Shown here in pieces: positions 1 to 64,000 of a stretch of DNA of 64,000 nt. Positions within the stretch are counted from its first letter, which is position 1. Each line of letters starts with the position of its first letter. This DNA is from a virus (Duplodnaviria > Caudoviricetes). The notes under the pieces were generated by a model. The model saw only the letters and a program-made list of their open reading frames with translations. It searched no databases and had not been told where the DNA came from. The stretch spans positions 96,193-160,192 of IMG/VR virus record IMGVR_UViG_3300026549_000038, one strand, 5' to 3'. The position numbers were made by a program, and so were the translations under genes.

Positions 1-129
1 TAGGTTAGAGTGCGATTATGCTTGTAACCTATCATATATTACCAATAGACGATATTCTTACTGAGCGAGATAAGTGTACACGGAAGGAAGTAGAGAAAGA
101 AATAATAGAAAAATTGAAAAAGAAATAAT

Positions 130-306
130 ATGACAGTAGGTGAATTAATACGAGAATTGCAGAAGTATGATGAAAAATTGCCCGTTGCTATAGATGGAGA
201 TATTTATTTTCCACCACAAACGCAAATAACAGTAAGCGTTAAAACTTGGGAGGATAGTAATTACCCATATGATTTACCGGATTTTGATTATCTAAATTTA
301 GAGTAA
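130..306 (+). CDS. small hypothetical phage protein (58 aa, MTVGELIRELQKYDEKLPV...)
   Basis: Hand-translated ATG130..TAA306; tightly packed with neighbours; MTVxELIxxL start typical of small phage genes. Confidence 0.7.
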   Translation: MTVGELIRELQKYDEKLPVAIDGDIYFPPQTQITVSVKTWEDSNYPYDLPDFDYLNLE

Positions 307-307
307 T

Positions 308-571
308 ATGACAAGAGAAGAAGCAAAACTGACATTACAGGAGAACTTTGGGTATCTAACAAATGAGCACCCAAGAATTACTGAAGCACTTAGAGTTGCT
401 TTGGAAGTACTTAATGAAGACATTCTTCCCTCCAATTTTGATGAAGCAGTGGCTAAGTACTTAGAATCTCAAACTCCTGCTGACCAAGGGGAAGAAATGA
501 CTATCTACAATGCTTTCAAATCAGGTGCAGAGTGGGTAATAAAACAATTAAAGGGGAATAAAATAAAATAA
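308..571 (+). CDS. hypothetical phage protein
   Basis: 87-aa ORF in run of small co-oriented genes; AFKSGAEW motif typical of Bacteroidota phage small proteins. Confidence 0.75.
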   Translation: MTREEAKLTLQENFGYLTNEHPRITEALRVALEVLNEDILPSNFDEAVAKYLESQTPADQGEEMTIYNAFKSGAEWVIKQLKGNKIK

Positions 572-590
572 AAAACAGTAAAAAATAATA

Positions 591-965
591 ATGGAACTTA
601 AAAGAAGAATAAAACTCAATCCCGTTGTTGCGTTTCGTAGGTCGGAGCAGAATCCGTATATGTACGGATTGCAGATGAAGCGTAAATTGACTGTTCGTGA
701 GGCTTGTCACATTTATCGCAACATATTGCTGTTCAACATTGACCTTGCGATAGACGATATAAAATGTGACAGTTTTGTGAAAGAAGAACTTCGTAGATTT
801 TACAACGACATTACTGAAGCGATGAATAATTTCATCAAGGGTGACATTGGTTGGAGTGGGTTGTGTGATGCGACTTATTGCTATGATACGGATGAGGACG
901 ATGGACTTTCCGTGGCTGCTGCATTGAAACTAACTGAGTATCTACAACAGAAAGGAATTGTATAA
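591..965 (+). CDS. hypothetical protein
   Basis: 124-aa ORF with A-rich upstream region. Confidence 0.75.
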   Translation: MELKRRIKLNPVVAFRRSEQNPYMYGLQMKRKLTVREACHIYRNILLFNIDLAIDDIKCDSFVKEELRRFYNDITEAMNNFIKGDIGWSGLCDATYCYDTDEDDGLSVAAALKLTEYLQQKGIV

Positions 966-968
966 GAT

Positions 969-1088
969 ATGAGTGTAAAAGACTATGATTTTGTAGGAGA
1001 GTCTACCATAGAGAAAAATGGAGACGATAACCCAATAGTGAGTTATTGGGTTATATATTCAAATATAAAAAAAGGAGATAACAAATGA
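969..1088 (+). CDS. small hypothetical protein (39 aa)
   Basis: Hand-translated MSVKDYDF...GDNK*; stop overlaps next start (ATGA). Confidence 0.45.
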   Translation: MSVKDYDFVGESTIEKNGDDNPIVSYWVIYSNIKKGDNK

Positions 1089-1495
1089 CAAGAGAAGAAA
1101 AACAGTTATTGCTCAAAGACCTCAGTGCAAGATTACCTTATGGTGTAATCTGCGACATGTGGTTTGAATATAACGAGGCCGACAAGATAACTGAAGTATT
1201 AAAATGCGGTGGATTGATGAGACTCATGAATAGTGAGTTTAATTTCATAGTTAAACCATATCTCCGCCCAATGTCAAGCATGACTGAAGAGGAAAAGGAT
1301 GAATTAAGACAAATAAGCGAGGTATATCTTGATGATTGGTTAACTGCAGGCAGTAATTTACTTAAATGGAAAATAGACGCTAAATTATTAAGCATGAGAA
1401 CTACCTTTTATAATTCTCATCATTTTGATTGGAATGACTTGATTCCCATGGGTCTTGCATTGGAAGCACCAGAAGGAATGTATAAAGAAATTTAA
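1085..1495 (+). CDS. conserved hypothetical phage protein
   Basis: KDLSARLPYGV...KPYLRPMSSMTEEE...HHFDWNDLIPMGLALEAPEGMY pattern recalled from Bacteroides/Prevotella phage proteins. Confidence 0.8.
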   Translation: MTREEKQLLLKDLSARLPYGVICDMWFEYNEADKITEVLKCGGLMRLMNSEFNFIVKPYLRPMSSMTEEEKDELRQISEVYLDDWLTAGSNLLKWKIDAKLLSMRTTFYNSHHFDWNDLIPMGLALEAPEGMYKEI

Positions 1496-1504
1496 TATGT
1501 CAAT

Positions 1505-1672
1505 ATGTCAAAATCTGAATTTAGACAACAGGTAGCTTTACAGGCTGTTCAGGGAGTTATAGAAGCCAAAGGAGGCATTATTGGTGAGCTGGACCCATGT
1601 CTTTTAGCTAAAGAGGTGATTAGAATAGCAGAATGTGTTACAGATAGGTATTTTGAAAAGTATCCAGAATAA
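1505..1672 (+). CDS. small hypothetical protein (55 aa)
   Basis: Hand-translated MSKSEFRQQVALQAVQG...YPE*; fills the gap between called ORFs. Confidence 0.65.
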   Translation: MSKSEFRQQVALQAVQGVIEAKGGIIGELDPCLLAKEVIRIAECVTDRYFEKYPE

Positions 1673-1708
1673 CGTTTTATTATAAAATAAATAAATATAT
1701 AAGCAGCT

Positions 1709-2518
1709 ATGAAAACAGTTACAACCCTGGTTGCAGTATTTTTGTTAACTGCTTGTACTGCAATGTACTTTCCAACAAACTCCGGTTATACAAAGAATAG
1801 TATCTATTACACATCTGTCGATGAAATAGAAAAGCCGGTTTCTGATACAGTGTCCATTGAGACTGAAAACTATACAGAAAAACTTCGTAAGTTTGATTCT
1901 CCAACCTACGCTGTTGAATTAAATCTGACCCCATGGTACCCTTCCTACTATTGGAGATTTTCAGGATGGGCTTTATCTCCGTATGTATATTCTGAGATAT
2001 ACTGGAACTGGAGATGGGGTACCCGTTACGGATACTGGGGATACTACAATCCTTACAGATATTACAATCCTTACAGACACTATTGGGACTGGAACAGACC
2101 ATATTATACCCACAGACCATATCGTCCAAATCATAAGCCGAGTAGAGAAGTAAGGTATACGAGAAGAGGAGGAATGGTGGGACCTACACCATCTTATAGG
2201 TCTAAAAGTGTAACCCGTTCAAATAGAACCACTTACAAGCAATCTACCAACAGGTCTAGTTCTTCTACAAGAACAGCCACTCAGAGAAGAAGCACTTCAA
2301 CCAGATACAGCTCTGGAAATCAAACACAAAGAACAGGTTACAGTAGATCCCAGAATACAGGCAGAGACTATTATCGCAGTTCTTCTTCCACTCCAAGAAA
2401 CTATCAACCATCTGTAAGATATAACGAAAGGAGTACAAAGAGTACAAGCAGCTATCAGGGAAGCCCGAAGAGTAATTCTGGCAATGGATCTGGCGGATCA
2501 TCGACGAGAAGGAGATAA
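1709..2518 (+). CDS. putative lipoprotein with aromatic-rich middle and Arg/Ser-rich disordered tail
   Basis: MK + hydrophobic stretch + LTAC lipobox (Cys16); Y/W/G-rich then R/S/T-rich regions. Confidence 0.7.
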   Translation: MKTVTTLVAVFLLTACTAMYFPTNSGYTKNSIYYTSVDEIEKPVSDTVSIETENYTEKLRKFDSPTYAVELNLTPWYPSYYWRFSGWALSPYVYSEIYWNWRWGTRYGYWGYYNPYRYYNPYRHYWDWNRPYYTHRPYRPNHKPSREVRYTRRGGMVGPTPSYRSKSVTRSNRTTYKQSTNRSSSSTRTATQRRSTSTRYSSGNQTQRTGYSRSQNTGRDYYRSSSSTPRNYQPSVRYNERSTKSTSSYQGSPKSNSGNGSGGSSTRRR

Positions 2519-2586
2519 TATAAAATCACTTTAAATATTTTGATGTTTATTTATATTTTTAATAAACATTTTAATAGATTTGTATT

Positions 2587-3102
2587 ATGGGATGGGGAAC
2601 TTATTTTACGATGACTCACTATTTCAACCGTGAGACCTATACTTGTTTGAGCCAGGTTGAGGATGCGATTAGCGAAACCAAAAGAAATATTCAGAGTATC
2701 GAATCAGAAATCAATGCTCTCGCTCTGATGACAGAACCTAAAAAATTTATCTCTGAAGAATCGGATCCTTTGTATACCATACAACACCGAGTCAAAGAGC
2801 TCATGGAGGAATATGGTCGACTTTCTATAGACATATATATGCTCTCGGATCTGAAAGAAAACTGGGACGAATGTCATAAGACTATCAACGGCGAGGTATA
2901 CGGTATAGAACCAGACCCTAAAGAAGGCAGGAACAGCTGGGAGGGGCCTAGGTACTATTGTTCAGGAGACTTTATCAAGTCCGTTTACCCTGACGGAACC
3001 ATAACGGAAGGCACCAAAAGCCTCGAAGAGGAACAGCGAGCTTGGAAGGAAACAATAGATGAGATGCGAGGTCCCGCACCTTCAGGATCACAAGGTAATT
3101 AA
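2587..3102 (+). CDS. hypothetical protein (coiled-coil)
   Basis: 171-aa ORF, converges on baseplate operon with a shared TTAA. Confidence 0.75.
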   Translation: MGWGTYFTMTHYFNRETYTCLSQVEDAISETKRNIQSIESEINALALMTEPKKFISEESDPLYTIQHRVKELMEEYGRLSIDIYMLSDLKENWDECHKTINGEVYGIEPDPKEGRNSWEGPRYYCSGDFIKSVYPDGTITEGTKSLEEEQRAWKETIDEMRGPAPSGSQGN

Positions 3103-6100
3103 GACTTCAGAAGTTTAAACGCACTGTTTCTTCGTAGTTCTCGCGGTGTAGGATCAGACTTGAGCCGGTATCTAAAAATTATATCATAGAAACCTGGTTC
3201 AAGTTTTTCTTTTGCTGCCACAAACGGAGATTGGGTACTTATATTATTTCCATTCAATGATCTTACGAAATATGATTTGTTCTTAGAAACGTTCTTAAAC
3301 TCCCATTCGACAGCCGCTATCTCATGGCTGTACTTTATATCCGGAACCACACAGAGGGTCTCGTTTGGTGCTATAAGACAGTCCTCAAAATTTGTATTTT
3401 CCATTTCTTTCGTGGAGTGTTTCCAGTTTATAAAACCATAATCATTTCTATATATATTATCTTTATAAGTACACATTACGTTTTGGGGGTTGTTGAGAAG
3501 GCTTGTAGGATCGAAATTAAATTCTTTTGAAACACCTACTACGTATTGTACAGTACTGCTCGGAACCCAATCGTTTCCCTCAAGTATTAGCTTGTACTTT
3601 TTAAATACTTCATAGTATGGAGACATAGAATTAACCAAACTATTAACTTGGTCTTGTGAAGTGATACGATATATTAATATATTACTCATTCTTATACTAG
3701 AAGATTCTTCGCTGCTGTGTGGAATGAATATGTTGTATCTATAATTTTTTGTCCATTCTGTCCAAGATTCTTCATCTTTTGAGCCCCAAGACAAGTCGGT
3801 CTGAAGCTCATCGAATGGCTGCAGTCTCATCATGTAATCTGAAACTGGCAGTTTAATGCCATGTTCTTCTTGACTAAAACTCTCGACAGTGCGTGATTCA
3901 TCTGCGTATACTTTCATGATTTTTATAGTAGCGTTTGATATATCTACTGTGTTGATAATCAATGTTTTAACGATGTTTTCACCAGATGTCAATCTAAACT
4001 CAAATCTCAATTGCCACTTCGCATCTCTAGTAAAGAGGAGTTGAAACGAAATAGGTAATTTATATTTGTTTGTATCAGGATCTATTTCAGTTTCAGATGG
4101 GATTGAAATATGACTTTCTCTATAAACTTCTGTCAGTGGCTGGTTGTTTTTATCGAGTTCGATCACATACAGCTTTTCTTCAAACACCGAATCCACCTCA
4201 GGTAGCCACAAAGTCATGTTAAAAGGAACTATTACACCTACTCCGGCAAAGCGCTGTACCCAATAATTTCTTTGGTAGTTATCATATTGACTATTATATA
4301 TATTATTGCCTGATGGACTTGCAGGCATAAGGTCCTGAGGACTATAGAAATTACTCTGCACTCCGACCACCACAGCTGTATTATAATCTCGGCTTTGTTT
4401 TTGAATTTCATACCCCTCCAATACTTCAGCCGAGTACTGGTCTGTACCATTTAATCCCCATGTTTCGTCATAGGTCTTATCATCGCTATATTCTCGCGGA
4501 TAGTCCCAAGCAAAAAGAGTATTCCACGCTGTATATGTTTGGCAGTTATGAAGCGGGAAAGTATCGTCATCTTTTATGTTACATTCAATCTCTCGAGTTT
4601 GATAGGAATAATCTATTCTTTGACAAGTTCCTGAAAAAATAGATCTGAATGAATCTGTATATACAATATCTTCAATTGTACAGTGAAGCAGTTCGAGATG
4701 GATAGGCATGAAGAATGTTTCATAAAATGCTCCCAGCATCGCCAACTTTAAACTCAGGTCTTCTTTTGACCATAAAGTGACAACCGGTTCAAGTTCTGGT
4801 ACTAATTGATCTGGGTCATAAACTACATCACCATTTGATAGCTTGGCTTTTTGCAGCGCAGCGTATATCGATAGGTATGTTGTCTTTCTGAATACTGATA
4901 AAGATTCTTTGTAATTGTTGGTGAGCAAACTAGATAGTTCTTCGTCTGTAAAATATTTGTTATTCATGACACCATCCCTTGCCCAAATCTCACGCAGTCT
5001 TATTATATCTCCCCATTCAAACCAGTTCAAGCTGTTTATCAAACTCTTATATGACCCTCTGCCAGCGAGAACATCCCAATACTGACTAATCAGTTCTTTT
5101 AATTTTCTGTTAATCAATATGTTATCTTTCTTTTCTTCCTGTATGTTGCTCGTATACAGAGCTTTCTGAATACTGTCAGGAAGTTCTACACCCATGTTGG
5201 CCAGATTTATATATAGGTTTTCGTTTTCAGCATAAACATCGCAACCTACAAAAAATTCTTCATCTCCTACAGAAAATGGATGAACATACTGGCCTGGTTC
5301 AGAAGCCATGGAGTATATATAAATAGGATATATATAACTATCATTTAGATATTGACCTGTGATTTCTAGAGTATCCACAAACATATCTGATATGCTAGAA
5401 TACGAACTATAATCCGCCAATTTTTCATTATCAATCAACTTAAAGACGCTGTTTGGATTCATGCTGACAGTTATTGTTTCTGATGTGCCCGCTGCCCATA
5501 TGGTTTGAGAGTAGTTCATGGCTGTGCTTTGTCCCTGACCAGGCATCCAAAATATGTAAGGTTTGTTTCCGTCAAATAACACTCCAGATTCTGAGTCAAC
5601 GAACCCACGTAGTTTCTGACGACCTCGGAGTACAACAACTATGTACTCTGGTCCTTTATATGCTTCATGTGTCTCGGCCGGATCTTCATAAATCATTTCT
5701 ATTTTGAACACAATTTCAGTGTCTCCTATCAGATTTGAATTTCCAGGAAACTCCAAACCAACTATAGCCGAATTATTACGACTCGAAGCTTTAACTAAAA
5801 ACCCAGTTCCTTTGATATCTGTTTGAACTATGTCTTGTAACACAGTCCAATCTTCTCCTCCGTTAAGACTATATGATACAACTCTGGATTCTCCTTCAGT
5901 GAACGGACCGCCAAAAGGACTGCCATTCGCCCGTCCTGCCGTCACAAAGAGCGAAGTGGAACCGTTAACTACAAAATCATAATCAATAATAGTTTTCCAA
6001 GTAAATACAGTTGTTCCATCTACCTGATGCTCATCTATTTTTGAAGTCCCAGGAAAATTTAAATTGTTTTGATTATTAATTCTAACACCAATTCTATTTG

Positions 6101-6125
6101 AATTATTGTGTAAAGTATCTATCAT
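3099..6125 (-). CDS. putative baseplate wedge/structural protein
   Basis: 1008 aa, directly downstream of gp6-like gene; RGSYKSLINSL segment resembles the gp7/gpI-type wedge motif. Confidence 0.5.
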   Translation of the reverse strand: MIDTLHNNSNRIGVRINNQNNLNFPGTSKIDEHQVDGTTVFTWKTIIDYDFVVNGSTSLFVTAGRANGSPFGGPFTEGESRVVSYSLNGGEDWTVLQDIVQTDIKGTGFLVKASSRNNSAIVGLEFPGNSNLIGDTEIVFKIEMIYEDPAETHEAYKGPEYIVVVLRGRQKLRGFVDSESGVLFDGNKPYIFWMPGQGQSTAMNYSQTIWAAGTSETITVSMNPNSVFKLIDNEKLADYSSYSSISDMFVDTLEITGQYLNDSYIYPIYIYSMASEPGQYVHPFSVGDEEFFVGCDVYAENENLYINLANMGVELPDSIQKALYTSNIQEEKKDNILINRKLKELISQYWDVLAGRGSYKSLINSLNWFEWGDIIRLREIWARDGVMNNKYFTDEELSSLLTNNYKESLSVFRKTTYLSIYAALQKAKLSNGDVVYDPDQLVPELEPVVTLWSKEDLSLKLAMLGAFYETFFMPIHLELLHCTIEDIVYTDSFRSIFSGTCQRIDYSYQTREIECNIKDDDTFPLHNCQTYTAWNTLFAWDYPREYSDDKTYDETWGLNGTDQYSAEVLEGYEIQKQSRDYNTAVVVGVQSNFYSPQDLMPASPSGNNIYNSQYDNYQRNYWVQRFAGVGVIVPFNMTLWLPEVDSVFEEKLYVIELDKNNQPLTEVYRESHISIPSETEIDPDTNKYKLPISFQLLFTRDAKWQLRFEFRLTSGENIVKTLIINTVDISNATIKIMKVYADESRTVESFSQEEHGIKLPVSDYMMRLQPFDELQTDLSWGSKDEESWTEWTKNYRYNIFIPHSSEESSSIRMSNILIYRITSQDQVNSLVNSMSPYYEVFKKYKLILEGNDWVPSSTVQYVVGVSKEFNFDPTSLLNNPQNVMCTYKDNIYRNDYGFINWKHSTKEMENTNFEDCLIAPNETLCVVPDIKYSHEIAAVEWEFKNVSKNKSYFVRSLNGNNISTQSPFVAAKEKLEPGFYDIIFRYRLKSDPTPRELRRNSAFKLLKS

Positions 6126-6141
6126 ATAATCTATTTAATAT

Positions 6142-7821
6142 TTATTCAAATGTTATTACAAGCGGATCAATAACATCAACCAATTGTTCAGAAGCATTTT
6201 TAAATTTCCAACCACCGATCAAAGCAGGATATTGTTCGTCGTTCAAAAGAAGGATGTTCCCATGACTATCAAGTCCTAGATTTGGATTTTGCCCTTCGTA
6301 AATCTTTACTGTTTCTACTTTTTTGTTATATATGCCTCTACTTGGGTCATAAGTATATTGTACATCTTCGTATTGGCCTTCTATAATAGCTGTCTCATTC
6401 TTTTCAGACAAGAAATAAAGATTGATTCCGTCAATACCAGATACTCTGTCCATAATATATTTTATAATTTCGGCTTTGGAAATATATGTATCTGATTGAA
6501 TATCTGAGAAATATTCACCCATTAATGTTCTTATTCTAGTTTCGATATATGTCCTATCTTGTGCATTCTTTTTAAGTTTGATATACATATAGAGTGCATA
6601 TCCGCAGATTTCTGGGTCGAATATGTTATATGAAGCACCAGCAAGTTGACTACCACTCTTATCTATACAGTTTTTAATAGATTGCTTTTGAAGCTCTGTG
6701 AGAACGAAATCGGATTTAGTAAGATTGAAATAATCCAAACTATTTTCCAGATTCTGCGCGTAGTTTCTCATCACCAAAGAGTTTACGACAAGACTTCCTT
6801 TTTCGCTCCAGGTTCTATTATATCCAACAAAAGAAAATTTATTTAAGAAATTTTTATAGTTCTCCGGACTTGCCAGCACAAGACTTCTGGAGTTAAGACC
6901 AATCATCTGGCGGACTTGCTCGACCTGTTCAGAGTTTGTCCCGGAAGCCACAGAATCCGGAGAAGCAAAAGTAACATTGAACATTGCGTTACCGTCAACA
7001 GTTCCTCCAGCTATATTGTTAAGAGGATCGTCAAATGTAAACCAAGTTTCTTTGTTGGTATTTAAATTACCAGCTTCTCCATCATGAAGAAGATAGGTAA
7101 TTTGTATAACATCTCCGTCTTTCAGAGCTGCCCCGTGTCTATCATTTCCGAAAATAAGATCGATTCCGCTTATATAGTTAACTTTTATTGTATATTGTTC
7201 TCCGGCTGGATCCATGTCATAAAAAGAATCCATCCGCTGCCACATTTTGTCATTTACCTTTACTTCTATGTAGTCTGCATCCAGGTTGCCGTTGAACTTA
7301 AAGTTCTGAGTATAATACATTCCTCCTCCACGACAAATGAAACTCTGACTTTCAAAACGTCCTTGCACAGCATAGAAATAACGAGTAGAACTATCTTTTC
7401 CTAGATTGATAACGACAGCTTCCTGAGGAAGTATCATCACATATCCTAGACCATTTTGAGTACAAGTCAATCTCTCGTGATTATTTATAAGTATATTCAA
7501 AGAGCTTTCATTCGTTGGCGTGTAGGTAAGAGACAACTGGACACCCGCAGCCTTACCGTAAGATGGATTATACCCGCTTAACTCCGCAAGACCATATATA
7601 CTCTTTTTTCTCTGAGCTGTGTATTTGTTTTGTTCTACTAAAGAGTCTTCTATATACAGCATCATATTTTGAATTACAGCACCAAGAGTATTAATGATTT
7701 GTCCGAAAACCGTGGAGTTACCATACCTAGCCGCGTTAGTAGAAAGCATCTTAGATATAGATGACTGCACAGCAGACATGAATTCATTATACCGAGTTTG
7801 AAGTAAATTAAAAAGTCTCAT
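6142..7821 (-). CDS. gp6: baseplate wedge subunit (T4 gp6-like)
   Basis: TAQRKKSIYGLAELSGYNP, LIFGNDRHG, YLLHDGEAGN, SGTNSEQVEQVR, LASPENY: gp6/gpJ hallmarks; follows a gp25-like gene. Confidence 0.85.
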   Translation of the reverse strand: MRLFNLLQTRYNEFMSAVQSSISKMLSTNAARYGNSTVFGQIINTLGAVIQNMMLYIEDSLVEQNKYTAQRKKSIYGLAELSGYNPSYGKAAGVQLSLTYTPTNESSLNILINNHERLTCTQNGLGYVMILPQEAVVINLGKDSSTRYFYAVQGRFESQSFICRGGGMYYTQNFKFNGNLDADYIEVKVNDKMWQRMDSFYDMDPAGEQYTIKVNYISGIDLIFGNDRHGAALKDGDVIQITYLLHDGEAGNLNTNKETWFTFDDPLNNIAGGTVDGNAMFNVTFASPDSVASGTNSEQVEQVRQMIGLNSRSLVLASPENYKNFLNKFSFVGYNRTWSEKGSLVVNSLVMRNYAQNLENSLDYFNLTKSDFVLTELQKQSIKNCIDKSGSQLAGASYNIFDPEICGYALYMYIKLKKNAQDRTYIETRIRTLMGEYFSDIQSDTYISKAEIIKYIMDRVSGIDGINLYFLSEKNETAIIEGQYEDVQYTYDPSRGIYNKKVETVKIYEGQNPNLGLDSHGNILLLNDEQYPALIGGWKFKNASEQLVDVIDPLVITFE

Positions 7822-7833
7822 ATTATATTGTTT

Positions 7834-8175
7834 TTATTCAATCACCTTATAAGTTTTTTCAAAAGAATAATCACCACGACTCATATGAATATCTAACAAA
7901 AGTATGTCGTTTTGCGTTCCGTGTAACAAATATACATTCACCGTTGGTTTATAACCAAAAAGCTGCAATTCATTAATATCATCAGTAACCTTTTGCCTTA
8001 TGGCATCATTAGATATAGTCAAATCATACAAAAACTTATCATATCTTGTTCCATACTCGCTCTGACCAAGAACATCTCCAGGCTTCGTATCAAACAAAAT
8101 ATCTAGCTGTTGCGTGATGAGTTCCTCGTCTGTTGATATAACAACAGAGTCTGTATTTAAGTTAAAATCTATCAT
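7834..8175 (-). CDS. gp25: baseplate protein gp25-like
   Basis: LFDTKPGDVLGQSEYGTRYDKFLYD matches the gp25/GPW TxxGE...YG pattern; 113 aa, upstream of gp6-like. Confidence 0.8.
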   Translation of the reverse strand: MIDFNLNTDSVVISTDEELITQQLDILFDTKPGDVLGQSEYGTRYDKFLYDLTISNDAIRQKVTDDINELQLFGYKPTVNVYLLHGTQNDILLLDIHMSRGDYSFEKTYKVIE

Positions 8176-9695
8176 TACATATCATATGTGTATTTTCCTG
8201 TGGTCACCATTGTACCAGTTTGATCCAAAATATAGTAGTTTCCATCCATCTGTTCTTTTGGAAGTCTGTTGCCTTGTATTTTAAAAATAACTCCGGAACT
8301 CAAACGTCCAATCTCCGGAAACAAAACTCCTTCCAGTTGTAATTGAAACGCTTCGACTTTCGACTTATATATGTCTAGGTTCAGACTTATGTTCTCGGTT
8401 ACTGCTGGGTGAACAACAATAGACTCAAGATCAAAAGTTTTGAAGAAGACCGGTTGGATGATATTCGATTTAGAATCGGAAATATTATCATAGGAAATAA
8501 CAGTCTTGTTAGTAATGTTAGGAATAGTTATATTATATGTATCCATATCAAGTTGTGATAGATCGTATTTTTTGTGGTTATTGTTATTTGTTGTTAAAAA
8601 CCTAAACTCTTTTTGGGTGATAGGCAGCGGATTTGATTTTATGCTAAACAATTCATCCATGTCATCGACACTAGTTCCTTCATCGTAAAAACTCAAATCA
8701 TATATGTTTATAGTTCCGTAGATGATCATGCCCGGGACGTATTCAGTCCAGTCGTTAAACATAAATGCGTTTATACTATAATGGTTTTCTGTGGTCAACG
8801 GGCTTTGCTTTTGGAGGATATCCAGGTGGTAATTTGTTGCAGCAACAGCTAAAAGCCTGTCTTTAGATACTATCAATTCATATCTTACAGCAGGATTTAT
8901 CAATCCATATGTTTCTTTAAGATATAATACAAGATCATTATCATAGATTGGATTGAAGTTTGCTGTACAAACGATCATTGGTGTTCCAGAATAAGAATCA
9001 CTATTGATGTCGAATTGTAAGTTCAGTGATAAGTTGTTATCTGGTCCTGATACGTTTATTGAATTTTGAGAACCCACATAGCCCACTCTCATTATCCACT
9101 CGTCACGAGAATCGGTTGACTGTTCTACTGGGATAAGAGAAAATCCTATTTGAGAACCTTCGCTGTTGGAATCTTGAGGTTCTCCGCAGACATTTTTACG
9201 AAAACTATCCCACCCATCATCATATATTATAGAACTAGGGTCGATTATATCAAAATCTGTATACTCTACATATTCGTTGTTACCAAATCTTTGAACACCA
9301 TTCGGGCAAGCCAGCGCGTCTTCGATTCTTGAGACTATTCTGCTTGCAAGGACAATCTCGACTCCGGATATGTGAATAGATGCTGTAAACACATATTTAG
9401 TACGATCGTATACATCCACGCTGTCCGTAGGCCAATATATCCGCAAAGTGGACTTTTTATAATTTGTCAAAGACAATGTAATCGGATCCGACCATGTGGT
9501 TTTTATAAAATTGTTGACATTTCTGTTTATATTATTTATAGACCCGGGACAGAAAACAGCAATCTTTTCAGAGTCGATTTTAAAATAACTCAAGCTCTCT
9601 CCAGAGACCATCGGCGTAGCAGATTCGTCTAGAGATACAACATAGGGATACAAGTACCCGTTGTTATTTGAGATATTTACATTTGCATATTTCAT
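8175..9695 (-). CDS. putative virion structural protein
   Basis: First gene of baseplate operon, coupled to gp25-like (TAATG), preceded by ATTATTATT. Confidence 0.6.
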   Translation of the reverse strand: MKYANVNISNNNGYLYPYVVSLDESATPMVSGESLSYFKIDSEKIAVFCPGSINNINRNVNNFIKTTWSDPITLSLTNYKKSTLRIYWPTDSVDVYDRTKYVFTASIHISGVEIVLASRIVSRIEDALACPNGVQRFGNNEYVEYTDFDIIDPSSIIYDDGWDSFRKNVCGEPQDSNSEGSQIGFSLIPVEQSTDSRDEWIMRVGYVGSQNSINVSGPDNNLSLNLQFDINSDSYSGTPMIVCTANFNPIYDNDLVLYLKETYGLINPAVRYELIVSKDRLLAVAATNYHLDILQKQSPLTTENHYSINAFMFNDWTEYVPGMIIYGTINIYDLSFYDEGTSVDDMDELFSIKSNPLPITQKEFRFLTTNNNNHKKYDLSQLDMDTYNITIPNITNKTVISYDNISDSKSNIIQPVFFKTFDLESIVVHPAVTENISLNLDIYKSKVEAFQLQLEGVLFPEIGRLSSGVIFKIQGNRLPKEQMDGNYYILDQTGTMVTTGKYTYDM

Positions 9696-9753
9696 GATTT
9701 AATAATAATGTAGGATTAAATATATTTTTATGTAACATTAATATTAGATCTAA

Positions 9754-12573
9754 ATGATACTTGATTACAGTTATTCTAAAAATAAAAGAATATTTTCTAT
9801 TTCTTATATTAAAGAAAACGGTGCAAAAGACATAGTTCGATTCAATATAGACAAGTTTATATCTTTTTATAAAACCGCGGATGGGAAGTATAAGAACTGG
9901 GACGGTGCTCCATGCGACATCAAATATTCGCGAGACCCTGATTGGGCAGCAGAGAAGTATTTCATAAGAGAACTTCAAAATGGAAATCGGTTAACACCAG
10001 AAGTTAAAAAATATATATTCGAAGGCAAGACAATTCCAAAACTATATACTTTCGATATAGAAACATATATTCCTGACGATAATGAGTTCCCTGAGCCATG
10101 CGAAGCAAAGTTTCCAATCACAACCATATCCATAGCAAGCCCAGAGTGTAATGTGATTGTGTTGGGAACTCGGGATATAGAATCTGATGAACTTCTTCAG
10201 AAACGATTCGATGATTATGTAAATAACACGAAGTTTTTTTCCACGTTAGGACTTAAAAAACCATACATTAAATATATCAAGTTCGATTCGGAAAGAGACA
10301 TGCTTGAATATTTCTTGAAGAATATCGTAGCAAAAGTACCTGTGCTGGCAGGATGGAACTCACTGTTATTTGACTGGCAGTATATTCAAAACAGAATCAA
10401 AGGATATTATAAAGATATATTTTTTAACTATTGTAGTCCTATATTGACTACACACAACCGCAAATACACGGACAGGAGAAACAACGATGTGTATTTGAGT
10501 TTACCGGATCACACTGTGATTCTAGATATGATGGATGTGGTAGGTACATTTGACCTCGCAGTTATGCCTATAAAAGAAAGTCTCTCGTTGGATTATATAG
10601 CACATGAGAGCATAGGTGTAAATAAAATCGAGTATGACGGAACTCTAGGAGATTTATATAAAACAGATTACGATAAATATGTGTTTTATAATGCTATCGA
10701 TAGTTTCTTGGTTCAGTTGATAGATAAGAGATTTAAGACCATGGATACTATCTATATGCAGGCTCTTTATTGTAAAGATAAGGTTAATAATTGTTTTAGT
10801 AAAATAGCTATTTCTGAAGCTTTGACATTTAACTATTTTTACGAAAGAGGAATCAAAGTGGTCACAGACGGATGGGAAAGACCAGAGAGAGGTGAGTTGG
10901 TTGGAGCATATGTTAAAAACCCAATGCCTGGTAAACATAAATTCGTAGTATGTAATGACTTTGCAAGTCTGTATCCATCTACTATTATTACTTGTAACTT
11001 GTCATTTGAAAATTTCTTAGGAGGTGTAGGAGATGGAACTTTTAAAGAAAATGATTTGTTACAATACAAAGACGACCCGAACTATTTCGTGAGCGTAAAT
11101 GGAAATGTATACAAGAACGATAAAGATTATGCATTCCGAACAATCCAGGCAAAACTCAAAAGCGATCGAGGTAAAAGTAAGTATTTGGCTAAAGACTTGG
11201 ATGCAACCGTAATGCTTGATATAGAGCATGCGTTGAAACACAAGCATAAAAAATTCCATGAATATGACGAAAGAATTCAAGGAGCGCTAAAAGAAATAGG
11301 TTATGAAGTGAAAAGTGGTAATGACTTCAGTGGGTGGGATGATAATCAGCTGCAAGAATTTAAACGCAAACTTAAAGATGAAATTACATATCACACTTGT
11401 AACGAACAGGCAATGAAGCTGTTAGGAAATAGTATGTATGGAGGATCGAGTCATGTCATGTTCTTTTGGTTTAATCTTTGGCTTGCAAATGATATTACCG
11501 GAGAGGCGAGAAATATCATCCATAAGATGGAACACCACGCACCGGAGTTCTTCCTTGGTTGGCCGCAATGGAAAGATGTTCATAAGAGTCTGGGTATTGA
11601 ATTGATTGACAACCCAGAAGAACTTTTAAAGGACGTAAAGATTCAAGAGGATGATCCGGATGCATCTAAGGTAAAGTCTTATGTATCAAGTGTTTACGGA
11701 GATACAGATAGTATATACTCTTCATTTTCAACACTTTTGAAGACTATCAAAGGCATCGATAAGATGTCTCTGGAAGACAAAGCAAGAATCATCGTAGACC
11801 TTAATCTTAACGTTGTGGACAAGCATAACGAGGAGTTTATATCTGAATATTATAAATCGAGACATGCCAAGAGCGTTCATAAGTTTGAGATGGAAACACT
11901 TAGCCAGGCAGGTTGTTGGTTGGATGTAAAAAAGAGATATGCACAGATACTTCTCTGGAAAGATGGTAAGTACTATGATACAGATGACCTTCCCCTGAAA
12001 GTCAAAGGACTTGAGATGGTGAAAGCAAGTATTCCAAAAGCAGCCAGAGAAAGCCTGAAGAGATTGGTTAGATACTTGCTTGAAGATGAAGATGATAGTT
12101 ATTTGATTCAAAGACTTAACATAAAGATGCAAGAAGAGAAACAAAAGTTCTACAATGCATCTATAGAGGATATGAGCGCAAATATTAAAGTCAATAATTA
12201 TACGAAATATATTATTGATGACAGTGGAAATGAACCACTTAAGTTTGCTCTAGGTACTCCATTCAATTGTAAGGCAGTAGGAAACTATAACTGGATAAGA
12301 AATCACTATAAACTCCCTGGAGAACCAATCTACGGAGGTAAGTTAAAAGTATATCAGTATTATCCGAACAATAACGTTAAAAATCCAGAGTATTTCGCTT
12401 TTACGAGTATGGACTATCCGAAGTGGGCTCCGAAGTATGCACCAGTGGCAAAGAACCTAATGTTCCAACAATACATTATAGACCCATTTAATAGAATACT
12501 TAACGCCATAGGACTTAAGCAGCTCAACGCCGATGGTAGTATTCAGATGGATTTATTCGATGAATTGTTTTAG
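9754..12573 (+). CDS. polB: family B DNA polymerase (T4 gp43-like)
   Basis: ExoI FDIET, ExoII GWNSLLFD, ExoIII YNAIDS, motif A DFASLYPS, motif B KLLGNSMYG, motif C YGDTDS. Confidence 0.97.
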   Translation: MILDYSYSKNKRIFSISYIKENGAKDIVRFNIDKFISFYKTADGKYKNWDGAPCDIKYSRDPDWAAEKYFIRELQNGNRLTPEVKKYIFEGKTIPKLYTFDIETYIPDDNEFPEPCEAKFPITTISIASPECNVIVLGTRDIESDELLQKRFDDYVNNTKFFSTLGLKKPYIKYIKFDSERDMLEYFLKNIVAKVPVLAGWNSLLFDWQYIQNRIKGYYKDIFFNYCSPILTTHNRKYTDRRNNDVYLSLPDHTVILDMMDVVGTFDLAVMPIKESLSLDYIAHESIGVNKIEYDGTLGDLYKTDYDKYVFYNAIDSFLVQLIDKRFKTMDTIYMQALYCKDKVNNCFSKIAISEALTFNYFYERGIKVVTDGWERPERGELVGAYVKNPMPGKHKFVVCNDFASLYPSTIITCNLSFENFLGGVGDGTFKENDLLQYKDDPNYFVSVNGNVYKNDKDYAFRTIQAKLKSDRGKSKYLAKDLDATVMLDIEHALKHKHKKFHEYDERIQGALKEIGYEVKSGNDFSGWDDNQLQEFKRKLKDEITYHTCNEQAMKLLGNSMYGGSSHVMFFWFNLWLANDITGEARNIIHKMEHHAPEFFLGWPQWKDVHKSLGIELIDNPEELLKDVKIQEDDPDASKVKSYVSSVYGDTDSIYSSFSTLLKTIKGIDKMSLEDKARIIVDLNLNVVDKHNEEFISEYYKSRHAKSVHKFEMETLSQAGCWLDVKKRYAQILLWKDGKYYDTDDLPLKVKGLEMVKASIPKAARESLKRLVRYLLEDEDDSYLIQRLNIKMQEEKQKFYNASIEDMSANIKVNNYTKYIIDDSGNEPLKFALGTPFNCKAVGNYNWIRNHYKLPGEPIYGGKLKVYQYYPNNNVKNPEYFAFTSMDYPKWAPKYAPVAKNLMFQQYIIDPFNRILNAIGLKQLNADGSIQMDLFDELF

Positions 12574-12623
12574 TAAAGTAAACATGCGAATTTAATATTT
12601 TAAATTAATTAAATGATATAAAT

Positions 12624-12944
12624 ATGATTAGTGTAAACGATAACAATTTTGATGAAATGGTGTTCAACAACATCAAGCCAACTATAGTTGAATTTTGGGC
12701 ACCGTGGTGTGGACCTTGTAAGATGTATGGACCGATTGTTGAAGAGGTTGTTGGAAAGTTTTCAAATGACTTGATTGGATTCCAATGTAATGCCGAAGAC
12801 GCTCCAGATACTATAGAAAGATTTGGTATAAGAAATATCCCAACCATACTTTTCTTCCGTGGGGATGATCTCGTAGACAAGCTCGTTGGAGCCAACATGA
12901 AGGATACTTTAATAGAAAAGGTACGAGGGTTTATAGGAGAATAA
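12624..12944 (+). CDS. trxA: thioredoxin
   Basis: FWAPWCGPCK active site, IRNIPT cis-Pro loop, 106 aa. Confidence 0.97.
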   Translation: MISVNDNNFDEMVFNNIKPTIVEFWAPWCGPCKMYGPIVEEVVGKFSNDLIGFQCNAEDAPDTIERFGIRNIPTILFFRGDDLVDKLVGANMKDTLIEKVRGFIGE

Positions 12945-12970
12945 AAAAGGAAGACATTGTCTTCCTTTTT
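12943..12970. terminator. bidirectional intrinsic terminator
   Basis: AAAAAAGGAAGAC-ATT-GTCTTCCTTTTT between convergent genes. Confidence 0.85.
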
Positions 12971-13730
12971 AATTTCTAAAGTTCTTCATAATATAATCCC
13001 ATTCATCACCAGTAAGGGTTGTTTGCTTGTATGTATAATTCGTAATTTTTGCGTCTAGTAAATCATATATTTTCGAACCGCAACCTGCATCTTTACAAAC
13101 GTCGGAAAGAAACTTTCCGTTTTCAGCCCAAAAAAATTTTTTTATAATTTTTTTTGGAAGATTAGTTATTTCAAATTTATTACTCTTAATAAGTTTTGGG
13201 CATTTATCAATCGTCAGAGTATTTATCGTTTTTGGAAGATAATTAATATCTATTAAGTTTGGACAGTTTGTAAAATGATATCCGACGTATTTGGAGTCTG
13301 TGAATTTTAGATTTTCCAGACCAGACAAAGAAACCAATTCTGAATCTTGTATCTCAATTGTTACTGGCCAAGTGCGAGCGTTCTTTGTATTCATGGTGCA
13401 TCCCAGTGTAAACAACCCTTCGAGATTTTTTATTTTACAATTCCTTAAGTATATGTTTGTTGGGTTAACAATACGAGAAATGCTAAAATTAGGAGTATTA
13501 TCGAGTCCGTCAATATATAGTATGCTACCAATTGGTGCATCTATTTCAATCTTTCCGTTTTTGCAGGTTATGTTTCCCTTTTCCCATATCGAATACTCTT
13601 TGAGAAAGTCGTCTGGATGATATGTATATTTCTTGAACTCTGTCATTACTATATCATTATCAATCTTTTCGAAGTTCGGGTCCTCCGCACCGAACAGAGT
13701 CTCATTCAAATATATTGGTAACTGCTTCAT
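12969..13730 (-). CDS. LRR-like protein with capsid-targeting-like leader
   Basis: MKQLPIYLNE leader; IKNLEGL, LVSLSGL, NCPNL, KCPKL repeats; paralog of 13746..14540. Confidence 0.75.
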   Translation of the reverse strand: MKQLPIYLNETLFGAEDPNFEKIDNDIVMTEFKKYTYHPDDFLKEYSIWEKGNITCKNGKIEIDAPIGSILYIDGLDNTPNFSISRIVNPTNIYLRNCKIKNLEGLFTLGCTMNTKNARTWPVTIEIQDSELVSLSGLENLKFTDSKYVGYHFTNCPNLIDINYLPKTINTLTIDKCPKLIKSNKFEITNLPKKIIKKFFWAENGKFLSDVCKDAGCGSKIYDLLDAKITNYTYKQTTLTGDEWDYIMKNFRN

Positions 13731-13745
13731 AATTAATTCTTTCTT

Positions 13746-14540
13746 TTATTTTTTAAAGTTCTTTATGAGTTGTCTCCACTCATGAGAATATAACTGGAAC
13801 TCACTATTTGCATTTATTTCATATGGGCTACGGGAGTGGCGTTGTTGTAGATCTTCCAAATATATAACGGTTTTCGGACCACAGTCCATCTTCTTACAAA
13901 AATCTATAAAAGATATGCCGTTGTCCTTCCAATAAAACCCTTGGAATCCCGACAATGTCTTCGGAAACTGTGATATATTAAAATTGTTTTTGCCGATGCT
14001 CGGACATTTCACAATAGATAGATGATTCATTACACTAGGTAACTGCCCTAGTTCAGACAATTTATTACAATCGTTTATGAAATACATTGTGTTTTCCGGA
14101 TTCTTGTATTTTAGGTTTTCTAGCCCTTTAATAGAAGTTAGATTGTTACATCTATTTATAAGTATCTCGATTTGATCTCCGGGGCCTGTGTTTTGTATAA
14201 TACAATTTGGGGCAAATATACCTTTGAGATCCTTTATTTTGCTATCTGATATTTGTATAGCGGAACATTGTTCGATACTGGATATATTAAAATCTGGCGT
14301 ATGATCTAGATCGTGTATACGAATTGAACGAGTTAGTGAGGGGTGTGCCGGATGATAAAGCCCAATGATTTTGATTTCGCCGTCTTTGCAAGACACCTGA
14401 ACCGGTGCCCATTTTTGACCACAGTCTACATATTTTTGAAATTCTTCCAATCTCAATTGATCATTAGCAGAATTTACGAAAACGTCCTCGCCGCCACCAC
14501 TAAATAAAGATTCATTCAAATATCTTTGCAGGTTGTTCAT
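13746..14540 (-). CDS. LRR-like protein with capsid-targeting-like leader
   Basis: MNNLQRYLNESLFS leader; IKDLKGI, CNNLTSIKGL, CNKLSELGQLP repeats. Confidence 0.75.
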   Translation of the reverse strand: MNNLQRYLNESLFSGGGEDVFVNSANDQLRLEEFQKYVDCGQKWAPVQVSCKDGEIKIIGLYHPAHPSLTRSIRIHDLDHTPDFNISSIEQCSAIQISDSKIKDLKGIFAPNCIIQNTGPGDQIEILINRCNNLTSIKGLENLKYKNPENTMYFINDCNKLSELGQLPSVMNHLSIVKCPSIGKNNFNISQFPKTLSGFQGFYWKDNGISFIDFCKKMDCGPKTVIYLEDLQQRHSRSPYEINANSEFQLYSHEWRQLIKNFKK

Positions 14541-14591
14541 AAATATAATATGGGTGTTTGATATTTTATACTATATAATAAAACAACTTAT

Positions 14592-15128
14592 ATGCAATTA
14601 ACAGGAAAACAAATAATAGAAAGAGGAATTGTCACTGGGGTAGAAGCCCCGGAGCAGGTACAACAGCAAGGAATCGACGTGAGAGTGTTCTCTATATACA
14701 GTGTCGGTGGGAGGTATGGGTTCATTCCTAAGTCTGGGAAGACTATAACACCAAAACGAGAAGTGATACCGACTTCTTTTTCTGATGGAAGTGCAGTATG
14801 TTCAATCCCAGCAGGAGTAAAATATTGGTATTTAGAACCAGGTTATTACGAACTTGAACTTATGGAAGGATGTTCTATTCCAGATAATGCAACTTTGCAT
14901 TTTAAATCCAGAAGCAGTTTGGTTAGATGTGGATGTCAAGTATTTAGTGGTCAGTTTGACGCAGGATTCAAAACAGACTTTATGGGCTGTTATCTGCTCG
15001 TAACTCTTCCTGTGTACATAGAACGCGGAGCAAGAGTAGCACAGGCGATAGTCTTTGAAAGCGATCCGGTATCAAAAGATAATTTATATAACGGTCAGTG
15101 GCAAGGAGATAAACAAAGAAACTCGTAA
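14592..15128 (+). CDS. dcd: dCTP deaminase / trimeric dUTPase family protein
   Basis: QQQGIDVR, SRSSLVRCG, FDAGFK, GARVAQ, YNGQWQG motifs; exact substrate uncertain. Confidence 0.8.
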   Translation: MQLTGKQIIERGIVTGVEAPEQVQQQGIDVRVFSIYSVGGRYGFIPKSGKTITPKREVIPTSFSDGSAVCSIPAGVKYWYLEPGYYELELMEGCSIPDNATLHFKSRSSLVRCGCQVFSGQFDAGFKTDFMGCYLLVTLPVYIERGARVAQAIVFESDPVSKDNLYNGQWQGDKQRNS

Positions 15129-15132
15129 GGAT

Positions 15133-15402
15133 ATGTCAATTTTTGCAGAAAATTCAGAAGAAACTATAAATAAAACATTTCGCGAATTTGATGAAAAGGC
15201 GCTAGAGGATCATATTGTGGAAAAATATATAAAACCACTAATTGAGGCAACCCGCAATGATATAAAACATATTAAAATTGACTTACAAGAATTGCGGGCC
15301 AAAGTAGATAGATGCGAACTGCAGTTAAAGAATAACACCCTGTGGCGTCTTGAAAGTGTAGAAAATGAAATATATAACATCAAGTCAACGTTAAATCTTT
15401 AG
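15133..15402 (+). CDS. hypothetical coiled-coil protein
   Basis: More plausible start ATG15133 (MSIFAENSEE) just after dcd stop; track start at 15055 overlaps dcd. Confidence 0.65.
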   Translation: MSIFAENSEETINKTFREFDEKALEDHIVEKYIKPLIEATRNDIKHIKIDLQELRAKVDRCELQLKNNTLWRLESVENEIYNIKSTLNL

Positions 15403-15411
15403 TAGAAGACT

Positions 15412-15621
15412 TTACTGATTGACTACTGCCACGTTTAACTTGGGGTGGTTTTCTGATATGTCTATAAATTTATTTTCAACCGCAACTTTGAATATAATCT
15501 CATTGTTTTCTATAACATAGGACATTATGGTTCCAACGGTATCGATTGGAAAGAGACAGTCACATTTAAAATGTAGTTTCTTTCCAATCATTTGTTTTGC
15601 TATAAACTCTTTAAATTGCAT
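15412..15621 (-). CDS. small hypothetical protein
   Basis: 69 aa, coupled to upstream gene (TGATG overlap). Confidence 0.7.
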   Translation of the reverse strand: MQFKEFIAKQMIGKKLHFKCDCLFPIDTVGTIMSYVIENNEIIFKVAVENKFIDISENHPKLNVAVVNQ

Positions 15622-16325
15622 CAGTTATACTCTTGTTGTTTGATTTTTTTGTGTTTTTTGGAAAGCTTTTCTTTCTTTGGGCTAGGCATTCTTTGAAACG
15701 AATCTCCGCTGCCCAGCTCACCGTTTTCTCCTGGAAGTGCTGGGTCGCCGGCGCCCATGGTATTCCCGGGAGTAGCTCCACCAGCATCTCCACATTCTTT
15801 CACAATATCAAGTGAGGACAGTTCTTTATAAAATACATTTATCAATTCTGGTGATATTTCATATACTGTTTCTTTTGTCATTCCAAATTCCTTCATAGAA
15901 GTCAGTTCTTCTTTCGGGTCGCACTTGTTAACAATTCTTTTTGTGTAATTGTCTATTTCAGAACTACCATCTATCGACGCCCAGTCTCCGCCAATCACTA
16001 TAGTTTTATCAACATTAGCCATATAGATATGTATAGCCCAATGCGGAGCAGTCACTTCGCCGGTTTGAACATTGTCTATGAAAGCAATGTAATTCTTGTC
16101 GTTGTCGATATTATCATAGTCATCTGGTTTTATTATTCCCAGCTCAGAATTGTCTTGTTTACCTGGTTGCTGTTCTGCAACAAAATTTTTGAGTTCTTCA
16201 AACCCATCAGAGAATGTAGACTTACTTTTAAATTTTTTAAAAATATCTGTGAGGTCTATACTTTTAATCATCTCTATAGGATCTTTAAAAATACTTTCTT
16301 TAATATAATTTACCAGCGATTTCAT
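15621..16325 (-). CDS. putative head-internal protein with C-terminal copy of capsid N-terminal motif
   Basis: MKSLVNYIKE leader; C-terminal ATPGNTMGAGDP...GSGD matches MCP ATPLNTMGMGNP...GSGD. Confidence 0.7.
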   Translation of the reverse strand: MKSLVNYIKESIFKDPIEMIKSIDLTDIFKKFKSKSTFSDGFEELKNFVAEQQPGKQDNSELGIIKPDDYDNIDNDKNYIAFIDNVQTGEVTAPHWAIHIYMANVDKTIVIGGDWASIDGSSEIDNYTKRIVNKCDPKEELTSMKEFGMTKETVYEISPELINVFYKELSSLDIVKECGDAGGATPGNTMGAGDPALPGENGELGSGDSFQRMPSPKKEKLSKKHKKIKQQEYN

Positions 16326-16394
16326 ATCTATTTGTTGAATTTTCGTTATAAAATAATAATCATAATTTTAATATATTAATTCAACGGAATAAAA

Positions 16395-19300
16395 GTGGAA
16401 AAATTGGAGTCTAAAAAAATAACACTTGAAAAATCGCTGCAGAAGTATAGAGTAATGAATACTCCAACAGAGTATTCATGGAAGCAGCATTTTGTGAAAG
16501 AAAAATTCTCGAAGGATAACGCTCTCGAGCTTAACGAGGAAGATTTTGAGCAGTTTTCAAAAAGACTTGAAGAATGCCAAATAACACTAGGTACTGGTTA
16601 TACAATGCCGGTTGGTTCTCCTTGTAAGATCGGAACTCTAAAGGACTTGGTGAATATAGTCAGAGACCCAAAGAATGAAAAAGTTACAAAGGAACGAAGA
16701 ACAATAGTTTTCAGCAATTCAGCCGGGACGAGACTATCTGGAAAAGACGCATATGCTCAGTGGAATGGATTTCAGACTATAGACTTGGATATCAAAGATA
16801 GTGTCCAGGCAGGCAGGTTAAAAAATCACATATTTCAAAAACTCCACAAATGTAATTGGTTTTTAGGTGTTGGATTTTCTTCTAGCGGGAAAGGCTTACA
16901 CGTGTGGACAAAAATAAGCGTTCCGGAGACAGATGATTATTCAAAAAGAAAACTGTTGTATTTAGTCAATTTCCGCCATAAATATAGTTATGTATATCTT
17001 GCACTTTTAAGTGCAGCAGAATTGTATCTTTTTACAAAAGATGATATTCTGAATTGGATGGACTTAGCTATGGCGCGCCCACAACAGGGAAGTTTGTTGG
17101 GATATGACCCAGCAGTTCTTATCAATTCAAGCTTCTTTGAAGACTTTATATATGTTAACTTTGATAATGTTGACGATATAGGTCATCCTGATGTAGACTG
17201 GGTTACGTACCCAGACCTCAAAGAAATTTTTAAGAGGTGGGAATGGTTCGAAGATGGAGATGGGGATCAAGACAACATCAGTACAAATGTTGTTAGCAAA
17301 GAAGGACCGGACGATCCAAGCAATGTATTAAAGGTCCACTATAAACACTTTGAACGATGGAGACTTGCGAATACACTTGTTGGGTTATTTGGAAAAGATC
17401 AGGGAAAGGCTTACATGAGAATGATATGTTCGAATACTATCCGAGATCAGGAGCTGATCGCAGACTGTGAAACAGCAGCCAGGCACAAAAAACCTATCGA
17501 TCCCTGGGCAGTGCAGAGACTGAATACACAGCATGGGTTTAAAATAAAGCTCAATATTACCAAAGAGCTTAATGAAGACGAGGTATATATAGCGATGGAA
17601 GATGCCGGAAACCCTACTATAATTAAAGAGTCTCCGAACCTGATAAACTTTCATCTTAACAAAAACCAATATCTTGGTGATATCCGAAATGATATACTTC
17701 AAAAAGTCTCAGAGTCTTGTGTTAACATAACTCTTCTAGAAGCCGGTCCGGGGTTGGGAAAAACAGAAATGGTTAAACAGCTGGTTCGAGATGGAAAAAA
17801 GATTATGATGGTTATGCCATTTACGAGTACCATCAAATCCAAAGTAGAGAATGATGACAAATGGTATTATAGTTATGGGAACAGGCAACCGAAACTTAAT
17901 GAGTGTCCTGGGCTGGCTTTGACAATCGATAAATTTTCGTATCTTAACATGATGGATGTCAAAACATCTGGATATGATTATATATTTATAGACGAGAGTC
18001 ACCTCCTGTTCTTGAGTGAGTATAGGCCGGTTATGTCTAAAGTAGTAGACCTGATAAAGAGCTCTGAGGTACCTATTGTGATGATGAGCGGAACTCCTTG
18101 CGGAGAACTGGTTTTCTTCCCAGACGCCACGCACATACATGTAATTAAAGACGATGATAGAATCAAGGAGTTTACTGTTCATATGGTAGATTCCCCGTCG
18201 GATCTTATTTTTCATATGTGCAGAAAGATGGCAGAAGACATCTCGCAAGGAAGAAGGATTCTTTTTCCGACCAACTCGGGAACTCTGTATAGTAAACAGA
18301 TAGAAGCCGCGGTGAACTATTTTCTTAAGAACGACTATCAAATGTTCGAGCCGGTGAACCTCAAATATTATAAAAAGTCTAATATCGGAGAAAAGTTTAT
18401 GGATGATGTTAACTTTGAAAAGACCGTAAAAGATGTGCAAGTTCTTCTATGTTCTAATTATTTGAGTGTTGGTGTAGATGTGATGGATAGGCTCAAGTTT
18501 AGTATATATTTCGCAGACCTGATACTTCCTCATGAGATAGATCAGTTCTGTAATAGATTGAGAAAGAATGACTTATATGCAAATCTTTATATATCAAAAA
18601 ATGATGCAGATGGTAACACTAGAAATCTAAATCATTTTAAACCGTTGAATTTCAAATTAAACGACGAAGAAATAAAGAACATTCATGCAATCTTAAGATT
18701 GTGTAACAATACCATAGAACGCAATCCGATAGAATATAAGTATAACAGTTTGATATCAAGTATCATCTATGATAACAAATTTATAGAATATAACGATGTC
18801 GAAAATAAATATTTCCTTAACGAAACTTCGTATAAGATTCTTCAGTTTGAAAGGAAGTACAGAGATTATGCTCAACAGCTGCCAGTTGTCATGGCTGGTA
18901 TGAAAGCGTATGGATATCGAGTGAAGTCTGAGAACATGAAAAGTTGTACGGAAGAAGGCGATGGACTTTTGTTTACTAACTTAAAGGACATGGTTAAACT
19001 GGCATACGATGAAGGTCTTGAGATGAACTCAGAACATATTAGTGAGTTAATACAAATCATCAATGAAAATGATTTGCAGAATTACAAAGACATATTGGCT
19101 GGCAAATACGATGTCAAGAAAGGAGATAAGTGGGCTATAGATATAAGTAATAAGAAGGTTACGGTTAGAAACATGGAAATATTTGAAAAAGTGGTGCCTA
19201 TATTCATATCTCTTTCAAAACTGTTTAGGTTTTCAGATATACCAAAAATTTTCGAGTTCTGTAGAACCAAGGGAGGAACCTATAATTTTGCTGCCATAAG

Positions 19301-19727
19301 TCGTATTAGGATGCTTGCTAACATAAAGTATAATAATAAGATCAATAGACTTGACCTTCCTATTCAAGAATTTATGAATGAGGCATACAAATTCTCAGAA
19401 AGAAAGGTTGCTTCAAAATCAGATATAGGGGCTTTTCTGAGAGGGTTTGCAAACAGATATGCGGGCCAAGCCTCAACAGATTCGGTCAAAGTCGAGCTGG
19501 CAAATATGACGATGGACAACGTGATAAAAAATCTCGAAAAAATATTCAAATGTCTTATAAAAACATCGAGACCTAAGAAAAACGGAAATATAGAAATGAC
19601 TAAAATGGAATTGATATGGAAAGAAAAAACACATACAGACTCCTCAGGAAATAATGTTCCGTCTTTTATACTCAATGATTTTTTGAATATAGTGAAGGAG
19701 CCAGATGAACAACAGCCTAAAGAATAA
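16395..19727 (+). CDS. primase-helicase fusion (AEP/PrimPol-like N-terminus + SF2 helicase)
   Basis: IDLD and SSSGKGLHVW (AEP motifs); Walker A AGPGLGKT, DESH, MSGT, SVGVD, QFCNRLR (SF2 motifs). Confidence 0.85.
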   Translation: MEKLESKKITLEKSLQKYRVMNTPTEYSWKQHFVKEKFSKDNALELNEEDFEQFSKRLEECQITLGTGYTMPVGSPCKIGTLKDLVNIVRDPKNEKVTKERRTIVFSNSAGTRLSGKDAYAQWNGFQTIDLDIKDSVQAGRLKNHIFQKLHKCNWFLGVGFSSSGKGLHVWTKISVPETDDYSKRKLLYLVNFRHKYSYVYLALLSAAELYLFTKDDILNWMDLAMARPQQGSLLGYDPAVLINSSFFEDFIYVNFDNVDDIGHPDVDWVTYPDLKEIFKRWEWFEDGDGDQDNISTNVVSKEGPDDPSNVLKVHYKHFERWRLANTLVGLFGKDQGKAYMRMICSNTIRDQELIADCETAARHKKPIDPWAVQRLNTQHGFKIKLNITKELNEDEVYIAMEDAGNPTIIKESPNLINFHLNKNQYLGDIRNDILQKVSESCVNITLLEAGPGLGKTEMVKQLVRDGKKIMMVMPFTSTIKSKVENDDKWYYSYGNRQPKLNECPGLALTIDKFSYLNMMDVKTSGYDYIFIDESHLLFLSEYRPVMSKVVDLIKSSEVPIVMMSGTPCGELVFFPDATHIHVIKDDDRIKEFTVHMVDSPSDLIFHMCRKMAEDISQGRRILFPTNSGTLYSKQIEAAVNYFLKNDYQMFEPVNLKYYKKSNIGEKFMDDVNFEKTVKDVQVLLCSNYLSVGVDVMDRLKFSIYFADLILPHEIDQFCNRLRKNDLYANLYISKNDADGNTRNLNHFKPLNFKLNDEEIKNIHAILRLCNNTIERNPIEYKYNSLISSIIYDNKFIEYNDVENKYFLNETSYKILQFERKYRDYAQQLPVVMAGMKAYGYRVKSENMKSCTEEGDGLLFTNLKDMVKLAYDEGLEMNSEHISELIQIINENDLQNYKDILAGKYDVKKGDKWAIDISNKKVTVRNMEIFEKVVPIFISLSKLFRFSDIPKIFEFCRTKGGTYNFAAISRIRMLANIKYNNKINRLDLPIQEFMNEAYKFSERKVASKSDIGAFLRGFANRYAGQASTDSVKVELANMTMDNVIKNLEKIFKCLIKTSRPKKNGNIEMTKMELIWKEKTHTDSSGNNVPSFILNDFLNIVKEPDEQQPKE

Positions 19728-19767
19728 CGCATTGTGAAATATTTTATATAAATACAATTATTTTAAC

Positions 19768-20967
19768 ATGAATATACAGGATAAAATTCAACAATATATA
19801 GACCACAATTCACAACTTGTAGAACAGTATGATTCTAATCACGACAATATCCCTTTGGAGTTAAGTGCAGATGATATAGAAGAATCATATATTAGATACC
19901 GGAAATCGGGTGGCCAATTAAATTTACTATCGACATTGGCTTATGCAGTGCAGTATTCTATAGATTATGGCGTGAATATAGTAGACGCATATGACAATCT
20001 GATAGCTAAGGGTTCTGTAGATCGTTCAAATTCGGAAAATGTTATTCAATCATACTTTAAAGAAGTGAATGACATATATAATAAGAATGATAATAATTAT
20101 GACATTGAATATTGCCCAGAAAACCGAGACAAGCTTATTGAGATGAACCTCAAGACCGTAATCAGTATAGCTAAGAAATACCAGGGTCTGGGATTAGATT
20201 TAGCTGATTTGATCAGTGCCGGCAATGTCGGGTTGGTCACGGCTTGGGAGAAATATGACCCATCCAGGATGAAGATTAAAGATCAGATTATCAAAGAGTT
20301 AGAAGATCTTCCGAATAAAATTTCTTCAGTAGATTTCAAGAACATAATCAGTAAATATATGGAATACGGAGACGCCACATTAAAACTCTACGAATCAGAA
20401 ATTTTCAATAAGCAAAAGATAACCAAAGAGGAAGCATTGAAATTTGTAGAAGACAACATCAAAAATGCAAAGTTCAATAGTATTGCAGTAATGTGGATTA
20501 GGGCATATATTCTTATAGAAATAGATAAGTACAGCAGGGTTGTAAAAAAGCCTAAATCCGAAATCATAGCAGACAAAGAACTTCACGGTGCTTATAGGCG
20601 GGAATCTTTAATCAATATAGATGAACCGATAGGCGACGATGACGGTATGACAATAGGGGATAAAATTTTAGGTACAGATGACGATCCCAGTAGTATTGAT
20701 ATCGGAGAGGCTTACGACACATTTAAATCCGGTCTCAAGAAACTTTTAGACGGGGTGAAAACTAGAGACCGAGCAATATTCTTAAAGAAGTTCGGAATCG
20801 GCATTCCAAGACCGATGACTCCTAAAGAAATAGCTGAACAGGAAGAACTTTCAATAGCACGCGTAAGTCAGATACTTCAAAATGTATTGGAAACCATTAG
20901 GAAAAATCAGGTCAAGTATAATATCGATCCTGAGATGATGTATGACGCACTTGAAAAATTCCAATAA
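19768..20967 (+). CDS. sigma70-family RNA polymerase sigma factor
   Basis: Region 2 NLKTVISIAKKYQGLGLDLADLISAGNVGL...EKYDP, AVMWIR; region 4 HTH MTPKEIAEQEELSIARVSQI. Confidence 0.92.
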   Translation: MNIQDKIQQYIDHNSQLVEQYDSNHDNIPLELSADDIEESYIRYRKSGGQLNLLSTLAYAVQYSIDYGVNIVDAYDNLIAKGSVDRSNSENVIQSYFKEVNDIYNKNDNNYDIEYCPENRDKLIEMNLKTVISIAKKYQGLGLDLADLISAGNVGLVTAWEKYDPSRMKIKDQIIKELEDLPNKISSVDFKNIISKYMEYGDATLKLYESEIFNKQKITKEEALKFVEDNIKNAKFNSIAVMWIRAYILIEIDKYSRVVKKPKSEIIADKELHGAYRRESLINIDEPIGDDDGMTIGDKILGTDDDPSSIDIGEAYDTFKSGLKKLLDGVKTRDRAIFLKKFGIGIPRPMTPKEIAEQEELSIARVSQILQNVLETIRKNQVKYNIDPEMMYDALEKFQ

Positions 20968-21047
20968 ATCAAACAAAACCTACGAAAATTTAAGAGATCT
21001 ATACAGAGATATATTATTTTATATATAAACAAAAATAACTAAAAATA

Positions 21048-21836
21048 ATGAGTTTAATTGGAATTAGAGGACATAGAGGTAGCGGCAAAAAAACTGTTGC
21101 ATATCTCCTTGGACAGACGATAGAGTATCTGGCAGAGCGTTCAAATCAAACAATAGACATCGAAGAGTTCCGAGAGTATTTTAAACTCTGGTGCAAGGAT
21201 ATTTGTGAGAATGAAGACATTATATATAATATAGATCTGAAACGGGTGTACTTTGACTCATTTGGAGATGCTCCTAGGATTCATGTAAAGATGTTGCTGG
21301 GATGTAACACTGATTGGTTGTATAGTGACTATATGAAAGATCATGTGGTGGTTTGTTTGAATGACTTTACATGCAAAGAGTACGATGAGGTTCCGAGTTC
21401 AGTCAAGACCGCAGCCGAAGTGAACAAACTTATGATTGAAAAGTCTAAGAACGGACCTGCAGATCTCAGCAAAGAAGAACCCATATTTATGACTCTGCGA
21501 GAATTTATACTTTATTTTGGAATCTTTGTTATGCAGATGGGATTTGGGAAAAATGTCTGGGTAAAGTCATACAAAGCCAATTCAAATATGTTTATAAACA
21601 TCTTTAACGAAGAGTATAAATATAGAATATATATGGATATTAAGTCTATCTCCGAGTTAATGTTTGTTAAGGATAGCGGAGGGGTAATAATTAACGTAGA
21701 AAGACCAGGTCATAAAAAGAAAGATACAGAGTTATCATTCAATAACTTTCAAGACGACGATTATAAAATAAAAATCGGGCCTAAACTAGAAGAATTAGCA
21801 GACCCGATTCTAAAAATTGCTCGAGATATTATTTAA
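21048..21836 (+). CDS. deoxynucleoside monophosphate kinase (T4 gp1-like), divergent
   Basis: N-terminal P-loop GHRGSGKKT, SFGD, TLREFILYFG...GKNVWV, GGVIINVERP. Confidence 0.75.
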   Translation: MSLIGIRGHRGSGKKTVAYLLGQTIEYLAERSNQTIDIEEFREYFKLWCKDICENEDIIYNIDLKRVYFDSFGDAPRIHVKMLLGCNTDWLYSDYMKDHVVVCLNDFTCKEYDEVPSSVKTAAEVNKLMIEKSKNGPADLSKEEPIFMTLREFILYFGIFVMQMGFGKNVWVKSYKANSNMFINIFNEEYKYRIYMDIKSISELMFVKDSGGVIINVERPGHKKKDTELSFNNFQDDDYKIKIGPKLEELADPILKIARDII

Positions 21837-22561
21837 GATCTCAGCCAATCCCGCTTGATTTTAGAGTATGTGTCTGCATATGGAGATGTTCGAATAGAGT
21901 TTTCTAAAACACGACTCCAGCGATGCATATCTGCGCGTGCCTTTCTCGAGATTTCTACATCCTCGTTATTTTTAACATCAATATAATATTTTAAATATTC
22001 AACATCTTCGATAAAACTGCAGCGCCTTACAGATAGTATTGTATCTATGCATTTACGGTTAATCTGACTGAGTTTGCCATATAAAATTGAACATATAATA
22101 TCCACCCTTTTGGATGCAATTTCTTTGGGGTAAGCTATAATCATCTTTTTAAGATCTTGTTCGTCATGATTGAGGTTCGGTTTTCCATCCTTCACAACCA
22201 GATCATCAAACTCAAATGAATAACGCCTATCTCCTGGAACTGCATTCGGGAGAGAACGTGCAATATCTTTCATGTTCGAATCTACCTGCTTCAACTTCGA
22301 TGTATTTAAACTAAAATTTGGCAAGTTATTTAAATACAGCTCAACCAAATACTGCGCCAAATCTTTCCCATCTTTGTAGTTATCCTCAAAAAGCGTCAAC
22401 ATATTAAAAGTATCAAGCCAAGCAGCCAAATAATTCATGTATTCAAATTTGGTTTTTGGCAGTTCAGATAGGACTAAAGAATTATTTATGTTTTTAACAG
22501 TACGATTTATGTCACCGTCTGCAAAGAGACTTTCGCTTATATGAGATTGTAATGTTTTCAT
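21833..22561 (-). CDS. hypothetical protein with capsid-targeting-like leader
   Basis: Likely start ATG22561 (MKTLQSHISESLF); the longer track start runs through a terminator. Confidence 0.7.
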   Translation of the reverse strand: MKTLQSHISESLFADGDINRTVKNINNSLVLSELPKTKFEYMNYLAAWLDTFNMLTLFEDNYKDGKDLAQYLVELYLNNLPNFSLNTSKLKQVDSNMKDIARSLPNAVPGDRRYSFEFDDLVVKDGKPNLNHDEQDLKKMIIAYPKEIASKRVDIICSILYGKLSQINRKCIDTILSVRRCSFIEDVEYLKYYIDVKNNEDVEISRKARADMHRWSRVLENSIRTSPYADTYSKIKRDWLRS

Positions 22562-22583
22562 GTATATATAATAAAAAAAGAAT

Positions 22584-22612
22584 AAAAAAAGGAACCCGTA
22601 TGGGCTCCTTTT
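22584..22612. terminator. intrinsic terminator
   Basis: AAAAAAAGGAACCC-GTAT-GGGCTCCTTTT hairpin downstream of 22632..23942. Confidence 0.75.
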
Positions 22613-22631
22613 AGTTAAGAAAGATGAAATG

Positions 22632-23942
22632 TTATTCATTTTCGGTCAGTTCTTGAGCTAGTTTACTTAGGACTGCTAATTTTACAGGGTCATTCTTGAA
22701 CTTCTCTGTCAAGTCCGCAATTCTTGTACGAATATCATCTTTCTTTTTTGTCTCCAGTTCTTCTTCGACTTTCTTGCGGTCTTCTTCATCTGCTTTGGCC
22801 ATGTAACTTTCTACAAGTTCCTTATACTTGTCTCCAAGATTAACATTGGTTTTGCTTTGGATGAAACTGATGGCCTTAACCACATCCTCGTTAATTGACC
22901 AACCAGCTGGCTGATGTTTTGAACTTAGTGACATGGCATAGATGTTGGTGTCTCCGCTTTCAATAACCATGAATGTATCACGAGCAGTTTCGTAAATACC
23001 TACGTTATCCAAAGTAGCCACGCTGTCATAGTTCTCGGCCAAGAGCGCAACAGCCTCGAGCTGTCCTGCAATCTGATACTTGAATCTAGGATTGGTTGTA
23101 GCAACGATCATGTTGTTATCTTCACGAAGTTGTTCACAAGTGACTTCTTTTGCATTGCAAGCCTTTAGAACCTCAGGGTCTTTGCAGTTGCAACCGCGAA
23201 GTCTTTCAAGAGCCTTTTTCTGACATTTGATGCAGCTGCCATCCTCACTGATGATATAAGCGTTGTTTCCAACGGTTACATAGATGTTATTATCATCAAT
23301 CTCAGCAAGATTGCTTTCGAGCAGGTTGCTAATAGTCTTAAATGTATTGGATACTTCGTTCCAAGATGCCTCTACTACGTTTTTGTCTTCTCCGATTTTG
23401 AAAAGTCGCCCGAGAACTTCAAAACAATATCCATCACCAGTATTTTCTATGAGTGAAACTGGATGTTTGCAAGTATATTCAGCTGTAGCCTCTACAACAG
23501 GAGAAGAAGCATAAACCTGTTTTGCTATATTACGGAATGCTTCGCAGTACATGACGTTTTTTAGAGCCCCGGCTTTGATATACTTCACAACGTTTTCCTC
23601 ATCCATCTCAAGAAGTTTTTCTACCTGAGAAGCGGCGTTGCGGTTAAGATAGTTATAATGAGAAGTGTTTTCGTTGATTTTCTCTACTGCGCTTGCGAGT
23701 GCCCAGGAGGTCTTGTTAGAGTTTACATAATCAAGTACACTTTCAAGCGCCTCGTTTACACCATTATCATAGCGGCACTGTGATGCTTCTTTGATAAAAC
23801 TGTTTACAAGGGAACAAGTAGACTCATTAGCCATGAGCCATTTTTTGTAATTAGTTAAAAGTGTAGAACCTGTAGTTGTTTGAGCTGATGACTCACCGAT
23901 GATCTTGTCAAACTCAAGATCTGCTAAAATCTTTTTGTTCAT
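22632..23942 (-). CDS. hypothetical protein, probably virion/prohead associated
   Basis: 436 aa; preceded by TTATTATT and followed by own terminator; several I/L-x-E sites. Confidence 0.6.
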   Translation of the reverse strand: MNKKILADLEFDKIIGESSAQTTTGSTLLTNYKKWLMANESTCSLVNSFIKEASQCRYDNGVNEALESVLDYVNSNKTSWALASAVEKINENTSHYNYLNRNAASQVEKLLEMDEENVVKYIKAGALKNVMYCEAFRNIAKQVYASSPVVEATAEYTCKHPVSLIENTGDGYCFEVLGRLFKIGEDKNVVEASWNEVSNTFKTISNLLESNLAEIDDNNIYVTVGNNAYIISEDGSCIKCQKKALERLRGCNCKDPEVLKACNAKEVTCEQLREDNNMIVATTNPRFKYQIAGQLEAVALLAENYDSVATLDNVGIYETARDTFMVIESGDTNIYAMSLSSKHQPAGWSINEDVVKAISFIQSKTNVNLGDKYKELVESYMAKADEEDRKKVEEELETKKKDDIRTRIADLTEKFKNDPVKLAVLSKLAQELTENE

Positions 23943-24025
23943 ATCAATTATTTGGTATATTTAATCTAATAATAAAATATGAAGTGATGAAAAGAAAAAT
24001 GACTATTTTTGTACATTGATATTAA

Positions 24026-24280
24026 TTACCAAATTCTACAATATATAGCACCAGAAACGTGGAAGAGAGATTCACCCACTTTGAGCTTCTCTAGTTTTTT
24101 AGCCCAGTCCTCGTCCTCTCCAAAGTCATTAACTAAATCTTTATAACTATTCATACCATAAACCCCGACGAGACCAGAGTTATCATCATAATACATGTAT
24201 CCATATTTTCCGTTTTCATCGACTTCGATCATTTCCTGATTAGAGTATCCTTCTTTAATGTAACTTTGAATATTTTTCAT
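24026..24280 (-). CDS. small protein with capsid-targeting-like leader
   Basis: MKNIQSYIKE leader; C-terminus similar to 29965..30336. Confidence 0.7.
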   Translation of the reverse strand: MKNIQSYIKEGYSNQEMIEVDENGKYGYMYYDDNSGLVGVYGMNSYKDLVNDFGEDEDWAKKLEKLKVGESLFHVSGAIYCRIW

Positions 24281-24301
24281 TTTTTATTAATTTAATTTAA
24301 T

Positions 24302-24904
24302 TTAATATTCTATATTTATAATAACACTTTTCGATTTAAGATATTTCTGCACATTTTCTATTGTCGGCTCCATGTCTTTTTTTGGTTTTTCTTTTGAGTG
24401 TCTTCCGTTGTAAGCCCAGTAGAAAAATTTACATTCTCTCGGTGCTCCTTCAATTGAATTTAAAAGTCTGTTATGTTGACATTCAAAAACGCGGACTTTC
24501 TTTGGGCACCCTTCAAGACTAGTAAGACAATCACAACAATTTATTGAGAGCCTACTATCAAACTCACAATCAGGTGTGAACACTGTTGTAAGATCAACAC
24601 ATCCCGACGATCTTAAATCTAAACATCTTGCCTTATCGCCAACGAATTGGGAGATTTTATATTTAAGTCCTTTTTCCGGAAACTTAAATATTGACACTCC
24701 ACTCACATTCGAGGGGCAAGTAATCACATATCCTTTCGAATCCAAATCCAATCGGACACCAAGACGCTTCAGTTCACGATATTGATATATGTATTTAGCC
24801 AGTTCATCTATAGCCTCTTGCTTCAACACATTTTCTGTATTTTTGACTATATCGACATTTCCGCTAAAGATACTTTCGTCTATATACTCTTTAATATCCT
24901 TCAT
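24302..24904 (-). CDS. LRR-like protein with capsid-targeting-like leader
   Basis: MKDIKEYIDESIFS; LTSLEGCP, LNSIEGAP repeats. Confidence 0.75.
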   Translation of the reverse strand: MKDIKEYIDESIFSGNVDIVKNTENVLKQEAIDELAKYIYQYRELKRLGVRLDLDSKGYVITCPSNVSGVSIFKFPEKGLKYKISQFVGDKARCLDLRSSGCVDLTTVFTPDCEFDSRLSINCCDCLTSLEGCPKKVRVFECQHNRLLNSIEGAPRECKFFYWAYNGRHSKEKPKKDMEPTIENVQKYLKSKSVIINIEY

Positions 24905-24940
24905 GATTTGGATCTTATTTTTTATATAATAAACGCCATA

Positions 24941-25852
24941 TTATTTTACATAAATATAAAGATATTCGTCGTGTTTATGTGGGGTTTTGTTGTTGATGTG
25001 TACGGAGCGGTTTTTTGAGAGTTTGAAAGAATATTGCGGAGTTGGTTGTGATTTCATCAGGTCTTCTCTCATGACCAAAGCATAGACCATACAAGAATCT
25101 TTCGCTAAAAATTTATTATACAAGCACGTTAAAAATTCATCAAACTCATCTGTACACGTGAATCTCCCACACTCATATATTTCGAGATTATAATATGGTG
25201 GACAGGTGAACATAACGTTAAAATCTTCTTGTGGAGTATATGATCTCGCATCTTCATTGTGGAGCTCAGCATTCCAAAAATCAAAATAAGACTTTATGCT
25301 ATCTACCTTATCATATGTGTGATACGAGAGATCGTTGTATATGTACTTTTTGATTTCTGTCGAGCCAATCATCCTATGCCCCCAACCCCCGCACGGATCA
25401 AACACAATCATCTGTTTCATGTTGATCCCCACATTATCTTGAATCCATTGATAGACCCACTTGCAGAGTTGTGGATTAAATCCTCCATAACCGTAGTAAA
25501 TCGCGCTTTTTTTGAATCCAGAGAGTATATCATAAGTATTAAGTTGATCCGGGGTTTTATTCAGGTAATACATGCGATTTTCGAGGATTTTCTTACGGAT
25601 GTCCAAATCATACCACATTGTCTTTTCAACACAGAAATAATTATCTTGTTGAAAAGCCTTCACTATCTTATTTCTGTTACAGTTCAGCGTGAGTTGTCCC
25701 CGAGGGTGATCGAGATACCAAAAGAATTCCTGGTGTAGTTCTTCGCTAGTAGGACTCCACCAGAGTTCTGGGTCGATATTCGGAAACATTTTTTCAAAGT
25801 TCGTAGTTACGTCTTCGTCTGTCAAAAAATGTTTTATATTACTATTGTTCAT
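24941..25852 (-). CDS. DNA amino-methyltransferase (m6A/m4C type)
   Basis: SAM-binding FDPCGGWG, catalytic FTCPPY; start overlaps upstream nuclease stop by 11 bp. Confidence 0.85.
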   Translation of the reverse strand: MNNSNIKHFLTDEDVTTNFEKMFPNIDPELWWSPTSEELHQEFFWYLDHPRGQLTLNCNRNKIVKAFQQDNYFCVEKTMWYDLDIRKKILENRMYYLNKTPDQLNTYDILSGFKKSAIYYGYGGFNPQLCKWVYQWIQDNVGINMKQMIVFDPCGGWGHRMIGSTEIKKYIYNDLSYHTYDKVDSIKSYFDFWNAELHNEDARSYTPQEDFNVMFTCPPYYNLEIYECGRFTCTDEFDEFLTCLYNKFLAKDSCMVYALVMREDLMKSQPTPQYSFKLSKNRSVHINNKTPHKHDEYLYIYVK

Positions 25853-27140
25853 ATAAAAATATATTTAAAACTTCTTTAAGATTTGTGGAGAATACCTCTT
25901 TCCAGTTCAATTTATGTTCTTTAACCCAGAGCCGTTTCTTAGGATCTCGGATCGTCCAAGTCTCTATGGCATTATCATAGAAGTCGCTGTGTTTGTCTTT
26001 CCAGCTTTGAAGGGTCTTCTGGTCTTGAGCCGATTCCGGATCGAACGGGTGATGACCATGAACCCAACTGCCTTGTATCTCAAGATAAAGGTTCTTATCC
26101 GGAAAATAAAAGTCACAGTTAAAAGGATACTCTTCGCTTCTGTATTGATACTTATAGTTTATATTATTCGAATCAAGCCAGTCTTTAAATTCCTTCTCGA
26201 TCTTAGACGAGTTGAATGTCCCGTTGAGTTTTTTTGTCTCATAGGATTTCTTTTGAATTTCTGATTGAATGTGTTTTATATGTTCTTTATAATTATCTGT
26301 TTGAGAATATGATTCGGCGCCGTATCGTTCGAGATTGGTCTGTCTGATTTTAGATTTGATCTCTGAAGAAGCAAATGGGTTCTCAGCACCGTATCGTTCG
26401 AGATTGGTCTTCTTTGCCTTGGACTGCACAGTCTCGTTCTGCATAGGATTCTCTGTTCCGTATCGTTCGAGATTGGTCTGTCTGATTTTAGATTTGATCT
26501 CTGAAGAAGCAAATGGGTGAGAGACCCCGTAGTGTTCAATGCTTGTGGAGCGGATCTTTTCTTTAAAAGATTTTGTTTTGCTGTAGTGATCTACGCCGTA
26601 TGTGTCCAACAGGGATTCTTTAAAGTTTTGTCGCACAGTCTCGTTCTGCATAGGATTCTCTGTTCCGTATCGTTCGAGATTGGTCTTCTTTGTCTTAGAT
26701 CGCACAGTCTCGTTCTGCATAGGATTCTCTGTTCCGTATCGTTCGAGATTGGTCTTCTTTGTCTTAGATCGTATGGTGTAGTATTTTTCTTTAAAAATAT
26801 TATTGAACTCTTTGGTTTTAGAAAAGTTATCTACACCGTATCGTTCGAGACAGGACGTGCGCGACAGGTCTTTTTTGTTTGGGTCGTTGTTGGAACATCG
26901 TCTGCAGCAGTATTTGCGGTAGCCAACCGTACGATTTTCGAAAACAACCCTGCTACTGCAGACTCTACAGACCGGTCGGACATCTAAATTATTCTGAAAA
27001 CGATAGAGCCTCTCAGAGAACGAATCGCTGTCAGTATAATGAGTCATTAGGTATGAATAGAGTTCTGGATAGTTCCTTTGGAAGTATCTTGAGTCGATCG
27101 ATGGAAATTTTTTGTGTTTGAATTGTTCCAAATCCTGCAT
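25842..27140 (-). CDS. homing-type endonuclease: Zn module + TNLERYG repeats + Vsr/DUF559-like PD-(D/E)XK domain
   Basis: CRVC...YCCRRC; 23-aa repeats; CDFYFPDKNLYLEIQGSWVHG; likely start ATG27140 (MQDLEQF). Confidence 0.8.
   Translation of the reverse strand: MQDLEQFKHKKFPSIDSRYFQRNYPELYSYLMTHYTDSDSFSERLYRFQNNLDVRPVCRVCSSRVVFENRTVGYRKYCCRRCSNNDPNKKDLSRTSCLERYGVDNFSKTKEFNNIFKEKYYTIRSKTKKTNLERYGTENPMQNETVRSKTKKTNLERYGTENPMQNETVRQNFKESLLDTYGVDHYSKTKSFKEKIRSTSIEHYGVSHPFASSEIKSKIRQTNLERYGTENPMQNETVQSKAKKTNLERYGAENPFASSEIKSKIRQTNLERYGAESYSQTDNYKEHIKHIQSEIQKKSYETKKLNGTFNSSKIEKEFKDWLDSNNINYKYQYRSEEYPFNCDFYFPDKNLYLEIQGSWVHGHHPFDPESAQDQKTLQSWKDKHSDFYDNAIETWTIRDPKKRLWVKEHKLNWKEVFSTNLKEVLNIFLYEQ
26632..26771. 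repeat. perfect 69-bp tandem duplication (RSKTKKTNLERYGTENPMQNETV x2)
   Basis: CGCACAGTCTCG... starts at 26632 and again at 26701. Confidence 0.9.
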
Positions 27141-27184
27141 TATATTAATATAATGAAAGTCCAACATGTATTTATTAAATATAC

Positions 27185-27211
27185 AAAAAAAGACCTCAGA
27201 GAGGTCTTTTT
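27185..27211. terminator. intrinsic terminator after tail tube gene
   Basis: AAAAAAAGACCTC-AGA-GAGGTCTTTTT. Confidence 0.85.
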
Positions 27212-27238
27212 AAAAATCGGTAAGTATAAGTTGGGCGA

Positions 27239-27811
27239 TTATGCGTTGGTTTCGCTCCACCAGTCGCTTACGAAGCTTACGCTGACGTTGAAAGTTTCGC
27301 GAGACTCGTAATCGAAGCTTGATGTGACATCCTCAGGACCTTTAGACATCATAACGTCCTTCAACACGATATCTTGGTAAATATCTCCAACTCTGTTGGC
27401 AACTACAACCCTCATCCAATCAGCACAGTAATCTTTCTTCAGAACTTTCTCACCAGTACTGATATCATATCCGAGTTTTCCCCAAGCCTTCAAAAGCTTA
27501 TAAATGTAGTTGTCGATTCCGTTACGGAGGTTAAGAGAAAACTCTACAGTAATCTCTACTCGAGTCTGGTCAAGACCACTCTGAATGTAAGAACGGTCGG
27601 TTCCCATAAACCTCTGCTGGCTAACAGCAGGAACTTTATTTAAATTATTCAGACCATCAATCTTCAGAACATGCTCTGTAAGAATTGCTTCATCTTGAGC
27701 AAACTGACTACGAAGTGCCTCTGGGAGAGTAAAATACACTTCGAAGAGGTTTCGGTGTATAGGATCCCATTTGTTCACTCCTGCTTTACTATTTGTAATG
27801 TGTGGTAACAT
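27239..27811 (-). CDS. gp19: tail tube protein (T4 gp19-like)
   Basis: 190 aa; RNLFEVYF, FDYESRETFNVSVSFVSDWW C-terminus typical of tube proteins; own terminator. Confidence 0.75.
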   Translation of the reverse strand: MLPHITNSKAGVNKWDPIHRNLFEVYFTLPEALRSQFAQDEAILTEHVLKIDGLNNLNKVPAVSQQRFMGTDRSYIQSGLDQTRVEITVEFSLNLRNGIDNYIYKLLKAWGKLGYDISTGEKVLKKDYCADWMRVVVANRVGDIYQDIVLKDVMMSKGPEDVTSSFDYESRETFNVSVSFVSDWWSETNA

Positions 27812-27935
27812 AATTTTATCTCGTTTATTTAATTAAATAAATAATAAATGTATAGATCAAAAAGTTGTAAACAGTTTTAATTAAAAACTTGTAACTTATT
27901 TATTATATTTATATGAAATATAATTTATATTTAAT

Positions 27936-29918
27936 ATGAAAATCCCAAAAATAGAAGAACTAGATTCCCCAAAGAAAATGGGAAGCCTATATTTGAAGAA
28001 ACACTACCCGGAATTTTACCAATACCTTTGTAACAAATATAAAGGTTATCCTATAAAAAAGACCACCGAACTTGTATACCTTTATTACAATGAATTGTCT
28101 GAACCACACAGGTGCCCGGTCTGTGACAAATACACCACATTTCTCGACTACAAAAGAGGATATCAAAAGTACTGTGGGCTCAAATGTTCTAATTCTGACC
28201 CGGAAGTCAAAGCCAAAAAAGACGCAACATCAATAAAGAAATTCGGAGTTGCTCACGCGGCTCAAAATGCGTCCATAAAAGAAAAACTCATCAAGACTTA
28301 CACTGAGAGACATGGTGGCATGGGCAACGCTAGTTCGGCCGTGCAGAAGAAACAGCAGGCCACTATGGAAGAAACTTATGGTCATAAACACGCCATGCAG
28401 AACCCAGAGATACTTAAGAAATCTCAAGACACTCTCGAGAGCCATTACGGAGTCAGAAACACTTTCAAATCGGATCAAATTAGAGAAAAAATTAAGCAGA
28501 CTAATTTAGAAAGATATGGAGTAGAATATGGTCTTATGGCAGAAGAAATTAGAGAAAAAATTAAGCAGACTAATTTAGAAAGATATGGGGCAGAATGTAA
28601 CTTGTGTTTGCCAGCAATGCGCGAGAAAATCCGAAGGACTAATATAGAAAAATACGGCTCGTCAGAACCGTTTAAAGCCAAAGACATTAAAGAAAAAATC
28701 AAACAAACCAATCTCGAAAGATACGGAGACGTTATTCCGATGAGAACCGATAACATAAAGAAAAAAGTCCAACAAACCAATCTCGAAAGATATGGAGTAG
28801 ACAACCCTTCTAAATCACAGGATGTTGTAAACAAAATAATTGAAATCAAACGAGCAGCTGCAATTGATAAAATAGAAGATTTGTTGGGATATACAGAAGA
28901 AGGGGATTGGATTCGTAAGTGTCCGCACCAGGGATGTAATAAGTGTAATGAAAAAACTTATATAATATCTCCCGAACATTATCGCACACGTAAAGCATCC
29001 AACACAGAGCCATGCACAAATATTCTTCCCGTTCAACAAGGAAGATTATCTGGTACGTCTATAGAATTGTTTGTAAGAGATGTGCTTGATAAAAACCATA
29101 TTGAATATATTACTAATGATCGTACAGTTCTAGAAGGTAAAGAACTTGATATATATATTCCAAAATATCGTCTTGCAATAGAATGTAATGGTATTTACTG
29201 GCATTCATCAGCATGGAAAGATGTTAAATATCACTTTGATAAATACATCAAGTGCGCCCAGGCTGGAATTCAACTGCTTACTATCTGGGAAGATCAAATA
29301 GTTAACAAACCAGAAATAGTAGAATCCATCATCTGTTCTAAATTGGGAATATATGATATTCATGTTGGTGCTCGATTATGTAGCGCACGTGAAATTCCAC
29401 AGAGCACAGCCAAACAATTCCTGAACAAATATCATCTTCAAGGTTCTGTAGTGTCTAAATATAATATAGGTTTATTTTACAAAGATGAACTGGTGTCTGT
29501 TATGACGTTCGGGAGAAAACGCAGGGCTCTTGGAAACAAATCTGCAAGACCTACAGAGTTTGAATTATATCGTTATTGCACAAAATCTGGTGTTCAAATT
29601 ATTGGCGGTGCCTCAAAATTATTGAAATATTTTATAGATCACTACAACCCGACTATCATCGAATCATTTTCCTCTAATGATATTTCAAACGGCTCTCTTT
29701 ATGGATCTCTTGGTTTTTCCAGGGTCAGCGAAACATATGGTTCTTATTGGTACATAGATGAAAACCTAAGAAGATATCATAGGTTTAACTTTACCAAAGG
29801 AAAACTAGTGAAAGAAGGAGCAGACCCAAACTTATCAGAATCTGAAATCATGATGAACTTAGGATATACGAGGATTTATGATAGTGGTCAGACTAAATGG
29901 ATTTTAAAATTACATTAA
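27936..29918 (+). CDS. Hef-like homing endonuclease: Zn module + repeats + PD-(D/E)XK domain + C-terminal GNAT-like domain
   Basis: ELDIYIPKYRLAIECNGIYWHS; HLQG, ELYRYC, GGASKLLKYF, LYGSLGF, IYDSG. Confidence 0.8.
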   Translation: MKIPKIEELDSPKKMGSLYLKKHYPEFYQYLCNKYKGYPIKKTTELVYLYYNELSEPHRCPVCDKYTTFLDYKRGYQKYCGLKCSNSDPEVKAKKDATSIKKFGVAHAAQNASIKEKLIKTYTERHGGMGNASSAVQKKQQATMEETYGHKHAMQNPEILKKSQDTLESHYGVRNTFKSDQIREKIKQTNLERYGVEYGLMAEEIREKIKQTNLERYGAECNLCLPAMREKIRRTNIEKYGSSEPFKAKDIKEKIKQTNLERYGDVIPMRTDNIKKKVQQTNLERYGVDNPSKSQDVVNKIIEIKRAAAIDKIEDLLGYTEEGDWIRKCPHQGCNKCNEKTYIISPEHYRTRKASNTEPCTNILPVQQGRLSGTSIELFVRDVLDKNHIEYITNDRTVLEGKELDIYIPKYRLAIECNGIYWHSSAWKDVKYHFDKYIKCAQAGIQLLTIWEDQIVNKPEIVESIICSKLGIYDIHVGARLCSAREIPQSTAKQFLNKYHLQGSVVSKYNIGLFYKDELVSVMTFGRKRRALGNKSARPTEFELYRYCTKSGVQIIGGASKLLKYFIDHYNPTIIESFSSNDISNGSLYGSLGFSRVSETYGSYWYIDENLRRYHRFNFTKGKLVKEGADPNLSESEIMMNLGYTRIYDSGQTKWILKLH

Positions 29919-29945
29919 AAAAGAGCCCTTGTGAGCTCTTTTTTT
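29917..29945. terminator. bidirectional intrinsic terminator
   Basis: AAAAAAGAGC...GCTCTTTTTTT between convergent genes. Confidence 0.8.
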
Positions 29946-29964
29946 GATCATTTAAAGAATATAC

Positions 29965-30336
29965 TTATCTCTGCAGACAAACCCACACATATCCATAAGG
30001 ATCTGTATAACTCTCGCCTGGTTCTAGGCTATCTATTTCTTCTCCTTCAGTCCACCAATCGTTTATGCCAATAGCAGAACACATATTGTCAAAGCTTCCG
30101 TCGTCTTCACCATTTCTGACATCGCTCATATCAAATTGTCCCATATCAATAGTTATAAAACTGATTGCTTCTTGTCCTGGGTGTTTTCCTGTATCAATTT
30201 TTAGATACTGGCTTCCATTTGTACGAGTGCCAATAGGCAGTCTCTTGAGAACTGATCTCTTTGTATATCCCTTTCCTTCTTCAATAGCAGCTTCATTGAC
30301 AGCCGATTTATTCAAGTAATCTTTAATATTTTCCAT
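29965..30336 (-). CDS. small protein with capsid-targeting-like leader
   Basis: Likely start ATG30336 (MENIKDYLNKSAVNE); ATTATTATT upstream. Confidence 0.7.
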   Translation of the reverse strand: MENIKDYLNKSAVNEAAIEEGKGYTKRSVLKRLPIGTRTNGSQYLKIDTGKHPGQEAISFITIDMGQFDMSDVRNGEDDGSFDNMCSAIGINDWWTEGEEIDSLEPGESYTDPYGYVWVCLQR

Positions 30337-30378
30337 AAATAAAATGATTAATTTATTAAAAAATAATAATATCAATAT

Positions 30379-30438
30379 TCAATTTTTAATCCATTCCCAG
30401 CGTATATGCCCACTGTCATATACTTTTAGGTATGGAAT
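30379..30438 (-). pseudogene. orphan 3' end of a Hef-like endonuclease gene
   Basis: Reads IPYLKVYDSGHIRWEWIKN*; compare LPYWKIYDSGHIKWYKKLL* at end of 47573..49288. Confidence 0.85.
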
Positions 30439-30439
30439 C

Positions 30440-30487
30440 CGAATTTATGATAGCGGACAAACTAAATGGCCCTTAAAGATAAGTTAA
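30440..30487 (+). pseudogene. orphan 3' end of a Hef-like endonuclease gene
   Basis: Reads RIYDSGQTKWPLKIS*; compare RIYDSGQTKWILKLH* at end of 27936..29918. Confidence 0.85.
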
Positions 30488-30498
30488 CATTTATTTCA

Positions 30499-30528
30499 CG
30501 GACTAAATGGGTATCGAAGGTTATTTAA
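30499..30528 (+). pseudogene. possible third orphan endonuclease tail
   Basis: Reads RTKWVSKVI*; GACTAAATGG identical to the 27936-gene tail, with similar stop spacing. Confidence 0.45.
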
Positions 30529-31747
30529 TAAACATATAAAGATACTCTCCATTCTTCGCAGTCGCCCCATTCGTAAGATGAATTGCGCGATTTTTCGAAA
30601 GTAAAAACTTCTGATCTGGCTTATGAATATTTTCATCTATAAGATTTTCTTGAATCACTAAAGCAAAAACTTTTGCAGGACCTGTCCAAAATACTTCAAA
30701 TAACCTATTCATAAACAGATCGAAATCTGTTCTTGATGAGAAATCTCCACAAGGATAAGATTCAAGATTAAAATAAGGAGGACACGTAAACATAACATCA
30801 TAATCTTCTTCTGGTATCCACCGAAGACAATCTTCGTTGTGAAGCTCCACATTAAAAAACTCAAAGTAATCCTTTATAGATTGCACCCCATTATATGTTG
30901 GGCGAGATAAATCATTATAAATGTATTTTTTAATCTCTGTTGATCCAATCATTCGGTGACCCCAACCACCACAAGGGTCGTACACCACCATATCATCCAT
31001 CTTGATACCTACGTTTTCTTCTATCCAAGCATACACCCATTTACAAAGCTGGGGGTTAAAACCACTATAACCATAATGTATTGCGGATTTTTTGAATCCA
31101 CTCAATATGTCATATGTATTGAGTGTTTCAGGCGTTTTGTCTAGGTATTTGAGCCTGTTGAGAAGAATCTTTTGTTTAATTTCCGGCTCTTGCCAAAGCT
31201 CTTTTTCTCTCTTATAGAAAGTATCCTGCTGGAAGAACTTGACAATTTTATTCTTATTACAGCGGAGGGTAAGTTCCCCAACTGGATGATCCAGATACCA
31301 AAAAAATTCATCATAGAGTTCTTCTCGTGTGAGATTCCAATGAAGATCCGGATCAACGTTTGGAAATGAGAGTGTTAGTGATGTTGACGTATTATTCGCC
31401 TGTCTCCACTTTTGTACAACCTTGCTGAATTGCATGGGGTGTTCGGTTCCATAATGAGATAAGGATGTTTGTTTCTTCAGAAGTTGAACTTGAGAAGATC
31501 GTTGTGCACAGGATTTAGAACAATACATATGGTAACCCTTTTTAGAATTTATAAATTTAACAGGATTACCACAGATGCAACAGGTTGGTGTTGTTGTTAT
31601 ATTGTTGTAATACCAATACAGTCTTTCTTGAAATTTCAAGTTCGGATATACGTTCAAAAGATGTTGATAGAAGTCGGGATATTTTTGTTTTACCTGATCT
31701 TCGCGGCAACTATATTTATTTAATTTATTATAATCAGGAACATCCAT
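30521..31747 (-). CDS. DNA amino-methyltransferase fused to homing-nuclease-type N-terminal Zn module
   Basis: YDPCGGWG, FTCPPY; N-terminal YPDFY...ERLYWY...CCIC...YCSKSC; paralog of 24941..25852. Confidence 0.85.
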   Translation of the reverse strand: MDVPDYNKLNKYSCREDQVKQKYPDFYQHLLNVYPNLKFQERLYWYYNNITTTPTCCICGNPVKFINSKKGYHMYCSKSCAQRSSQVQLLKKQTSLSHYGTEHPMQFSKVVQKWRQANNTSTSLTLSFPNVDPDLHWNLTREELYDEFFWYLDHPVGELTLRCNKNKIVKFFQQDTFYKREKELWQEPEIKQKILLNRLKYLDKTPETLNTYDILSGFKKSAIHYGYSGFNPQLCKWVYAWIEENVGIKMDDMVVYDPCGGWGHRMIGSTEIKKYIYNDLSRPTYNGVQSIKDYFEFFNVELHNEDCLRWIPEEDYDVMFTCPPYFNLESYPCGDFSSRTDFDLFMNRLFEVFWTGPAKVFALVIQENLIDENIHKPDQKFLLSKNRAIHLTNGATAKNGEYLYMFIK

Positions 31748-32792
31748 ATATGATTTCTTTATATTTTTGAATAACTACATCCAAGTCCGTTGAAAAAACT
31801 TCAACCCAGTTGAGCTCGTGTTCTTTAGCCCATTGTCGTTTTGTGGGGTCACGAACAGTCCAGGTCTCTATGGCGTTGTTGTAAAATTTTGTTTTCTTTT
31901 TAACCCATTCATTTAATATGATTTGATCTTGGGGTGAATCTGAATTATATGGGTGATCATTATGAACCCAGCTACCTTGTATCTCAAAATAGAGATCTTT
32001 ATCAGGAAAGTAAAAGTCACAGTTAAACGGATAAGAATCAGAACGATATTGATACTTATAATTTATATGATTATCATCTAACCATTTTTTAAACTCCTGT
32101 TCAATTTTGGATGTGTTAAATGTTCCGTTTTTCTTTTTAGTTTCATATATTTTTTTCTTATATTCGTCTGTCTGTGAATAGCTATCTACTCCATAACGTT
32201 CCCTTACAGTGTTCCGGAGTTTTTCTTTAACCCCCTTTTGAATGGATCGGACATACTCCAGACATTCTGGATTTTTCATAGGATTAGAAACACCATATTT
32301 TTTCTTACATGTTTCTTCGTATTTCTTTTTATTTACATCTGAAGCATTACCACAACCTCCATACAGTTCGATGTTTCTTAAGTTCGACTTTCTTTTAACT
32401 GATTCGTTTTGCATGGCATTGGGTACTCCGTATTTCTCTACGCAAGATTGTTGCATTCGATCCCTGACTGTTTTCGAAGCAGCTGGTGATGAACCTCCAT
32501 ATTTTTTCTTACATGTTTCTTTTGTCTTGATTTTTTTATCAGTATCAGAATTAGAACACTTTATACTACAATACGCCGTGTATCCGTATTTGGGATTGAT
32601 GTAGTTAGTAGGCTTACCACATATCTTGCATGTTGGATGTACAATTATATTGTGCAGATACCAATAAACTCTTTCTTTCCAAGGAAGCTCGTCTGGATAT
32701 TTATCCATTATAAACCTATAAAATTCAGGAAAATGTTTTTTAACACAAATCTCTCGGTTATATTTTTGCAAAGTTAGATCAGGAATTATCAT
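31734..32792 (-). CDS. homing-type endonuclease: Zn module + repeats + Vsr/DUF559-like domain
   Basis: CKIC...YCSIKC; TCKKKYG repeats; CDFYFPDKDLYFEIQGSWVH; paralog of 25842..27140. Confidence 0.8.
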   Translation of the reverse strand: MIIPDLTLQKYNREICVKKHFPEFYRFIMDKYPDELPWKERVYWYLHNIIVHPTCKICGKPTNYINPKYGYTAYCSIKCSNSDTDKKIKTKETCKKKYGGSSPAASKTVRDRMQQSCVEKYGVPNAMQNESVKRKSNLRNIELYGGCGNASDVNKKKYEETCKKKYGVSNPMKNPECLEYVRSIQKGVKEKLRNTVRERYGVDSYSQTDEYKKKIYETKKKNGTFNTSKIEQEFKKWLDDNHINYKYQYRSDSYPFNCDFYFPDKDLYFEIQGSWVHNDHPYNSDSPQDQIILNEWVKKKTKFYNNAIETWTVRDPTKRQWAKEHELNWVEVFSTDLDVVIQKYKEIIYGCS

Positions 32793-32862
32793 ATCTAATT
32801 ATATAATAAATAAAAATAATGAAAAATTTAATTCATTATTAAAATTTTCATATAAATTGAGT

Positions 32863-32897
32863 AAAAAAAGAGCCTGCACTTTTGTGCAAGCCCTTTT
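32863..32897 (-). terminator. intrinsic terminator after major capsid gene
   Basis: Minus-strand hairpin GGGCTTGCAC-AAAA-GTGCAGGCTC followed by T7. Confidence 0.8.
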
Positions 32898-32918
32898 CTT
32901 TCAATCCTTTTGGTTTGA

Positions 32919-34640
32919 TTAGATAACATCAACTCCGTCGCTGTCAACCATGAAGGTGAAGTATGACTGCTCTGGCCAGAAACCAGCGTCAACGATAGCA
33001 AATCTTGAGTTAACAAGAAGCTTCGGAGCCATAGTGCCTTCAGCGGTAATCTGAACGGTGTCAGCTAAGATATATGGCATGAAGATTACGCCCGGGTCGT
33101 TGCCCGTAGATTTTCTTCCGACACATATACGGCAGTCGTCCCAAGTCATGTAAGGGTCAACATAGAGGTTCAGACCTGCTACGGAACCAGCGAAATACAG
33201 ACTCTTGCTACCATCCTGTACAAGGGTGTTAGTCATAGGAGCGATTACAAATCCAGCTGCATCCTGAAGAGCAGACAGAATCTGAGTGTTAGTTACAACC
33301 CACTGACCTCTTCCCCAACGGCTTACGTTAGCGATAAGGTTAGCTGCTGCAAGAATACGGCTCATAACCCTTCTCTGAAGAGTGTGAGTGTTCTCAGCTG
33401 CGGTGTTCTGAGTAGCGTTCTTAACTGCGCCCCAGTTGGTAGCTGCATTAGTTCCATCGATGCCGATGAACTTCTTAGCTGCAGAGAAAGCAGACAGATT
33501 CTTGGTAGCTGCGGCACCAGCATTAGAGAAGTACAGGTTAAGGTCAACACCCTGATACTCTTTCTGGTTCTTAGCGTTGGTTACACCAAGACGGAATACT
33601 CTGTCGAGGATTCTGTTGTTGATTTCCTGAGAAATCTCGTTCTGCATAGCCTCGAGAACCTTTCCTACTACGTCAACTCCGTAAAGCGGCATATCCTGAA
33701 GCTGCTGACGAGTAACAGTACCAGTTACTTCATAAGCACCCATCTGAACGAGCTTAGTGAACATGCGTGCACCGATAGTGTTACCAACACCAGTCTCGTT
33801 CTGAGCCCTTGTCATAGGGTCATCACTTCCATTGAAGAAGTTACCGAATCCCTGAACGTGATCAGCGTTTCCTGATACGAGCTGAGGATCGCAAGCCTGA
33901 GCTGTCTGAGTACCGAGAACTGCAGATGCAGCGGTAGAAGACAAAGTTACGTTAGCGCTAAATACGTCAGCGATAGATACATCAGCGTTATCAGCAGCGT
34001 TACGAACTTTTACAACCTTAACGATCATACCGTTGTCGATACGGCTGAAACCAATGAAACTACCAGTGAATACACCAGCTGTACTAGTGAACACGATATC
34101 GTTACCTACAACGAAATCTGCTTTAGTCTTACCAGTAGCATATACAACATTGTACTTAACCTTAATATAAATAGGTTTGTTCTCTGCATCTGGACCAATA
34201 CCATCAACACCAAGAACTTCGTTTGCACGACCGGTCTTACCACCAGCATAAGGGGTATCCATGTAAGAAAGCATAGCCCAAGGGCCCTTTGAAGGGATAA
34301 CTGGAACGAGCTCAAGACCGATAGTCATAGCTGCGATTGTAAGAGCCATTGTCAGGGTTGACATTGGAATGTCACCTGAACCAACCTTATTTGTATAGAA
34401 ATCAGCTGCACCTGGGCCAGAAACCTCAGGATTCATAGGATTTCCCATACCCATAGTATTCAGAGGAGTAGCATAAATGTTCTGACTCACGTTGTTAGTA
34501 TTAGGCTGAAGGCCTTCATATACCTCGTGGTTCTTTGCATACTCACTCATCCAAGCAAGCTTACTAGCGTTCTCAACGCCGAGCTCTTCTTTGATAATCT
34601 GTGACCACTTCTGATCACCGTTTTCTGTAATGAACTTCAT
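32919..34640 (-). CDS. gp23: major capsid protein (T4 gp23-like)
   Basis: IGLELVPVIP, TRQQLQD, EISQEINNRIL, RWGRGQWVV, LYVDP, GVIFMPY, EGTMAPKLLVNSRFA; high-expression codon bias. Confidence 0.95.
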   Translation of the reverse strand: MKFITENGDQKWSQIIKEELGVENASKLAWMSEYAKNHEVYEGLQPNTNNVSQNIYATPLNTMGMGNPMNPEVSGPGAADFYTNKVGSGDIPMSTLTMALTIAAMTIGLELVPVIPSKGPWAMLSYMDTPYAGGKTGRANEVLGVDGIGPDAENKPIYIKVKYNVVYATGKTKADFVVGNDIVFTSTAGVFTGSFIGFSRIDNGMIVKVVKVRNAADNADVSIADVFSANVTLSSTAASAVLGTQTAQACDPQLVSGNADHVQGFGNFFNGSDDPMTRAQNETGVGNTIGARMFTKLVQMGAYEVTGTVTRQQLQDMPLYGVDVVGKVLEAMQNEISQEINNRILDRVFRLGVTNAKNQKEYQGVDLNLYFSNAGAAATKNLSAFSAAKKFIGIDGTNAATNWGAVKNATQNTAAENTHTLQRRVMSRILAAANLIANVSRWGRGQWVVTNTQILSALQDAAGFVIAPMTNTLVQDGSKSLYFAGSVAGLNLYVDPYMTWDDCRICVGRKSTGNDPGVIFMPYILADTVQITAEGTMAPKLLVNSRFAIVDAGFWPEQSYFTFMVDSDGVDVI

Positions 34641-34665
34641 AATTTGTAAAGTATTATTTTCGAGT

Positions 34666-34684
34666 TATTTATAAAAATAATAAT
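34666..34684 (-). promoter_or_regulatory. candidate late promoter of capsid gene
   Basis: Minus strand ATTATTATTTTTATAAATA, containing both ATTATTATT and the T4-like TATAAATA. Confidence 0.55.
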
Positions 34685-34718
34685 CAACCAGTTAGCCTAT
34701 TTGGAACTGGTTGATTAT
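34680..34718 (-). terminator. terminator of upstream structural operon, abutting the capsid promoter
   Basis: 14-bp perfect stem ATAATCAACCAGTT/AACTGGTTGATTAT, 11-nt loop, followed by TATTTTT on minus strand. Confidence 0.7.
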
Positions 34719-34762
34719 GAATAAGTTAGGACGATGTTTTTAAATGTTCCTTATTAGACACA

Positions 34763-36475
34763 TTAAATATATGTTATATTTGCATGTGACCCATCCGCTA
34801 CGAAATTACTATCATCACTAATTTCTCTCCATATCAGCCCGGCTTCTAACGTATCGCCACTGGTAGATAGTCCACGAGATCTGAAAGTTATTGTATTATT
34901 TTCCATATCGTAAGAACCAGCAGTGTCGTTTTGATCACCTATATAAACAGCAACATCTCCTGCTTGTATTCCTGTTAGGCTTATTCCAAGAGCTCCTCTT
35001 GTTACCGCATCAGATACCGCCCTGCTAATGGTGTTGTTCCAATCAGTACTACAGTTTAAAACTATATTGAACAGCATTCTCGTATCTTCCACGTCGGAAT
35101 CTGTACTATATGTCCCGCTTGATATTGATACCGCTGGTTTTTCTGTAATAGATATTTGTAAACTACCGGTTACATCTATTTCGTTTCCAAGCGTTGGTGC
35201 GGAACCGGAAACACCAGTAACAAATTTTGGTTTCATGGTAAGTGTTACGGTACCGGAGGCACTGTCAGAAAATCTTATAGTTATTTTACCGCTGGCGTTG
35301 TTTATAGTGATATTGTCTATTCCTCTTGGGGTGATTGAAGGAACGGGCACATACATTTTTATACCTTCGGAATCGTTTGGAATGTATGCCCTGGCATTAA
35401 AGTTTACTTCTTTGGTTCCTCCAGCTGGAGCCTGAAGAGGATTGCCAGAGTTTACAACAAAACTATAGTTATTTACAGTAGCACCAGCTTGCGATACACT
35501 ACAAGTTTTGTTAGTTTCTTCGGAAGCAGACATGATAAGGGTATTACCTGTTACTGGAGATGATGTTAAAGATTTTAAATATTTAACGTTTTGATATGTA
35601 GTTGCTGAATAATTTTTTGATGTTGGACTAAGGGTTATAATACCGTTGGTTGTTCCAGGTAGTATATTGGAAATTGGCAGTGCCGGGTCGGTGTCATATA
35701 GTCCACTAGTATTGTCTGTTCCTTTCGTAATTGTAGCAGTATTATCAGGGAGAGTGTTTGAATATCCAACCTGAACCGATCCACCAGCTGCAGGAAGAAC
35801 TACAGAAGTTGTTATGGATATAGCTCCAGATGCTGTTGTGGTTATTACATAACCGTGATCACTTGAAGGATCGGATATCATTAGATTTAAGGTAGTGGCG
35901 CTTTGTCCAGCATTGACCTGGAAGTAAAAATAATACACATCGTTGTCTCCCCAAGTAGAGTCAGATGGACAAATGTAAGCTGATGATCCGTCTGAGGATT
36001 CAGTACCATTTACAAATTGACTCATGTTTGTTGGCTTCTCATTACAAAATTTGCTAGATTCAGAAACAAGTGTACATGTAGTCATAGCATATCTTATTTT
36101 AGATAAATTTGATAAGCCATATACATAATACTTTCCGTTAGAAACTGTAGCTGAACTGGATATTTGATTCCTGGTTGTCGGCACAATTTTGGCAAGTCCA
36201 TTGAAATCTGCTATTGTCGGTTCACTTGATTTAACACCAACTGTTAACATTCGAAGTGAAGCTGGAGACTGATATACTGTAAATGTTTTTACCGGCGGGT
36301 GGTTCAAATCGCCGAGCTCGGTTGTTCTAGTCGAATCTGTGTATGTGGTTAATTTAAAATTTTGAGTTTTTGTAAGTCTACCAAAATTTTGACTATCAGA
36401 AACGAACTGTACTTGTGTCTCGCTCCATTCGTTTGTTCCACCAATTTCTTGTCCTGTTTTTATATTTATAGCCAT
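34763..36475 (-). CDS. Ig/BACON-like beta-rich virion protein (fibre or decoration)
   Basis: S/T/G-rich; LPAAGGSVQV, CSVSQAGA, FTVYQSPA segments typical of BACON/Ig repeats. Confidence 0.55.
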   Translation of the reverse strand: MAINIKTGQEIGGTNEWSETQVQFVSDSQNFGRLTKTQNFKLTTYTDSTRTTELGDLNHPPVKTFTVYQSPASLRMLTVGVKSSEPTIADFNGLAKIVPTTRNQISSSATVSNGKYYVYGLSNLSKIRYAMTTCTLVSESSKFCNEKPTNMSQFVNGTESSDGSSAYICPSDSTWGDNDVYYFYFQVNAGQSATTLNLMISDPSSDHGYVITTTASGAISITTSVVLPAAGGSVQVGYSNTLPDNTATITKGTDNTSGLYDTDPALPISNILPGTTNGIITLSPTSKNYSATTYQNVKYLKSLTSSPVTGNTLIMSASEETNKTCSVSQAGATVNNYSFVVNSGNPLQAPAGGTKEVNFNARAYIPNDSEGIKMYVPVPSITPRGIDNITINNASGKITIRFSDSASGTVTLTMKPKFVTGVSGSAPTLGNEIDVTGSLQISITEKPAVSISSGTYSTDSDVEDTRMLFNIVLNCSTDWNNTISRAVSDAVTRGALGISLTGIQAGDVAVYIGDQNDTAGSYDMENNTITFRSRGLSTSGDTLEAGLIWREISDDSNFVADGSHANITYI

Positions 36476-36491
36476 ATATTATATCCTTTAT

Positions 36492-38063
36492 TTATACTGT
36501 TTCTATTTTCCAATACGAGTCTGCGCCAATTATAACATTAACCGATGTCTGATTTGCGGACATTGTCGGGTTTTCAGGAGTTACTGATTTCGCACCAACA
36601 GAGACCTCCCCATTGTTTGGCCCAACAATCATCACCTTGCCTTTTCTTAACTCTATTCTAAGATATGTATAAGGATCTCTATACCAAAGAAAACCATCAG
36701 GGCACATAAATGACTCGAATTTGTTATTGCTATATTCAGAAAAGTCCGGCCTTAAATCTGAATTACCAATCTCTGGGTAACTAGAACTGCTATCTTTATT
36801 TCCTGATTTCCAAATATATGTGAATCTTTTTTCTCCGCCTACCACGCCGTCCCTGTTGACATATAAATTGTTAAATATTGTGTTTACGCTTGCACTGGAT
36901 GATTTCATTGTGACATCGGGGTACTGAAGCTCTAGTTCTGCTTCTGAGTCTGGTATGCTTATATTATCTATGTCAGTTGTTGGGGTTATTGTTAACTTTT
37001 TATTGACTGGTGAACTGGCGGTTGGTTCAGCATATATCATGTGAACTCCTTGATTGTTATTCCCATTCATTCCAGGAACATATGGAACAAAAATTCCGCG
37101 ATTATAAGAGACATCGCTATCATACTTTAAATTTTGAAACCATGTGGCATCAACCGCAAAATCAAATGGAAATATTGTTTTTACGAACCCTGTATATATA
37201 GTAGTATGATTTGATGTTGTATCTCGTACTATGACATTGGACAAATATATTGGTCCAGTTACTTGTAAATTAGAATAATTAACTGCATATGCCATTGTAG
37301 TCAAATCATTGGAGTTCTTGTGTATCTCTTTTAAAATCTCCTGAGCTGCGGCGGCAGTGCTCTCCACCCACTCACCACCAATCATTATATTAGTTATAGG
37401 AACATCTTCGCTTGATGTCCCCGTCGGTTGATATGTGACCAAAAGAATATATCCGTTACTTCCTTGTGGTCCTTGTGGACCACAAGCAGGCAGTCCTGTT
37501 TTTTGTTCACCAATCATCCAACAAAAATCTTCAACTGACTGGTCATAATAAATAGTAGGAAACCCTGCGAATATTTTGAATACAACTTCATCGTTTTCGA
37601 AATCTGTGCATACTATACCGGAGCAATCAGTAAAAGATTCATTTTCTTCAAGAGACTGAAGTTTAAGTAAGCGTCCATCATAAAATGGAAATGGTTGAAT
37701 ACCAACATATTGAGGAGTTTCATTGCTTAAATAATACACCATTACTTGCTGTCCCTCCAAAGTACTCAAACACTTAAGTTTTTCTTCGTCTGATTCATTG
37801 TTGATTTTGGTAAGAATGGCGGTTTTTATTTTATAGTTTACCCAACTATCACTCCACTCTATATTTGGTTCTTCTCTTGGCAAGTCACTAGTCAGCGTTA
37901 CGAGATCGAAATTGTATCCAGCACCGTTCTCTCCTTTGACAAAATCATAATTTCCAAGTATTTTGAAATTTTTATCTATGTTTGAGAACTGCTCCTGGAC
38001 GCCTCGACCATAATTACCACTACTAAGGGTAGGTGCAGATATATTCTTTAATTTAGTATCCAT
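36492..38063 (-). CDS. putative tail fibre/structural protein
   Basis: Short collagen-like GPQGPQGSNG and KGENGAG; in late operon. Confidence 0.55.
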   Translation of the reverse strand: MDTKLKNISAPTLSSGNYGRGVQEQFSNIDKNFKILGNYDFVKGENGAGYNFDLVTLTSDLPREEPNIEWSDSWVNYKIKTAILTKINNESDEEKLKCLSTLEGQQVMVYYLSNETPQYVGIQPFPFYDGRLLKLQSLEENESFTDCSGIVCTDFENDEVVFKIFAGFPTIYYDQSVEDFCWMIGEQKTGLPACGPQGPQGSNGYILLVTYQPTGTSSEDVPITNIMIGGEWVESTAAAAQEILKEIHKNSNDLTTMAYAVNYSNLQVTGPIYLSNVIVRDTTSNHTTIYTGFVKTIFPFDFAVDATWFQNLKYDSDVSYNRGIFVPYVPGMNGNNNQGVHMIYAEPTASSPVNKKLTITPTTDIDNISIPDSEAELELQYPDVTMKSSSASVNTIFNNLYVNRDGVVGGEKRFTYIWKSGNKDSSSSYPEIGNSDLRPDFSEYSNNKFESFMCPDGFLWYRDPYTYLRIELRKGKVMIVGPNNGEVSVGAKSVTPENPTMSANQTSVNVIIGADSYWKIETV

Positions 38064-38074
38064 ATTTTTATTTA

Positions 38075-40489
38075 TTATTTCAAGTTCAGTGTTATATAAT
38101 AATTATAAGTATAAATGTCAGTATTTGATGCATATTCCCAATTCATTGATATAGAATACAAGTTATAAATCGAAGTAGCTTGAGTTTCCGTAACCTTATA
38201 CAATTCTCTAATTTTTGCGAGCACTGCTTCTTTGATCAATGAATCTACATCATTTGATTCTTTGATATTGACTGTTACAAGAACCTCTAAATTATTTTTC
38301 ACATAAAACACTTGACTGTTATCAAACCAAGGGCGTTCTGTAGATATATACAGCTTCTCGTCTTCTTCATAATCTAGATCTTCGTAGTGGTTCTTATCCA
38401 ACGATCTGTTTTCTATAGCAAAATAATTAATAGAAGGATAAAGTGGTTCATATTTAGTTCCTCCATAAGTCTTAAATTCACTATTAGCAAATTCGTCCGA
38501 AGTCAGTTTTGTTTTATAGTATATTTTATTATTCCACGCCAAATCTTTACCTATAAATGTCGGAGCAATTGGGCCATCATACCTTATTACATGGTTATTA
38601 ATATTGTAGTCTTTTTTAACATAATTGAACTCCGTTGTTGATTTTACTGGACCATCTGCTCTGTTGTATGTGAGACCTCTATTAAATTTCACGGTTTTTG
38701 GTCTTTCTACAGACAAAAGAACGTTTCTCCATTGTTTAAGCACAGGATCTTGAGAATTTCGAAGTTTTTCACAAATACCAGATACAGTTAAGTTTTTTAT
38801 ATTATTATTCCATTCTTCAGAAGAAACAAATAATAAATATAGTATAGAATCGCTTAATGAACTTGGAATTGTGGTTGCACCAGACATCACATCCCAAACC
38901 TCAATGCCACCATCTATAACTTCTATCTTGTCTCCGAGGGTCCACTCAACTCCGAATCGCTTCACGTTTGGACTAGCTACTAAAGCCACATAAAATTTAT
39001 TTATAACTCTCAGGTCATCACCAGAACCTATAGTCACAGGACTCCATGAACTTGTATATTTCAATCCGTGTGTTATGTTGGAATCTATCGAATATACATC
39101 CATGATCGATGCAAGATTTTGAAAACCTTTAACATGTAATGGGTCAGTATCTATGATTGTGTCATCGTCGTCAACTTTAATCAATCCAAGTTTAGATGAT
39201 ACTTCTTTTGGGGAGATATAAGATATCCAATTGAGTGATGTATAATTATAACTAGGAACTTCTCCCCAATTCGTGGTGGATGGATATGTATTATAATTAT
39301 GAGGCATATCGTTTTCATTTATGCTTCCACCAAATCCACCATATACATTAAATATATAATCGTTTTGACCTGAAATAGACCAGTGAACTATGTTTTGAGA
39401 TAATTTGTTTTTGTTAACCAAATCTATACATTGGTTGTCTCTCAAATATTCCACTGCGTTTTTTTGAGACGTTGTTATATCAATCATAGGGATTTCGCCC
39501 GGTTCTGCATCTGAGTCGGAATAGCTTGAAACCGATAAATTTTCCATCAAAATTTCTTCGTAGTTGTTAAAGAAATCTTTTTTCTCGAGCAACTGCCCGT
39601 CAACGTAAACATCTACGCTTACACGAAAAGGCTGACCTAACAGATCTGCTGTAAGCATGGGTGAAACAAAATCCTGCATAGAAAAACATATAGAGAAGTT
39701 CATCAACTGTTTACAAATCATCTGATTGTTTTTGAAACTTTCAATGATCATATTATCGACTTCCATCAGTGGTCTTTCTCTATAAAGAATATTACTTGTA
39801 AGCGAAGGTAGTTCTTTCGTAGTCAAGTTTCCGCTGCTGACTTCTAATCCGTGCACACTGCTCAGTCCATCGAAATTGATATTTATGACCTGATTTCCGC
39901 TACCGGAGTTATCATTGCATATCCTTATATACTTAAAGTAATCAAAAAGATATTTAGAAAGTTTTGAGTTAAAACTTGTTCCTGTGTCATTAATTTTAAA
40001 CGATAATGATTTATGAAACAAAGGAGCAGTATTGTTAGAAGAAACAGGATAAAGATTAATCTCAAATCTTAAACTCTCTTGTACACTTTCCAACCAAACC
40101 GGAACGAGAATTTGAAACTGTTCACCGTATCTATTATAATTCATTCTCCGGCAACCATAAATATATGTATCGTTATAACGTTTCGGTTCTGGTTCTTCGC
40201 TGCTAGAGACCGGATAGATGATAGGCCAGTCATGTGAAAGTTCTGGGTTTACAAACGGCTGGTAAAAAGAACCCTCTGTCTTTTTATAAAACTCTCTGAT
40301 GTTATCTTGATGTTTATATAAAACAATATTCTCTTGTGGTGAATATGTGAATGGAACCATTGGGGATATTGGAGACAGATGTGCATTATCTACTTGAATT
40401 TCTGCACCGTTTTTTGAAGAAGTCACCAAATCTAATTGAAGCTGTCCACCTAGCAATACGTTTGTTCTATATAATTGATAGTTTTTCAT
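38075..40489 (-). CDS. putative virion structural protein
   Basis: 804 aa, first gene of operon preceded by ATTATTATT. Confidence 0.55.
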   Translation of the reverse strand: MKNYQLYRTNVLLGGQLQLDLVTSSKNGAEIQVDNAHLSPISPMVPFTYSPQENIVLYKHQDNIREFYKKTEGSFYQPFVNPELSHDWPIIYPVSSSEEPEPKRYNDTYIYGCRRMNYNRYGEQFQILVPVWLESVQESLRFEINLYPVSSNNTAPLFHKSLSFKINDTGTSFNSKLSKYLFDYFKYIRICNDNSGSGNQVININFDGLSSVHGLEVSSGNLTTKELPSLTSNILYRERPLMEVDNMIIESFKNNQMICKQLMNFSICFSMQDFVSPMLTADLLGQPFRVSVDVYVDGQLLEKKDFFNNYEEILMENLSVSSYSDSDAEPGEIPMIDITTSQKNAVEYLRDNQCIDLVNKNKLSQNIVHWSISGQNDYIFNVYGGFGGSINENDMPHNYNTYPSTTNWGEVPSYNYTSLNWISYISPKEVSSKLGLIKVDDDDTIIDTDPLHVKGFQNLASIMDVYSIDSNITHGLKYTSSWSPVTIGSGDDLRVINKFYVALVASPNVKRFGVEWTLGDKIEVIDGGIEVWDVMSGATTIPSSLSDSILYLLFVSSEEWNNNIKNLTVSGICEKLRNSQDPVLKQWRNVLLSVERPKTVKFNRGLTYNRADGPVKSTTEFNYVKKDYNINNHVIRYDGPIAPTFIGKDLAWNNKIYYKTKLTSDEFANSEFKTYGGTKYEPLYPSINYFAIENRSLDKNHYEDLDYEEDEKLYISTERPWFDNSQVFYVKNNLEVLVTVNIKESNDVDSLIKEAVLAKIRELYKVTETQATSIYNLYSISMNWEYASNTDIYTYNYYITLNLK

Positions 40490-40572
40490 GATTTAATAAT
40501 AATCAATCAAGACACGGATCTAAATAAAGCGGCTTATAATAATTATTATTTTTATAAGTAAATTTATAAATC

Positions 40573-41130
40573 GTGAAAAAAGTAAATATACTAATAGGAA
40601 GATTTCAACCATTTACCTACGGACATCTTAAATGCGTAGAAGAAGCTTGGAAGAAATTGGGCGTTCAATCTGTAATAGTTATTATAGACACGCCAGAAAA
40701 TAAAGTAGATTCTAAACATCCGTTCCCAACATCGATGCTTCTGCCAGTATATAAGGAAGTTTTTAAAAGAAATGGAAAGGTTGCAGATATAGTTACATGT
40801 AATAATGCTAATATTGTTACAATCGGTGAGACTCTTCATAATATGGGTTATGAAATAGTTAGCTGGACTTGCGGAACCGATCGTATAGATTCTTATAAAA
40901 GAATGTCTGATAAATATCACAAAGATGCGTTTTTAGCTGATGATTTTCAAATGATTGAAATCAAGAGAACTGCAGAGGACATTTCTGCTACTAAGGCTCG
41001 TAAAGCTCTTGTTGAAAACGACCTCGACACCTGGAAAAAGATCACTCCGTTGTATAACCTTCGCGAAAAAATGGAAGGTAACAAAATTTTCAACGAGTTT
41101 AGAAATCAAATATTAAAAGTAGTTAAATGA
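40573..41130 (+). CDS. cytidylyltransferase-like (HIGH/TxGH) nucleotidyltransferase
   Basis: IGRFQPFTYGH, CGTDR, ISATKARK. Confidence 0.85.
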   Translation: MKKVNILIGRFQPFTYGHLKCVEEAWKKLGVQSVIVIIDTPENKVDSKHPFPTSMLLPVYKEVFKRNGKVADIVTCNNANIVTIGETLHNMGYEIVSWTCGTDRIDSYKRMSDKYHKDAFLADDFQMIEIKRTAEDISATKARKALVENDLDTWKKITPLYNLREKMEGNKIFNEFRNQILKVVK

Positions 41131-42335
41131 AAACTTTAAGTCAGTATATTATTGAAGGTGGTGCGAGCGGGCATATGATGCACCCAACAGACTATATAGA
41201 CTTCACTGGGGAAGATCTGATTGAATTAGTACAGTCATTGTTTAGCGGAGAAATAGAAGATGTTACTGAAAAGATTGACGGGACTAATATCCAGGCGACT
41301 ATGAACCCAAGTGGAGAAGTCGTTTTTATAAGAAACAAGTCCGATCTCAACAGTGCTCGCGGCGGAATGACTATTGACGATATGATACTGAAGTGGAAGG
41401 ATAAACCAGGTATTGCAAAAACCTTTGTAGATGCCGGAAGAATAATCACTAAAGTATTCCAAAAAGTAGGTAAGTCTTTTTTCAACCCCAACCCATCAAC
41501 GAAATTAGTTTTAAATTGCGAATGTGTGACTGAAGGCATTACAAATGTCATTCCTTATGGGTCAGCGCAGGTAGATTTCCATGATATATGGGTGTACAAA
41601 AAAGATGGAGACGTGTGGGTGAAAGATACAGTTACTAAAACTGGATTAAACGTTATAGAAAAAGCTTGCGAAGGGGTTGACAATGCACAACTAACACCGA
41701 AACTCATATTTCAGTTAACGAAGGATTCAGATAAATACCTGGAAAAGTATAAAGAAGATATAAAGAAATTGTTTAATCCTATAACTCAAACCATTGATGA
41801 GTGGAGAAAAAAGAAATTTATCGAATACATATATGAATCCGATTATCGTTGGATTATGGATTCTAAAGAGGGGTTAGAAGCTCTATATGAGAGATGGTTC
41901 AACGGAGTTAAGGCAGTGAATATGAGGCAATTATGCCAATGGTACTCAAAAAATGCCGATGAACTTAAAGAAATAGATAAGAAAAAATATAAGGATATTG
42001 TTTCAGAAATAATGGCTCCGCTAGATACTTTATTCCTTAAAATCGGAAACAGTGCTATAAAAATGTTCGGTGGGATGCTTAACAGTGGATCAACAACAGC
42101 ATCGAGGATTCTTATTAATAATCTTAATTCAACAATCAAAGAATTGTCTAAAGATCCGGACCAAGAAACTCAATCCAAACTCATCAATCAGCTTAATAGA
42201 CTTAATAGGATTGGTGGAGAAGAATCAATCAACGCCTCAGAAGGAATAGTCTTTAGATATAAAGGAAGGCTCATGAAGCTCACAGGTTCATTCGCTCCTT
42301 TAAATCAAATACTTGGACTTAAAAAATTTGATTAA
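41127..42335 (+). CDS. ligase-like nucleotidyltransferase-fold protein with capsid-targeting-like leader
   Basis: MKTLSQYIIE leader; GHMMHP, TEKIDGTN (KxDG), EGIVF, KLTGSF; coupled to upstream gene (ATGA). Confidence 0.65.
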   Translation: MKTLSQYIIEGGASGHMMHPTDYIDFTGEDLIELVQSLFSGEIEDVTEKIDGTNIQATMNPSGEVVFIRNKSDLNSARGGMTIDDMILKWKDKPGIAKTFVDAGRIITKVFQKVGKSFFNPNPSTKLVLNCECVTEGITNVIPYGSAQVDFHDIWVYKKDGDVWVKDTVTKTGLNVIEKACEGVDNAQLTPKLIFQLTKDSDKYLEKYKEDIKKLFNPITQTIDEWRKKKFIEYIYESDYRWIMDSKEGLEALYERWFNGVKAVNMRQLCQWYSKNADELKEIDKKKYKDIVSEIMAPLDTLFLKIGNSAIKMFGGMLNSGSTTASRILINNLNSTIKELSKDPDQETQSKLINQLNRLNRIGGEESINASEGIVFRYKGRLMKLTGSFAPLNQILGLKKFD

Positions 42336-42342
42336 TACATAT

Positions 42343-43713
42343 ATGAAATCACTATTTGATTATTTAAATAATATTCTGTTACTTGAATCTGCAACGAAAT
42401 ATGACCAGGTAACAGATTCTTATGAAGAATTATTAGAAAAATGCCCCGGCCTTGCAAAGAAGGTTGACGAAACAGGAAATAAGAAACTGCTCGGCAGTTA
42501 TCTCAAACAAGTTGTGTCTCAAACAGATTATAGTGGTGATAAAATATTTATTTATTCTGCAGATGGGGACCGATTTAAGATTCCATATGCTTTTCAACCA
42601 GCTCTGTTATCAGTAGCCTCCGATCCAAAATACGCCGATGTTATTTCTGCAGAAATTAAATCAGACGGAAAAGTACATATAGCTGTTTCCAACGGCAGAA
42701 AAATGATAGGCGTTGGACAAACCGGTTCTGGGTCAGTCGGCAGGGTCTCTACAACTAATCAGGAAAAGGCCACGTGCGTTGTATGGAACGCTTATGTGAA
42801 GAATCTTCGTGAAAATGACAATTTTGATGTTAATAATCCAATTATGATAAAGGGACTTGTTGGGGATATCTCTGCAGATTTTGATAAAAAATGGATAGAA
42901 TCATTCCAAAAACAAATATTTTCTATAACTCGTTATATGGAATCTGTCAATATGGATCCAAAGAATTACAACATGACAAGATACGATGACGGCCCTGTTG
43001 GAAAAGCATATGCTAAGTTTATTCAAAATTATACGAAAACCATTGGCGGTCAAAAAGATAATTTTGATCCAGCTGATGTAATCATTTACGATGTAAACGA
43101 TGAAAACTCTATCATCAGTTCATTGAACTCTTTCGCTGCTAGTGTAAAGGAGAATCCTGAAGGTACAAAAACAGAGTTTACAAAAATATTATTCAATACT
43201 CAGTTGCTCCAGGGAATTAGCCTTAAAAAGATTGAAAAAGGTACAGGAACATATGATAAGTTCAACATTGATGGTGCTGGAAATCGAGTAGAAAAAATCA
43301 CCAATTTTACTGAAATTACTTCTAGGAATGACGAAGTGAACAGTGGACAAGTAAAGGTTCTATGTTCCGGTTCTTTTAATCTCGATAATTTAACTGATGG
43401 TGAAGGAGAAGAACTCGGCCCTGAAAAGCAAGTAGTTATATGTATGAGGAGTTTTGGTGCACAGCATGGTATTGACGTACAGCTGAAGAGCATCAAATCT
43501 GGAACTAGTCCAAGTCTTGGTAAGTGTCCTGTTAGGGTATGGAAAGAAATCATTGGCAGCAATGAAAGCAATGATTTAAAAGCAGACGTTAAACTTTTTA
43601 GAAAAATGATTTCAGGAAAACAGCGCGCGTCTATTATCAGAAACTTAGAGGACATTGTTAAAGCTGCAGTTAAAGAGGGTCCAGCATGCTTTCCATTTAT
43701 ATTAATACATTAA
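42343..43713 (+). CDS. putative PD-(D/E)XK-like nuclease-fold protein with capsid-targeting-like leader
   Basis: Likely start ATG42343 (MKSLFDYLNNILLLE); QEKAT...DPADVII...GISLKK pattern. Confidence 0.5.
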   Translation: MKSLFDYLNNILLLESATKYDQVTDSYEELLEKCPGLAKKVDETGNKKLLGSYLKQVVSQTDYSGDKIFIYSADGDRFKIPYAFQPALLSVASDPKYADVISAEIKSDGKVHIAVSNGRKMIGVGQTGSGSVGRVSTTNQEKATCVVWNAYVKNLRENDNFDVNNPIMIKGLVGDISADFDKKWIESFQKQIFSITRYMESVNMDPKNYNMTRYDDGPVGKAYAKFIQNYTKTIGGQKDNFDPADVIIYDVNDENSIISSLNSFAASVKENPEGTKTEFTKILFNTQLLQGISLKKIEKGTGTYDKFNIDGAGNRVEKITNFTEITSRNDEVNSGQVKVLCSGSFNLDNLTDGEGEELGPEKQVVICMRSFGAQHGIDVQLKSIKSGTSPSLGKCPVRVWKEIIGSNESNDLKADVKLFRKMISGKQRASIIRNLEDIVKAAVKEGPACFPFILIH

Positions 43714-43737
43714 AAAAACAGAAAAAACAAGTTCGAT

Positions 43738-44994
43738 ATGAAAAATTTAAACGAACATATTATACAACAGAAGAACGAAGTAGCAGACACTAACGAAGTA
43801 GTTGGCCTGCTGCTCGGTCTTTCATGCCTTGCTTTTGCATCCAAAGGCAGCCAAGCTATGACAAACCTCACTGCCCCATTCGCTAATTTGTTTGGTGGGT
43901 TGTTCGGAAGGTTTAAGAAAGAAACTCCAGAAGAGGAGAAGAAAAGACTTGAAGCTGAGATTAAAAAAGAGAAAGATAAACTTGAGGTTGAAAAACTCCG
44001 CAAAGAACTCGAAAAACTCCGCAACGGAGAAGATGTCGATGATGACGATGATAAGAAGAAAGATAAGAAACTCAGTGAAGAGGAAATGTTTGATTCTAAA
44101 TTGATTGCCCTCAAGATAGCAAAAGATGCAAATGAGGATGAGCAAGATCCTGAAAAGAAAAAGAGGATCGACGACATGATCAAAATGCAAGAGAATGCTA
44201 TGTTTGATGATAACGGCAATCCGAGGAAGTGTGCTGACATCGAAAAGGAGATGCGCAAGATGCTTCCGAAAGATGCAGACCTTGGTGAGTTCGAAAAGAA
44301 ACAAAACGAGCTTCTTAAGAAACTCGAAGAACCGGAATTGCAGTCACAACTCAAAAAACAAATCAAAAATATATCTAACGACGATCTTCGTGAGATTAAG
44401 AGTAATGCTAGAATCGGTGCTGCAGAAACCAAAAAGGAAATCGCTGAAGCCTCAAAGAAAGGTGAGATTCCTGATTTTATGAAAGGTGCATGTGCGGAGA
44501 TGGGTCTTCCGGAGCCAACGCAAGAAAATGTACCTATGTTGAATCCTCCAAAGGAAGAACCAGAAAAGAAGGAAGAACCAGAAAAGAAGGAAGAACCAGA
44601 AAAGAAGGAAGAACCAGAAAAGAAGGAAGAACCAGAAAAGAAGGAAGAACCAGAAAAGAAGGAAGAACCGACAGCAGATGAAATCGAACAGATGCAGAAA
44701 GATTACGCTGATGCTGAACCTGGATCTGATAAAGCAAAAGAACTAGAAGGAAAATTGAAAGCCGCAAATGCCGATGTACCTAAGACAGAAACTGATAAAG
44801 AGGGGAGACCTAAACAAAAACGTACAGGCCCACGCGGAGGAAAATATTTTAGAACAAAAGTTGACGGAAAATGGGGAGAATGGCAATCAGATACAAATGA
44901 AAATCTAAAATGGTATTTGGCTGATAAGCTGAGTCAGACAGCAGAATCAAAAACATCAAAGCTAACAGAATACATCAACAAAGTACTCGGTTAA
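43738..44994 (+). CDS. highly charged putative head-internal protein with KEEPEK repeats
   Basis: MKNLNEHI leader, hydrophobic segment, K/E/D-rich body, TGPRGGKYF motif; upstream of protease. Confidence 0.65.
   Translation: MKNLNEHIIQQKNEVADTNEVVGLLLGLSCLAFASKGSQAMTNLTAPFANLFGGLFGRFKKETPEEEKKRLEAEIKKEKDKLEVEKLRKELEKLRNGEDVDDDDDKKKDKKLSEEEMFDSKLIALKIAKDANEDEQDPEKKKRIDDMIKMQENAMFDDNGNPRKCADIEKEMRKMLPKDADLGEFEKKQNELLKKLEEPELQSQLKKQIKNISNDDLREIKSNARIGAAETKKEIAEASKKGEIPDFMKGACAEMGLPEPTQENVPMLNPPKEEPEKKEEPEKKEEPEKKEEPEKKEEPEKKEEPEKKEEPTADEIEQMQKDYADAEPGSDKAKELEGKLKAANADVPKTETDKEGRPKQKRTGPRGGKYFRTKVDGKWGEWQSDTNENLKWYLADKLSQTAESKTSKLTEYINKVLG
44551..44669. repeat. perfect 18-bp tandem repeat x6.6 (KEEPEK)
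   Basis: AAGGAAGAACCAGAAAAG repeated from 44551. Confidence 0.95.
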
Positions 44995-45009
44995 ACCTTT
45001 GAATTTTTA

Positions 45010-45021
45010 ATTATTATTATT
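45010..45021 (+). promoter_or_regulatory. candidate late promoter of protease gene
   Basis: ATTATTATTATT 25 nt upstream of ATG45047. Confidence 0.5.
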
Positions 45022-45046
45022 AAAAATAAATATAGATATTGAAATT

Positions 45047-46489
45047 ATGTCAAATAAAACATTTATATTTGAAACACTGAATGATGTTAAAGGAATGTCT
45101 GCAAAGAAAGACGGTGAGTTTATGACTCTTAGTGGTGTCTTTGGAGTTTGCGGAGTTCGAAACAATAACAATCGTGTTTATGAAACATCTAACTATTCAA
45201 AGATGGTTTCAGAAATGAAAAAACGAATCAAAGAAGAAGGTGGTATCCCTGGAGAACTTGAACATCCTCAGATGATGAACATTACTCTCGAAAATATCAG
45301 CCATAAAATTACTGATATCAACATAGACGAGAACGGCGTGGTTAGTGGTAGCATTACTTTGCTGAATACTCCAAAAGGAAAGATAGCTCAAGCTATTGTC
45401 GAAGGCGGACTTCCTCTTTATATTAGTTCTAGGGCAACTGGATGTGTCGATCAGAAGACTGGTGCCGTTACACTTGAGAGGCTTGCTACTTATGACCTCG
45501 TAGGATCTCCGGGATTCTCTCAGGCAAAGCTTCATCTAAACGAAAATCAGATAGCTGAATCAATCAATGAAAATATTTATTATATCACCGAAAAAGAAAC
45601 AAAAGAAAATAATACAGAACAAGATATGGATACAAAAGAAATTCTCGAAAGGCTCGAATCTCTTGAGAATACAGTTAAAGACCTGCAGCAGGAGAACGAA
45701 AAACTTAGAGAGAGCGCGAAAGATAACATTCAAACAATCGCAGAAGGAGTTCAAAGCTGGATCGTTGAAGAGTACAGCCCAATGATTCAAAAGTGGATCG
45801 TTGAAGAATACGAACCAGAGGCAAAGAGCAAAATCCTCGAAAGTGTTGATACTGAATCTATTATGAACAACGTTAAGACTATGATCTCTGAAAAGGTTGC
45901 TCCTGCAATCCAGGATTGGATCGTTGAAGAGTATAGCCCAATGATTCAGGGTTATTTAACTGAAGAATATAGTCCTGTTGTAGAAAAGTGGATCGTTGAA
46001 GAAATTGCTCCTGGTATTCAAAATTGGATTACTGAAGAGTTCAGTCCGGTTCTCGATGAGTATATGACAGAAAACATCAAAACTCAGGCTGCAAGTATTG
46101 TAACCGAAGCTATTAACGAAAGCAAGAAAAATAGTTTAAGTTCAATAGAAGATACATTGAAGCTTCTTGAGGGCATGGAAGTCACAAAACCCACATATCA
46201 ATCTAAGACCATTGTTACTGAATCAGCTAATGAGCCTATGTTCATTGCACAGATGCCTGCTGAACTCAGACCAAAGTGGGATATGGCTTCAAAAGATGTT
46301 AAAGAAAGCATCACTCGCAGAGCAAAACTTTACAATTTCAATAACGAAGGAGCAACTCAAAGATTCTGGGAAAGTATTAACTTTGATGAAATTAAACCAA
46401 CGAGTGCCGTTTATGAGGGGCTAGATCAGATCGAAGATCAAAGAGAGAGAATGATCCGTGAAAGTCTCCGTAAGTGGATGAAGAAGTAA
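45047..46489 (+). CDS. gp21: prohead protease (T4 gp21-like) fused to scaffold-like region
   Basis: RNNNNRVY, GELEHP, ISHKI, TPKGKI, ISSRATG, YDLVGSPG; C-terminal WIVEEYSP repeats. Confidence 0.92.
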   Translation: MSNKTFIFETLNDVKGMSAKKDGEFMTLSGVFGVCGVRNNNNRVYETSNYSKMVSEMKKRIKEEGGIPGELEHPQMMNITLENISHKITDINIDENGVVSGSITLLNTPKGKIAQAIVEGGLPLYISSRATGCVDQKTGAVTLERLATYDLVGSPGFSQAKLHLNENQIAESINENIYYITEKETKENNTEQDMDTKEILERLESLENTVKDLQQENEKLRESAKDNIQTIAEGVQSWIVEEYSPMIQKWIVEEYEPEAKSKILESVDTESIMNNVKTMISEKVAPAIQDWIVEEYSPMIQGYLTEEYSPVVEKWIVEEIAPGIQNWITEEFSPVLDEYMTENIKTQAASIVTEAINESKKNSLSSIEDTLKLLEGMEVTKPTYQSKTIVTESANEPMFIAQMPAELRPKWDMASKDVKESITRRAKLYNFNNEGATQRFWESINFDEIKPTSAVYEGLDQIEDQRERMIRESLRKWMKK

Positions 46490-46519
46490 AGAAATAAAAA
46501 AGTATTTAACGGATATAAT

Positions 46520-46548
46520 AAAAAAGGACCCACATGGGTCCTTTTTTT
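46520..46548. terminator. bidirectional intrinsic terminator
   Basis: AAAAAAGGACCC-ACAT-GGGTCCTTTTTTT. Confidence 0.85.
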
Positions 46549-47185
46549 AATCATCATCATAAATATCAAAATCTTCTACTTTGATATTGTGTGATTTTAT
46601 ATATTTATAAAAATATTCTTCTGTGATCTTTGTCGAAGCAAGATTTATATAATCATATTCAGAATTTTTTTCTAATCCTTCTAAATTATAAATTGGACAG
46701 TCAAATACGTAAAGCTTTCCAGGAGTTTTAAATTTCGGAAGTCCTTTTAAAGATTGTAAATTTTTACAATCATTTATATTAAGCTCTGCGTATATTTCCG
46801 CAGCTGGGTCGAAAATATCTTCCAGAGTAGTCAATCCAGGACTTCTTATTATATAAACGTCTGATGCGTGAGAAGAACCAGGATATTCAATATCAATTAT
46901 ATTTAGCGGGTTGTTAAGTCTACTTTTTATGTTTTCTATAGATAAAAGATAATATTTGTTATCTAATATTATTTTTATTTTACCTTCTGGAGTTACTTCA
47001 ACTTGCTTCGATATTGTTTTGGGGTTTAACGGAGAGTGACTTTTTCGGAAGGAATAGGGTATAAGATCATATCCATATTTTTTTAATTCTTCTAGGGCGA
47101 TTTCCCGTTTAGCTGTAGATATCATATCTTCTTCAGATTTTCCAGAGAAGAGACTTTCCGTTATATATTGATTTATATTTATCAT
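46547..47185 (-). CDS. LRR-like protein with capsid-targeting-like leader
   Basis: MININQYITESLFS; LTTLEDIF, CKNLQSLKGLP, IYNLEGL. Confidence 0.75.
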   Translation of the reverse strand: MININQYITESLFSGKSEEDMISTAKREIALEELKKYGYDLIPYSFRKSHSPLNPKTISKQVEVTPEGKIKIILDNKYYLLSIENIKSRLNNPLNIIDIEYPGSSHASDVYIIRSPGLTTLEDIFDPAAEIYAELNINDCKNLQSLKGLPKFKTPGKLYVFDCPIYNLEGLEKNSEYDYINLASTKITEEYFYKYIKSHNIKVEDFDIYDDD

Positions 47186-47199
47186 AACAATCTTGTCAA

Positions 47200-47550
47200 T
47201 TACAGTTCTTTTAATACATCGTCTATCTTCACGTTAGAATTAAACTCGAAGTCTGTTTCTTTTAACCACTTTTCGAAATGTTGTCCGATATTATAAACAA
47301 TTTTCGAAGGTATATTATTTTTCTTATATAATTCCAATAGGTAAAATACTATCATTTCCGCGTGGCAGCTGACTCCGGCTGCAATTGTGTATAAGTATAT
47401 TATATCAAAAAAGTCTTTGAAATCTGAATTTTCCTTATTCCACTTTCTGGTTATGAATTGTTTTAGTTTCGGAGTACATATGCTATTCCAAACCCTATCC
47501 ACGTCTTTTTGTGATATGCTTTCGTTTATATAATCAATCAGATGTCTCAT
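47200..47550 (-). CDS. small protein with capsid-targeting-like leader
   Basis: MRHLIDYINES leader. Confidence 0.7.
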   Translation of the reverse strand: MRHLIDYINESISQKDVDRVWNSICTPKLKQFITRKWNKENSDFKDFFDIIYLYTIAAGVSCHAEMIVFYLLELYKKNNIPSKIVYNIGQHFEKWLKETDFEFNSNVKIDDVLKEL

Positions 47551-47572
47551 ACAAATATATATTGTTTTGATA

Positions 47573-49288
47573 TTATAATAATTTTTTATACCACTTAATG
47601 TGACCGCTATCGTATATTTTCCAGTAAGGTAAAGAAGCCATAATCTGGGATTCCGTATTGTGTTCTATATCATACCCCATTTGTTCAAGCTTTCTTTTGG
47701 TGAATGATGTTCTATGATATCTGTGCAAGTCGTTTTTATTTATATACCAATATGCTCCTGTTATTTTTCCATCGCTCGAGAATCCCAAACTTTTATAAAG
47801 TCCACCATTGCTAATATCATTAGATGAAAACGATGTGATAGATTTTGGGTTATATACATTAATAAAATAACTCATAAGTTTCCCAGCTGCTCCTACCACT
47901 TGAGTATTCAATTTTGTACAAAATCTGGTCAATTCCCAATCAGTCTTGCTGTTTCCGGTATTTCCGGAAAGTTGTGATCGTTTATTAAAAGTCATAATAC
48001 CCACACATTCTTTATCCTTAAATATACCTAAACTAACCTTAGCTGGACATGTTCCTTGTATGTGGTTGCTGTTTAAAAATTCCGTTTTTGTTTTTGAATC
48101 CACTTCGAGAATCTCACAATTCCTGGCGTATATTCTATTTTTATATATTCCTAATTTAGAAAGTAATATTGACTTAATAATCTCAGAGTGTATCTTCACC
48201 TGATCTTCCCAGATAGTTAACAATTGAATATTTTTATCTCGGCATTGTTTAAATTTGTTAATATGATAACTACTGTTTTTTAACTCAGTGGAATGCCAAT
48301 AACACCCATTACATTCTATCGCAAGTTTGTGACTTGGTATGTATATGTCAATTTCTCCTGCGATGATGTCTCTTACATTACAGCGATAATTTATATCATA
48401 TTCATCTAATATATCTCTTATAAAAATTTCTATACTTGATATGTTTGGAGAAACTGGAAGTAATTTTGTACAAGTTTCAATACCGTTATAAATCCTGTGG
48501 AAATATACTTCAGAATTAATATTATATTGTTTGTTGGTGCATTTATCACAGCTTGGATTTGAACATTTTATGGTATATATTGTATTTCCATCAAGCATTT
48601 GAATATCAATGACATTTGGATATTTGTTGGTAATTTTATTTTTTATAGAATTTATATAATTATCAAATATTTTAGGATTAGGATGCGCACTCCCATATCT
48701 TTCGAGATTTGTCCGTTGAATTTTTTGTTGTATCTGCTCCGAGGCACCGGCCCAGTTAACTCCATATCTTTCGAGATTTGTCTGTTGAACCTTTTTCTTT
48801 ATGTTGTCAGTCCTCATTGGAATAATGTCTCCATATCTTTCAAGATTGGTTTGCGCTGTTTTTTCCGCTAACTCTTTTGATGCAAACCCTATACCCCCGT
48901 ATTTTTTTAAATGAGTATCTTTAACTTTTTTATTAACCCCCGGGATCTGAGATATATTAGAAACTTCATATTTTGTTTTAACTGTGGATAATGTTCTTTT
49001 TATTCTCTCAGGTGAAGACTCAGAGCATTCCCGACTGCAAAATTTTTTATAACCCTTATTAAAATTTACATATTTGGTTGGTTTACCACACATCTCACAA
49101 ACCGGTGCATGATTTATTTGATTAAAATACCAGTATAATTTTTCAGAAATAGTTGTTAAAAAATTATATTTATTGTTTATAAATTCATAAAAGTCTGGGT
49201 AATTTAATCTAATAAATTTATCTTGACATGCGTGCTTTGAATTTTCGGATATAAATGCTTTTGTTGGTTGGCTTATTTTGTGAGTCAT
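47573..49288 (-). CDS. Hef-like homing endonuclease with C-terminal GNAT-like domain
   Basis: CEMC...FCSREC; TNLERYG repeats; EIDIYIPSHKLAIECNGCYWHS; HIQG, ELTRFC, GAAGKL, LYKSLGF, IYDSG. Confidence 0.8.
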   Translation of the reverse strand: MTHKISQPTKAFISENSKHACQDKFIRLNYPDFYEFINNKYNFLTTISEKLYWYFNQINHAPVCEMCGKPTKYVNFNKGYKKFCSRECSESSPERIKRTLSTVKTKYEVSNISQIPGVNKKVKDTHLKKYGGIGFASKELAEKTAQTNLERYGDIIPMRTDNIKKKVQQTNLERYGVNWAGASEQIQQKIQRTNLERYGSAHPNPKIFDNYINSIKNKITNKYPNVIDIQMLDGNTIYTIKCSNPSCDKCTNKQYNINSEVYFHRIYNGIETCTKLLPVSPNISSIEIFIRDILDEYDINYRCNVRDIIAGEIDIYIPSHKLAIECNGCYWHSTELKNSSYHINKFKQCRDKNIQLLTIWEDQVKIHSEIIKSILLSKLGIYKNRIYARNCEILEVDSKTKTEFLNSNHIQGTCPAKVSLGIFKDKECVGIMTFNKRSQLSGNTGNSKTDWELTRFCTKLNTQVVGAAGKLMSYFINVYNPKSITSFSSNDISNGGLYKSLGFSSDGKITGAYWYINKNDLHRYHRTSFTKRKLEQMGYDIEHNTESQIMASLPYWKIYDSGHIKWYKKLL

Positions 49289-49334
49289 AATTGGTTCAGT
49301 ATAATTTTCAAACTGTATAAATAATAATAAAAAA

Positions 49335-49363
49335 ATAAAGCGGGATATTTAGTCCCGCCTTAT
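49335..49363 (-). terminator. probable terminator after tail sheath gene
   Basis: Stem GCGGGA/TCCCGC with T-rich tail on the minus strand. Confidence 0.65.
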
Positions 49364-49386
49364 CTTATTGATTTTCAACGTTTTAG

Positions 49387-51705
49387 TTATCTAATTGTTG
49401 AACTAATCTCGCCTGTTCTGTGAATAGTCAACTGATGAACCATCTTACCAGCACCCCGGGCAGGCTCGATGTGTGTATCTAGTACCAGCATCTCGTTGTC
49501 TATGATCTCAGGGGTATTGTTTGTGCTGTCACAGATATTCAAGAAGTCGTATACACCACCATTGTTCTGAACAGTCTCAAGAATACTATCTGCCTTTGCT
49601 TTGATAGTATCACGAAGCTCTTGAGTATTTAACTCCCACTGATAGTTCTGAAGCAAGTTAGCAACTTCATCTGTGAGATAGATAACCAGTTCACGAACAT
49701 GGATTTTACTCAATGCACTTACAGGAGCTTGTTTTGCAGTCTGATTACTATTGATGTAAGTACCAAGTCTCGGTGTGTAAACAATGGCGTTAATTCCTGC
49801 AGGCTCGAGGATATCAAGCTCGCTACGGGCAAATCCATATTCTGGACCAACCATTCCTGTAGCGCTTAGTCTTCCGTAAGTAGGACCAGCAACTATGTAA
49901 TAAGGTTGTCTTGCTCCGTATTTGTTCATGAAGTTATTAGATACCAATCCAACACTTGGAACAATGTTTCTAACTGTGCCATCGCTGAACAATAGTGGAG
50001 TAAAGTATGCACAGTAACTTGCACCGTCACTCTCGCCGGCGATCGGATACTTCTGTACAACAGCGTTCATGTCTACTGTGTGTGCTGTAGTGTCTATAAC
50101 GCTTGAACCGAAGTCCTTAATAGCAGGGAAGTTAATCAATGCAAGTGCATTTTCTTTTGCCTGGGCAAGTGCAGCGAACTTAGCATGTAACGTTGCTGTC
50201 TCAGGGGTAGCCTTAAATGAATCAAGAATATAGTGATATTCAACATCAACCCTGTTAGTCAAAGCCTCATGGATTCCTTTATAATCAAGAACATCCATGC
50301 AAGATCTCATAATCTGAGTTCCTGGAGTACTCTGCGAAATTGTTGTGTAGTTATAACCTTCTACATATCTTTCTTGAATACCCTGATTGTAAATTGGACT
50401 GTTTACATCATTTACAGTTGTCCAGCCATTGTATGGAAGTGTCTTGTATTCAGTCAGAGGGGTCAATGCAGTGTCAAGTCTCAACTCGTTAAGTTTCATC
50501 ATAAGTTTGTGGCTATCGTAATCAGCATTTAGAGCAACATCTATAGAAATATAATTTCCGTTAGCGTCCTTGAAGTAAGGGAATATGATACCTCTATATG
50601 ATCCAATGAATCTGCTATTTGGATCGCGTGCAAGAGCAAGAAGTACGTCAGCATCCTGTCCAAAAGCATCCTTATAGTCTTCGCGAATCTTTGAATAATT
50701 TGCTGCAGGCACTGGTGTTTCGTCGTCATAATCAACAGCAGAAGCAATAGTTGAATCGATTTCGTCAGCCAGTGCTTTAGCAGCAGCACGAACGCTAGCT
50801 TGTTTTTCGGCATCGCTATCAGTATAGTTTTTAGCCATGGTATTCAAAGTAGTTACGTCTTCGAGAGCAGTCTGGATAGTTGCAACTGTAGCTGTAGGGA
50901 CACCTTCAATACCGTGAAGTGGCTTGCCGGTAGCAGTAGCTGCTGTAATTTCAGCATTTACATCAGCAACCATTTTTGCTATATCTGCCGCAGATGGGTA
51001 GAAATACTTACTCAGTGCGCCTGACTTAACCGCGGGTGTAAACTGGCCTTGGAATACAAATATATCTTCGAAATATTCATCGAGATATGTATCTAAGATG
51101 CTTGCGTCTTCCAAATAAGACGGGATTTCATCCACGCTTTCATTGTTGAACCAACTGCGTACTGTTAAGTGATAATTGGTTGTATATGTCTTAGGAGTCT
51201 TACGAATGAATACAGTGGTGCTGTTTTCTTTTGAATCAGTTGCAGTCAAAATACTGTATACATTGTTAAAAGAACTTGCCATTTCTGGAAGATGATCCGG
51301 ATCTAGAGTCCAGAACTTAGTAGTATCATAAAGATCTGTTACATTTACACTGGTTCCTTCTGCCGGCATTGCGGATACAAAATTGTCGGACCCATATGCT
51401 TTAACAGTTTCAGTTGTGAACGGTTTAAGATTCAGTGCAAGAATCGACCCATTGCCTAATGCCTGATCTGAAATCCTATGAAAATACACACCTTTGCGTT
51501 CAAGCCTCTTGCTTGCTTTTCCAAATGTATTAATAAAATCAGTTTTGCTATTTACATATACTGGTGTATTGAACGGTCCCCTTTCGCTGTAACCAATCAC
51601 CAACCTCAATGTCTCTGCTACTTGAGTAGGGACAGTACTTTTATCCCATATAAATCTGTAAATACCACTAGATTTTATACTTTGAAGATGTAATGGAATA
51701 CTCAT
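49387..51705 (-). CDS. gp18: contractile tail sheath protein (T4 gp18-like)
   Basis: SSGIY...GYSERGPFNTPVYV...FG; C-terminal AGPTYG, GINAI, SALSKIHVREL, CDSTNNTPEIID. Confidence 0.93.
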   Translation of the reverse strand: MSIPLHLQSIKSSGIYRFIWDKSTVPTQVAETLRLVIGYSERGPFNTPVYVNSKTDFINTFGKASKRLERKGVYFHRISDQALGNGSILALNLKPFTTETVKAYGSDNFVSAMPAEGTSVNVTDLYDTTKFWTLDPDHLPEMASSFNNVYSILTATDSKENSTTVFIRKTPKTYTTNYHLTVRSWFNNESVDEIPSYLEDASILDTYLDEYFEDIFVFQGQFTPAVKSGALSKYFYPSAADIAKMVADVNAEITAATATGKPLHGIEGVPTATVATIQTALEDVTTLNTMAKNYTDSDAEKQASVRAAAKALADEIDSTIASAVDYDDETPVPAANYSKIREDYKDAFGQDADVLLALARDPNSRFIGSYRGIIFPYFKDANGNYISIDVALNADYDSHKLMMKLNELRLDTALTPLTEYKTLPYNGWTTVNDVNSPIYNQGIQERYVEGYNYTTISQSTPGTQIMRSCMDVLDYKGIHEALTNRVDVEYHYILDSFKATPETATLHAKFAALAQAKENALALINFPAIKDFGSSVIDTTAHTVDMNAVVQKYPIAGESDGASYCAYFTPLLFSDGTVRNIVPSVGLVSNNFMNKYGARQPYYIVAGPTYGRLSATGMVGPEYGFARSELDILEPAGINAIVYTPRLGTYINSNQTAKQAPVSALSKIHVRELVIYLTDEVANLLQNYQWELNTQELRDTIKAKADSILETVQNNGGVYDFLNICDSTNNTPEIIDNEMLVLDTHIEPARGAGKMVHQLTIHRTGEISSTIR

Positions 51706-51799
51706 ATTATTTATATTAAATTTATTTCTATTTAATTTATTCCTATTTAATTTTAATAATAATTAAATTCACTCGTCGAATCAAATGATATATTATTTA

Positions 51800-53446
51800 T
51801 TAATATCCGTGTGTTTTCAACGCCACGTCTGCTTTTTGAATGGTCTGTCTGAGTTCAGCGAGGGTATTTGTAAATTTTTCTTTTAAATCCTGGGCTGAAT
51901 TATAGTGTAAACTGCCCACATTTTGTGTTGTAGGGTCAGTTACTTTTAAATCAGAAGCTATGGTCGCACATTTTGACAGAAGCTCAATCACTCCATCCCT
52001 TTCAAGTACAGTTGTACTGAAGTTACGTTTATTCCATTCACTCCTGTATCTGCCAGTTAAAAGTTTTTGGATGGAATCTAAATCATACTTACTCATGTTT
52101 GTCTTTCCGGTAGCGACATCCATAGTCAGTTTAAGATATCTGTTTAAAAGTTTCTGTACCTGATCACTTTCAGCGGATATATCTGAAATTTTCGTAAATT
52201 TTTGTTTTGCGAGGATATCCTTGTATCTCTTTATATTTTCCTGGGCTATTTTTTTATATTGTTCTGCGTCGCCCGGGTTAATCATTCCTGCTCGACTATC
52301 TGCTCTGTTTTTTCTTTTTTTGCGCACATTGTCCGTGTCATAATCGTTCAAATTTATCGGCCAAACCCACAGCAAATCACAATCTGACAAATATTCTTTT
52401 CTCACATCTGAAAATTTGGTCAAGTCTACTCCATATTTCCAAGCTGAGTAATTTATTTTTCCTTGAATATTTATATAAGGGAATCCATCAGTCCTCCCTG
52501 CTCTTCTACCACCTACGGAACCCTTGTGTGGTGTCCCTATTATTATCATTATTTTATTGCCCTTTAATCCGACTATCAGCCCGTTGCTTGTATCTGCACG
52601 GGTTGAAAACATGGAGTTTAACAATTTTTCTTGATCTTTCGAGAGAGAATTGAGACGCATTTCTATAATTTCTGATGATACATTATCCCATTCTATATAA
52701 CTATAAGAATATAAGTTAGTAAATCTATATATAAAATCAGAAAATTTGTTATATACATCCGTTTTGCTTTTTACGAAGTTCCAAATCATTGAAAGTCTAC
52801 CATCTGCAAACGCTTCATTAATTTCATTTTCGTCTTTTTCAACAACATCTTCTTCGGATTCTGCCAAGATGTTCATCGGAGTATTTGTAATATAACTTTT
52901 AATCACTGATTTTTTTATTCGTGTGCCAAGTTTTCTCATAGATATGGTTCCTTCTATTTTCGACGGCATACCTTTAATATCTTTAAGAGATGGGAGGTTT
53001 ATACATACAAAACTACCGTCTATGCTCGCAGGTGCACCAGCCAACGAATTCAACTTTGGGCAGTTGATTATTTCAAGTGAAGCATTGACAAAATCAACAC
53101 CTGTAAATAAATTCCCAAGGTCTTTTATGTTTGGACAATCTTTTATGCAAACTGTTATGTCTTTAACCTTTGAAAATCTGAGACCGGTTGGCCACTCAGA
53201 TTCCTCGAATTTGCTGATAGTGACTTTTGGACCTACACTACCAATAAGGCTACCATCAAGTACCAGGTTTATTGTTGGTGTCTTGGCCAATTTCTTGATA
53301 CGAATAACACGCGTATTAGCTTTTGACTCAGGTATGTTCATATATTTTTTTAAGAACTGTAGAATTACTTCTGTTTCTATTTGTGCAACAGCTGCGTTGT
53401 CATCCGTGGCAAACAAACTCTCTAAAATCTTAGAAAATTTTTCCAT
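51800..53446 (-). CDS. two-domain protein: leader + LRR-like domain + unknown C-terminal domain
   Basis: MEKFSKILESLF; CPNIKDL, CPKLNSLAGAP, LKDIKGMP; acidic linker with LAE/INE. Confidence 0.7.
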   Translation of the reverse strand: MEKFSKILESLFATDDNAAVAQIETEVILQFLKKYMNIPESKANTRVIRIKKLAKTPTINLVLDGSLIGSVGPKVTISKFEESEWPTGLRFSKVKDITVCIKDCPNIKDLGNLFTGVDFVNASLEIINCPKLNSLAGAPASIDGSFVCINLPSLKDIKGMPSKIEGTISMRKLGTRIKKSVIKSYITNTPMNILAESEEDVVEKDENEINEAFADGRLSMIWNFVKSKTDVYNKFSDFIYRFTNLYSYSYIEWDNVSSEIIEMRLNSLSKDQEKLLNSMFSTRADTSNGLIVGLKGNKIMIIIGTPHKGSVGGRRAGRTDGFPYINIQGKINYSAWKYGVDLTKFSDVRKEYLSDCDLLWVWPINLNDYDTDNVRKKRKNRADSRAGMINPGDAEQYKKIAQENIKRYKDILAKQKFTKISDISAESDQVQKLLNRYLKLTMDVATGKTNMSKYDLDSIQKLLTGRYRSEWNKRNFSTTVLERDGVIELLSKCATIASDLKVTDPTTQNVGSLHYNSAQDLKEKFTNTLAELRQTIQKADVALKTHGY

Positions 53447-53503
53447 ATCACTAAATCTTCTTTAATATTTGTTATTTATATATAAATCAATAATAAAAAA
53501 ATC

Positions 53504-53929
53504 ATGAGGATAAATGTAGGAATTGCACCGTCTGCGTTGACCGACGAACATCTTTTAGCTGAGGAAAGAGAACTTGCTATGATCCCAGGAACATTTAAAA
53601 GAATCGGATGCAATAACATACCAGAAATCATGAATCTGGGAAATGGATATATCAAATTCTTCATGGATAAAAGCGAGTATACATTAGATAGATATCTTGA
53701 TGTTCATAACGAGTGTTTGAAACGAGGGTTCATTCCAAAAGACAAAAGTGAACTTTGGTTTCAATCAAACATGAAGTCTAATGTTTTCTCATGGGGTTCT
53801 CGAGAAAAAACAATCATCAAAAACCGCATCGTCGAAAGAATCAACAATTCTCCAAAATTGTATTTTCACTACAATCACAAACGAATATCTAAAGAGGAAG
53901 CCATTAAACTATTAGACACGGAAGGCTAA
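53504..53929 (+). CDS. denV: pyrimidine dimer DNA glycosylase (endonuclease V)
   Basis: RIN...LTDEHLLAEERE, LGNGYIKFFMDK, ECLKRGF match T4 EndoV motifs. Confidence 0.88.
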   Translation: MRINVGIAPSALTDEHLLAEERELAMIPGTFKRIGCNNIPEIMNLGNGYIKFFMDKSEYTLDRYLDVHNECLKRGFIPKDKSELWFQSNMKSNVFSWGSREKTIIKNRIVERINNSPKLYFHYNHKRISKEEAIKLLDTEG

Positions 53930-53966
53930 GCAATAAATATTCATAGTTTGACATTATTATTATATT

Positions 53967-54416
53967 ATGTTGAACTATGTTACACTTTCAAATAAAAGTA
54001 CTTTATTAAGCGAATATCTTGGGGAGGAAGTTTACAATCTTCTTGACAGAACATTTGAATATCCTCAGGATTTTTCGTTTAATATTTTTAGTGTTACCAA
54101 AGACTATATAGCAAGACCAGATCTTATTTCTAAAGATGCTTATGGTGACCCCATGTATGCCGATGTCATATGTAAATTAAACGGTGTTTCAAATCCATTT
54201 GAATTGAACATGGGTATGATACTTATCTTGCCGGCACCTGAAAATATTACAAGTTTTCATGTAAAGCCTAGTCGCGAAGAGGTTGCTATAGAAACTAAGA
54301 CTGAAGATATTATTCCTCAAGCTAAATCGAAAACACAAAAACGCAAACCTAATGAAGCCATCATAGGAAGTTCAAGATTTAAAATAGATCAGAGTACTGG
54401 TGTTGTAATATATTGA
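53967..54416 (+). CDS. baseplate wedge protein gp53-like (LysM-like)
   Basis: RPDLISKDAYGD...ICKLNGVSNPF...GMILILP. Confidence 0.75.
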   Translation: MLNYVTLSNKSTLLSEYLGEEVYNLLDRTFEYPQDFSFNIFSVTKDYIARPDLISKDAYGDPMYADVICKLNGVSNPFELNMGMILILPAPENITSFHVKPSREEVAIETKTEDIIPQAKSKTQKRKPNEAIIGSSRFKIDQSTGVVIY

Positions 54417-54429
54417 TAATAAATAAGTT

Positions 54430-55908
54430 ATGGCACAGATAGAAGTAGAAATAGACCCAGTTCTTAAGAAAAAGAGCATAGAGATGCAGTTGGTAGCTTC
54501 TTCAAAGGAAGAGGCTGGGGGTTCTTATATCAAAAATCAAAACGACGTTCAACAAACAAGCATATTCGGTGTGTTGGTGCCATTGATTAAGATAAACAAT
54601 ACAGTGATCGACTTTATGGAGATTGAAGAGTTCACGCTTAGATCTCGTGGACCGCTTCCTGAATTGTCTTTGTCTTTCTACGATCATTTTAACTTGATAG
54701 AAAATTTTTCTACTCCAGGAAATGACAATTACGTGCTTGTTCAGATTATTCCTCCGTTTGATAATGCATATAAAAAAATCAATTTGGAATTTTATATTTC
54801 AGACATAAGCATCACTAATAAGTTTGTATCTATTGTGGGTATATATAAAGTACCGGAGTTTTTATCTTCGCGATTTAAATCTTTGGGATATATGGATACC
54901 CACGAACTATGCAGAGAGATTTCTACAGAAACTGGTCTTGGGTTTGCTTCTAATGTTAAAGAATGTTCAGACGCTAGATGGGTTTATTGTGACCATATAT
55001 CATACAACGATCTTTTAAGAAGAGAGATAAGATTTAGCGGTGGCAAAACCACAGAGATTTTTGATTGGTGGGTAGACTTCTGGGATTATATCAATCTCGT
55101 TAATATATATGAAAGATATAATAGTATAGACAGACCTGAGGATATGAAAATCTGGGTGGGAAATACAATAATGAAAGATGTTACAGAAGGAAACAAAATC
55201 ACCCCTTTTTTGACTCATTGTATTCTTACAAACTCAAAAGCATTTTCCTCAGAAGACCTTACAATAGTTAACTATAGTATTGTTAACCCATCGGGGTCAC
55301 AAGTGGGGCAAGGAACAGATAAAGTATACTCTATATATGATAAAGAATTGGGTGAATATAAAGATGTATTGATTCAAGATGGAGACGTTCAGCAAGACAT
55401 ATTTCGTAAGTATGAATATGTTGGAGAGACATATGGAGAGTATAATTATTTGTTGTCTGAAAAACTTAGGAATGCATACCTTCAAAAAATAAATACAGAA
55501 ACGCTTGAAGTGACTCTTGCTAACCCGCTGCTGGGAATCACTCGAGGTAGTAAAGTTGATGTGGTTATATATGATGATGATACGAACTTCAATATAGCCC
55601 AAAGCCTTGCGGATGAAATAGGTGTTGCAAACCCGACCAATTCTAATATTTCTCTTAATGAAGAAGCCGATGGTGAACCTCCATTTGATGATGGATATGG
55701 CGGATTCCATATTAAGAAACAACTTTCTGGTCAGTATTATGTACTTGGAGTAGAGATAAATTATAGTGATGGTAACTGGGAAAATGTGTTAACTTTAGCT
55801 AGGCCTGCATCATCTAAATATAACCCACTGCTGTCGTTAGAGGATAATACAAACCAACCTAGACAAGCTACACAAGGCTCAACTGAACAAACTACTGTTG
55901 GTTTATAA
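54430..55908 (+). CDS. putative baseplate hub protein (gp27-like)
   Basis: Follows gp53-like; C-terminal ITRGSKV...LSGQYYV...LTLAR pattern of hub proteins. Confidence 0.55.
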   Translation: MAQIEVEIDPVLKKKSIEMQLVASSKEEAGGSYIKNQNDVQQTSIFGVLVPLIKINNTVIDFMEIEEFTLRSRGPLPELSLSFYDHFNLIENFSTPGNDNYVLVQIIPPFDNAYKKINLEFYISDISITNKFVSIVGIYKVPEFLSSRFKSLGYMDTHELCREISTETGLGFASNVKECSDARWVYCDHISYNDLLRREIRFSGGKTTEIFDWWVDFWDYINLVNIYERYNSIDRPEDMKIWVGNTIMKDVTEGNKITPFLTHCILTNSKAFSSEDLTIVNYSIVNPSGSQVGQGTDKVYSIYDKELGEYKDVLIQDGDVQQDIFRKYEYVGETYGEYNYLLSEKLRNAYLQKINTETLEVTLANPLLGITRGSKVDVVIYDDDTNFNIAQSLADEIGVANPTNSNISLNEEADGEPPFDDGYGGFHIKKQLSGQYYVLGVEINYSDGNWENVLTLARPASSKYNPLLSLEDNTNQPRQATQGSTEQTTVGL

Positions 55909-55928
55909 AAAATATTATTATTAAACAA

Positions 55929-57470
55929 ATGGCATCTTCTTTAAATAATATATTAAAAACTGTAGACAACATTTCAAGTCTAGATAGGTGGACTCAAAAT
56001 AGAGAGTTGACTCATAACCCTCTATCATATTATACTCTTATACAAGACCGACTTAATTTCATCAGGTCTGGGACAAGAAAGGGAAGCGAGTTTAACTATT
56101 ATGATAATCCATCAAAACTGTACTTCAAAATCATGTTTTATTTTTGGAACAGTGATTCTGAATTGGGATCTTCTTATACTGGGTTGTTGGCTCCATCTTG
56201 GTTAAAAAGAACTGATGCAAACTACGAAGCTTCTGATAAAGAATGGGAAAAACAGTCTCAACCAAACTCTATAGAAAATCAAATAACTCAATACTGGAGG
56301 TATAATTCCGCTTGGGGTTATCTGATGAACAATAATGAATTAGAAAGAGCTGAACTATTAAAACAATTTATAAGTTTACTTTCTAATATCTCTAGCGAAT
56401 CCCCGTGGTATTTTCAAGAGGTGTCTGGCCTTGCAGATGCTCTCAAGAGAGATATGCCAGTATCATTCAAAGACGAGCGTAAAAAGATAACTATTAAGTG
56501 TTTACCTGATGCTGTAGATAATCGTATAGCTACATTAATGGATTTATACAGAGCTATAGTGTGGAGCTGGCAGAACAAATGCGAAGTATTGCCTGCTAAC
56601 CTCCGAAAATTTGATATGGGTATATTTATATATAGTACTCCTATCAAGCCAATGCATCATATGTTGCCTAAAGATCCGAACAGCAAAGAACGTTTTGCCC
56701 ACATATCTTCTAGCTCAGAAGGATATCAAACCAGTTATAAGTATATTGAATTTCACAACTGTGAATTTGTATACAACAGTCCTGGACTAGATACTTTAAA
56801 AAATGATAACGGGTTCTCTCCAGAATATTCCATTTCTATAGAGTTCGATGATTGTTACGAACAGAGGTATAATGAATTTATGTTTCGTTATATAGGGGAT
56901 ATGATTGAATGGGATGCTTTACAATCTACTGCTGACATGACATCTTTTAGAAAAAACACATACTCAACAGGAGAGATAAAAGATATTGAAAATCAGTTAG
57001 AAGAATCAAAAAAGATGCTCGAAACTGATGTTAACGAACTTATATTGGCTACGGTGAACAACGAAGATGACAAAGAAAGTCGAGAAAAATATGAAAAGAT
57101 GCATAAAGACAATGATGCAAGGACGAAGAAATCAAAAATCGGTGATGTTGAACGCTGGATAGACAACGCTGAAGAAGAAATAGAAGGAGCAGCAAAGCGG
57201 TGGGTAAACACAAAGATAGCTAGTATAGTTCTTGGAAATACCAATACATATTCTATTCCTCGAATAGCTGAGCAACTGACCGGCCTGCAAACAGGTCGTA
57301 TTCTCGAAACTGCAGATGCTGTAAAAAGCTACACGGAAAAAAACTCAAGAAAAACACTTAGTTTTGAAGGAGTTGGCAACGGGAAGAAGGTTAGAAAAAA
57401 GTTCGATGACTATACAGGTCAGGTTTTAGGTAATATATACAGAGCAAATACAATAGCAAATAATTTATAA
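55929..57470 (+). CDS. putative baseplate/tail-tube initiator protein
   Basis: PWYFQEVSGL, ITIKCL, LPANLRKFDM, IEFHNCEF resemble tube-like domains; late motif upstream. Confidence 0.5.
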   Translation: MASSLNNILKTVDNISSLDRWTQNRELTHNPLSYYTLIQDRLNFIRSGTRKGSEFNYYDNPSKLYFKIMFYFWNSDSELGSSYTGLLAPSWLKRTDANYEASDKEWEKQSQPNSIENQITQYWRYNSAWGYLMNNNELERAELLKQFISLLSNISSESPWYFQEVSGLADALKRDMPVSFKDERKKITIKCLPDAVDNRIATLMDLYRAIVWSWQNKCEVLPANLRKFDMGIFIYSTPIKPMHHMLPKDPNSKERFAHISSSSEGYQTSYKYIEFHNCEFVYNSPGLDTLKNDNGFSPEYSISIEFDDCYEQRYNEFMFRYIGDMIEWDALQSTADMTSFRKNTYSTGEIKDIENQLEESKKMLETDVNELILATVNNEDDKESREKYEKMHKDNDARTKKSKIGDVERWIDNAEEEIEGAAKRWVNTKIASIVLGNTNTYSIPRIAEQLTGLQTGRILETADAVKSYTEKNSRKTLSFEGVGNGKKVRKKFDDYTGQVLGNIYRANTIANNL

Positions 57471-57507
57471 CCGATTTATTATTATAATTAAAAAAAATTA
57501 TCTATCA

Positions 57508-58152
57508 ATGAAACATTTACACGAATTTATAGTAGAAAGTGCTACCAATTTAAAGGTAAATTCGAAGGCTGCCGCAAAGAGCAGGGCGCTTACCGAGCTG
57601 AAAAAATATTCCTATGACAACTTGGATACGAGAGGCCGTAAAACTAGTGTTTGGGAACTTGGATTCTTATCCGAAACAGCTAACGGAATCGTTGTTGAAT
57701 TTCCAAAGACTAAGTCCGACTGCAAGTTGTATATCTGTGATGTAAAGAAGCTGAATGTTCCATTTAATATTTGTAAGCTTTCTGGGAACGGTGTGGTAGA
57801 CATTATTGAAACTGGTCTTACTTCACTCGAAGAAGTTTTCACCGCAGACTGCAAGGGAGCAAAGAAAGTAGATTTGTATCTTTGGGGCAATAAGGATTTA
57901 GTATCACTGAAGAACTGTCCAGATTTAGTTAATCATTTTACCAGCGAGTATAATGAGAAGCTGGACGACTGGGAAGGCGCGCCTAAGAATTGTCACGAAT
58001 TTGAATACTACGATTCCTATAAGGGGATTTCTTATAGCAACCCTTCAATTGGTTGGGGAGGAGATAGTTATAATGATAAGATGGCCCGCAGACGTCAGCG
58101 AATGCAAGCATTCGATGAATGGAAAGAACACATTGATAAGTGGACTATTTAA
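57508..58152 (+). CDS. LRR-like protein with capsid-targeting-like leader
   Basis: MKHLHEFIVES; LTSLEEVF, LVSLKNCP, WEGAP. Confidence 0.75.
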   Translation: MKHLHEFIVESATNLKVNSKAAAKSRALTELKKYSYDNLDTRGRKTSVWELGFLSETANGIVVEFPKTKSDCKLYICDVKKLNVPFNICKLSGNGVVDIIETGLTSLEEVFTADCKGAKKVDLYLWGNKDLVSLKNCPDLVNHFTSEYNEKLDDWEGAPKNCHEFEYYDSYKGISYSNPSIGWGGDSYNDKMARRRQRMQAFDEWKEHIDKWTI

Positions 58153-58173
58153 TCAGGTTCGTGCACAATTTCA

Positions 58174-58203
58174 AAAAGACATCTTCATAGAGATGTCTTT
58201 TTT
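58174..58203. terminator. intrinsic terminator
   Basis: AAAAGACATCT...AGATGTCTTTTT. Confidence 0.8.
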
Positions 58204-58220
58204 GTTATTATATATATGTT

Positions 58221-58658
58221 ATGAAATCATTAGCAGAATACGTAGTTAAAAATTTCGGGATATATGATCCGGCCATCAGTCATGGGTTTATATTAATTAA
58301 ACCTGGAGAAGACTCTCACACTCAGGAAATTATAGAGATGTTTGAAAATGAGGGTTGGACTGTTTGTAAAATGAGAACAAAGGTCCTGCTCAGAAGCGAG
58401 GCACAGAAACTCTATGAACCGCATAAGAAAGAAGAATGGTTTAAACCGCTGGTCGAATACATGACCAGTGGTCCTTGTACTGGTATCATTATCAGTCATA
58501 ATGGGTGGGCAACGGATAAAAAAGACTTTAAAGAAATTGCAAAAATCAAAGATGTGGTTCGTGAAAAATGGGGTGAAAGCGAAATGAGAAATGTTTTACA
58601 CAGTTCTGATAGCGAAGAAAGATTTAAAATAGAAGCTGGTATATTTTTCTGGCTGTAA
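58221..58658 (+). CDS. ndk: nucleoside diphosphate kinase
   Basis: LIKP, LYEPHKKEEWFKPLVEYMTSGP, RNVLHSSDS (catalytic His). Confidence 0.9.
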   Translation: MKSLAEYVVKNFGIYDPAISHGFILIKPGEDSHTQEIIEMFENEGWTVCKMRTKVLLRSEAQKLYEPHKKEEWFKPLVEYMTSGPCTGIIISHNGWATDKKDFKEIAKIKDVVREKWGESEMRNVLHSSDSEERFKIEAGIFFWL

Positions 58659-58680
58659 TCATTAAAAAAGAATCAAAACA

Positions 58681-59430
58681 ATGGAAGATCTTAAATTATA
58701 TGTTAACGAATCATTGTTTTCTGATAATGATGAGAATGCTGTTATCCAATCCGCTGAGGAACAAATAGATAAAGAAAAAACCGAAAAATTGTTGAATTGG
58801 CCTGGTGTCAACTTCCGTGAATTGCATCGTCGTGGTTCGATAATAAAATATGAGAACGGGGGACTATCAATGTTCATCAACGAACCGGACTTATTGATTG
58901 TTTTCTCAGATATTCCAAGTTCTTTATTGCCATTGAACATTGAGCGTATAGTATTATCACCAAAAGTAAGACGATCTGCAAGAGTAATAATATTGTTCCG
59001 CGATTTTAAAATTAAAGATTGTACGGAGTTGTTCACCCCGAACTTTGATGATAATATGAGTGCTAATCCTAACTGTGAGTTGGATATATCTTTCAGTGGA
59101 GTTTCTTTAAATAATTATAAGGGTCTTCCTCAGAAAGTGGCGAAATTTGCAGAGAATGTGGAGGGTTATATGCCATACAATGTAAATTACTTTAAACAAC
59201 ATTATAAAGGAATCCCTCAAAACATATCACGTCAATTGGTGTTGGCGGATAAGTCTGCTCCCAGACGCAGATATGATACTACCATACTTAACTCCGGTGA
59301 TCCGCTTGTCTATAGTGGTGTGAATATTGAGAATCTGGAAAAGATTAAAGTAGTATATGACTATTTAGATCCAAATTGTGAAATAGCTAAATATATGTTA
59401 AAACAAATTAAACGAGCAGAGCAAAAATAA
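58681..59430 (+). CDS. divergent LRR-like protein with capsid-targeting-like leader
   Basis: MEDLKLYVNESLFS; IKDCTELFTPN, LNNYKGLP, YKGIP. Confidence 0.7.
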   Translation: MEDLKLYVNESLFSDNDENAVIQSAEEQIDKEKTEKLLNWPGVNFRELHRRGSIIKYENGGLSMFINEPDLLIVFSDIPSSLLPLNIERIVLSPKVRRSARVIILFRDFKIKDCTELFTPNFDDNMSANPNCELDISFSGVSLNNYKGLPQKVAKFAENVEGYMPYNVNYFKQHYKGIPQNISRQLVLADKSAPRRRYDTTILNSGDPLVYSGVNIENLEKIKVVYDYLDPNCEIAKYMLKQIKRAEQK

Positions 59431-59490
59431 AATAAGGAGTAATTTATAGTTTGATCTGATTTTCAAACATCATGTGTTTATTATTTATAC

Positions 59491-60345
59491 ATGGATAGAT
59501 CTATCAACATAACAAATACCTGTGGGAAAGCCGGTGTATCTTGGACCGCATCAGTAGAAGATAATGTGGACTTGGAGTTTATTCAAAGGGTTCAAGCCGA
59601 AGTGACACAGTCATGTGCCCTCCCATTCGCCGTCCCGGCTGAGCGAATCCCTGAATATATTATCCAAGCTGCACAATACTTTTGGGAGACTTGTGACTTT
59701 GCAGTAGAGGAGAGATATTATATTGTAAAAAATAGTGATATTTGCAAAGGCAATAAACTTAATAAAATAGTTCAACTCCCAAAACAAGTTATGGGTGTAC
59801 ACGGAGCATATAAGACTCGGTCCGCTATGAGATATGGTACTATGGGAGACTTTAGTCTTGAGAGGATGATGATGAGCAGCTACAGCATGTTTGGTGGAGT
59901 CGGCGCTATAGGTGGAGGACTCAGTGCAGCAGGAAATGGTCCTGGGGCAGCAGGTTACTCTCTTGCAGATGTGGTGACTGCTATGTATGAAGTTGACACA
60001 TTTAACCAAACCCTTAATGCTCCACTCACATATAATTATAATTATTTGAGCAATAAACTAGTTTTATTAGGAGATCTCGGCTATCAGGATATATTAGTAT
60101 GCTGTAATGTAAGATGTCGAATACAAGACCTTTATAATAGTTATTACTTCTTCAGATATGTTGTAGCTTTAGTCAAGAAGGCGCTCGGGTTTATATATGG
60201 TATGTATGAATTTAAACTACCTGGAGGAGTGACTATCAATTATTCTAAACTTGACGAACAAGCGAATGATGAAATGGAAATGGTTAAGGAGTGGATAGAG
60301 AATAACAAAGCAGTAGACTACTTCTTTATGCCTAATACACTTTAA
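59491..60345 (+). CDS. gp13: neck protein (T4 gp13-like)
   Basis: LPKQVMGV, YNYN...KLVLLG, RYVVALVK, LPGGVTINY. Confidence 0.8.
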   Translation: MDRSINITNTCGKAGVSWTASVEDNVDLEFIQRVQAEVTQSCALPFAVPAERIPEYIIQAAQYFWETCDFAVEERYYIVKNSDICKGNKLNKIVQLPKQVMGVHGAYKTRSAMRYGTMGDFSLERMMMSSYSMFGGVGAIGGGLSAAGNGPGAAGYSLADVVTAMYEVDTFNQTLNAPLTYNYNYLSNKLVLLGDLGYQDILVCCNVRCRIQDLYNSYYFFRYVVALVKKALGFIYGMYEFKLPGGVTINYSKLDEQANDEMEMVKEWIENNKAVDYFFMPNTL

Positions 60346-60380
60346 GTTATTAAGAACAAATAAAAATAAATTAATAAATT

Positions 60381-61103
60381 ATGAAACCTTTAAATTTATA
60401 TTTGAACGAAGGTATAAACGAGAATTTTATTCGAAGTACATTCGATCGCATAAAAACTAATAAAATGTATAAAAAAACACACGCCGATAGATTTGAGAAA
60501 ATACAAGCACCAAAATATATCGTGCAGGGATTTAATAAAATGATTAAGTCGGATTCGTTTAACCTTCAAGAGTTTAAAGAATATCTGGTTTTCGTTAATA
60601 ATTGGCGAATGGAAGAGGTGCTTAAAAAGCATCCAAAATATCGCGACGATAAAAATTTTCAAAAAGAATTTATGTTCAATTCGGACTTTGACGAAGATCA
60701 AACTGTCCAGTTTTTAGTAGGAAACTATTGTATAACCATTGCCGTGGGACGGGAGACTCAATATTCTGCATATGTTGAAATAGATAATTATAAAAACAAT
60801 GGAGGTGGAGGTATGCAATGGTGGCTTGGGACATGGCCAGTTTATAAGCAGGTTCCAGACCATGTACTCGAATACCCGATTTCATTTTCTGGTGCATTTG
60901 ATGCGGATGATTATAAATTAGGTCCAGATGAAGATGGAGAAGAAGATACTGATGTTTGGAAACTGGATTGGGTTAAAAAAATAGTTGCAGCTTATAAACC
61001 ATTTGGAGATCTTGCATTTGGACATCTTTTCGCAAAAAGCGAAAAAAAAGCAATAAAAAGATTGAAAGATGCATTCACAATACTTGAATCTATAGCTAGA
61101 TAA
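60381..61103 (+). CDS. hypothetical protein with capsid-targeting-like leader
   Basis: MKPLNLYLNEGINE. Confidence 0.7.
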   Translation: MKPLNLYLNEGINENFIRSTFDRIKTNKMYKKTHADRFEKIQAPKYIVQGFNKMIKSDSFNLQEFKEYLVFVNNWRMEEVLKKHPKYRDDKNFQKEFMFNSDFDEDQTVQFLVGNYCITIAVGRETQYSAYVEIDNYKNNGGGGMQWWLGTWPVYKQVPDHVLEYPISFSGAFDADDYKLGPDEDGEEDTDVWKLDWVKKIVAAYKPFGDLAFGHLFAKSEKKAIKRLKDAFTILESIAR

Positions 61104-61122
61104 AAACAAAATGATTTTAAAT

Positions 61123-61155
61123 AAGAAAGGAACTCAATGAGCTCCTTTCTTTTTT
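61123..61155. terminator. bidirectional intrinsic terminator
   Basis: AGAAAGGAACTC-AAT-GAGCTCCTTTCT between convergent genes. Confidence 0.7.
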
Positions 61156-62995
61156 ATTCCTCTTCGGCTTCTTTTTTCTTTTTAGTTGTCTTCTTTTTAG
61201 TTGTCTTCTTTTTTTGAACACTATCGTCAATTGAATCTTTTTCAGTGTTATCTGGTTCATTTTCAACGACGTTGGCTGGCTCAGACTCTAACCCTTCCAT
61301 GCCTTCTCCTTCCTCAGCCGTAAACTTCTTAAATTCTTCCATATCTTCTTTCTTCAGTTTCGCGTTGAGTTCAAGATCTGCATCAGACAGTTTCAAATAT
61401 TTCTTAACTAGGAACTGACTAGAGAAGAATTTAATCTCAGATCCATCAGGGCTCATATCTACCAGTCCGTCCTTCATCTCCTGGATGCTCTGGATACGCT
61501 TGCTCATCAGATCAAGCTCCATCAATTCTTCGAATAAGTTATAAGACTTATACTGTAATGTAATAGTATCCAAGAATGCTCGATTTTCCTGTAATTCCGG
61601 AAAGTCCAGTGCGAGCTGTAACTGCAGTGGTTTGATCATTATCTGAGCAAACTGATTACGCAACCTGGTTACATACCTACCGAAGTTAATTTCTGTTCTA
61701 GCAACGCTTGTTGCATCAGCACCGAACCACGTCTCTCCACTCTCCTGATCGAATCTCGTAATAGGAATCTTTGAGATTTTATATAGACAATTCTTAAAAT
61801 ATTTCAAAAAATCCGGGTCATTAATTTCCGGTCCGTCTCCGCCAAGCGTTTCGATATTCGGAGTACCACTATCGCTTTCTGGAAACCAATACTCTTTATT
61901 AAAAGGCATGTTTACCTGTCCGTTAATAGTCAACTCACCAGTATCTGCAATGAACTTAATATCTTCTTTATATCTATTCATAGCGCTAGATACTGTTTGC
62001 ATACCCATAGTACGGTTCATACCTTTGATAGGGATGGTAAACTTCATCTTATATGATGCGTTTGTCACATACCAGATCAACTGCGCCTGTTCAATAATTC
62101 TATATATATTAAAAGGTCTAATCAGCCTTTCAAGATACGACAATCTTGCTATGCACTCAGTTTCTTGGTATGAAACATATATGACTTGACTATCTAGGAG
62201 TTTACGCTCTTTTCCTTGAATACCTTTATACTGCAACCAATACCATTTATTGTTCTCGAATTTCTTAGTCAGTGTTGCAGGATCGAGTGGTACAATTCCT
62301 ATAATTCTCGTTGGTTTATCAAGAGAATCATACACAATCTCCCAAGCAAGTATTCCTTCCACCAGCCAGCGCTTGAAATCGTCCCAGGCCTTATATTTCC
62401 AATTCAACATCTTATAGAACCTTCTGAAGTTTCTCGAGTTACTCTCAGTAATACTTTGTCGCATTTCCGGTTTCAAGTCCTGAAGCTCTTGTGGGTCTAT
62501 GAATGGTTCTGCAAAGTATGTTTGATTGGTATCATATACTATTGCCTCGTTAGACATAGTGTCAAGTATATCTTCAAGTTCTGGTTGAAGTGCTAGTTTC
62601 CTCAACGCATCTCGTTTTTGGGGAAAATCCTTCTCAAAGAAATTCTTGTCTTGATTTTGTTTGACTTTCCAAGCGGTGCTTAACTGAGTAAACAAGTCCT
62701 GATTGGTTAACTGATAATCTTTCGGAAGGAGATTTTTATCAGCAGGTATAGCTCTCATGTTGTCTATGACTTGTTCATCATAGTTCATGCCAAGCCTAGA
62801 CATATTAGAAAAGAACCTGCCGATTAATGACTTTTTCTTTTTCTTGTCTATTTTTTCTGAAGCATAATTCGGGCGGAAGTTCGTTGTTTGTTTAAAACCA
62901 GGAATGTTTGTCGGATCATTCAGCGGTCCCTCATTTATCAACACAGAACTTCCTTCACTAATATTTTTTCCTTCTATTTGAGTATGCTCAGCCAT
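61154..62995 (-). CDS. gp20: portal protein (T4 gp20-like)
   Basis: FKRWLVEG, LSYLERLIRPFN, EYWFP, IETLGG, YFKNCLYKISKIP, RTEINFGRYVTRLR. Confidence 0.93.
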   Translation of the reverse strand: MAEHTQIEGKNISEGSSVLINEGPLNDPTNIPGFKQTTNFRPNYASEKIDKKKKKSLIGRFFSNMSRLGMNYDEQVIDNMRAIPADKNLLPKDYQLTNQDLFTQLSTAWKVKQNQDKNFFEKDFPQKRDALRKLALQPELEDILDTMSNEAIVYDTNQTYFAEPFIDPQELQDLKPEMRQSITESNSRNFRRFYKMLNWKYKAWDDFKRWLVEGILAWEIVYDSLDKPTRIIGIVPLDPATLTKKFENNKWYWLQYKGIQGKERKLLDSQVIYVSYQETECIARLSYLERLIRPFNIYRIIEQAQLIWYVTNASYKMKFTIPIKGMNRTMGMQTVSSAMNRYKEDIKFIADTGELTINGQVNMPFNKEYWFPESDSGTPNIETLGGDGPEINDPDFLKYFKNCLYKISKIPITRFDQESGETWFGADATSVARTEINFGRYVTRLRNQFAQIMIKPLQLQLALDFPELQENRAFLDTITLQYKSYNLFEELMELDLMSKRIQSIQEMKDGLVDMSPDGSEIKFFSSQFLVKKYLKLSDADLELNAKLKKEDMEEFKKFTAEEGEGMEGLESEPANVVENEPDNTEKDSIDDSVQKKKTTKKKTTKKKKEAEEE

Positions 62996-63010
62996 TCTTG
63001 TTTATAAATA

Positions 63011-64000
63011 TTATTTTTTATCGTTTTTAATGTAGATGACTTTTGTGTTTGAATCTTTCTTAGTTGCTGGTAAGTTAAATCCAACATTATCTATAATACA
63101 CCAAACGAGATTCTTCATAGTTTTTGGATCGCGTTTCGGTATGTCTAGATATCCATCTGTAAATATAATCACACAATCTGCACGTTTTGAACGGAATTTG
63201 GGATCTTTTTTAATATACTCGAAGCAAGGTTTAACATCTGTTCCGCCACCACCTTTAATTTTGATTTTACTCAATTTCAAATCCTTTTCGAACGTTTTCA
63301 AATTATTATATATCTGTATATCTGTTACCTTTGTATCAAACTGTAAGATCAATATCCTGCATGGCTTTTTGGCTAACGCCATTGTATATACTTCTCTCAG
63401 ACAAAGCTTGAGCTCTTCGTCTCCCATACTTCCAGATGTATCTATAAATGCAGCTATATAATCTACCGCCGTATAAGAATCTTTATCGGTCTTATGTATT
63501 TCTCCGAATGCAGCAAGTTTGTTTCTATGAGTGTATGCCTGGTATTTATCCATTGGACTTATGCTGCGTCCAACTATTTTTTTAAGGATAGATTTCCAGT
63601 CGGTTGCTGTCTTATATATACCATTTATTTTATTTCTCAATGCTCCGAGAGCACCGTCTCCTTTCATTTTTGCTGCAGCACTCAAAGCAACGTCTTTCCA
63701 TTTACTCTCGTCCATTCCTCCCTGTCCTGGTTGATATCCTTCGGCTTTTGCGATCTGGTCTCCTGTTGGCTTATCCAGTACTCCTCCGGCACGGCCAGGA
63801 ACTTCTTTTAATGCAGATGGACCTTGACAATCACCGGGAGTTACAGATCTACCCCGACCACCGGCTTGGGTTGTGTACTCACCCCCCTGTCCTGATTGTC
63901 CGCTCTGTCCTGATTGTCCGCTCTGTCCTGATTGTCCGCTCTGTCCTGATTGTCCGCTCTGTCCTGATTGTCCGCTCTGTCCTGATTGTCCGCTCTGTCC
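63011..64000 (-). CDS. vWA-domain protein (probably DUF2201 metallopeptidase-vWA type), 5' partial
   Basis: MIDAS DTSGSM, GGGGTD, FTDG; the frame stays open from 63715 to the window end through a GQS linker. Confidence 0.8.
   Translation of the reverse strand, partial: GQSGQSGQSGQSGQSGQSGQSGQSGQSGQSGQSGQSGQGGEYTTQAGGRGRSVTPGDCQGPSALKEVPGRAGGVLDKPTGDQIAKAEGYQPGQGGMDESKWKDVALSAAAKMKGDGALGALRNKINGIYKTATDWKSILKKIVGRSISPMDKYQAYTHRNKLAAFGEIHKTDKDSYTAVDYIAAFIDTSGSMGDEELKLCLREVYTMALAKKPCRILILQFDTKVTDIQIYNNLKTFEKDLKLSKIKIKGGGGTDVKPCFEYIKKDPKFRSKRADCVIIFTDGYLDIPKRDPKTMKNLVWCIIDNVGFNLPATKKDSNTKVIYIKNDKK
63887..64000. repeat. perfect 18-bp tandem repeat x6+ (GQSGQS linker)
   Basis: CTGTCCTGATTGTCCGCT repeated to window end. 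Confidence 0.95.

Follow-up and report, generated by a model that had tools for sequence, protein, structure and literature searches.

A Mom-like GNAT domain is fused to predicted Hef-type homing endonucleases in a phage genome

Two nuclease genes in a 64,000-nucleotide stretch of phage DNA (hereafter the window; positions 96,193 to 160,192 of IMG/VR record IMGVR_UViG_3300026549_000038) end in an additional domain, and two related nuclease genes in the window each overlap a methyltransferase gene. The locus raises the question of what the additional domain does, and whether every nuclease of the family needs a protective modifier. The parts of the two extended genes are as follows.

27936..29030, + strand: N-terminal part of P0001, a Zn-ribbon module, about eight DUF7487 repeats (..TNLERYG..), then a second Cys/His knuckle
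29031..29348, + strand: P0001 nuclease domain, subtype A (Vsr-like, EDxHD/Hef type), by profile match to 3r3p
29349..29918, + strand: P0001 C-terminal Mom-like GNAT domain (aa 472-660) and stop codon, by AF2, Foldseek, VIA-align and hhalign
47573..48145, - strand: P0002 C-terminal Mom-like GNAT domain (aa 382-571) and stop codon, by Pfam Mom, Mom-domain HMM and motifs
48146..48451, - strand: P0002 nuclease domain, subtype A (nucA HMM 1e-41; in alignment A6, which matches 3r3p)
48452..49288, - strand: P0002 N-terminal Zn module, fewer DUF7487 repeats and second Zn knuckle, by Pfam and alignment

P0001 (27936-29918, + strand, 660 aa) and P0002 (47573-49288, - strand, 571 aa) have the Zn module, the DUF7487 repeats and the Vsr-like nuclease domain in common with the genes at 25842-27167 and 31734-32792. 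The first-pass annotation had described a motif-bearing tail of about 190 aa in the former two that the methyltransferase-coupled pair lacks, and this was confirmed by the open reading frames, the motifs and an alignment of the genome's five paralogues: the tail begins C-terminal of the nuclease domain, spans 189-190 aa and is missing from the other two genes of the window. The fifth family member, which lies outside the window (G000:C1, ~32053-33888 of the 160-kb contig), is likewise Mom-fused, and the motifs H(L/I)QG, EL.R(Y/F)C, G(G/A)A.K(L/M), SFSSNDIS, LY..LGF and IYDSG occur in all three tailed proteins. Identity between paralogues is 44-56% in the tail, 51-57% in the nuclease domain and 33-36% in the N-terminal part. 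This last part matches Pfam DUF7487 in P0001 (E = 2e-45), with Cys pairs invariant among the aligned paralogues, and both DUF7487 (6e-17) and zf-FCS_1 in P0002; it is presumed to be a DNA-binding chassis.

Structure prediction upheld the earlier suggestion that the tail is GNAT-like. The AF2 model of the P0001 tail (pLDDT 94.9) finds the crystal structure of Mu Mom (8bv8) as its best PDB match in Foldseek (E = 8e-9, TMq = 0.68). VIA-align places 168 residues of the tail on Mom (Z = 14.7), compared with ~130 for ordinary GNATs, signifying that the tail, too, has the Mom-specific insertion located between the last strands. An hhalign comparison of the tail family with 38 Mom homologues gave 92.5% (E = 4.8e-7, 139 columns), PHROG 1384 'Mom-like' was matched at 2.3e-9, and 27 of 64 relatives match Pfam Mom (best 2.4e-9). 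All three Mom-fused copies of this genome fall under the Pfam Mom threshold (25.4 bits for P0001, cutoff 27.1); the P0002 domain, with the P-loop GAAGKL, gives E = 2e-5 with Pfam Mom (aa 392-544) and 6e-78 with the Mom-domain HMM. Taken together, the sequence and model comparisons identify the tail as a predicted GNAT fold, specifically a Mom-like one.

The profile of the subtype-A nuclease domain matches I-Bth0305I (PDB 3r3p, E = 6e-10), and residues D405, E416, N418 and H423 of P0001 align with D196, E, N208 and H213 of that enzyme; D405, E416 and H423 are unchanged across all five paralogues. Pfam Vsr is matched by P0001 at 5.6e-5, under threshold, and PHROG 3339 'homing endonuclease' over the full length (E = 2e-140). 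I-Bth0305I, the EDxHD prototype, has a homologous Vsr-like catalytic domain and an N-terminal modular DNA-binding region, but is intron-encoded, has 266 aa, carries NUMOD/HTH repeats instead of Zn and DUF7487 modules, and lacks a GNAT domain; the window's proteins have a His at the aligned position of the last EDxHD residue. Taylor et al. 2011 (PMC3239194) placed the Hef-type endonucleases in the I-Bth0305I family. U5 Hef and the 'Hef-like' endonucleases are of the same family as the window's genes, by PHROG 3339/559 and by tblastn with the Mom-like domain alone, and the set includes F-LimIII, VII, VIII and X of Dickeya phage LIMEstone1 together with members in Campylobacter CP220/CP30A and in Acinetobacter, Proteus and Klebsiella phages. 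Each is a free-standing gene flanked by conserved genes for virion or replication functions; F-LimVIII adjoins those of the tail tube and sheath, and P0002 immediately follows the sheath gene. The papers on these enzymes do not comment on the Mom-like tail, and homing is demonstrated for U5 Hef only, as cited in PMC2988022. Genes of the P0001/P0002 type are thus very probably Hef-type endonucleases that carry a true Mom homologue.

Mobility is visible in the genomes themselves. Behind the sheath gene, the window carries an endonuclease gene that is inverted in locus L169 and missing from L170 and L004, and a further trace lies between the extended genes:

30379..30487, both strands: two orphan 3' ends of Mom-type genes, tail to tail, by six-frame translation

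These ends, which read ..RIYDSGQTKW.. on the + strand (30431-30487) and ..KVYDSGHIRW.. on the - strand (30379-30444), are remnants of lost Mom-type endonuclease genes. The genes therefore show presence/absence polymorphism beside conserved virion genes. The Mom-like domain was found in 15,867 cluster representatives at E <= 1e-3 among 1.8 billion proteins, a number which, together with its conservation among the paralogues, places the tail far from chance similarity; 398 isolate phage records carry it, annotated as 'Hef-like homing endonuclease' or 'nuclease/acetyltransferase'. The domain is under strong selection and the architecture is very widespread. When relatives were sampled through the nuclease, Mom was fused to 43 of 52 subtype-A nucleases and encoded by the next open reading frame in 3 more, and 3 of the 52 were without any modifier.

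The remaining nucleases of the window belong to a different subtype, and form the following cassettes.

24941..25852, - strand: P0003, helical N-domain and class I SAM amino-methyltransferase, overlapping the end of P0005 by 11 nt
25842..27167, - strand: P0005, Zn module, DUF7487 repeats and nuclease subtype B, no Mom domain, by alignment and HMM
30521..31747, - strand: P0004, second methyltransferase, 60% identical to P0003, overlapping P0006 by 14 nt
31734..32792, - strand: P0006, second subtype-B nuclease, directly downstream of the major head protein gene (32919-34640)

The PD-(D/E)xK core of P0005 (..CDFYFP..LYLEIQGSWVH) weakly matches the phage exonuclease 3k93 over the D..E motif. Both methyltransferase genes lie downstream of their overlapping nuclease genes, and P0004 has, at its N-terminus, a Zn module of its own together with a single repeat. 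The motifs DPCGGWGHR, IYND and FTCPPY of P0003 are invariant, and its AF2 model (pLDDT 92.8) matches METTL5, METTL16, HsdM, Trm11 and RsmD in Foldseek, supporting the assignment of P0003 and P0004 as putative methyltransferase-fold proteins with intact SAM and (C/S)PPY motifs. Complex prediction for the P0005 nuclease domain with P0003 gave an ipSAE of 0.77, a mark attained by 58/80 solved complexes and 2/110 mismatched pairs, against 0.00 for the best of three controls; at least 68% of contacts agree between runs and the partner pLDDT is at least 82. Among relatives, single-ORF methyltransferase fusions were found with subtype B (15), HNH (7) and LAGLIDADG (1) nucleases. The first-pass annotation had proposed methylation in trans; the partners do have the methyltransferase fold, but they are the split form of what is a single polypeptide in many relatives, and the subtype-B nuclease with its methyltransferase gene is a parallel, separate cassette. 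Type IIG/IIC single-chain restriction-modification enzymes (such as MmeI, BcgI-like) offer an analogy, combining a PD-(D/E)xK nuclease with an amino-methyltransferase bearing an (N/D/S)PPY-type motif, in one chain or two tightly coupled genes. They differ in having no detectable sequence relationship with the type-B cassette, in which motif IV is CPPY, target recognition would come from the N-terminal Zn/repeat array, the location within phage virion gene clusters is homing-endonuclease-like, and most nuclease relatives are without a methyltransferase.

The earlier proposal was that each nuclease of one family needs exactly one self-protective modifier, a methyltransferase in trans or a GNAT in cis, the two being interchangeable. 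All five nucleases of this genome fit (three Mom, two methyltransferase), 48 of 53 full-length methyltransferases of the family have a nuclease as fusion partner or neighbour, and the predicted type-B binding is in keeping with such a rule. Mutual exclusivity also held, in that Mom and this methyltransferase never occur together on one nuclease among ~300 related loci, whether in a single protein or in an adjacent gene pair. The 'exactly one' part did not hold: when loci were sampled through the nuclease, 62 of the 71 distinct type-B enzymes lacked a modifier within 300 bp, and HNH and LAGLIDADG nucleases, too, are found paired with the methyltransferase. Nor are the modifiers swapped on one nuclease, as Mom goes with subtype A and the methyltransferase with subtype B, and the chassis common to the subtypes is the N-terminal Zn/DUF7487 part only. 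The rule is already contradicted as a general one, and we regard it as quite improbable; protection is no general need, given that I-Bth0305I works with no modifier, as do the modifier-free members of subtypes A and B. The methyltransferase could alternatively be an ordinary phage gene that follows the major capsid gene and offers a favoured landing site for several endonuclease classes, which sometimes insert in-frame. Three unrelated nuclease folds do adjoin it, mostly right after the gp23-like gene, different endonuclease classes are known to target one phage gene (PMC2988022), and most type-B nucleases sit elsewhere without it. However, 'empty' methyltransferase genes are nearly lacking (~2-4 of 53), single-ORF fusions are many, both parts are present in each of the window's two diverged cassettes, which occupy separate sites, and the predicted binding exceeds its controls; this explanation is therefore considered unlikely.

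Whether the Mom-like domain still catalyses depends on its active site, for which residue roles were assigned by Karambelkar 2020 (PMC7261163) and Silva 2026 (PMC13219725). The window's domains share with Mu Mom the GNAT core, the helical insertion and counterparts of H58, E108, R111, S124, Y159 and H183; across 103 distinct relatives these are conserved at H58 (100%), R111 (99%), Y159 (100%) and S124 (82%), and the P-loop Gly-Gly-Ala at G86 (98%), G87 (85%) and A88 (89%). In place of Mom's NSES, the P-loop of the window's domains is glycine-rich (GGAS). In all three copies SFADER of Mom is replaced by SFSSND (D149 to S, R151 to D) and Y59 by L or I, and the essential S124 position is G in P0002; SFSSNDIS is the consensus of the whole close subclade, with D149 and R151 replaced throughout. 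In Mom, R151A kills activity and mutation of D149 strongly weakens it (PMC7261163, PMC13219725), so catalysis by these copies is uncertain and the odds that they retain DNA modification are lowered, to a level that we would call possible yet doubtful. Mom is a stand-alone dimer of 231/241 aa that transfers glycine to adenine N6 genome-wide, and its donor is Gly-tRNA(Gly), not acyl-CoA (PMC13219725). The 'acyl-type' modification proposed earlier was accordingly not borne out as stated, for this reason and because the copies lack D149 and R151 counterparts.

A domain that is catalytically dead, and kept for DNA binding, base flipping or dimerisation so as to aid the nuclease in locating or gripping its target, in proteins that cut without modifying, would account for these replacements. 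The Mom fold itself provides DNA binding and dimerisation, being a tight, tRNA-binding dimer with an HTH-like, DNA-binding insertion (PMC13219725), and double-strand breakage by EDxHD nucleases requires dimerisation (PMC3239194). Against this, the P-loop and the H58, R111 and Y159 counterparts are near-invariant in more than 100 diverged relatives, as expected if a nucleotide-type cofactor is bound, strict conservation of the SFSSND variant implies a pocket under selection, and an Asp two positions further could replace D149 in its role; we judge a dead domain rather unlikely. Acylation of a non-DNA substrate (tRNA or protein, as by TacT-type GNAT toxins) by a domain merely carried along has in its favour that tRNA-handling GNATs exist and that Mom binds tRNA. 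It is very improbable, given the permanent fusion of the domain to a DNA-targeting chassis and DNase across thousands of clusters, the double-stranded DNA substrate of its nearest relative, and the 99% conservation of R111, a presumed contact of the flipped adenine.

The Mom-nuclease fusion is a very common and already published gene type: Iyer, Anantharaman, Krishnan, Burroughs & Aravind 2021 (Viruses 13:63, PMC7824862) described jumbo-phage fusions of a Mom-family GNAT to a restriction-endonuclease-fold DNase and proposed the same logic, that Mom shields phage DNA while the nuclease attacks other DNA. Theirs was a comparative-genomics prediction; the present contig, ~160 kb and 81% complete, is not from a jumbo phage, and its copies have SFSSND in place of SFADER. 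In our reading, which we favour as somewhat the better bet, P0001, P0002 and the third copy are free-standing Hef/EDxHD-type homing endonuclease genes of an uncultured T4-like phage, in which the Zn-ribbon and variable DUF7487 array presumably reads a long DNA target and the Vsr-like nuclease would cut it. The Mom-like domain may act on DNA at or near that target, most likely adding an acyl or aminoacyl-derived group to adenine. Bulk nucleoside analyses of Campylobacter and ViI-like phages rich in such genes reportedly find modified G or T, not A, an observation that counts against adenine modification of this kind. Self-protection by the Mom-like domain, or by the methyltransferase in its own cassette, may operate: under this 'cut and protect' reading, the modified resident phage genome would be spared and unmodified co-infecting genomes would be cut.

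The window makes up the final 64 kb of an IMG/VR phage contig (160,192 bp, with completeness put at 81%) and covers a T4-like myovirus region. A megablast search with 20 kb of it against isolate phages gave no match; this uncultured phage is thus without a close cultured relative. Five paralogues of the endonuclease, three long and two short, were located on the whole contig by tblastn and a contig search; two of the long ones, P0001 and P0002, are both real ORFs (660 and 571 aa). The relevant features are as follows.

24941-25852 (-): P0003, methyltransferase ORF overlapping P0005
25842-27167 (-): P0005, short paralogue with a subtype-B nuclease
27936-29918 (+): P0001, long paralogue with a subtype-A nuclease and the Mom-like tail
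30379-30487: two orphan Mom-type 3' ends, tail to tail, reading ..RIYDSGQTKW.. and stop (+) and ..KVYDSGHIRW.. and stop (-)
30521-31747 (-): P0004, methyltransferase ORF overlapping P0006
31734-32792 (-): P0006, short paralogue with a subtype-B nuclease
32919-34640: major head protein gene
45047-46489: prohead protease gene
47573-49288 (-): P0002, long paralogue with a subtype-A nuclease and the Mom-like tail
49387-51705: tail sheath gene
G000:C1 ~32053-33888 (-), the same as L001:4054-5889: third Mom-fused long paralogue, 612 aa, elsewhere on the contig, outside the window

A Zn-ribbon, DUF7487 repeats in varying number and a nuclease core in which D, E and H never vary are common to all five paralogues; a second Zn knuckle and a tail of 189-190 aa are confined to the three long ones, all of which contain every tail motif listed in the first-pass annotation. 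The neighbor of the third long paralogue is a gene matching a single-strand DNA-binding protein (PHROG 224). P0001 and P0002 also contain a near-identical stretch of ~32 aa spanning two DUF7487 repeats (QTNLERYGD.IPMRTDNIKKKVQQTNLERYGV; 28704-28799 on the plus strand and 48758-48853 on the minus strand), and because the flanking repeats are far more diverged, this pattern suggests that repeat units have been exchanged between the two paralogues.

The AlphaFold2 model of the tail (pLDDT 94.9, from an alignment of 64 relatives) has the GNAT alpha/beta fold with a splayed beta4-beta5 pair. The 234 Foldseek matches in the PDB at E <= 1e-3 are essentially all GNAT acetyltransferases (Z 13-14.7) and are headed by phage Mu Mom (crystal structure 8bv8, E 8e-9, TMq 0.68). 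Mom is distinguished from ordinary GNATs by a helical insertion between its last strands (PMC13219725), and as VIA-align superimposed 168 residues of the tail on Mom (Z 14.7), against ~130 on other GNATs at similar Z, the tail has this insertion too. A profile of the tail family aligned with a profile of 38 Mom homologues over 139 columns (hhalign, 92.5% probability, E 4.8e-7). Taken with the structural matches, this shows that the homology to Mom extends beyond the general GNAT fold and includes the insertion. The genome's three copies score below the gathering threshold of the Pfam Mom family (PF25680; 25.4, 24.7 and 22.5 bits, threshold 27.1), 27 of 64 close relatives match it at E <= 0.01 (best 2.4e-9), and the PHROG 1384 'Mom-like DNA modification protein' matches the tail at 2.3e-9. 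Single-sequence comparisons were uninformative (E 1.3 in BLASTP against Mu Mom, nothing relevant in phmmer against PDB sequences, and 0.7% in hhalign against a single Mom sequence); the identity of the tail was resolved only by profile-profile and structure comparisons, which bear out the first-pass proposal, made from the sequence alone, that it is GNAT-like and Mom-like.

The nuclease domain was identified with a profile of the three long paralogues, which matched I-Bth0305I (PDB 3r3p) at E 6e-10. Residues D405, E416, N418 and H423 of P0001, of which D, E and H are the invariant ones, align with D196, E, N208 and H213 of I-Bth0305I, and the fifth EDxHD position (I-Bth0305I D222) aligns with His; the domain is thus a Vsr-like catalytic domain homologous to I-Bth0305I that retains active-site residues. 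I-Bth0305I serves as prototype for the Vsr-like 'EDxHD' homing endonucleases, among which its authors also placed the phage Hef-type endonucleases (PMC3239194). PHROG 3339 'homing endonuclease' spans P0001 and P0002 end to end (E 2e-140 and 7e-116), members of PHROG 559 are located inside group I introns of terminase genes, and NCBIfam returned Vsr matches only, all sub-threshold. There is little doubt that P0001 and P0002 represent Hef/EDxHD homing endonucleases carrying a true Mom homologue.

Searches with the tail alone found it in 398 isolate phage records, including Vibrio, Campylobacter, Acinetobacter, Klebsiella, Salmonella, Dickeya and Lak phages, where the genes are annotated as 'Hef-like homing endonuclease' or 'putative nuclease/acetyltransferase', and gave 15,867 matches among 1.8 billion cluster representatives, the best lying nearly always at the C-terminus of proteins of 450-700 aa. 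The genes come and go beside conserved neighbors in related genomes: the site 3' of the sheath gene holds an endonuclease gene in the window, holds one in inverted orientation in one related locus (L169) and is empty in two others (L170 and L004). The orphan ends at 30379-30487 are similar to the final 19-20 residues of Mom-type endonucleases and are flanked by an ORF at 29965-30375 and by the methyltransferase gene; they appear to be what is left of two lost Mom-type genes, which marks a repeatedly used insertion site. Family profile, distribution, sheath-site polymorphism and orphan ends all fit free-standing homing endonuclease genes. The sheath homologue of L170 (6001-8787) has 928 aa, compared with 772 aa in the window, an insertion of ~150 aa. 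In another locus, a 729-aa ORF (L047:2361-4550) that directly precedes a type-B nuclease-methyltransferase fusion scores with the HMMs for both nuclease subtypes and for the Mom-like domain, and may represent either a protein with two nucleases or two elements that fused recently.

Whether the tail is still an enzyme was approached through its active site, using the residue register from hhalign, column counts over 103 distinct relatives and the numbering of the 241-aa form of Mom. Mom H58, R111 and Y159 correspond to H500, R546 and Y589 of P0001 and are conserved in 100%, 99% and 100% of the relatives, respectively; S124 corresponds to S560 (82%) and is kept in two of the genome's three copies, with G in P0002. 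The GNAT P-loop after beta4, Q/R-x-x-G-x-G/A, holds the pyrophosphate of CoA. In the tail family the region reads x-x-x-G-G-A-S (G 98%, G 85%, A 89%; first position N, S or Q), so that the loop preceding the S124 counterpart is Gly-Gly-Ala (85-98%), against N-S-E in Mom. The SFADER motif of Mom has become SFSSND in all three copies and their close subclade, with D149 replaced by S and R151 by D in all three and Y59 by L or I; the Mom catalytic set H58/R111/S124/D149/R151/Y159 is therefore incomplete in this genome. Across the wider Hef-like family, D149 is kept in 82 of 103 relatives and R is present at the R151 position in 39. R111, S124 and R151 are essential in Mom and D149 is important (PMC7261163, PMC13219725), and the co-substrate of Mom is Gly-tRNA(Gly), not acetyl-CoA (PMC13219725).

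These observations pull in two directions. The tail is clearly under selection, as its identity between paralogues (44-56%) is near that of the nuclease (51-57%) and above that of the N-terminal part (33-36%), and the conserved pocket (H, R, Y and the glycine-rich loop) favors cofactor binding and catalysis. On the other side, this genome's copies have lost the counterparts of D149 and R151, which speaks against chemistry of the kind performed by Mom itself. We regard it as possible, though somewhat short of an even chance, that these domains still modify DNA; that the tail serves instead as a non-catalytic DNA-binding or dimerization module is a less probable reading, but one to be taken seriously.

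P0003 and P0004 have no match in Pfam or NCBIfam and belong to a family of at least 221 proteins that bears no family name, NCBIfam and PHROGs included. DPCGGWGHR, IYND and FTCPPY are its invariant motifs; among 61 distinct members, motif I (DPCGGWG) was found in 52 and motif IV as CPPY in 52 and as the canonical SPPY in five. The model of P0003 (pLDDT 92.8) matches the class I amino-methyltransferases METTL5, METTL16, HsdM, Trm11 and RsmD at E ~1e-6, supporting assignment of the family as putative methyltransferases of DNA or RNA. As a single weak partial match was all that tblastn recovered from isolate phages, the survey of the family was confined to metagenomic contigs. The cassettes lie mostly immediately 3' of the gp23-type major capsid gene, and a recognized nuclease accompanies 48 of 53 full-length methyltransferases. 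Fused or adjacent partners comprise the type-B nuclease, a ~250-aa protein with the HNH motif ..DHI.P...N.QPLW..N..K, a Pfam HNH domain and, once, LAGLIDADG.

L035:4894-6843: methyltransferase with a LAGLIDADG domain
L042:5155-6468: methyltransferase with a Pfam HNH domain
L021:4840-6414, also L028: methyltransferase fused to the ~250-aa HNH-motif protein
L027:5049-5816, also L023, L031, L036-L041, L045 and L046: ~250-aa HNH-motif protein as the ORF upstream of the methyltransferase

The first ~120 aa of P0004 are its own copy of the N-terminal Zn module of the endonuclease family plus one repeat, and a 603-aa protein in a related locus (L012:4951-6762) joins the N-terminal chassis to the methyltransferase with no recognized nuclease domain; together they point to a DNA-binding chassis common to cutter and modifier.

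The subtype-B nuclease and the methyltransferase are joined in many relatives into one polypeptide of 546-712 aa, of which the layout in the window is the split form. The 'methylation in trans' of the first-pass annotation thus describes the separate ORFs of the window but not the single chain of these relatives. A frameshift or sequencing error was rejected as the origin of the split, as the overlapping two-gene layout is seen twice in the window, in diverged copies, and again in the relatives L004, L009 and L016, and as P0004 has a Zn module of its own. Complex prediction for the nuclease domain of P0005 with P0003 scored 0.77 (best of three controls, 0.00), with runs agreeing in at least 68% of contacts and partner pLDDT of at least 82; 58 of 80 solved complexes reach this score mark, as do 2 of 110 mismatched pairs, a calibration that holds only roughly because our own alignments were used. 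The model supports binding of P0003 by the P0005 nuclease domain. That the methyltransferase is merely a favored landing site rather than a partner of the nuclease gains from the fact that most type-B nucleases manage without one, but the fusions, the near absence of nuclease-free methyltransferases and the predicted P0005-P0003 interface all speak against it, and we consider it unlikely. A real partnership of methyltransferase and type-B nuclease, with a Type IIG-like logic in a homing context, is favored.

The proposal that each nuclease has exactly one modifier, by GNAT fusion or by methylation, was examined in two samples. In the modifier-centered one (80 methyltransferase-centered and 80 Mom-centered IMG/VR loci plus six ENA loci, all ORFs scored with domain HMMs), Mom associates with nuclease subtype A and the methyltransferase with subtype B, and the N-terminal chassis alone is common to both; the two modifiers are thus not interchangeable on one nuclease family, as had been supposed. 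The rule of one modifier per nuclease drawn from this sample was dropped, since a sample drawn through the modifier misses the nucleases that have none. In the nuclease-centered sample, Mom is fused to 43 of 52 distinct subtype-A nucleases and is the next ORF in three, with none in three and the locus end cutting off three; 62 of 71 distinct subtype-B nucleases have no modifier inside 300 bp, and the methyltransferase is adjacent in five and fused in two. No nuclease in the sampled loci carries both modifiers, which upholds that half of the mutual exclusivity; 'exactly one each' is true of this genome but fails in the nuclease-centered sample. Mom-type and methyltransferase-type genes are frequently side by side (in the window, L009, L019 and L047), as expected at insertion hot spots.

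From the domain identities, the selection on the tail, the mobility signatures and the linkage statistics we infer a mechanism in which the Zn/repeat array would read a long DNA site, the EDxHD nuclease would cut that site in genomes lacking the gene, and the Mom-like domain would act on DNA at the same place. Support for a restriction-modification-like unit here consists of linkage and, for the methyltransferase pair only, the predicted interface. A broader reading, tentative and on balance improbable, is that the homing endonucleases found in T4-like and jumbo phages commonly come with a DNA modifier of their own that would give built-in self-immunity, through two independent solutions (a Mom-type GNAT welded to the EDxHD nuclease, and the CPPY methyltransferase paired with nucleases of three unrelated folds, Vsr-like type-B, HNH or LAGLIDADG).

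The nuclease-Mom fusion is already published (Iyer et al., PMC7824862), is abundant and stands in GenBank as 'nuclease/acetyltransferase'; it is the ordinary case. The core idea of the first-pass annotation was previously in print, and its interpretation is partly supported. Should the Mom-like domain mark DNA at specific sites, these proteins would act as programmable 'cut or protect' enzymes and give selfish nucleases a new way to spare their own genome. If the self-immunity reading is true, the endonucleases could target sequences that the resident genome cannot afford to change, and the genes would constitute mobile one- or two-gene restriction-modification-like cassettes. A modest new lead comes from the CPPY methyltransferase family: it lacks a Pfam model, occurs almost exclusively with homing nucleases of three folds and is a testable candidate for such a mobile cassette.

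Follow-up and report, generated by a model that had tools for sequence, protein, structure and literature searches.

A viral methyltransferase gene bearing the N-terminal module of homing-endonuclease-like nucleases, and the possible role of that module as a tether

Genes of the locus and the N-terminal module of P0001

The stretch of DNA analysed here (64 kb, referred to throughout as the window) is the terminal part of a 160-kb IMG/VR record which is ~81% complete. The window has a GC content of ~36% and was found to carry genes for a T4-type major capsid protein, portal, sheath, prohead protease, family B DNA polymerase and sigma factor; this T4-type structural and replication gene set indicates a large uncultured (T4-like) myovirus. 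No matches were obtained against 50,697 deposited phage genomes, either in a megablast search with window positions 24000-33000 or in a tblastn search with the protein of interest (designated P0001).

P0001 is encoded by a 408 amino acid open reading frame on the minus strand (30521-31747). Its first 127 residues (31367-31747) comprise an N-terminal module (residues 1-113; 31409-31747, minus strand) and a flexible linker (residues 114-127; 31367-31408, minus strand), and these are followed by a methyltransferase core (residues 128-408; 30521-31366, minus strand). The gene order at the locus is capsid gene, class A nuclease, P0001. The class A nuclease (31734-32792, minus strand) is predicted by homology to consist of the same module, repeats and a short PD-(D/E)xK-like head, and its stop codon is overlapped by the start codon region of P0001 by 14 nt. 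A paralogous methyltransferase without the module (designated P0002; 24941-25852, minus strand) was identified by alignment to P0001, and its start overlaps the end of a further module-bearing class A nuclease (25842-27167, minus strand; identified by BLASTP and family search) by 11 nt, so that both methyltransferase paralogues begin within the final codons of a class A nuclease gene. Such adjacency of a nuclease and a methyltransferase gene, of the kind looked for in type II restriction-modification systems, was also found in the related loci L008, L009-L012, L014 and L018.

Two other nuclease genes in the window carry the module and belong to class B, in which the repeat array is longer than in class A. 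The gene at 27936-29918 (plus strand; family search and comparison with 3r3p) was found to encode the module and a DUF7487 array together with a second zinc site, a nuclease resembling Vsr/EDxHD enzymes and a Mom-like domain, while the second class B gene lies at 47573-49288 (minus strand; BLASTP and family search). A fifth module-bearing nuclease, also of class B (612 aa; modules 45-47% identical), is located outside the window at G000:C1:32050-33888 (minus strand), giving five homing-endonuclease-type genes with the module in this phage genome. The class B nuclease domain matched I-Bth0305I (3r3p) with an E value of 8e-7, and the Mom-like (PF25680) domain of three class B genes gave a sub-threshold match. 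Architectures of the class B type were found in 441 cultured-phage records, where they are often annotated as homing endonucleases, and the Mom-REase fusion architecture in jumbo phages has been described by Iyer et al. 2021 (PMC7824862).

Residues 1-135 of P0001 were compared with all open reading frames of the window using BLASTP. The earlier note had claimed that the first ~127 residues of the methyltransferase align with the N-termini of all four nucleases in the window, and this proved correct, with matches to the N-termini encoded at 31734-32792 (E 2e-23, 39% identity over 118 amino acids), 47573-49288 (E 6e-19), 27936-29918 (E 6e-16) and 25842-27167 (E 1e-12), compared to an E value of 0.15 for the best unrelated open reading frame. 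In the alignment of these N-termini the motifs quoted in that note were in register (YP(D/E)FY, ERLYWY, CxxC, GYxxYC, xxxC and one HYGxxHPM repeat) and all conserved positions were kept, P0001 having 10 out of 10 near-invariant module positions (P24, E41, P54, C56, C59, G71, Y72, C76, C80 and G100). Its statement that the methyltransferase at 24941 lacks the module was likewise upheld, as P0002 aligns with P0001 only from residue 119 of the latter onward and has 22 residues in front of its FPNIDP. Matches of P0001 to the nucleases were confined to residues 1-118, and no nuclease catalytic domain was found in P0001, residues 128-408 being the methyltransferase core.

The predicted zinc ligands of the module are C56, C59, C76 and C80 (31508-31582, minus strand), which have the spacing CxxC-x16-CxxxC, similar to that of TRASH/FCS fingers. 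Across an alignment of 35 modules C56 and C59 are invariant and C76 and C80 are at least 90% conserved. The module of P0001 ends in a single repeat (residues 91-106, KKQTSLSHYGTEHPMQ; 31430-31477, minus strand), which corresponds in the alignments to the first repeat of the DUF7487 array of the nucleases, where four or more repeats are present. The Pfam model for DUF7487 (PF24308) spans the array of repeats beyond the zinc ribbon of the nucleases, and P0001 shares the region upstream of the model together with the one repeat. The four window nucleases score 62-156 bits with PF24308, whereas P0001 falls below the gathering threshold because its lone repeat is too short for the model.

The module alone was modelled using AF2 with a pLDDT of 95.7, as three short helices, a small beta zinc ribbon (C56, C59, C76, C80) and two longer helices which include the single repeat. 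Modelling of full-length P0001 from a 38-sequence alignment gave two confidently folded domains (mean pLDDT 88.7) and, between them, a stretch predicted to be disordered (residues 114-123, pLDDT <50). The two parts differ in charge, with a pI of 9.3 for the basic module and 5.3 for the acidic core. In a Foldseek search of the PDB the module gave weak matches to MYND, TRASH and FCS zinc fingers (E of at least 0.4), no convincing fold was found among 48,161 chains searched using VIA (Z no greater than 2.5), and no solved DNA-binding fold resembling the module was recovered by either search. A sub-threshold match to zf-FCS_1 was observed in the paralogous nuclease at 47573-49288. The ligand pattern of TRASH/FCS/MYM-type fingers (CxxC...CxxxC) is thus present and conserved in the module, although the fold matches are weak. 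We infer that the module binds zinc and DNA, and the module with its repeat arrays is a candidate modular DNA-recognition scaffold.

The methyltransferase core and its family

The core of P0001 was assigned from Foldseek and VIA comparisons and from its homology to P0002, and is predicted to consist of a helical N-terminal subdomain followed by a class I SAM-binding Rossmann domain. The helical subdomain is ~100 residues long and is conserved. Motif I (DPCGGWG, residues 257-263; 30959-30979, minus strand) was located past strand 1, in the predicted SAM-binding loop, and motif IV (TCPPY, residues 321-325; 30773-30787, minus strand) past strand 4, in a predicted catalytic loop of the (D/N/S)PP(Y/F) type; the linear order in the core is motif I, then motif IV. 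In the AF2 model the two motifs are preceded by strands at residues 254-257 and 318-321, respectively. Among 38 aligned sequences, D257, P258, G260, G261, W262 and G263 of motif I are invariant, as are T321, C322, P324 and Y325 of motif IV, while C259 and P323 are each at least 90% conserved. D279, which the model places at the end of strand 2, is also invariant. The residue before PPY is cysteine, compared to the usual D, N or S.

The core matched many methyltransferases with a Foldseek probability of 1.0, and was superimposed using VIA on (D/N)PP(Y/F) amino-methyltransferases with Z scores of 13-16 (rmsd 2.5-3, 160-190 residues aligned). As modelled, the core is therefore a class I SAM-dependent amino-methyltransferase with the seven-stranded, Rossmann-like fold of that class. 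Its structural neighbours include enzymes acting on RNA, namely the tRNA m2G enzymes Trm14, TrmN and Trm11 (top by Z), METTL5 and RsmD, and enzymes acting on DNA, namely HsdM, PacII M and lmo1582. The Z scores of the DNA and RNA enzymes were tied within ~2 units, and the fold alone therefore does not fix the substrate of the core.

P0001 and P0002 matched no Pfam family at E values up to 0.1, including PF01555 (N6_N4_Mtase), and no usable family in NCBIfam or PADLOC. In a profile search of PDB sequences the best match was to a methylase of the PF01555 type, with an E value of 0.047. Among 49 more distant viral relatives, seven did match PF01555, with E values as low as 2e-23 and with the C-terminal half of the profile coming first, and look-alike clusters in the Atlas carry the automatic name N4-cytosine DNA methyltransferase, which is taken as a lead only. 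Circularly permuted methylases resembling M.MboIIA and M.MunI have been noted in jumbo phages (Iyer et al. 2021, PMC7824862). On the strength of the permuted PF01555 relatives, the cluster names and these published permuted methylases, the core is read, with moderate confidence, as an amino-methyltransferase producing m4C or m6A whose substrate is presumably DNA.

A total of 535 homologues of the core were found. The family is virus-only, is without a family name and is nearly absent from cultured phages; P0002 gave just 19 matches in the cultured-phage collection, all of them weak and partial, and the weak cultured-phage matches of the core are annotated as DNA methyltransferase or ParB-methylase. 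P0002 is 59% identical to the core of P0001 (E 7e-130). Cores that stand alone, as P0002 does, occur frequently, and the module is thus not required by the core.

Exchange of the module and conservation of the fusion

In two other lineages, L008 and L009-L012, the capsid gene is likewise followed by a class A nuclease and then by a fused methyltransferase, and the architecture of P0001 was found in P0004 (408 aa) and P0005 (410 aa) across 100% of their length. In L009 an extra DUF7487 gene of 541 amino acids (L009:2762-4387) separates the capsid gene from the pair of nuclease and methyltransferase, a presence/absence polymorphism which is typical for mobile endonuclease genes.

Comparison of the window with L008 at the DNA level gave identities of 94-100% for the capsid gene, 56-79% for the nuclease, 46-60% for the methyltransferase module and 91% for the core. 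Identity was found to jump from 46% to 91% at ~31386, within the linker and at the boundary of module and core. Judged from this identity profile, the boundary is a sharp recombination breakpoint. In the same comparison the cassette as a whole (window positions 30400-33171) appeared as a hypervariable island of 46-80% identity. It was also observed that the last 270 bp of the capsid gene drop to 80-89% identity from 94-100%; the identity boundary with L008 resembles the co-conversion/exchange boundaries found beside homing-endonuclease genes.

Protein trees of the core pair the window with L008 and those of the module pair L008 with L009, a conflict in keeping with the identity break at the junction. 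The possibility that the module of P0001 was swapped in from a nuclease gene was examined using a FastTree, in which it paired with a class A nuclease (support 86, ~89 columns), and an AU test, again over ~89 columns, in which a single clade of all three methyltransferase modules was not rejected (P =0.86); the module may thus be either a rapidly diverged orthologue or a replacement. Gene conversion between the modules of P0001 and its partner was considered and rejected, as they share 38-41% identity and group separately, each among its orthologues.

All three fusions keep the four cysteines and the aromatic core of the module. For the modules of L008 and L009, dN was 0.137 and dS was >2, and as this dS is saturated the resulting ratio of ~0.05 is just an upper-level indication of strong constraint on the module. 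Between the window and L008, dN was 0.53 in the module and 0.10 in the core, and dN/dS involving the window copy was unusable due to saturation of dS.

The history of the fusion was assessed in a quick, midpoint-rooted tree of the 120 best core homologues. The three short fusions formed one clade (support 93) which is nested within 38 stand-alone cores (clade support 97) and adjoins P0002, with the long fusions located elsewhere in the tree. The simplest history is therefore a single gain of the module in a module-less methyltransferase lineage.

An all-against-library search identified the module on 3,681 cluster representatives. Among the best 150 of these, ~53 had class B (Mom-like) heads, 26 had class A heads, 14 had the nuclease domain alone and 2 had a methyltransferase, the remainder being fragments or tandem-module proteins, and the type of head was scattered almost randomly over the module tree of these 150. 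The module thus occurs with three kinds of head, namely a Vsr/EDxHD-like nuclease with a Mom-like domain, a short PD-(D/E)xK domain and a methyltransferase. The earlier note had proposed that a single N-terminal chassis is swapped among catalytic heads; given the three kinds of head, their scatter on the module tree and the breakpoint at the junction, this reading is right, and more general than that note could see. Arrays of four to six tandem whole zinc modules, with or without a nuclease head, were also observed (P0123, P0124, P0136, P0190 and P0194).

The core in turn is joined to other partners. Among its 120 best homologues, 32 are fusions of 500-700 amino acids that end in the core, and the majority of these include a zinc/DUF7487 region. 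Of 49 relatives on IMG/VR viral contigs, 11 had the core fused to DUF7487 arrays, and LAGLIDADG, HNH, HTH and Ros/MucR modules were also found joined to it. LAGLIDADG and HTH regions precede a C-terminal methyltransferase core in L044:3894-5840, L070:2297-4867, L077:3567-5444 and L097:2721-5279, and two long DUF7487-methyltransferase fusions of 562 and 603 amino acids (37% identity) lie in tandem in L021:2159-5759. The order is reversed in P0053 and P0064, where the methyltransferase core comes first and the zinc module begins at about residue 385; these may be read-through products, or true fusions, of a methyltransferase-then-nuclease pair like that of L014. A stand-alone core in another lineage again adjoins two DUF7487 genes and a capsid gene.

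Proposed role of the module and related systems

The best overall explanation, to which we attach slightly better than even confidence, is that P0001 acts as a DNA methyltransferase on a tether and belongs to a mobile cassette of nuclease and methyltransferase. The core of 280 residues would be a SAM-dependent amino-methyltransferase related by circular permutation to the N6-adenine/N4-cytosine DNA methylases, joined through a disordered linker of ~15 residues to the 113-residue front module of a homing-endonuclease-like family. The basic module would hold the acidic core on DNA, and this tethering would bias where, or how efficiently, the core methylates; any effect of the module on methylation specificity is one that we infer, and a single repeat may not suffice for the recognition of a particular sequence. 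Translation of P0001 would follow directly on that of a same-family nuclease, the two genes forming a cassette beside the capsid gene. The fusion probably arose once among module-less methyltransferases and has been kept by selection, with the two halves recombining independently at the linker.

The earlier note went further, suggesting that the methyltransferase could be guided to the sites of the nuclease. On such a reading the pair would be a selfish cassette resembling a restriction-modification system, in which methylation immunises the homing site of the phage; this is the leading alternative, but an unlikely one. It is favoured by the presence of the module in both proteins, by the position of both paralogues directly behind a class A nuclease (with the 14- and 11-nt overlaps), by the recurrence of the pairing both among relatives and in a lineage further removed, and by the similar logic that Iyer et al. 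2021 (PMC7824862) propose for the Mom-REase fusions of jumbo phages. The modules lend the suggestion no support, however, and give weak indications against it. That of P0001 is 38-41% identical to the module of its partner and 31-47% identical to the nuclease modules of the genome, and contains one repeat compared to the four or more of the nucleases. Between the window and L008 the partner modules are 72% identical and the methyltransferase modules 51%, without co-variation, and methyltransferase modules group together and partner modules together, so that there has been no homogenisation. Where long fusions lie beside nucleases (L027 and L057) the chassis are 27-46% identical, and P0002 occupies a like cassette without any module. 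Recognition of one and the same sequence by nuclease and methylase is thus not supported by the module identity of 38-41% or the absent co-variation, as far as sequence comparison can speak to it. A stronger version, considered slightly less probable again, is that the pair is a restriction-modification system built wholly from homing-endonuclease parts, in which an exchangeable zinc/repeat chassis would address both cutter and methylase and a swap at the linker would re-address self-immunity; were this the case, the hypervariability of the cassette among phages that are nearly identical elsewhere would reflect an arms race between co-infecting phages.

The remaining alternatives concern the module or the core separately. 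The module could be a protein-protein or regulatory handle, pairing with the like-folded modules of the nucleases or with a common factor of host or phage, and thereby coupling, sequestering or competing with the nucleases; the (weak) fold matches closest to it are zinc fingers of the MYND type, a kind of module that mediates protein interactions, it occurs alone as short open reading frames and as up to six tandem copies, and P0001 is translationally coupled to a module-bearing nuclease. We regard this as doubtful, as the module is basic and elsewhere precedes DNA-acting heads and repeat arrays of the DNA-binding type, and as genuine DNA-binding scaffolds (LAGLIDADG, HTH, Ros/MucR) are fusion partners of the core in other proteins. 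Methylation of RNA (tRNA or rRNA) or another substrate, with a module unrelated to the choice of a DNA site, was judged improbable: although the tRNA m2G enzymes Trm14, TrmN and Trm11, with METTL5 and RsmD, stand among the top neighbours by Z, and neither P0001 nor P0002 matches a DNA-methylase family of Pfam, the scores of DNA and RNA enzymes are tied within ~2 units, sequence-related distant members match the PF01555 DNA methylases, and the family, found in viruses only, is physically linked with homing-endonuclease modules. The module might finally be a neutral relic, the decayed 5' end of a homing-endonuclease gene which was joined in frame and persists for its start codon and translational coupling. 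The retention of a nuclease-type N-terminus from the very first residues (M-x-x-P-D), the one repeat left and the far greater divergence of the module than the core between the window and L008 (dN 0.53 compared to 0.10) would fit such a relic. This is very improbable, however, since the frame is intact in three lineages which differ at more than half of the module residues, neither the four cysteines nor any other conserved position of the family has been lost, dN between L008 and L009 is 0.137 with dS saturated, and the module fold is predicted confidently by AF2. A one-off relic under no selection, the case which the earlier note had named as fatal to its own proposal, was rejected on account of the fusion and its synteny in two other lineages and of purifying selection.

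Engineered zinc-finger methyltransferases, which are artificial and combine C2H2 arrays of known specificity with C5-cytosine methylases, have in common with P0001 the proposed principle of a linker-tethered DNA-binding module that biases a methylase. If the module does steer the enzyme, P0001 would represent a natural and recurrent counterpart of such engineered targeted methyltransferases, and would link homing endonucleases with restriction-modification, selfish elements which are usually treated apart. In homing endonucleases of the I-TevI type and in NUMOD systems, heads and DNA-binding modules are likewise separate, linker-joined and shuffled, with a zinc finger in the connecting region; P0001 derives from other sequence families, and the heads of I-TevI/NUMOD systems are nucleases only. 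F-CphI was examined as a relative and rejected, as it is an EndoVII-type enzyme and unrelated. The term DUF7487 was found in no paper, the present architecture was not found described in the literature on fusions of homing endonucleases and methyltransferases, and no paper was found to describe the recurrent joining of the core family to homing-endonuclease scaffolds (DUF7487, LAGLIDADG, HNH).

Of systems known in phages, the Vsr/EDxHD homing endonucleases, including the Mom-REase fusions (I-Bth0305I, 3r3p; PMC7824862; PHROG 3339, 'homing endonuclease'), have the same N-terminal module as P0001, which differs from them in having one repeat and a methyltransferase head and in lacking the nuclease and Mom-like domains. 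The DNA methylases of PF01555 (M.MboIIA/M.MunI-like) and their permuted phage forms (PMC7824862) share with the core the class I fold, a GxG motif I and the PP(Y/F) part of motif IV; P0001 and P0002, whose activity is predicted, differ from them in the CPPY form of motif IV, in the helical subdomain of ~100 residues and in having no Pfam match, and they belong to a family with hundreds of viral members for which there is no Pfam model. The added domain in the ParB-methyltransferase fusions of phages, such as gp77 of Listeria phage B054, is ParB, with no homing-endonuclease link; these proteins also combine a PF01555-type methylase with a separate DNA-binding domain, and B054 gp77 was recovered as a weak match of the core.
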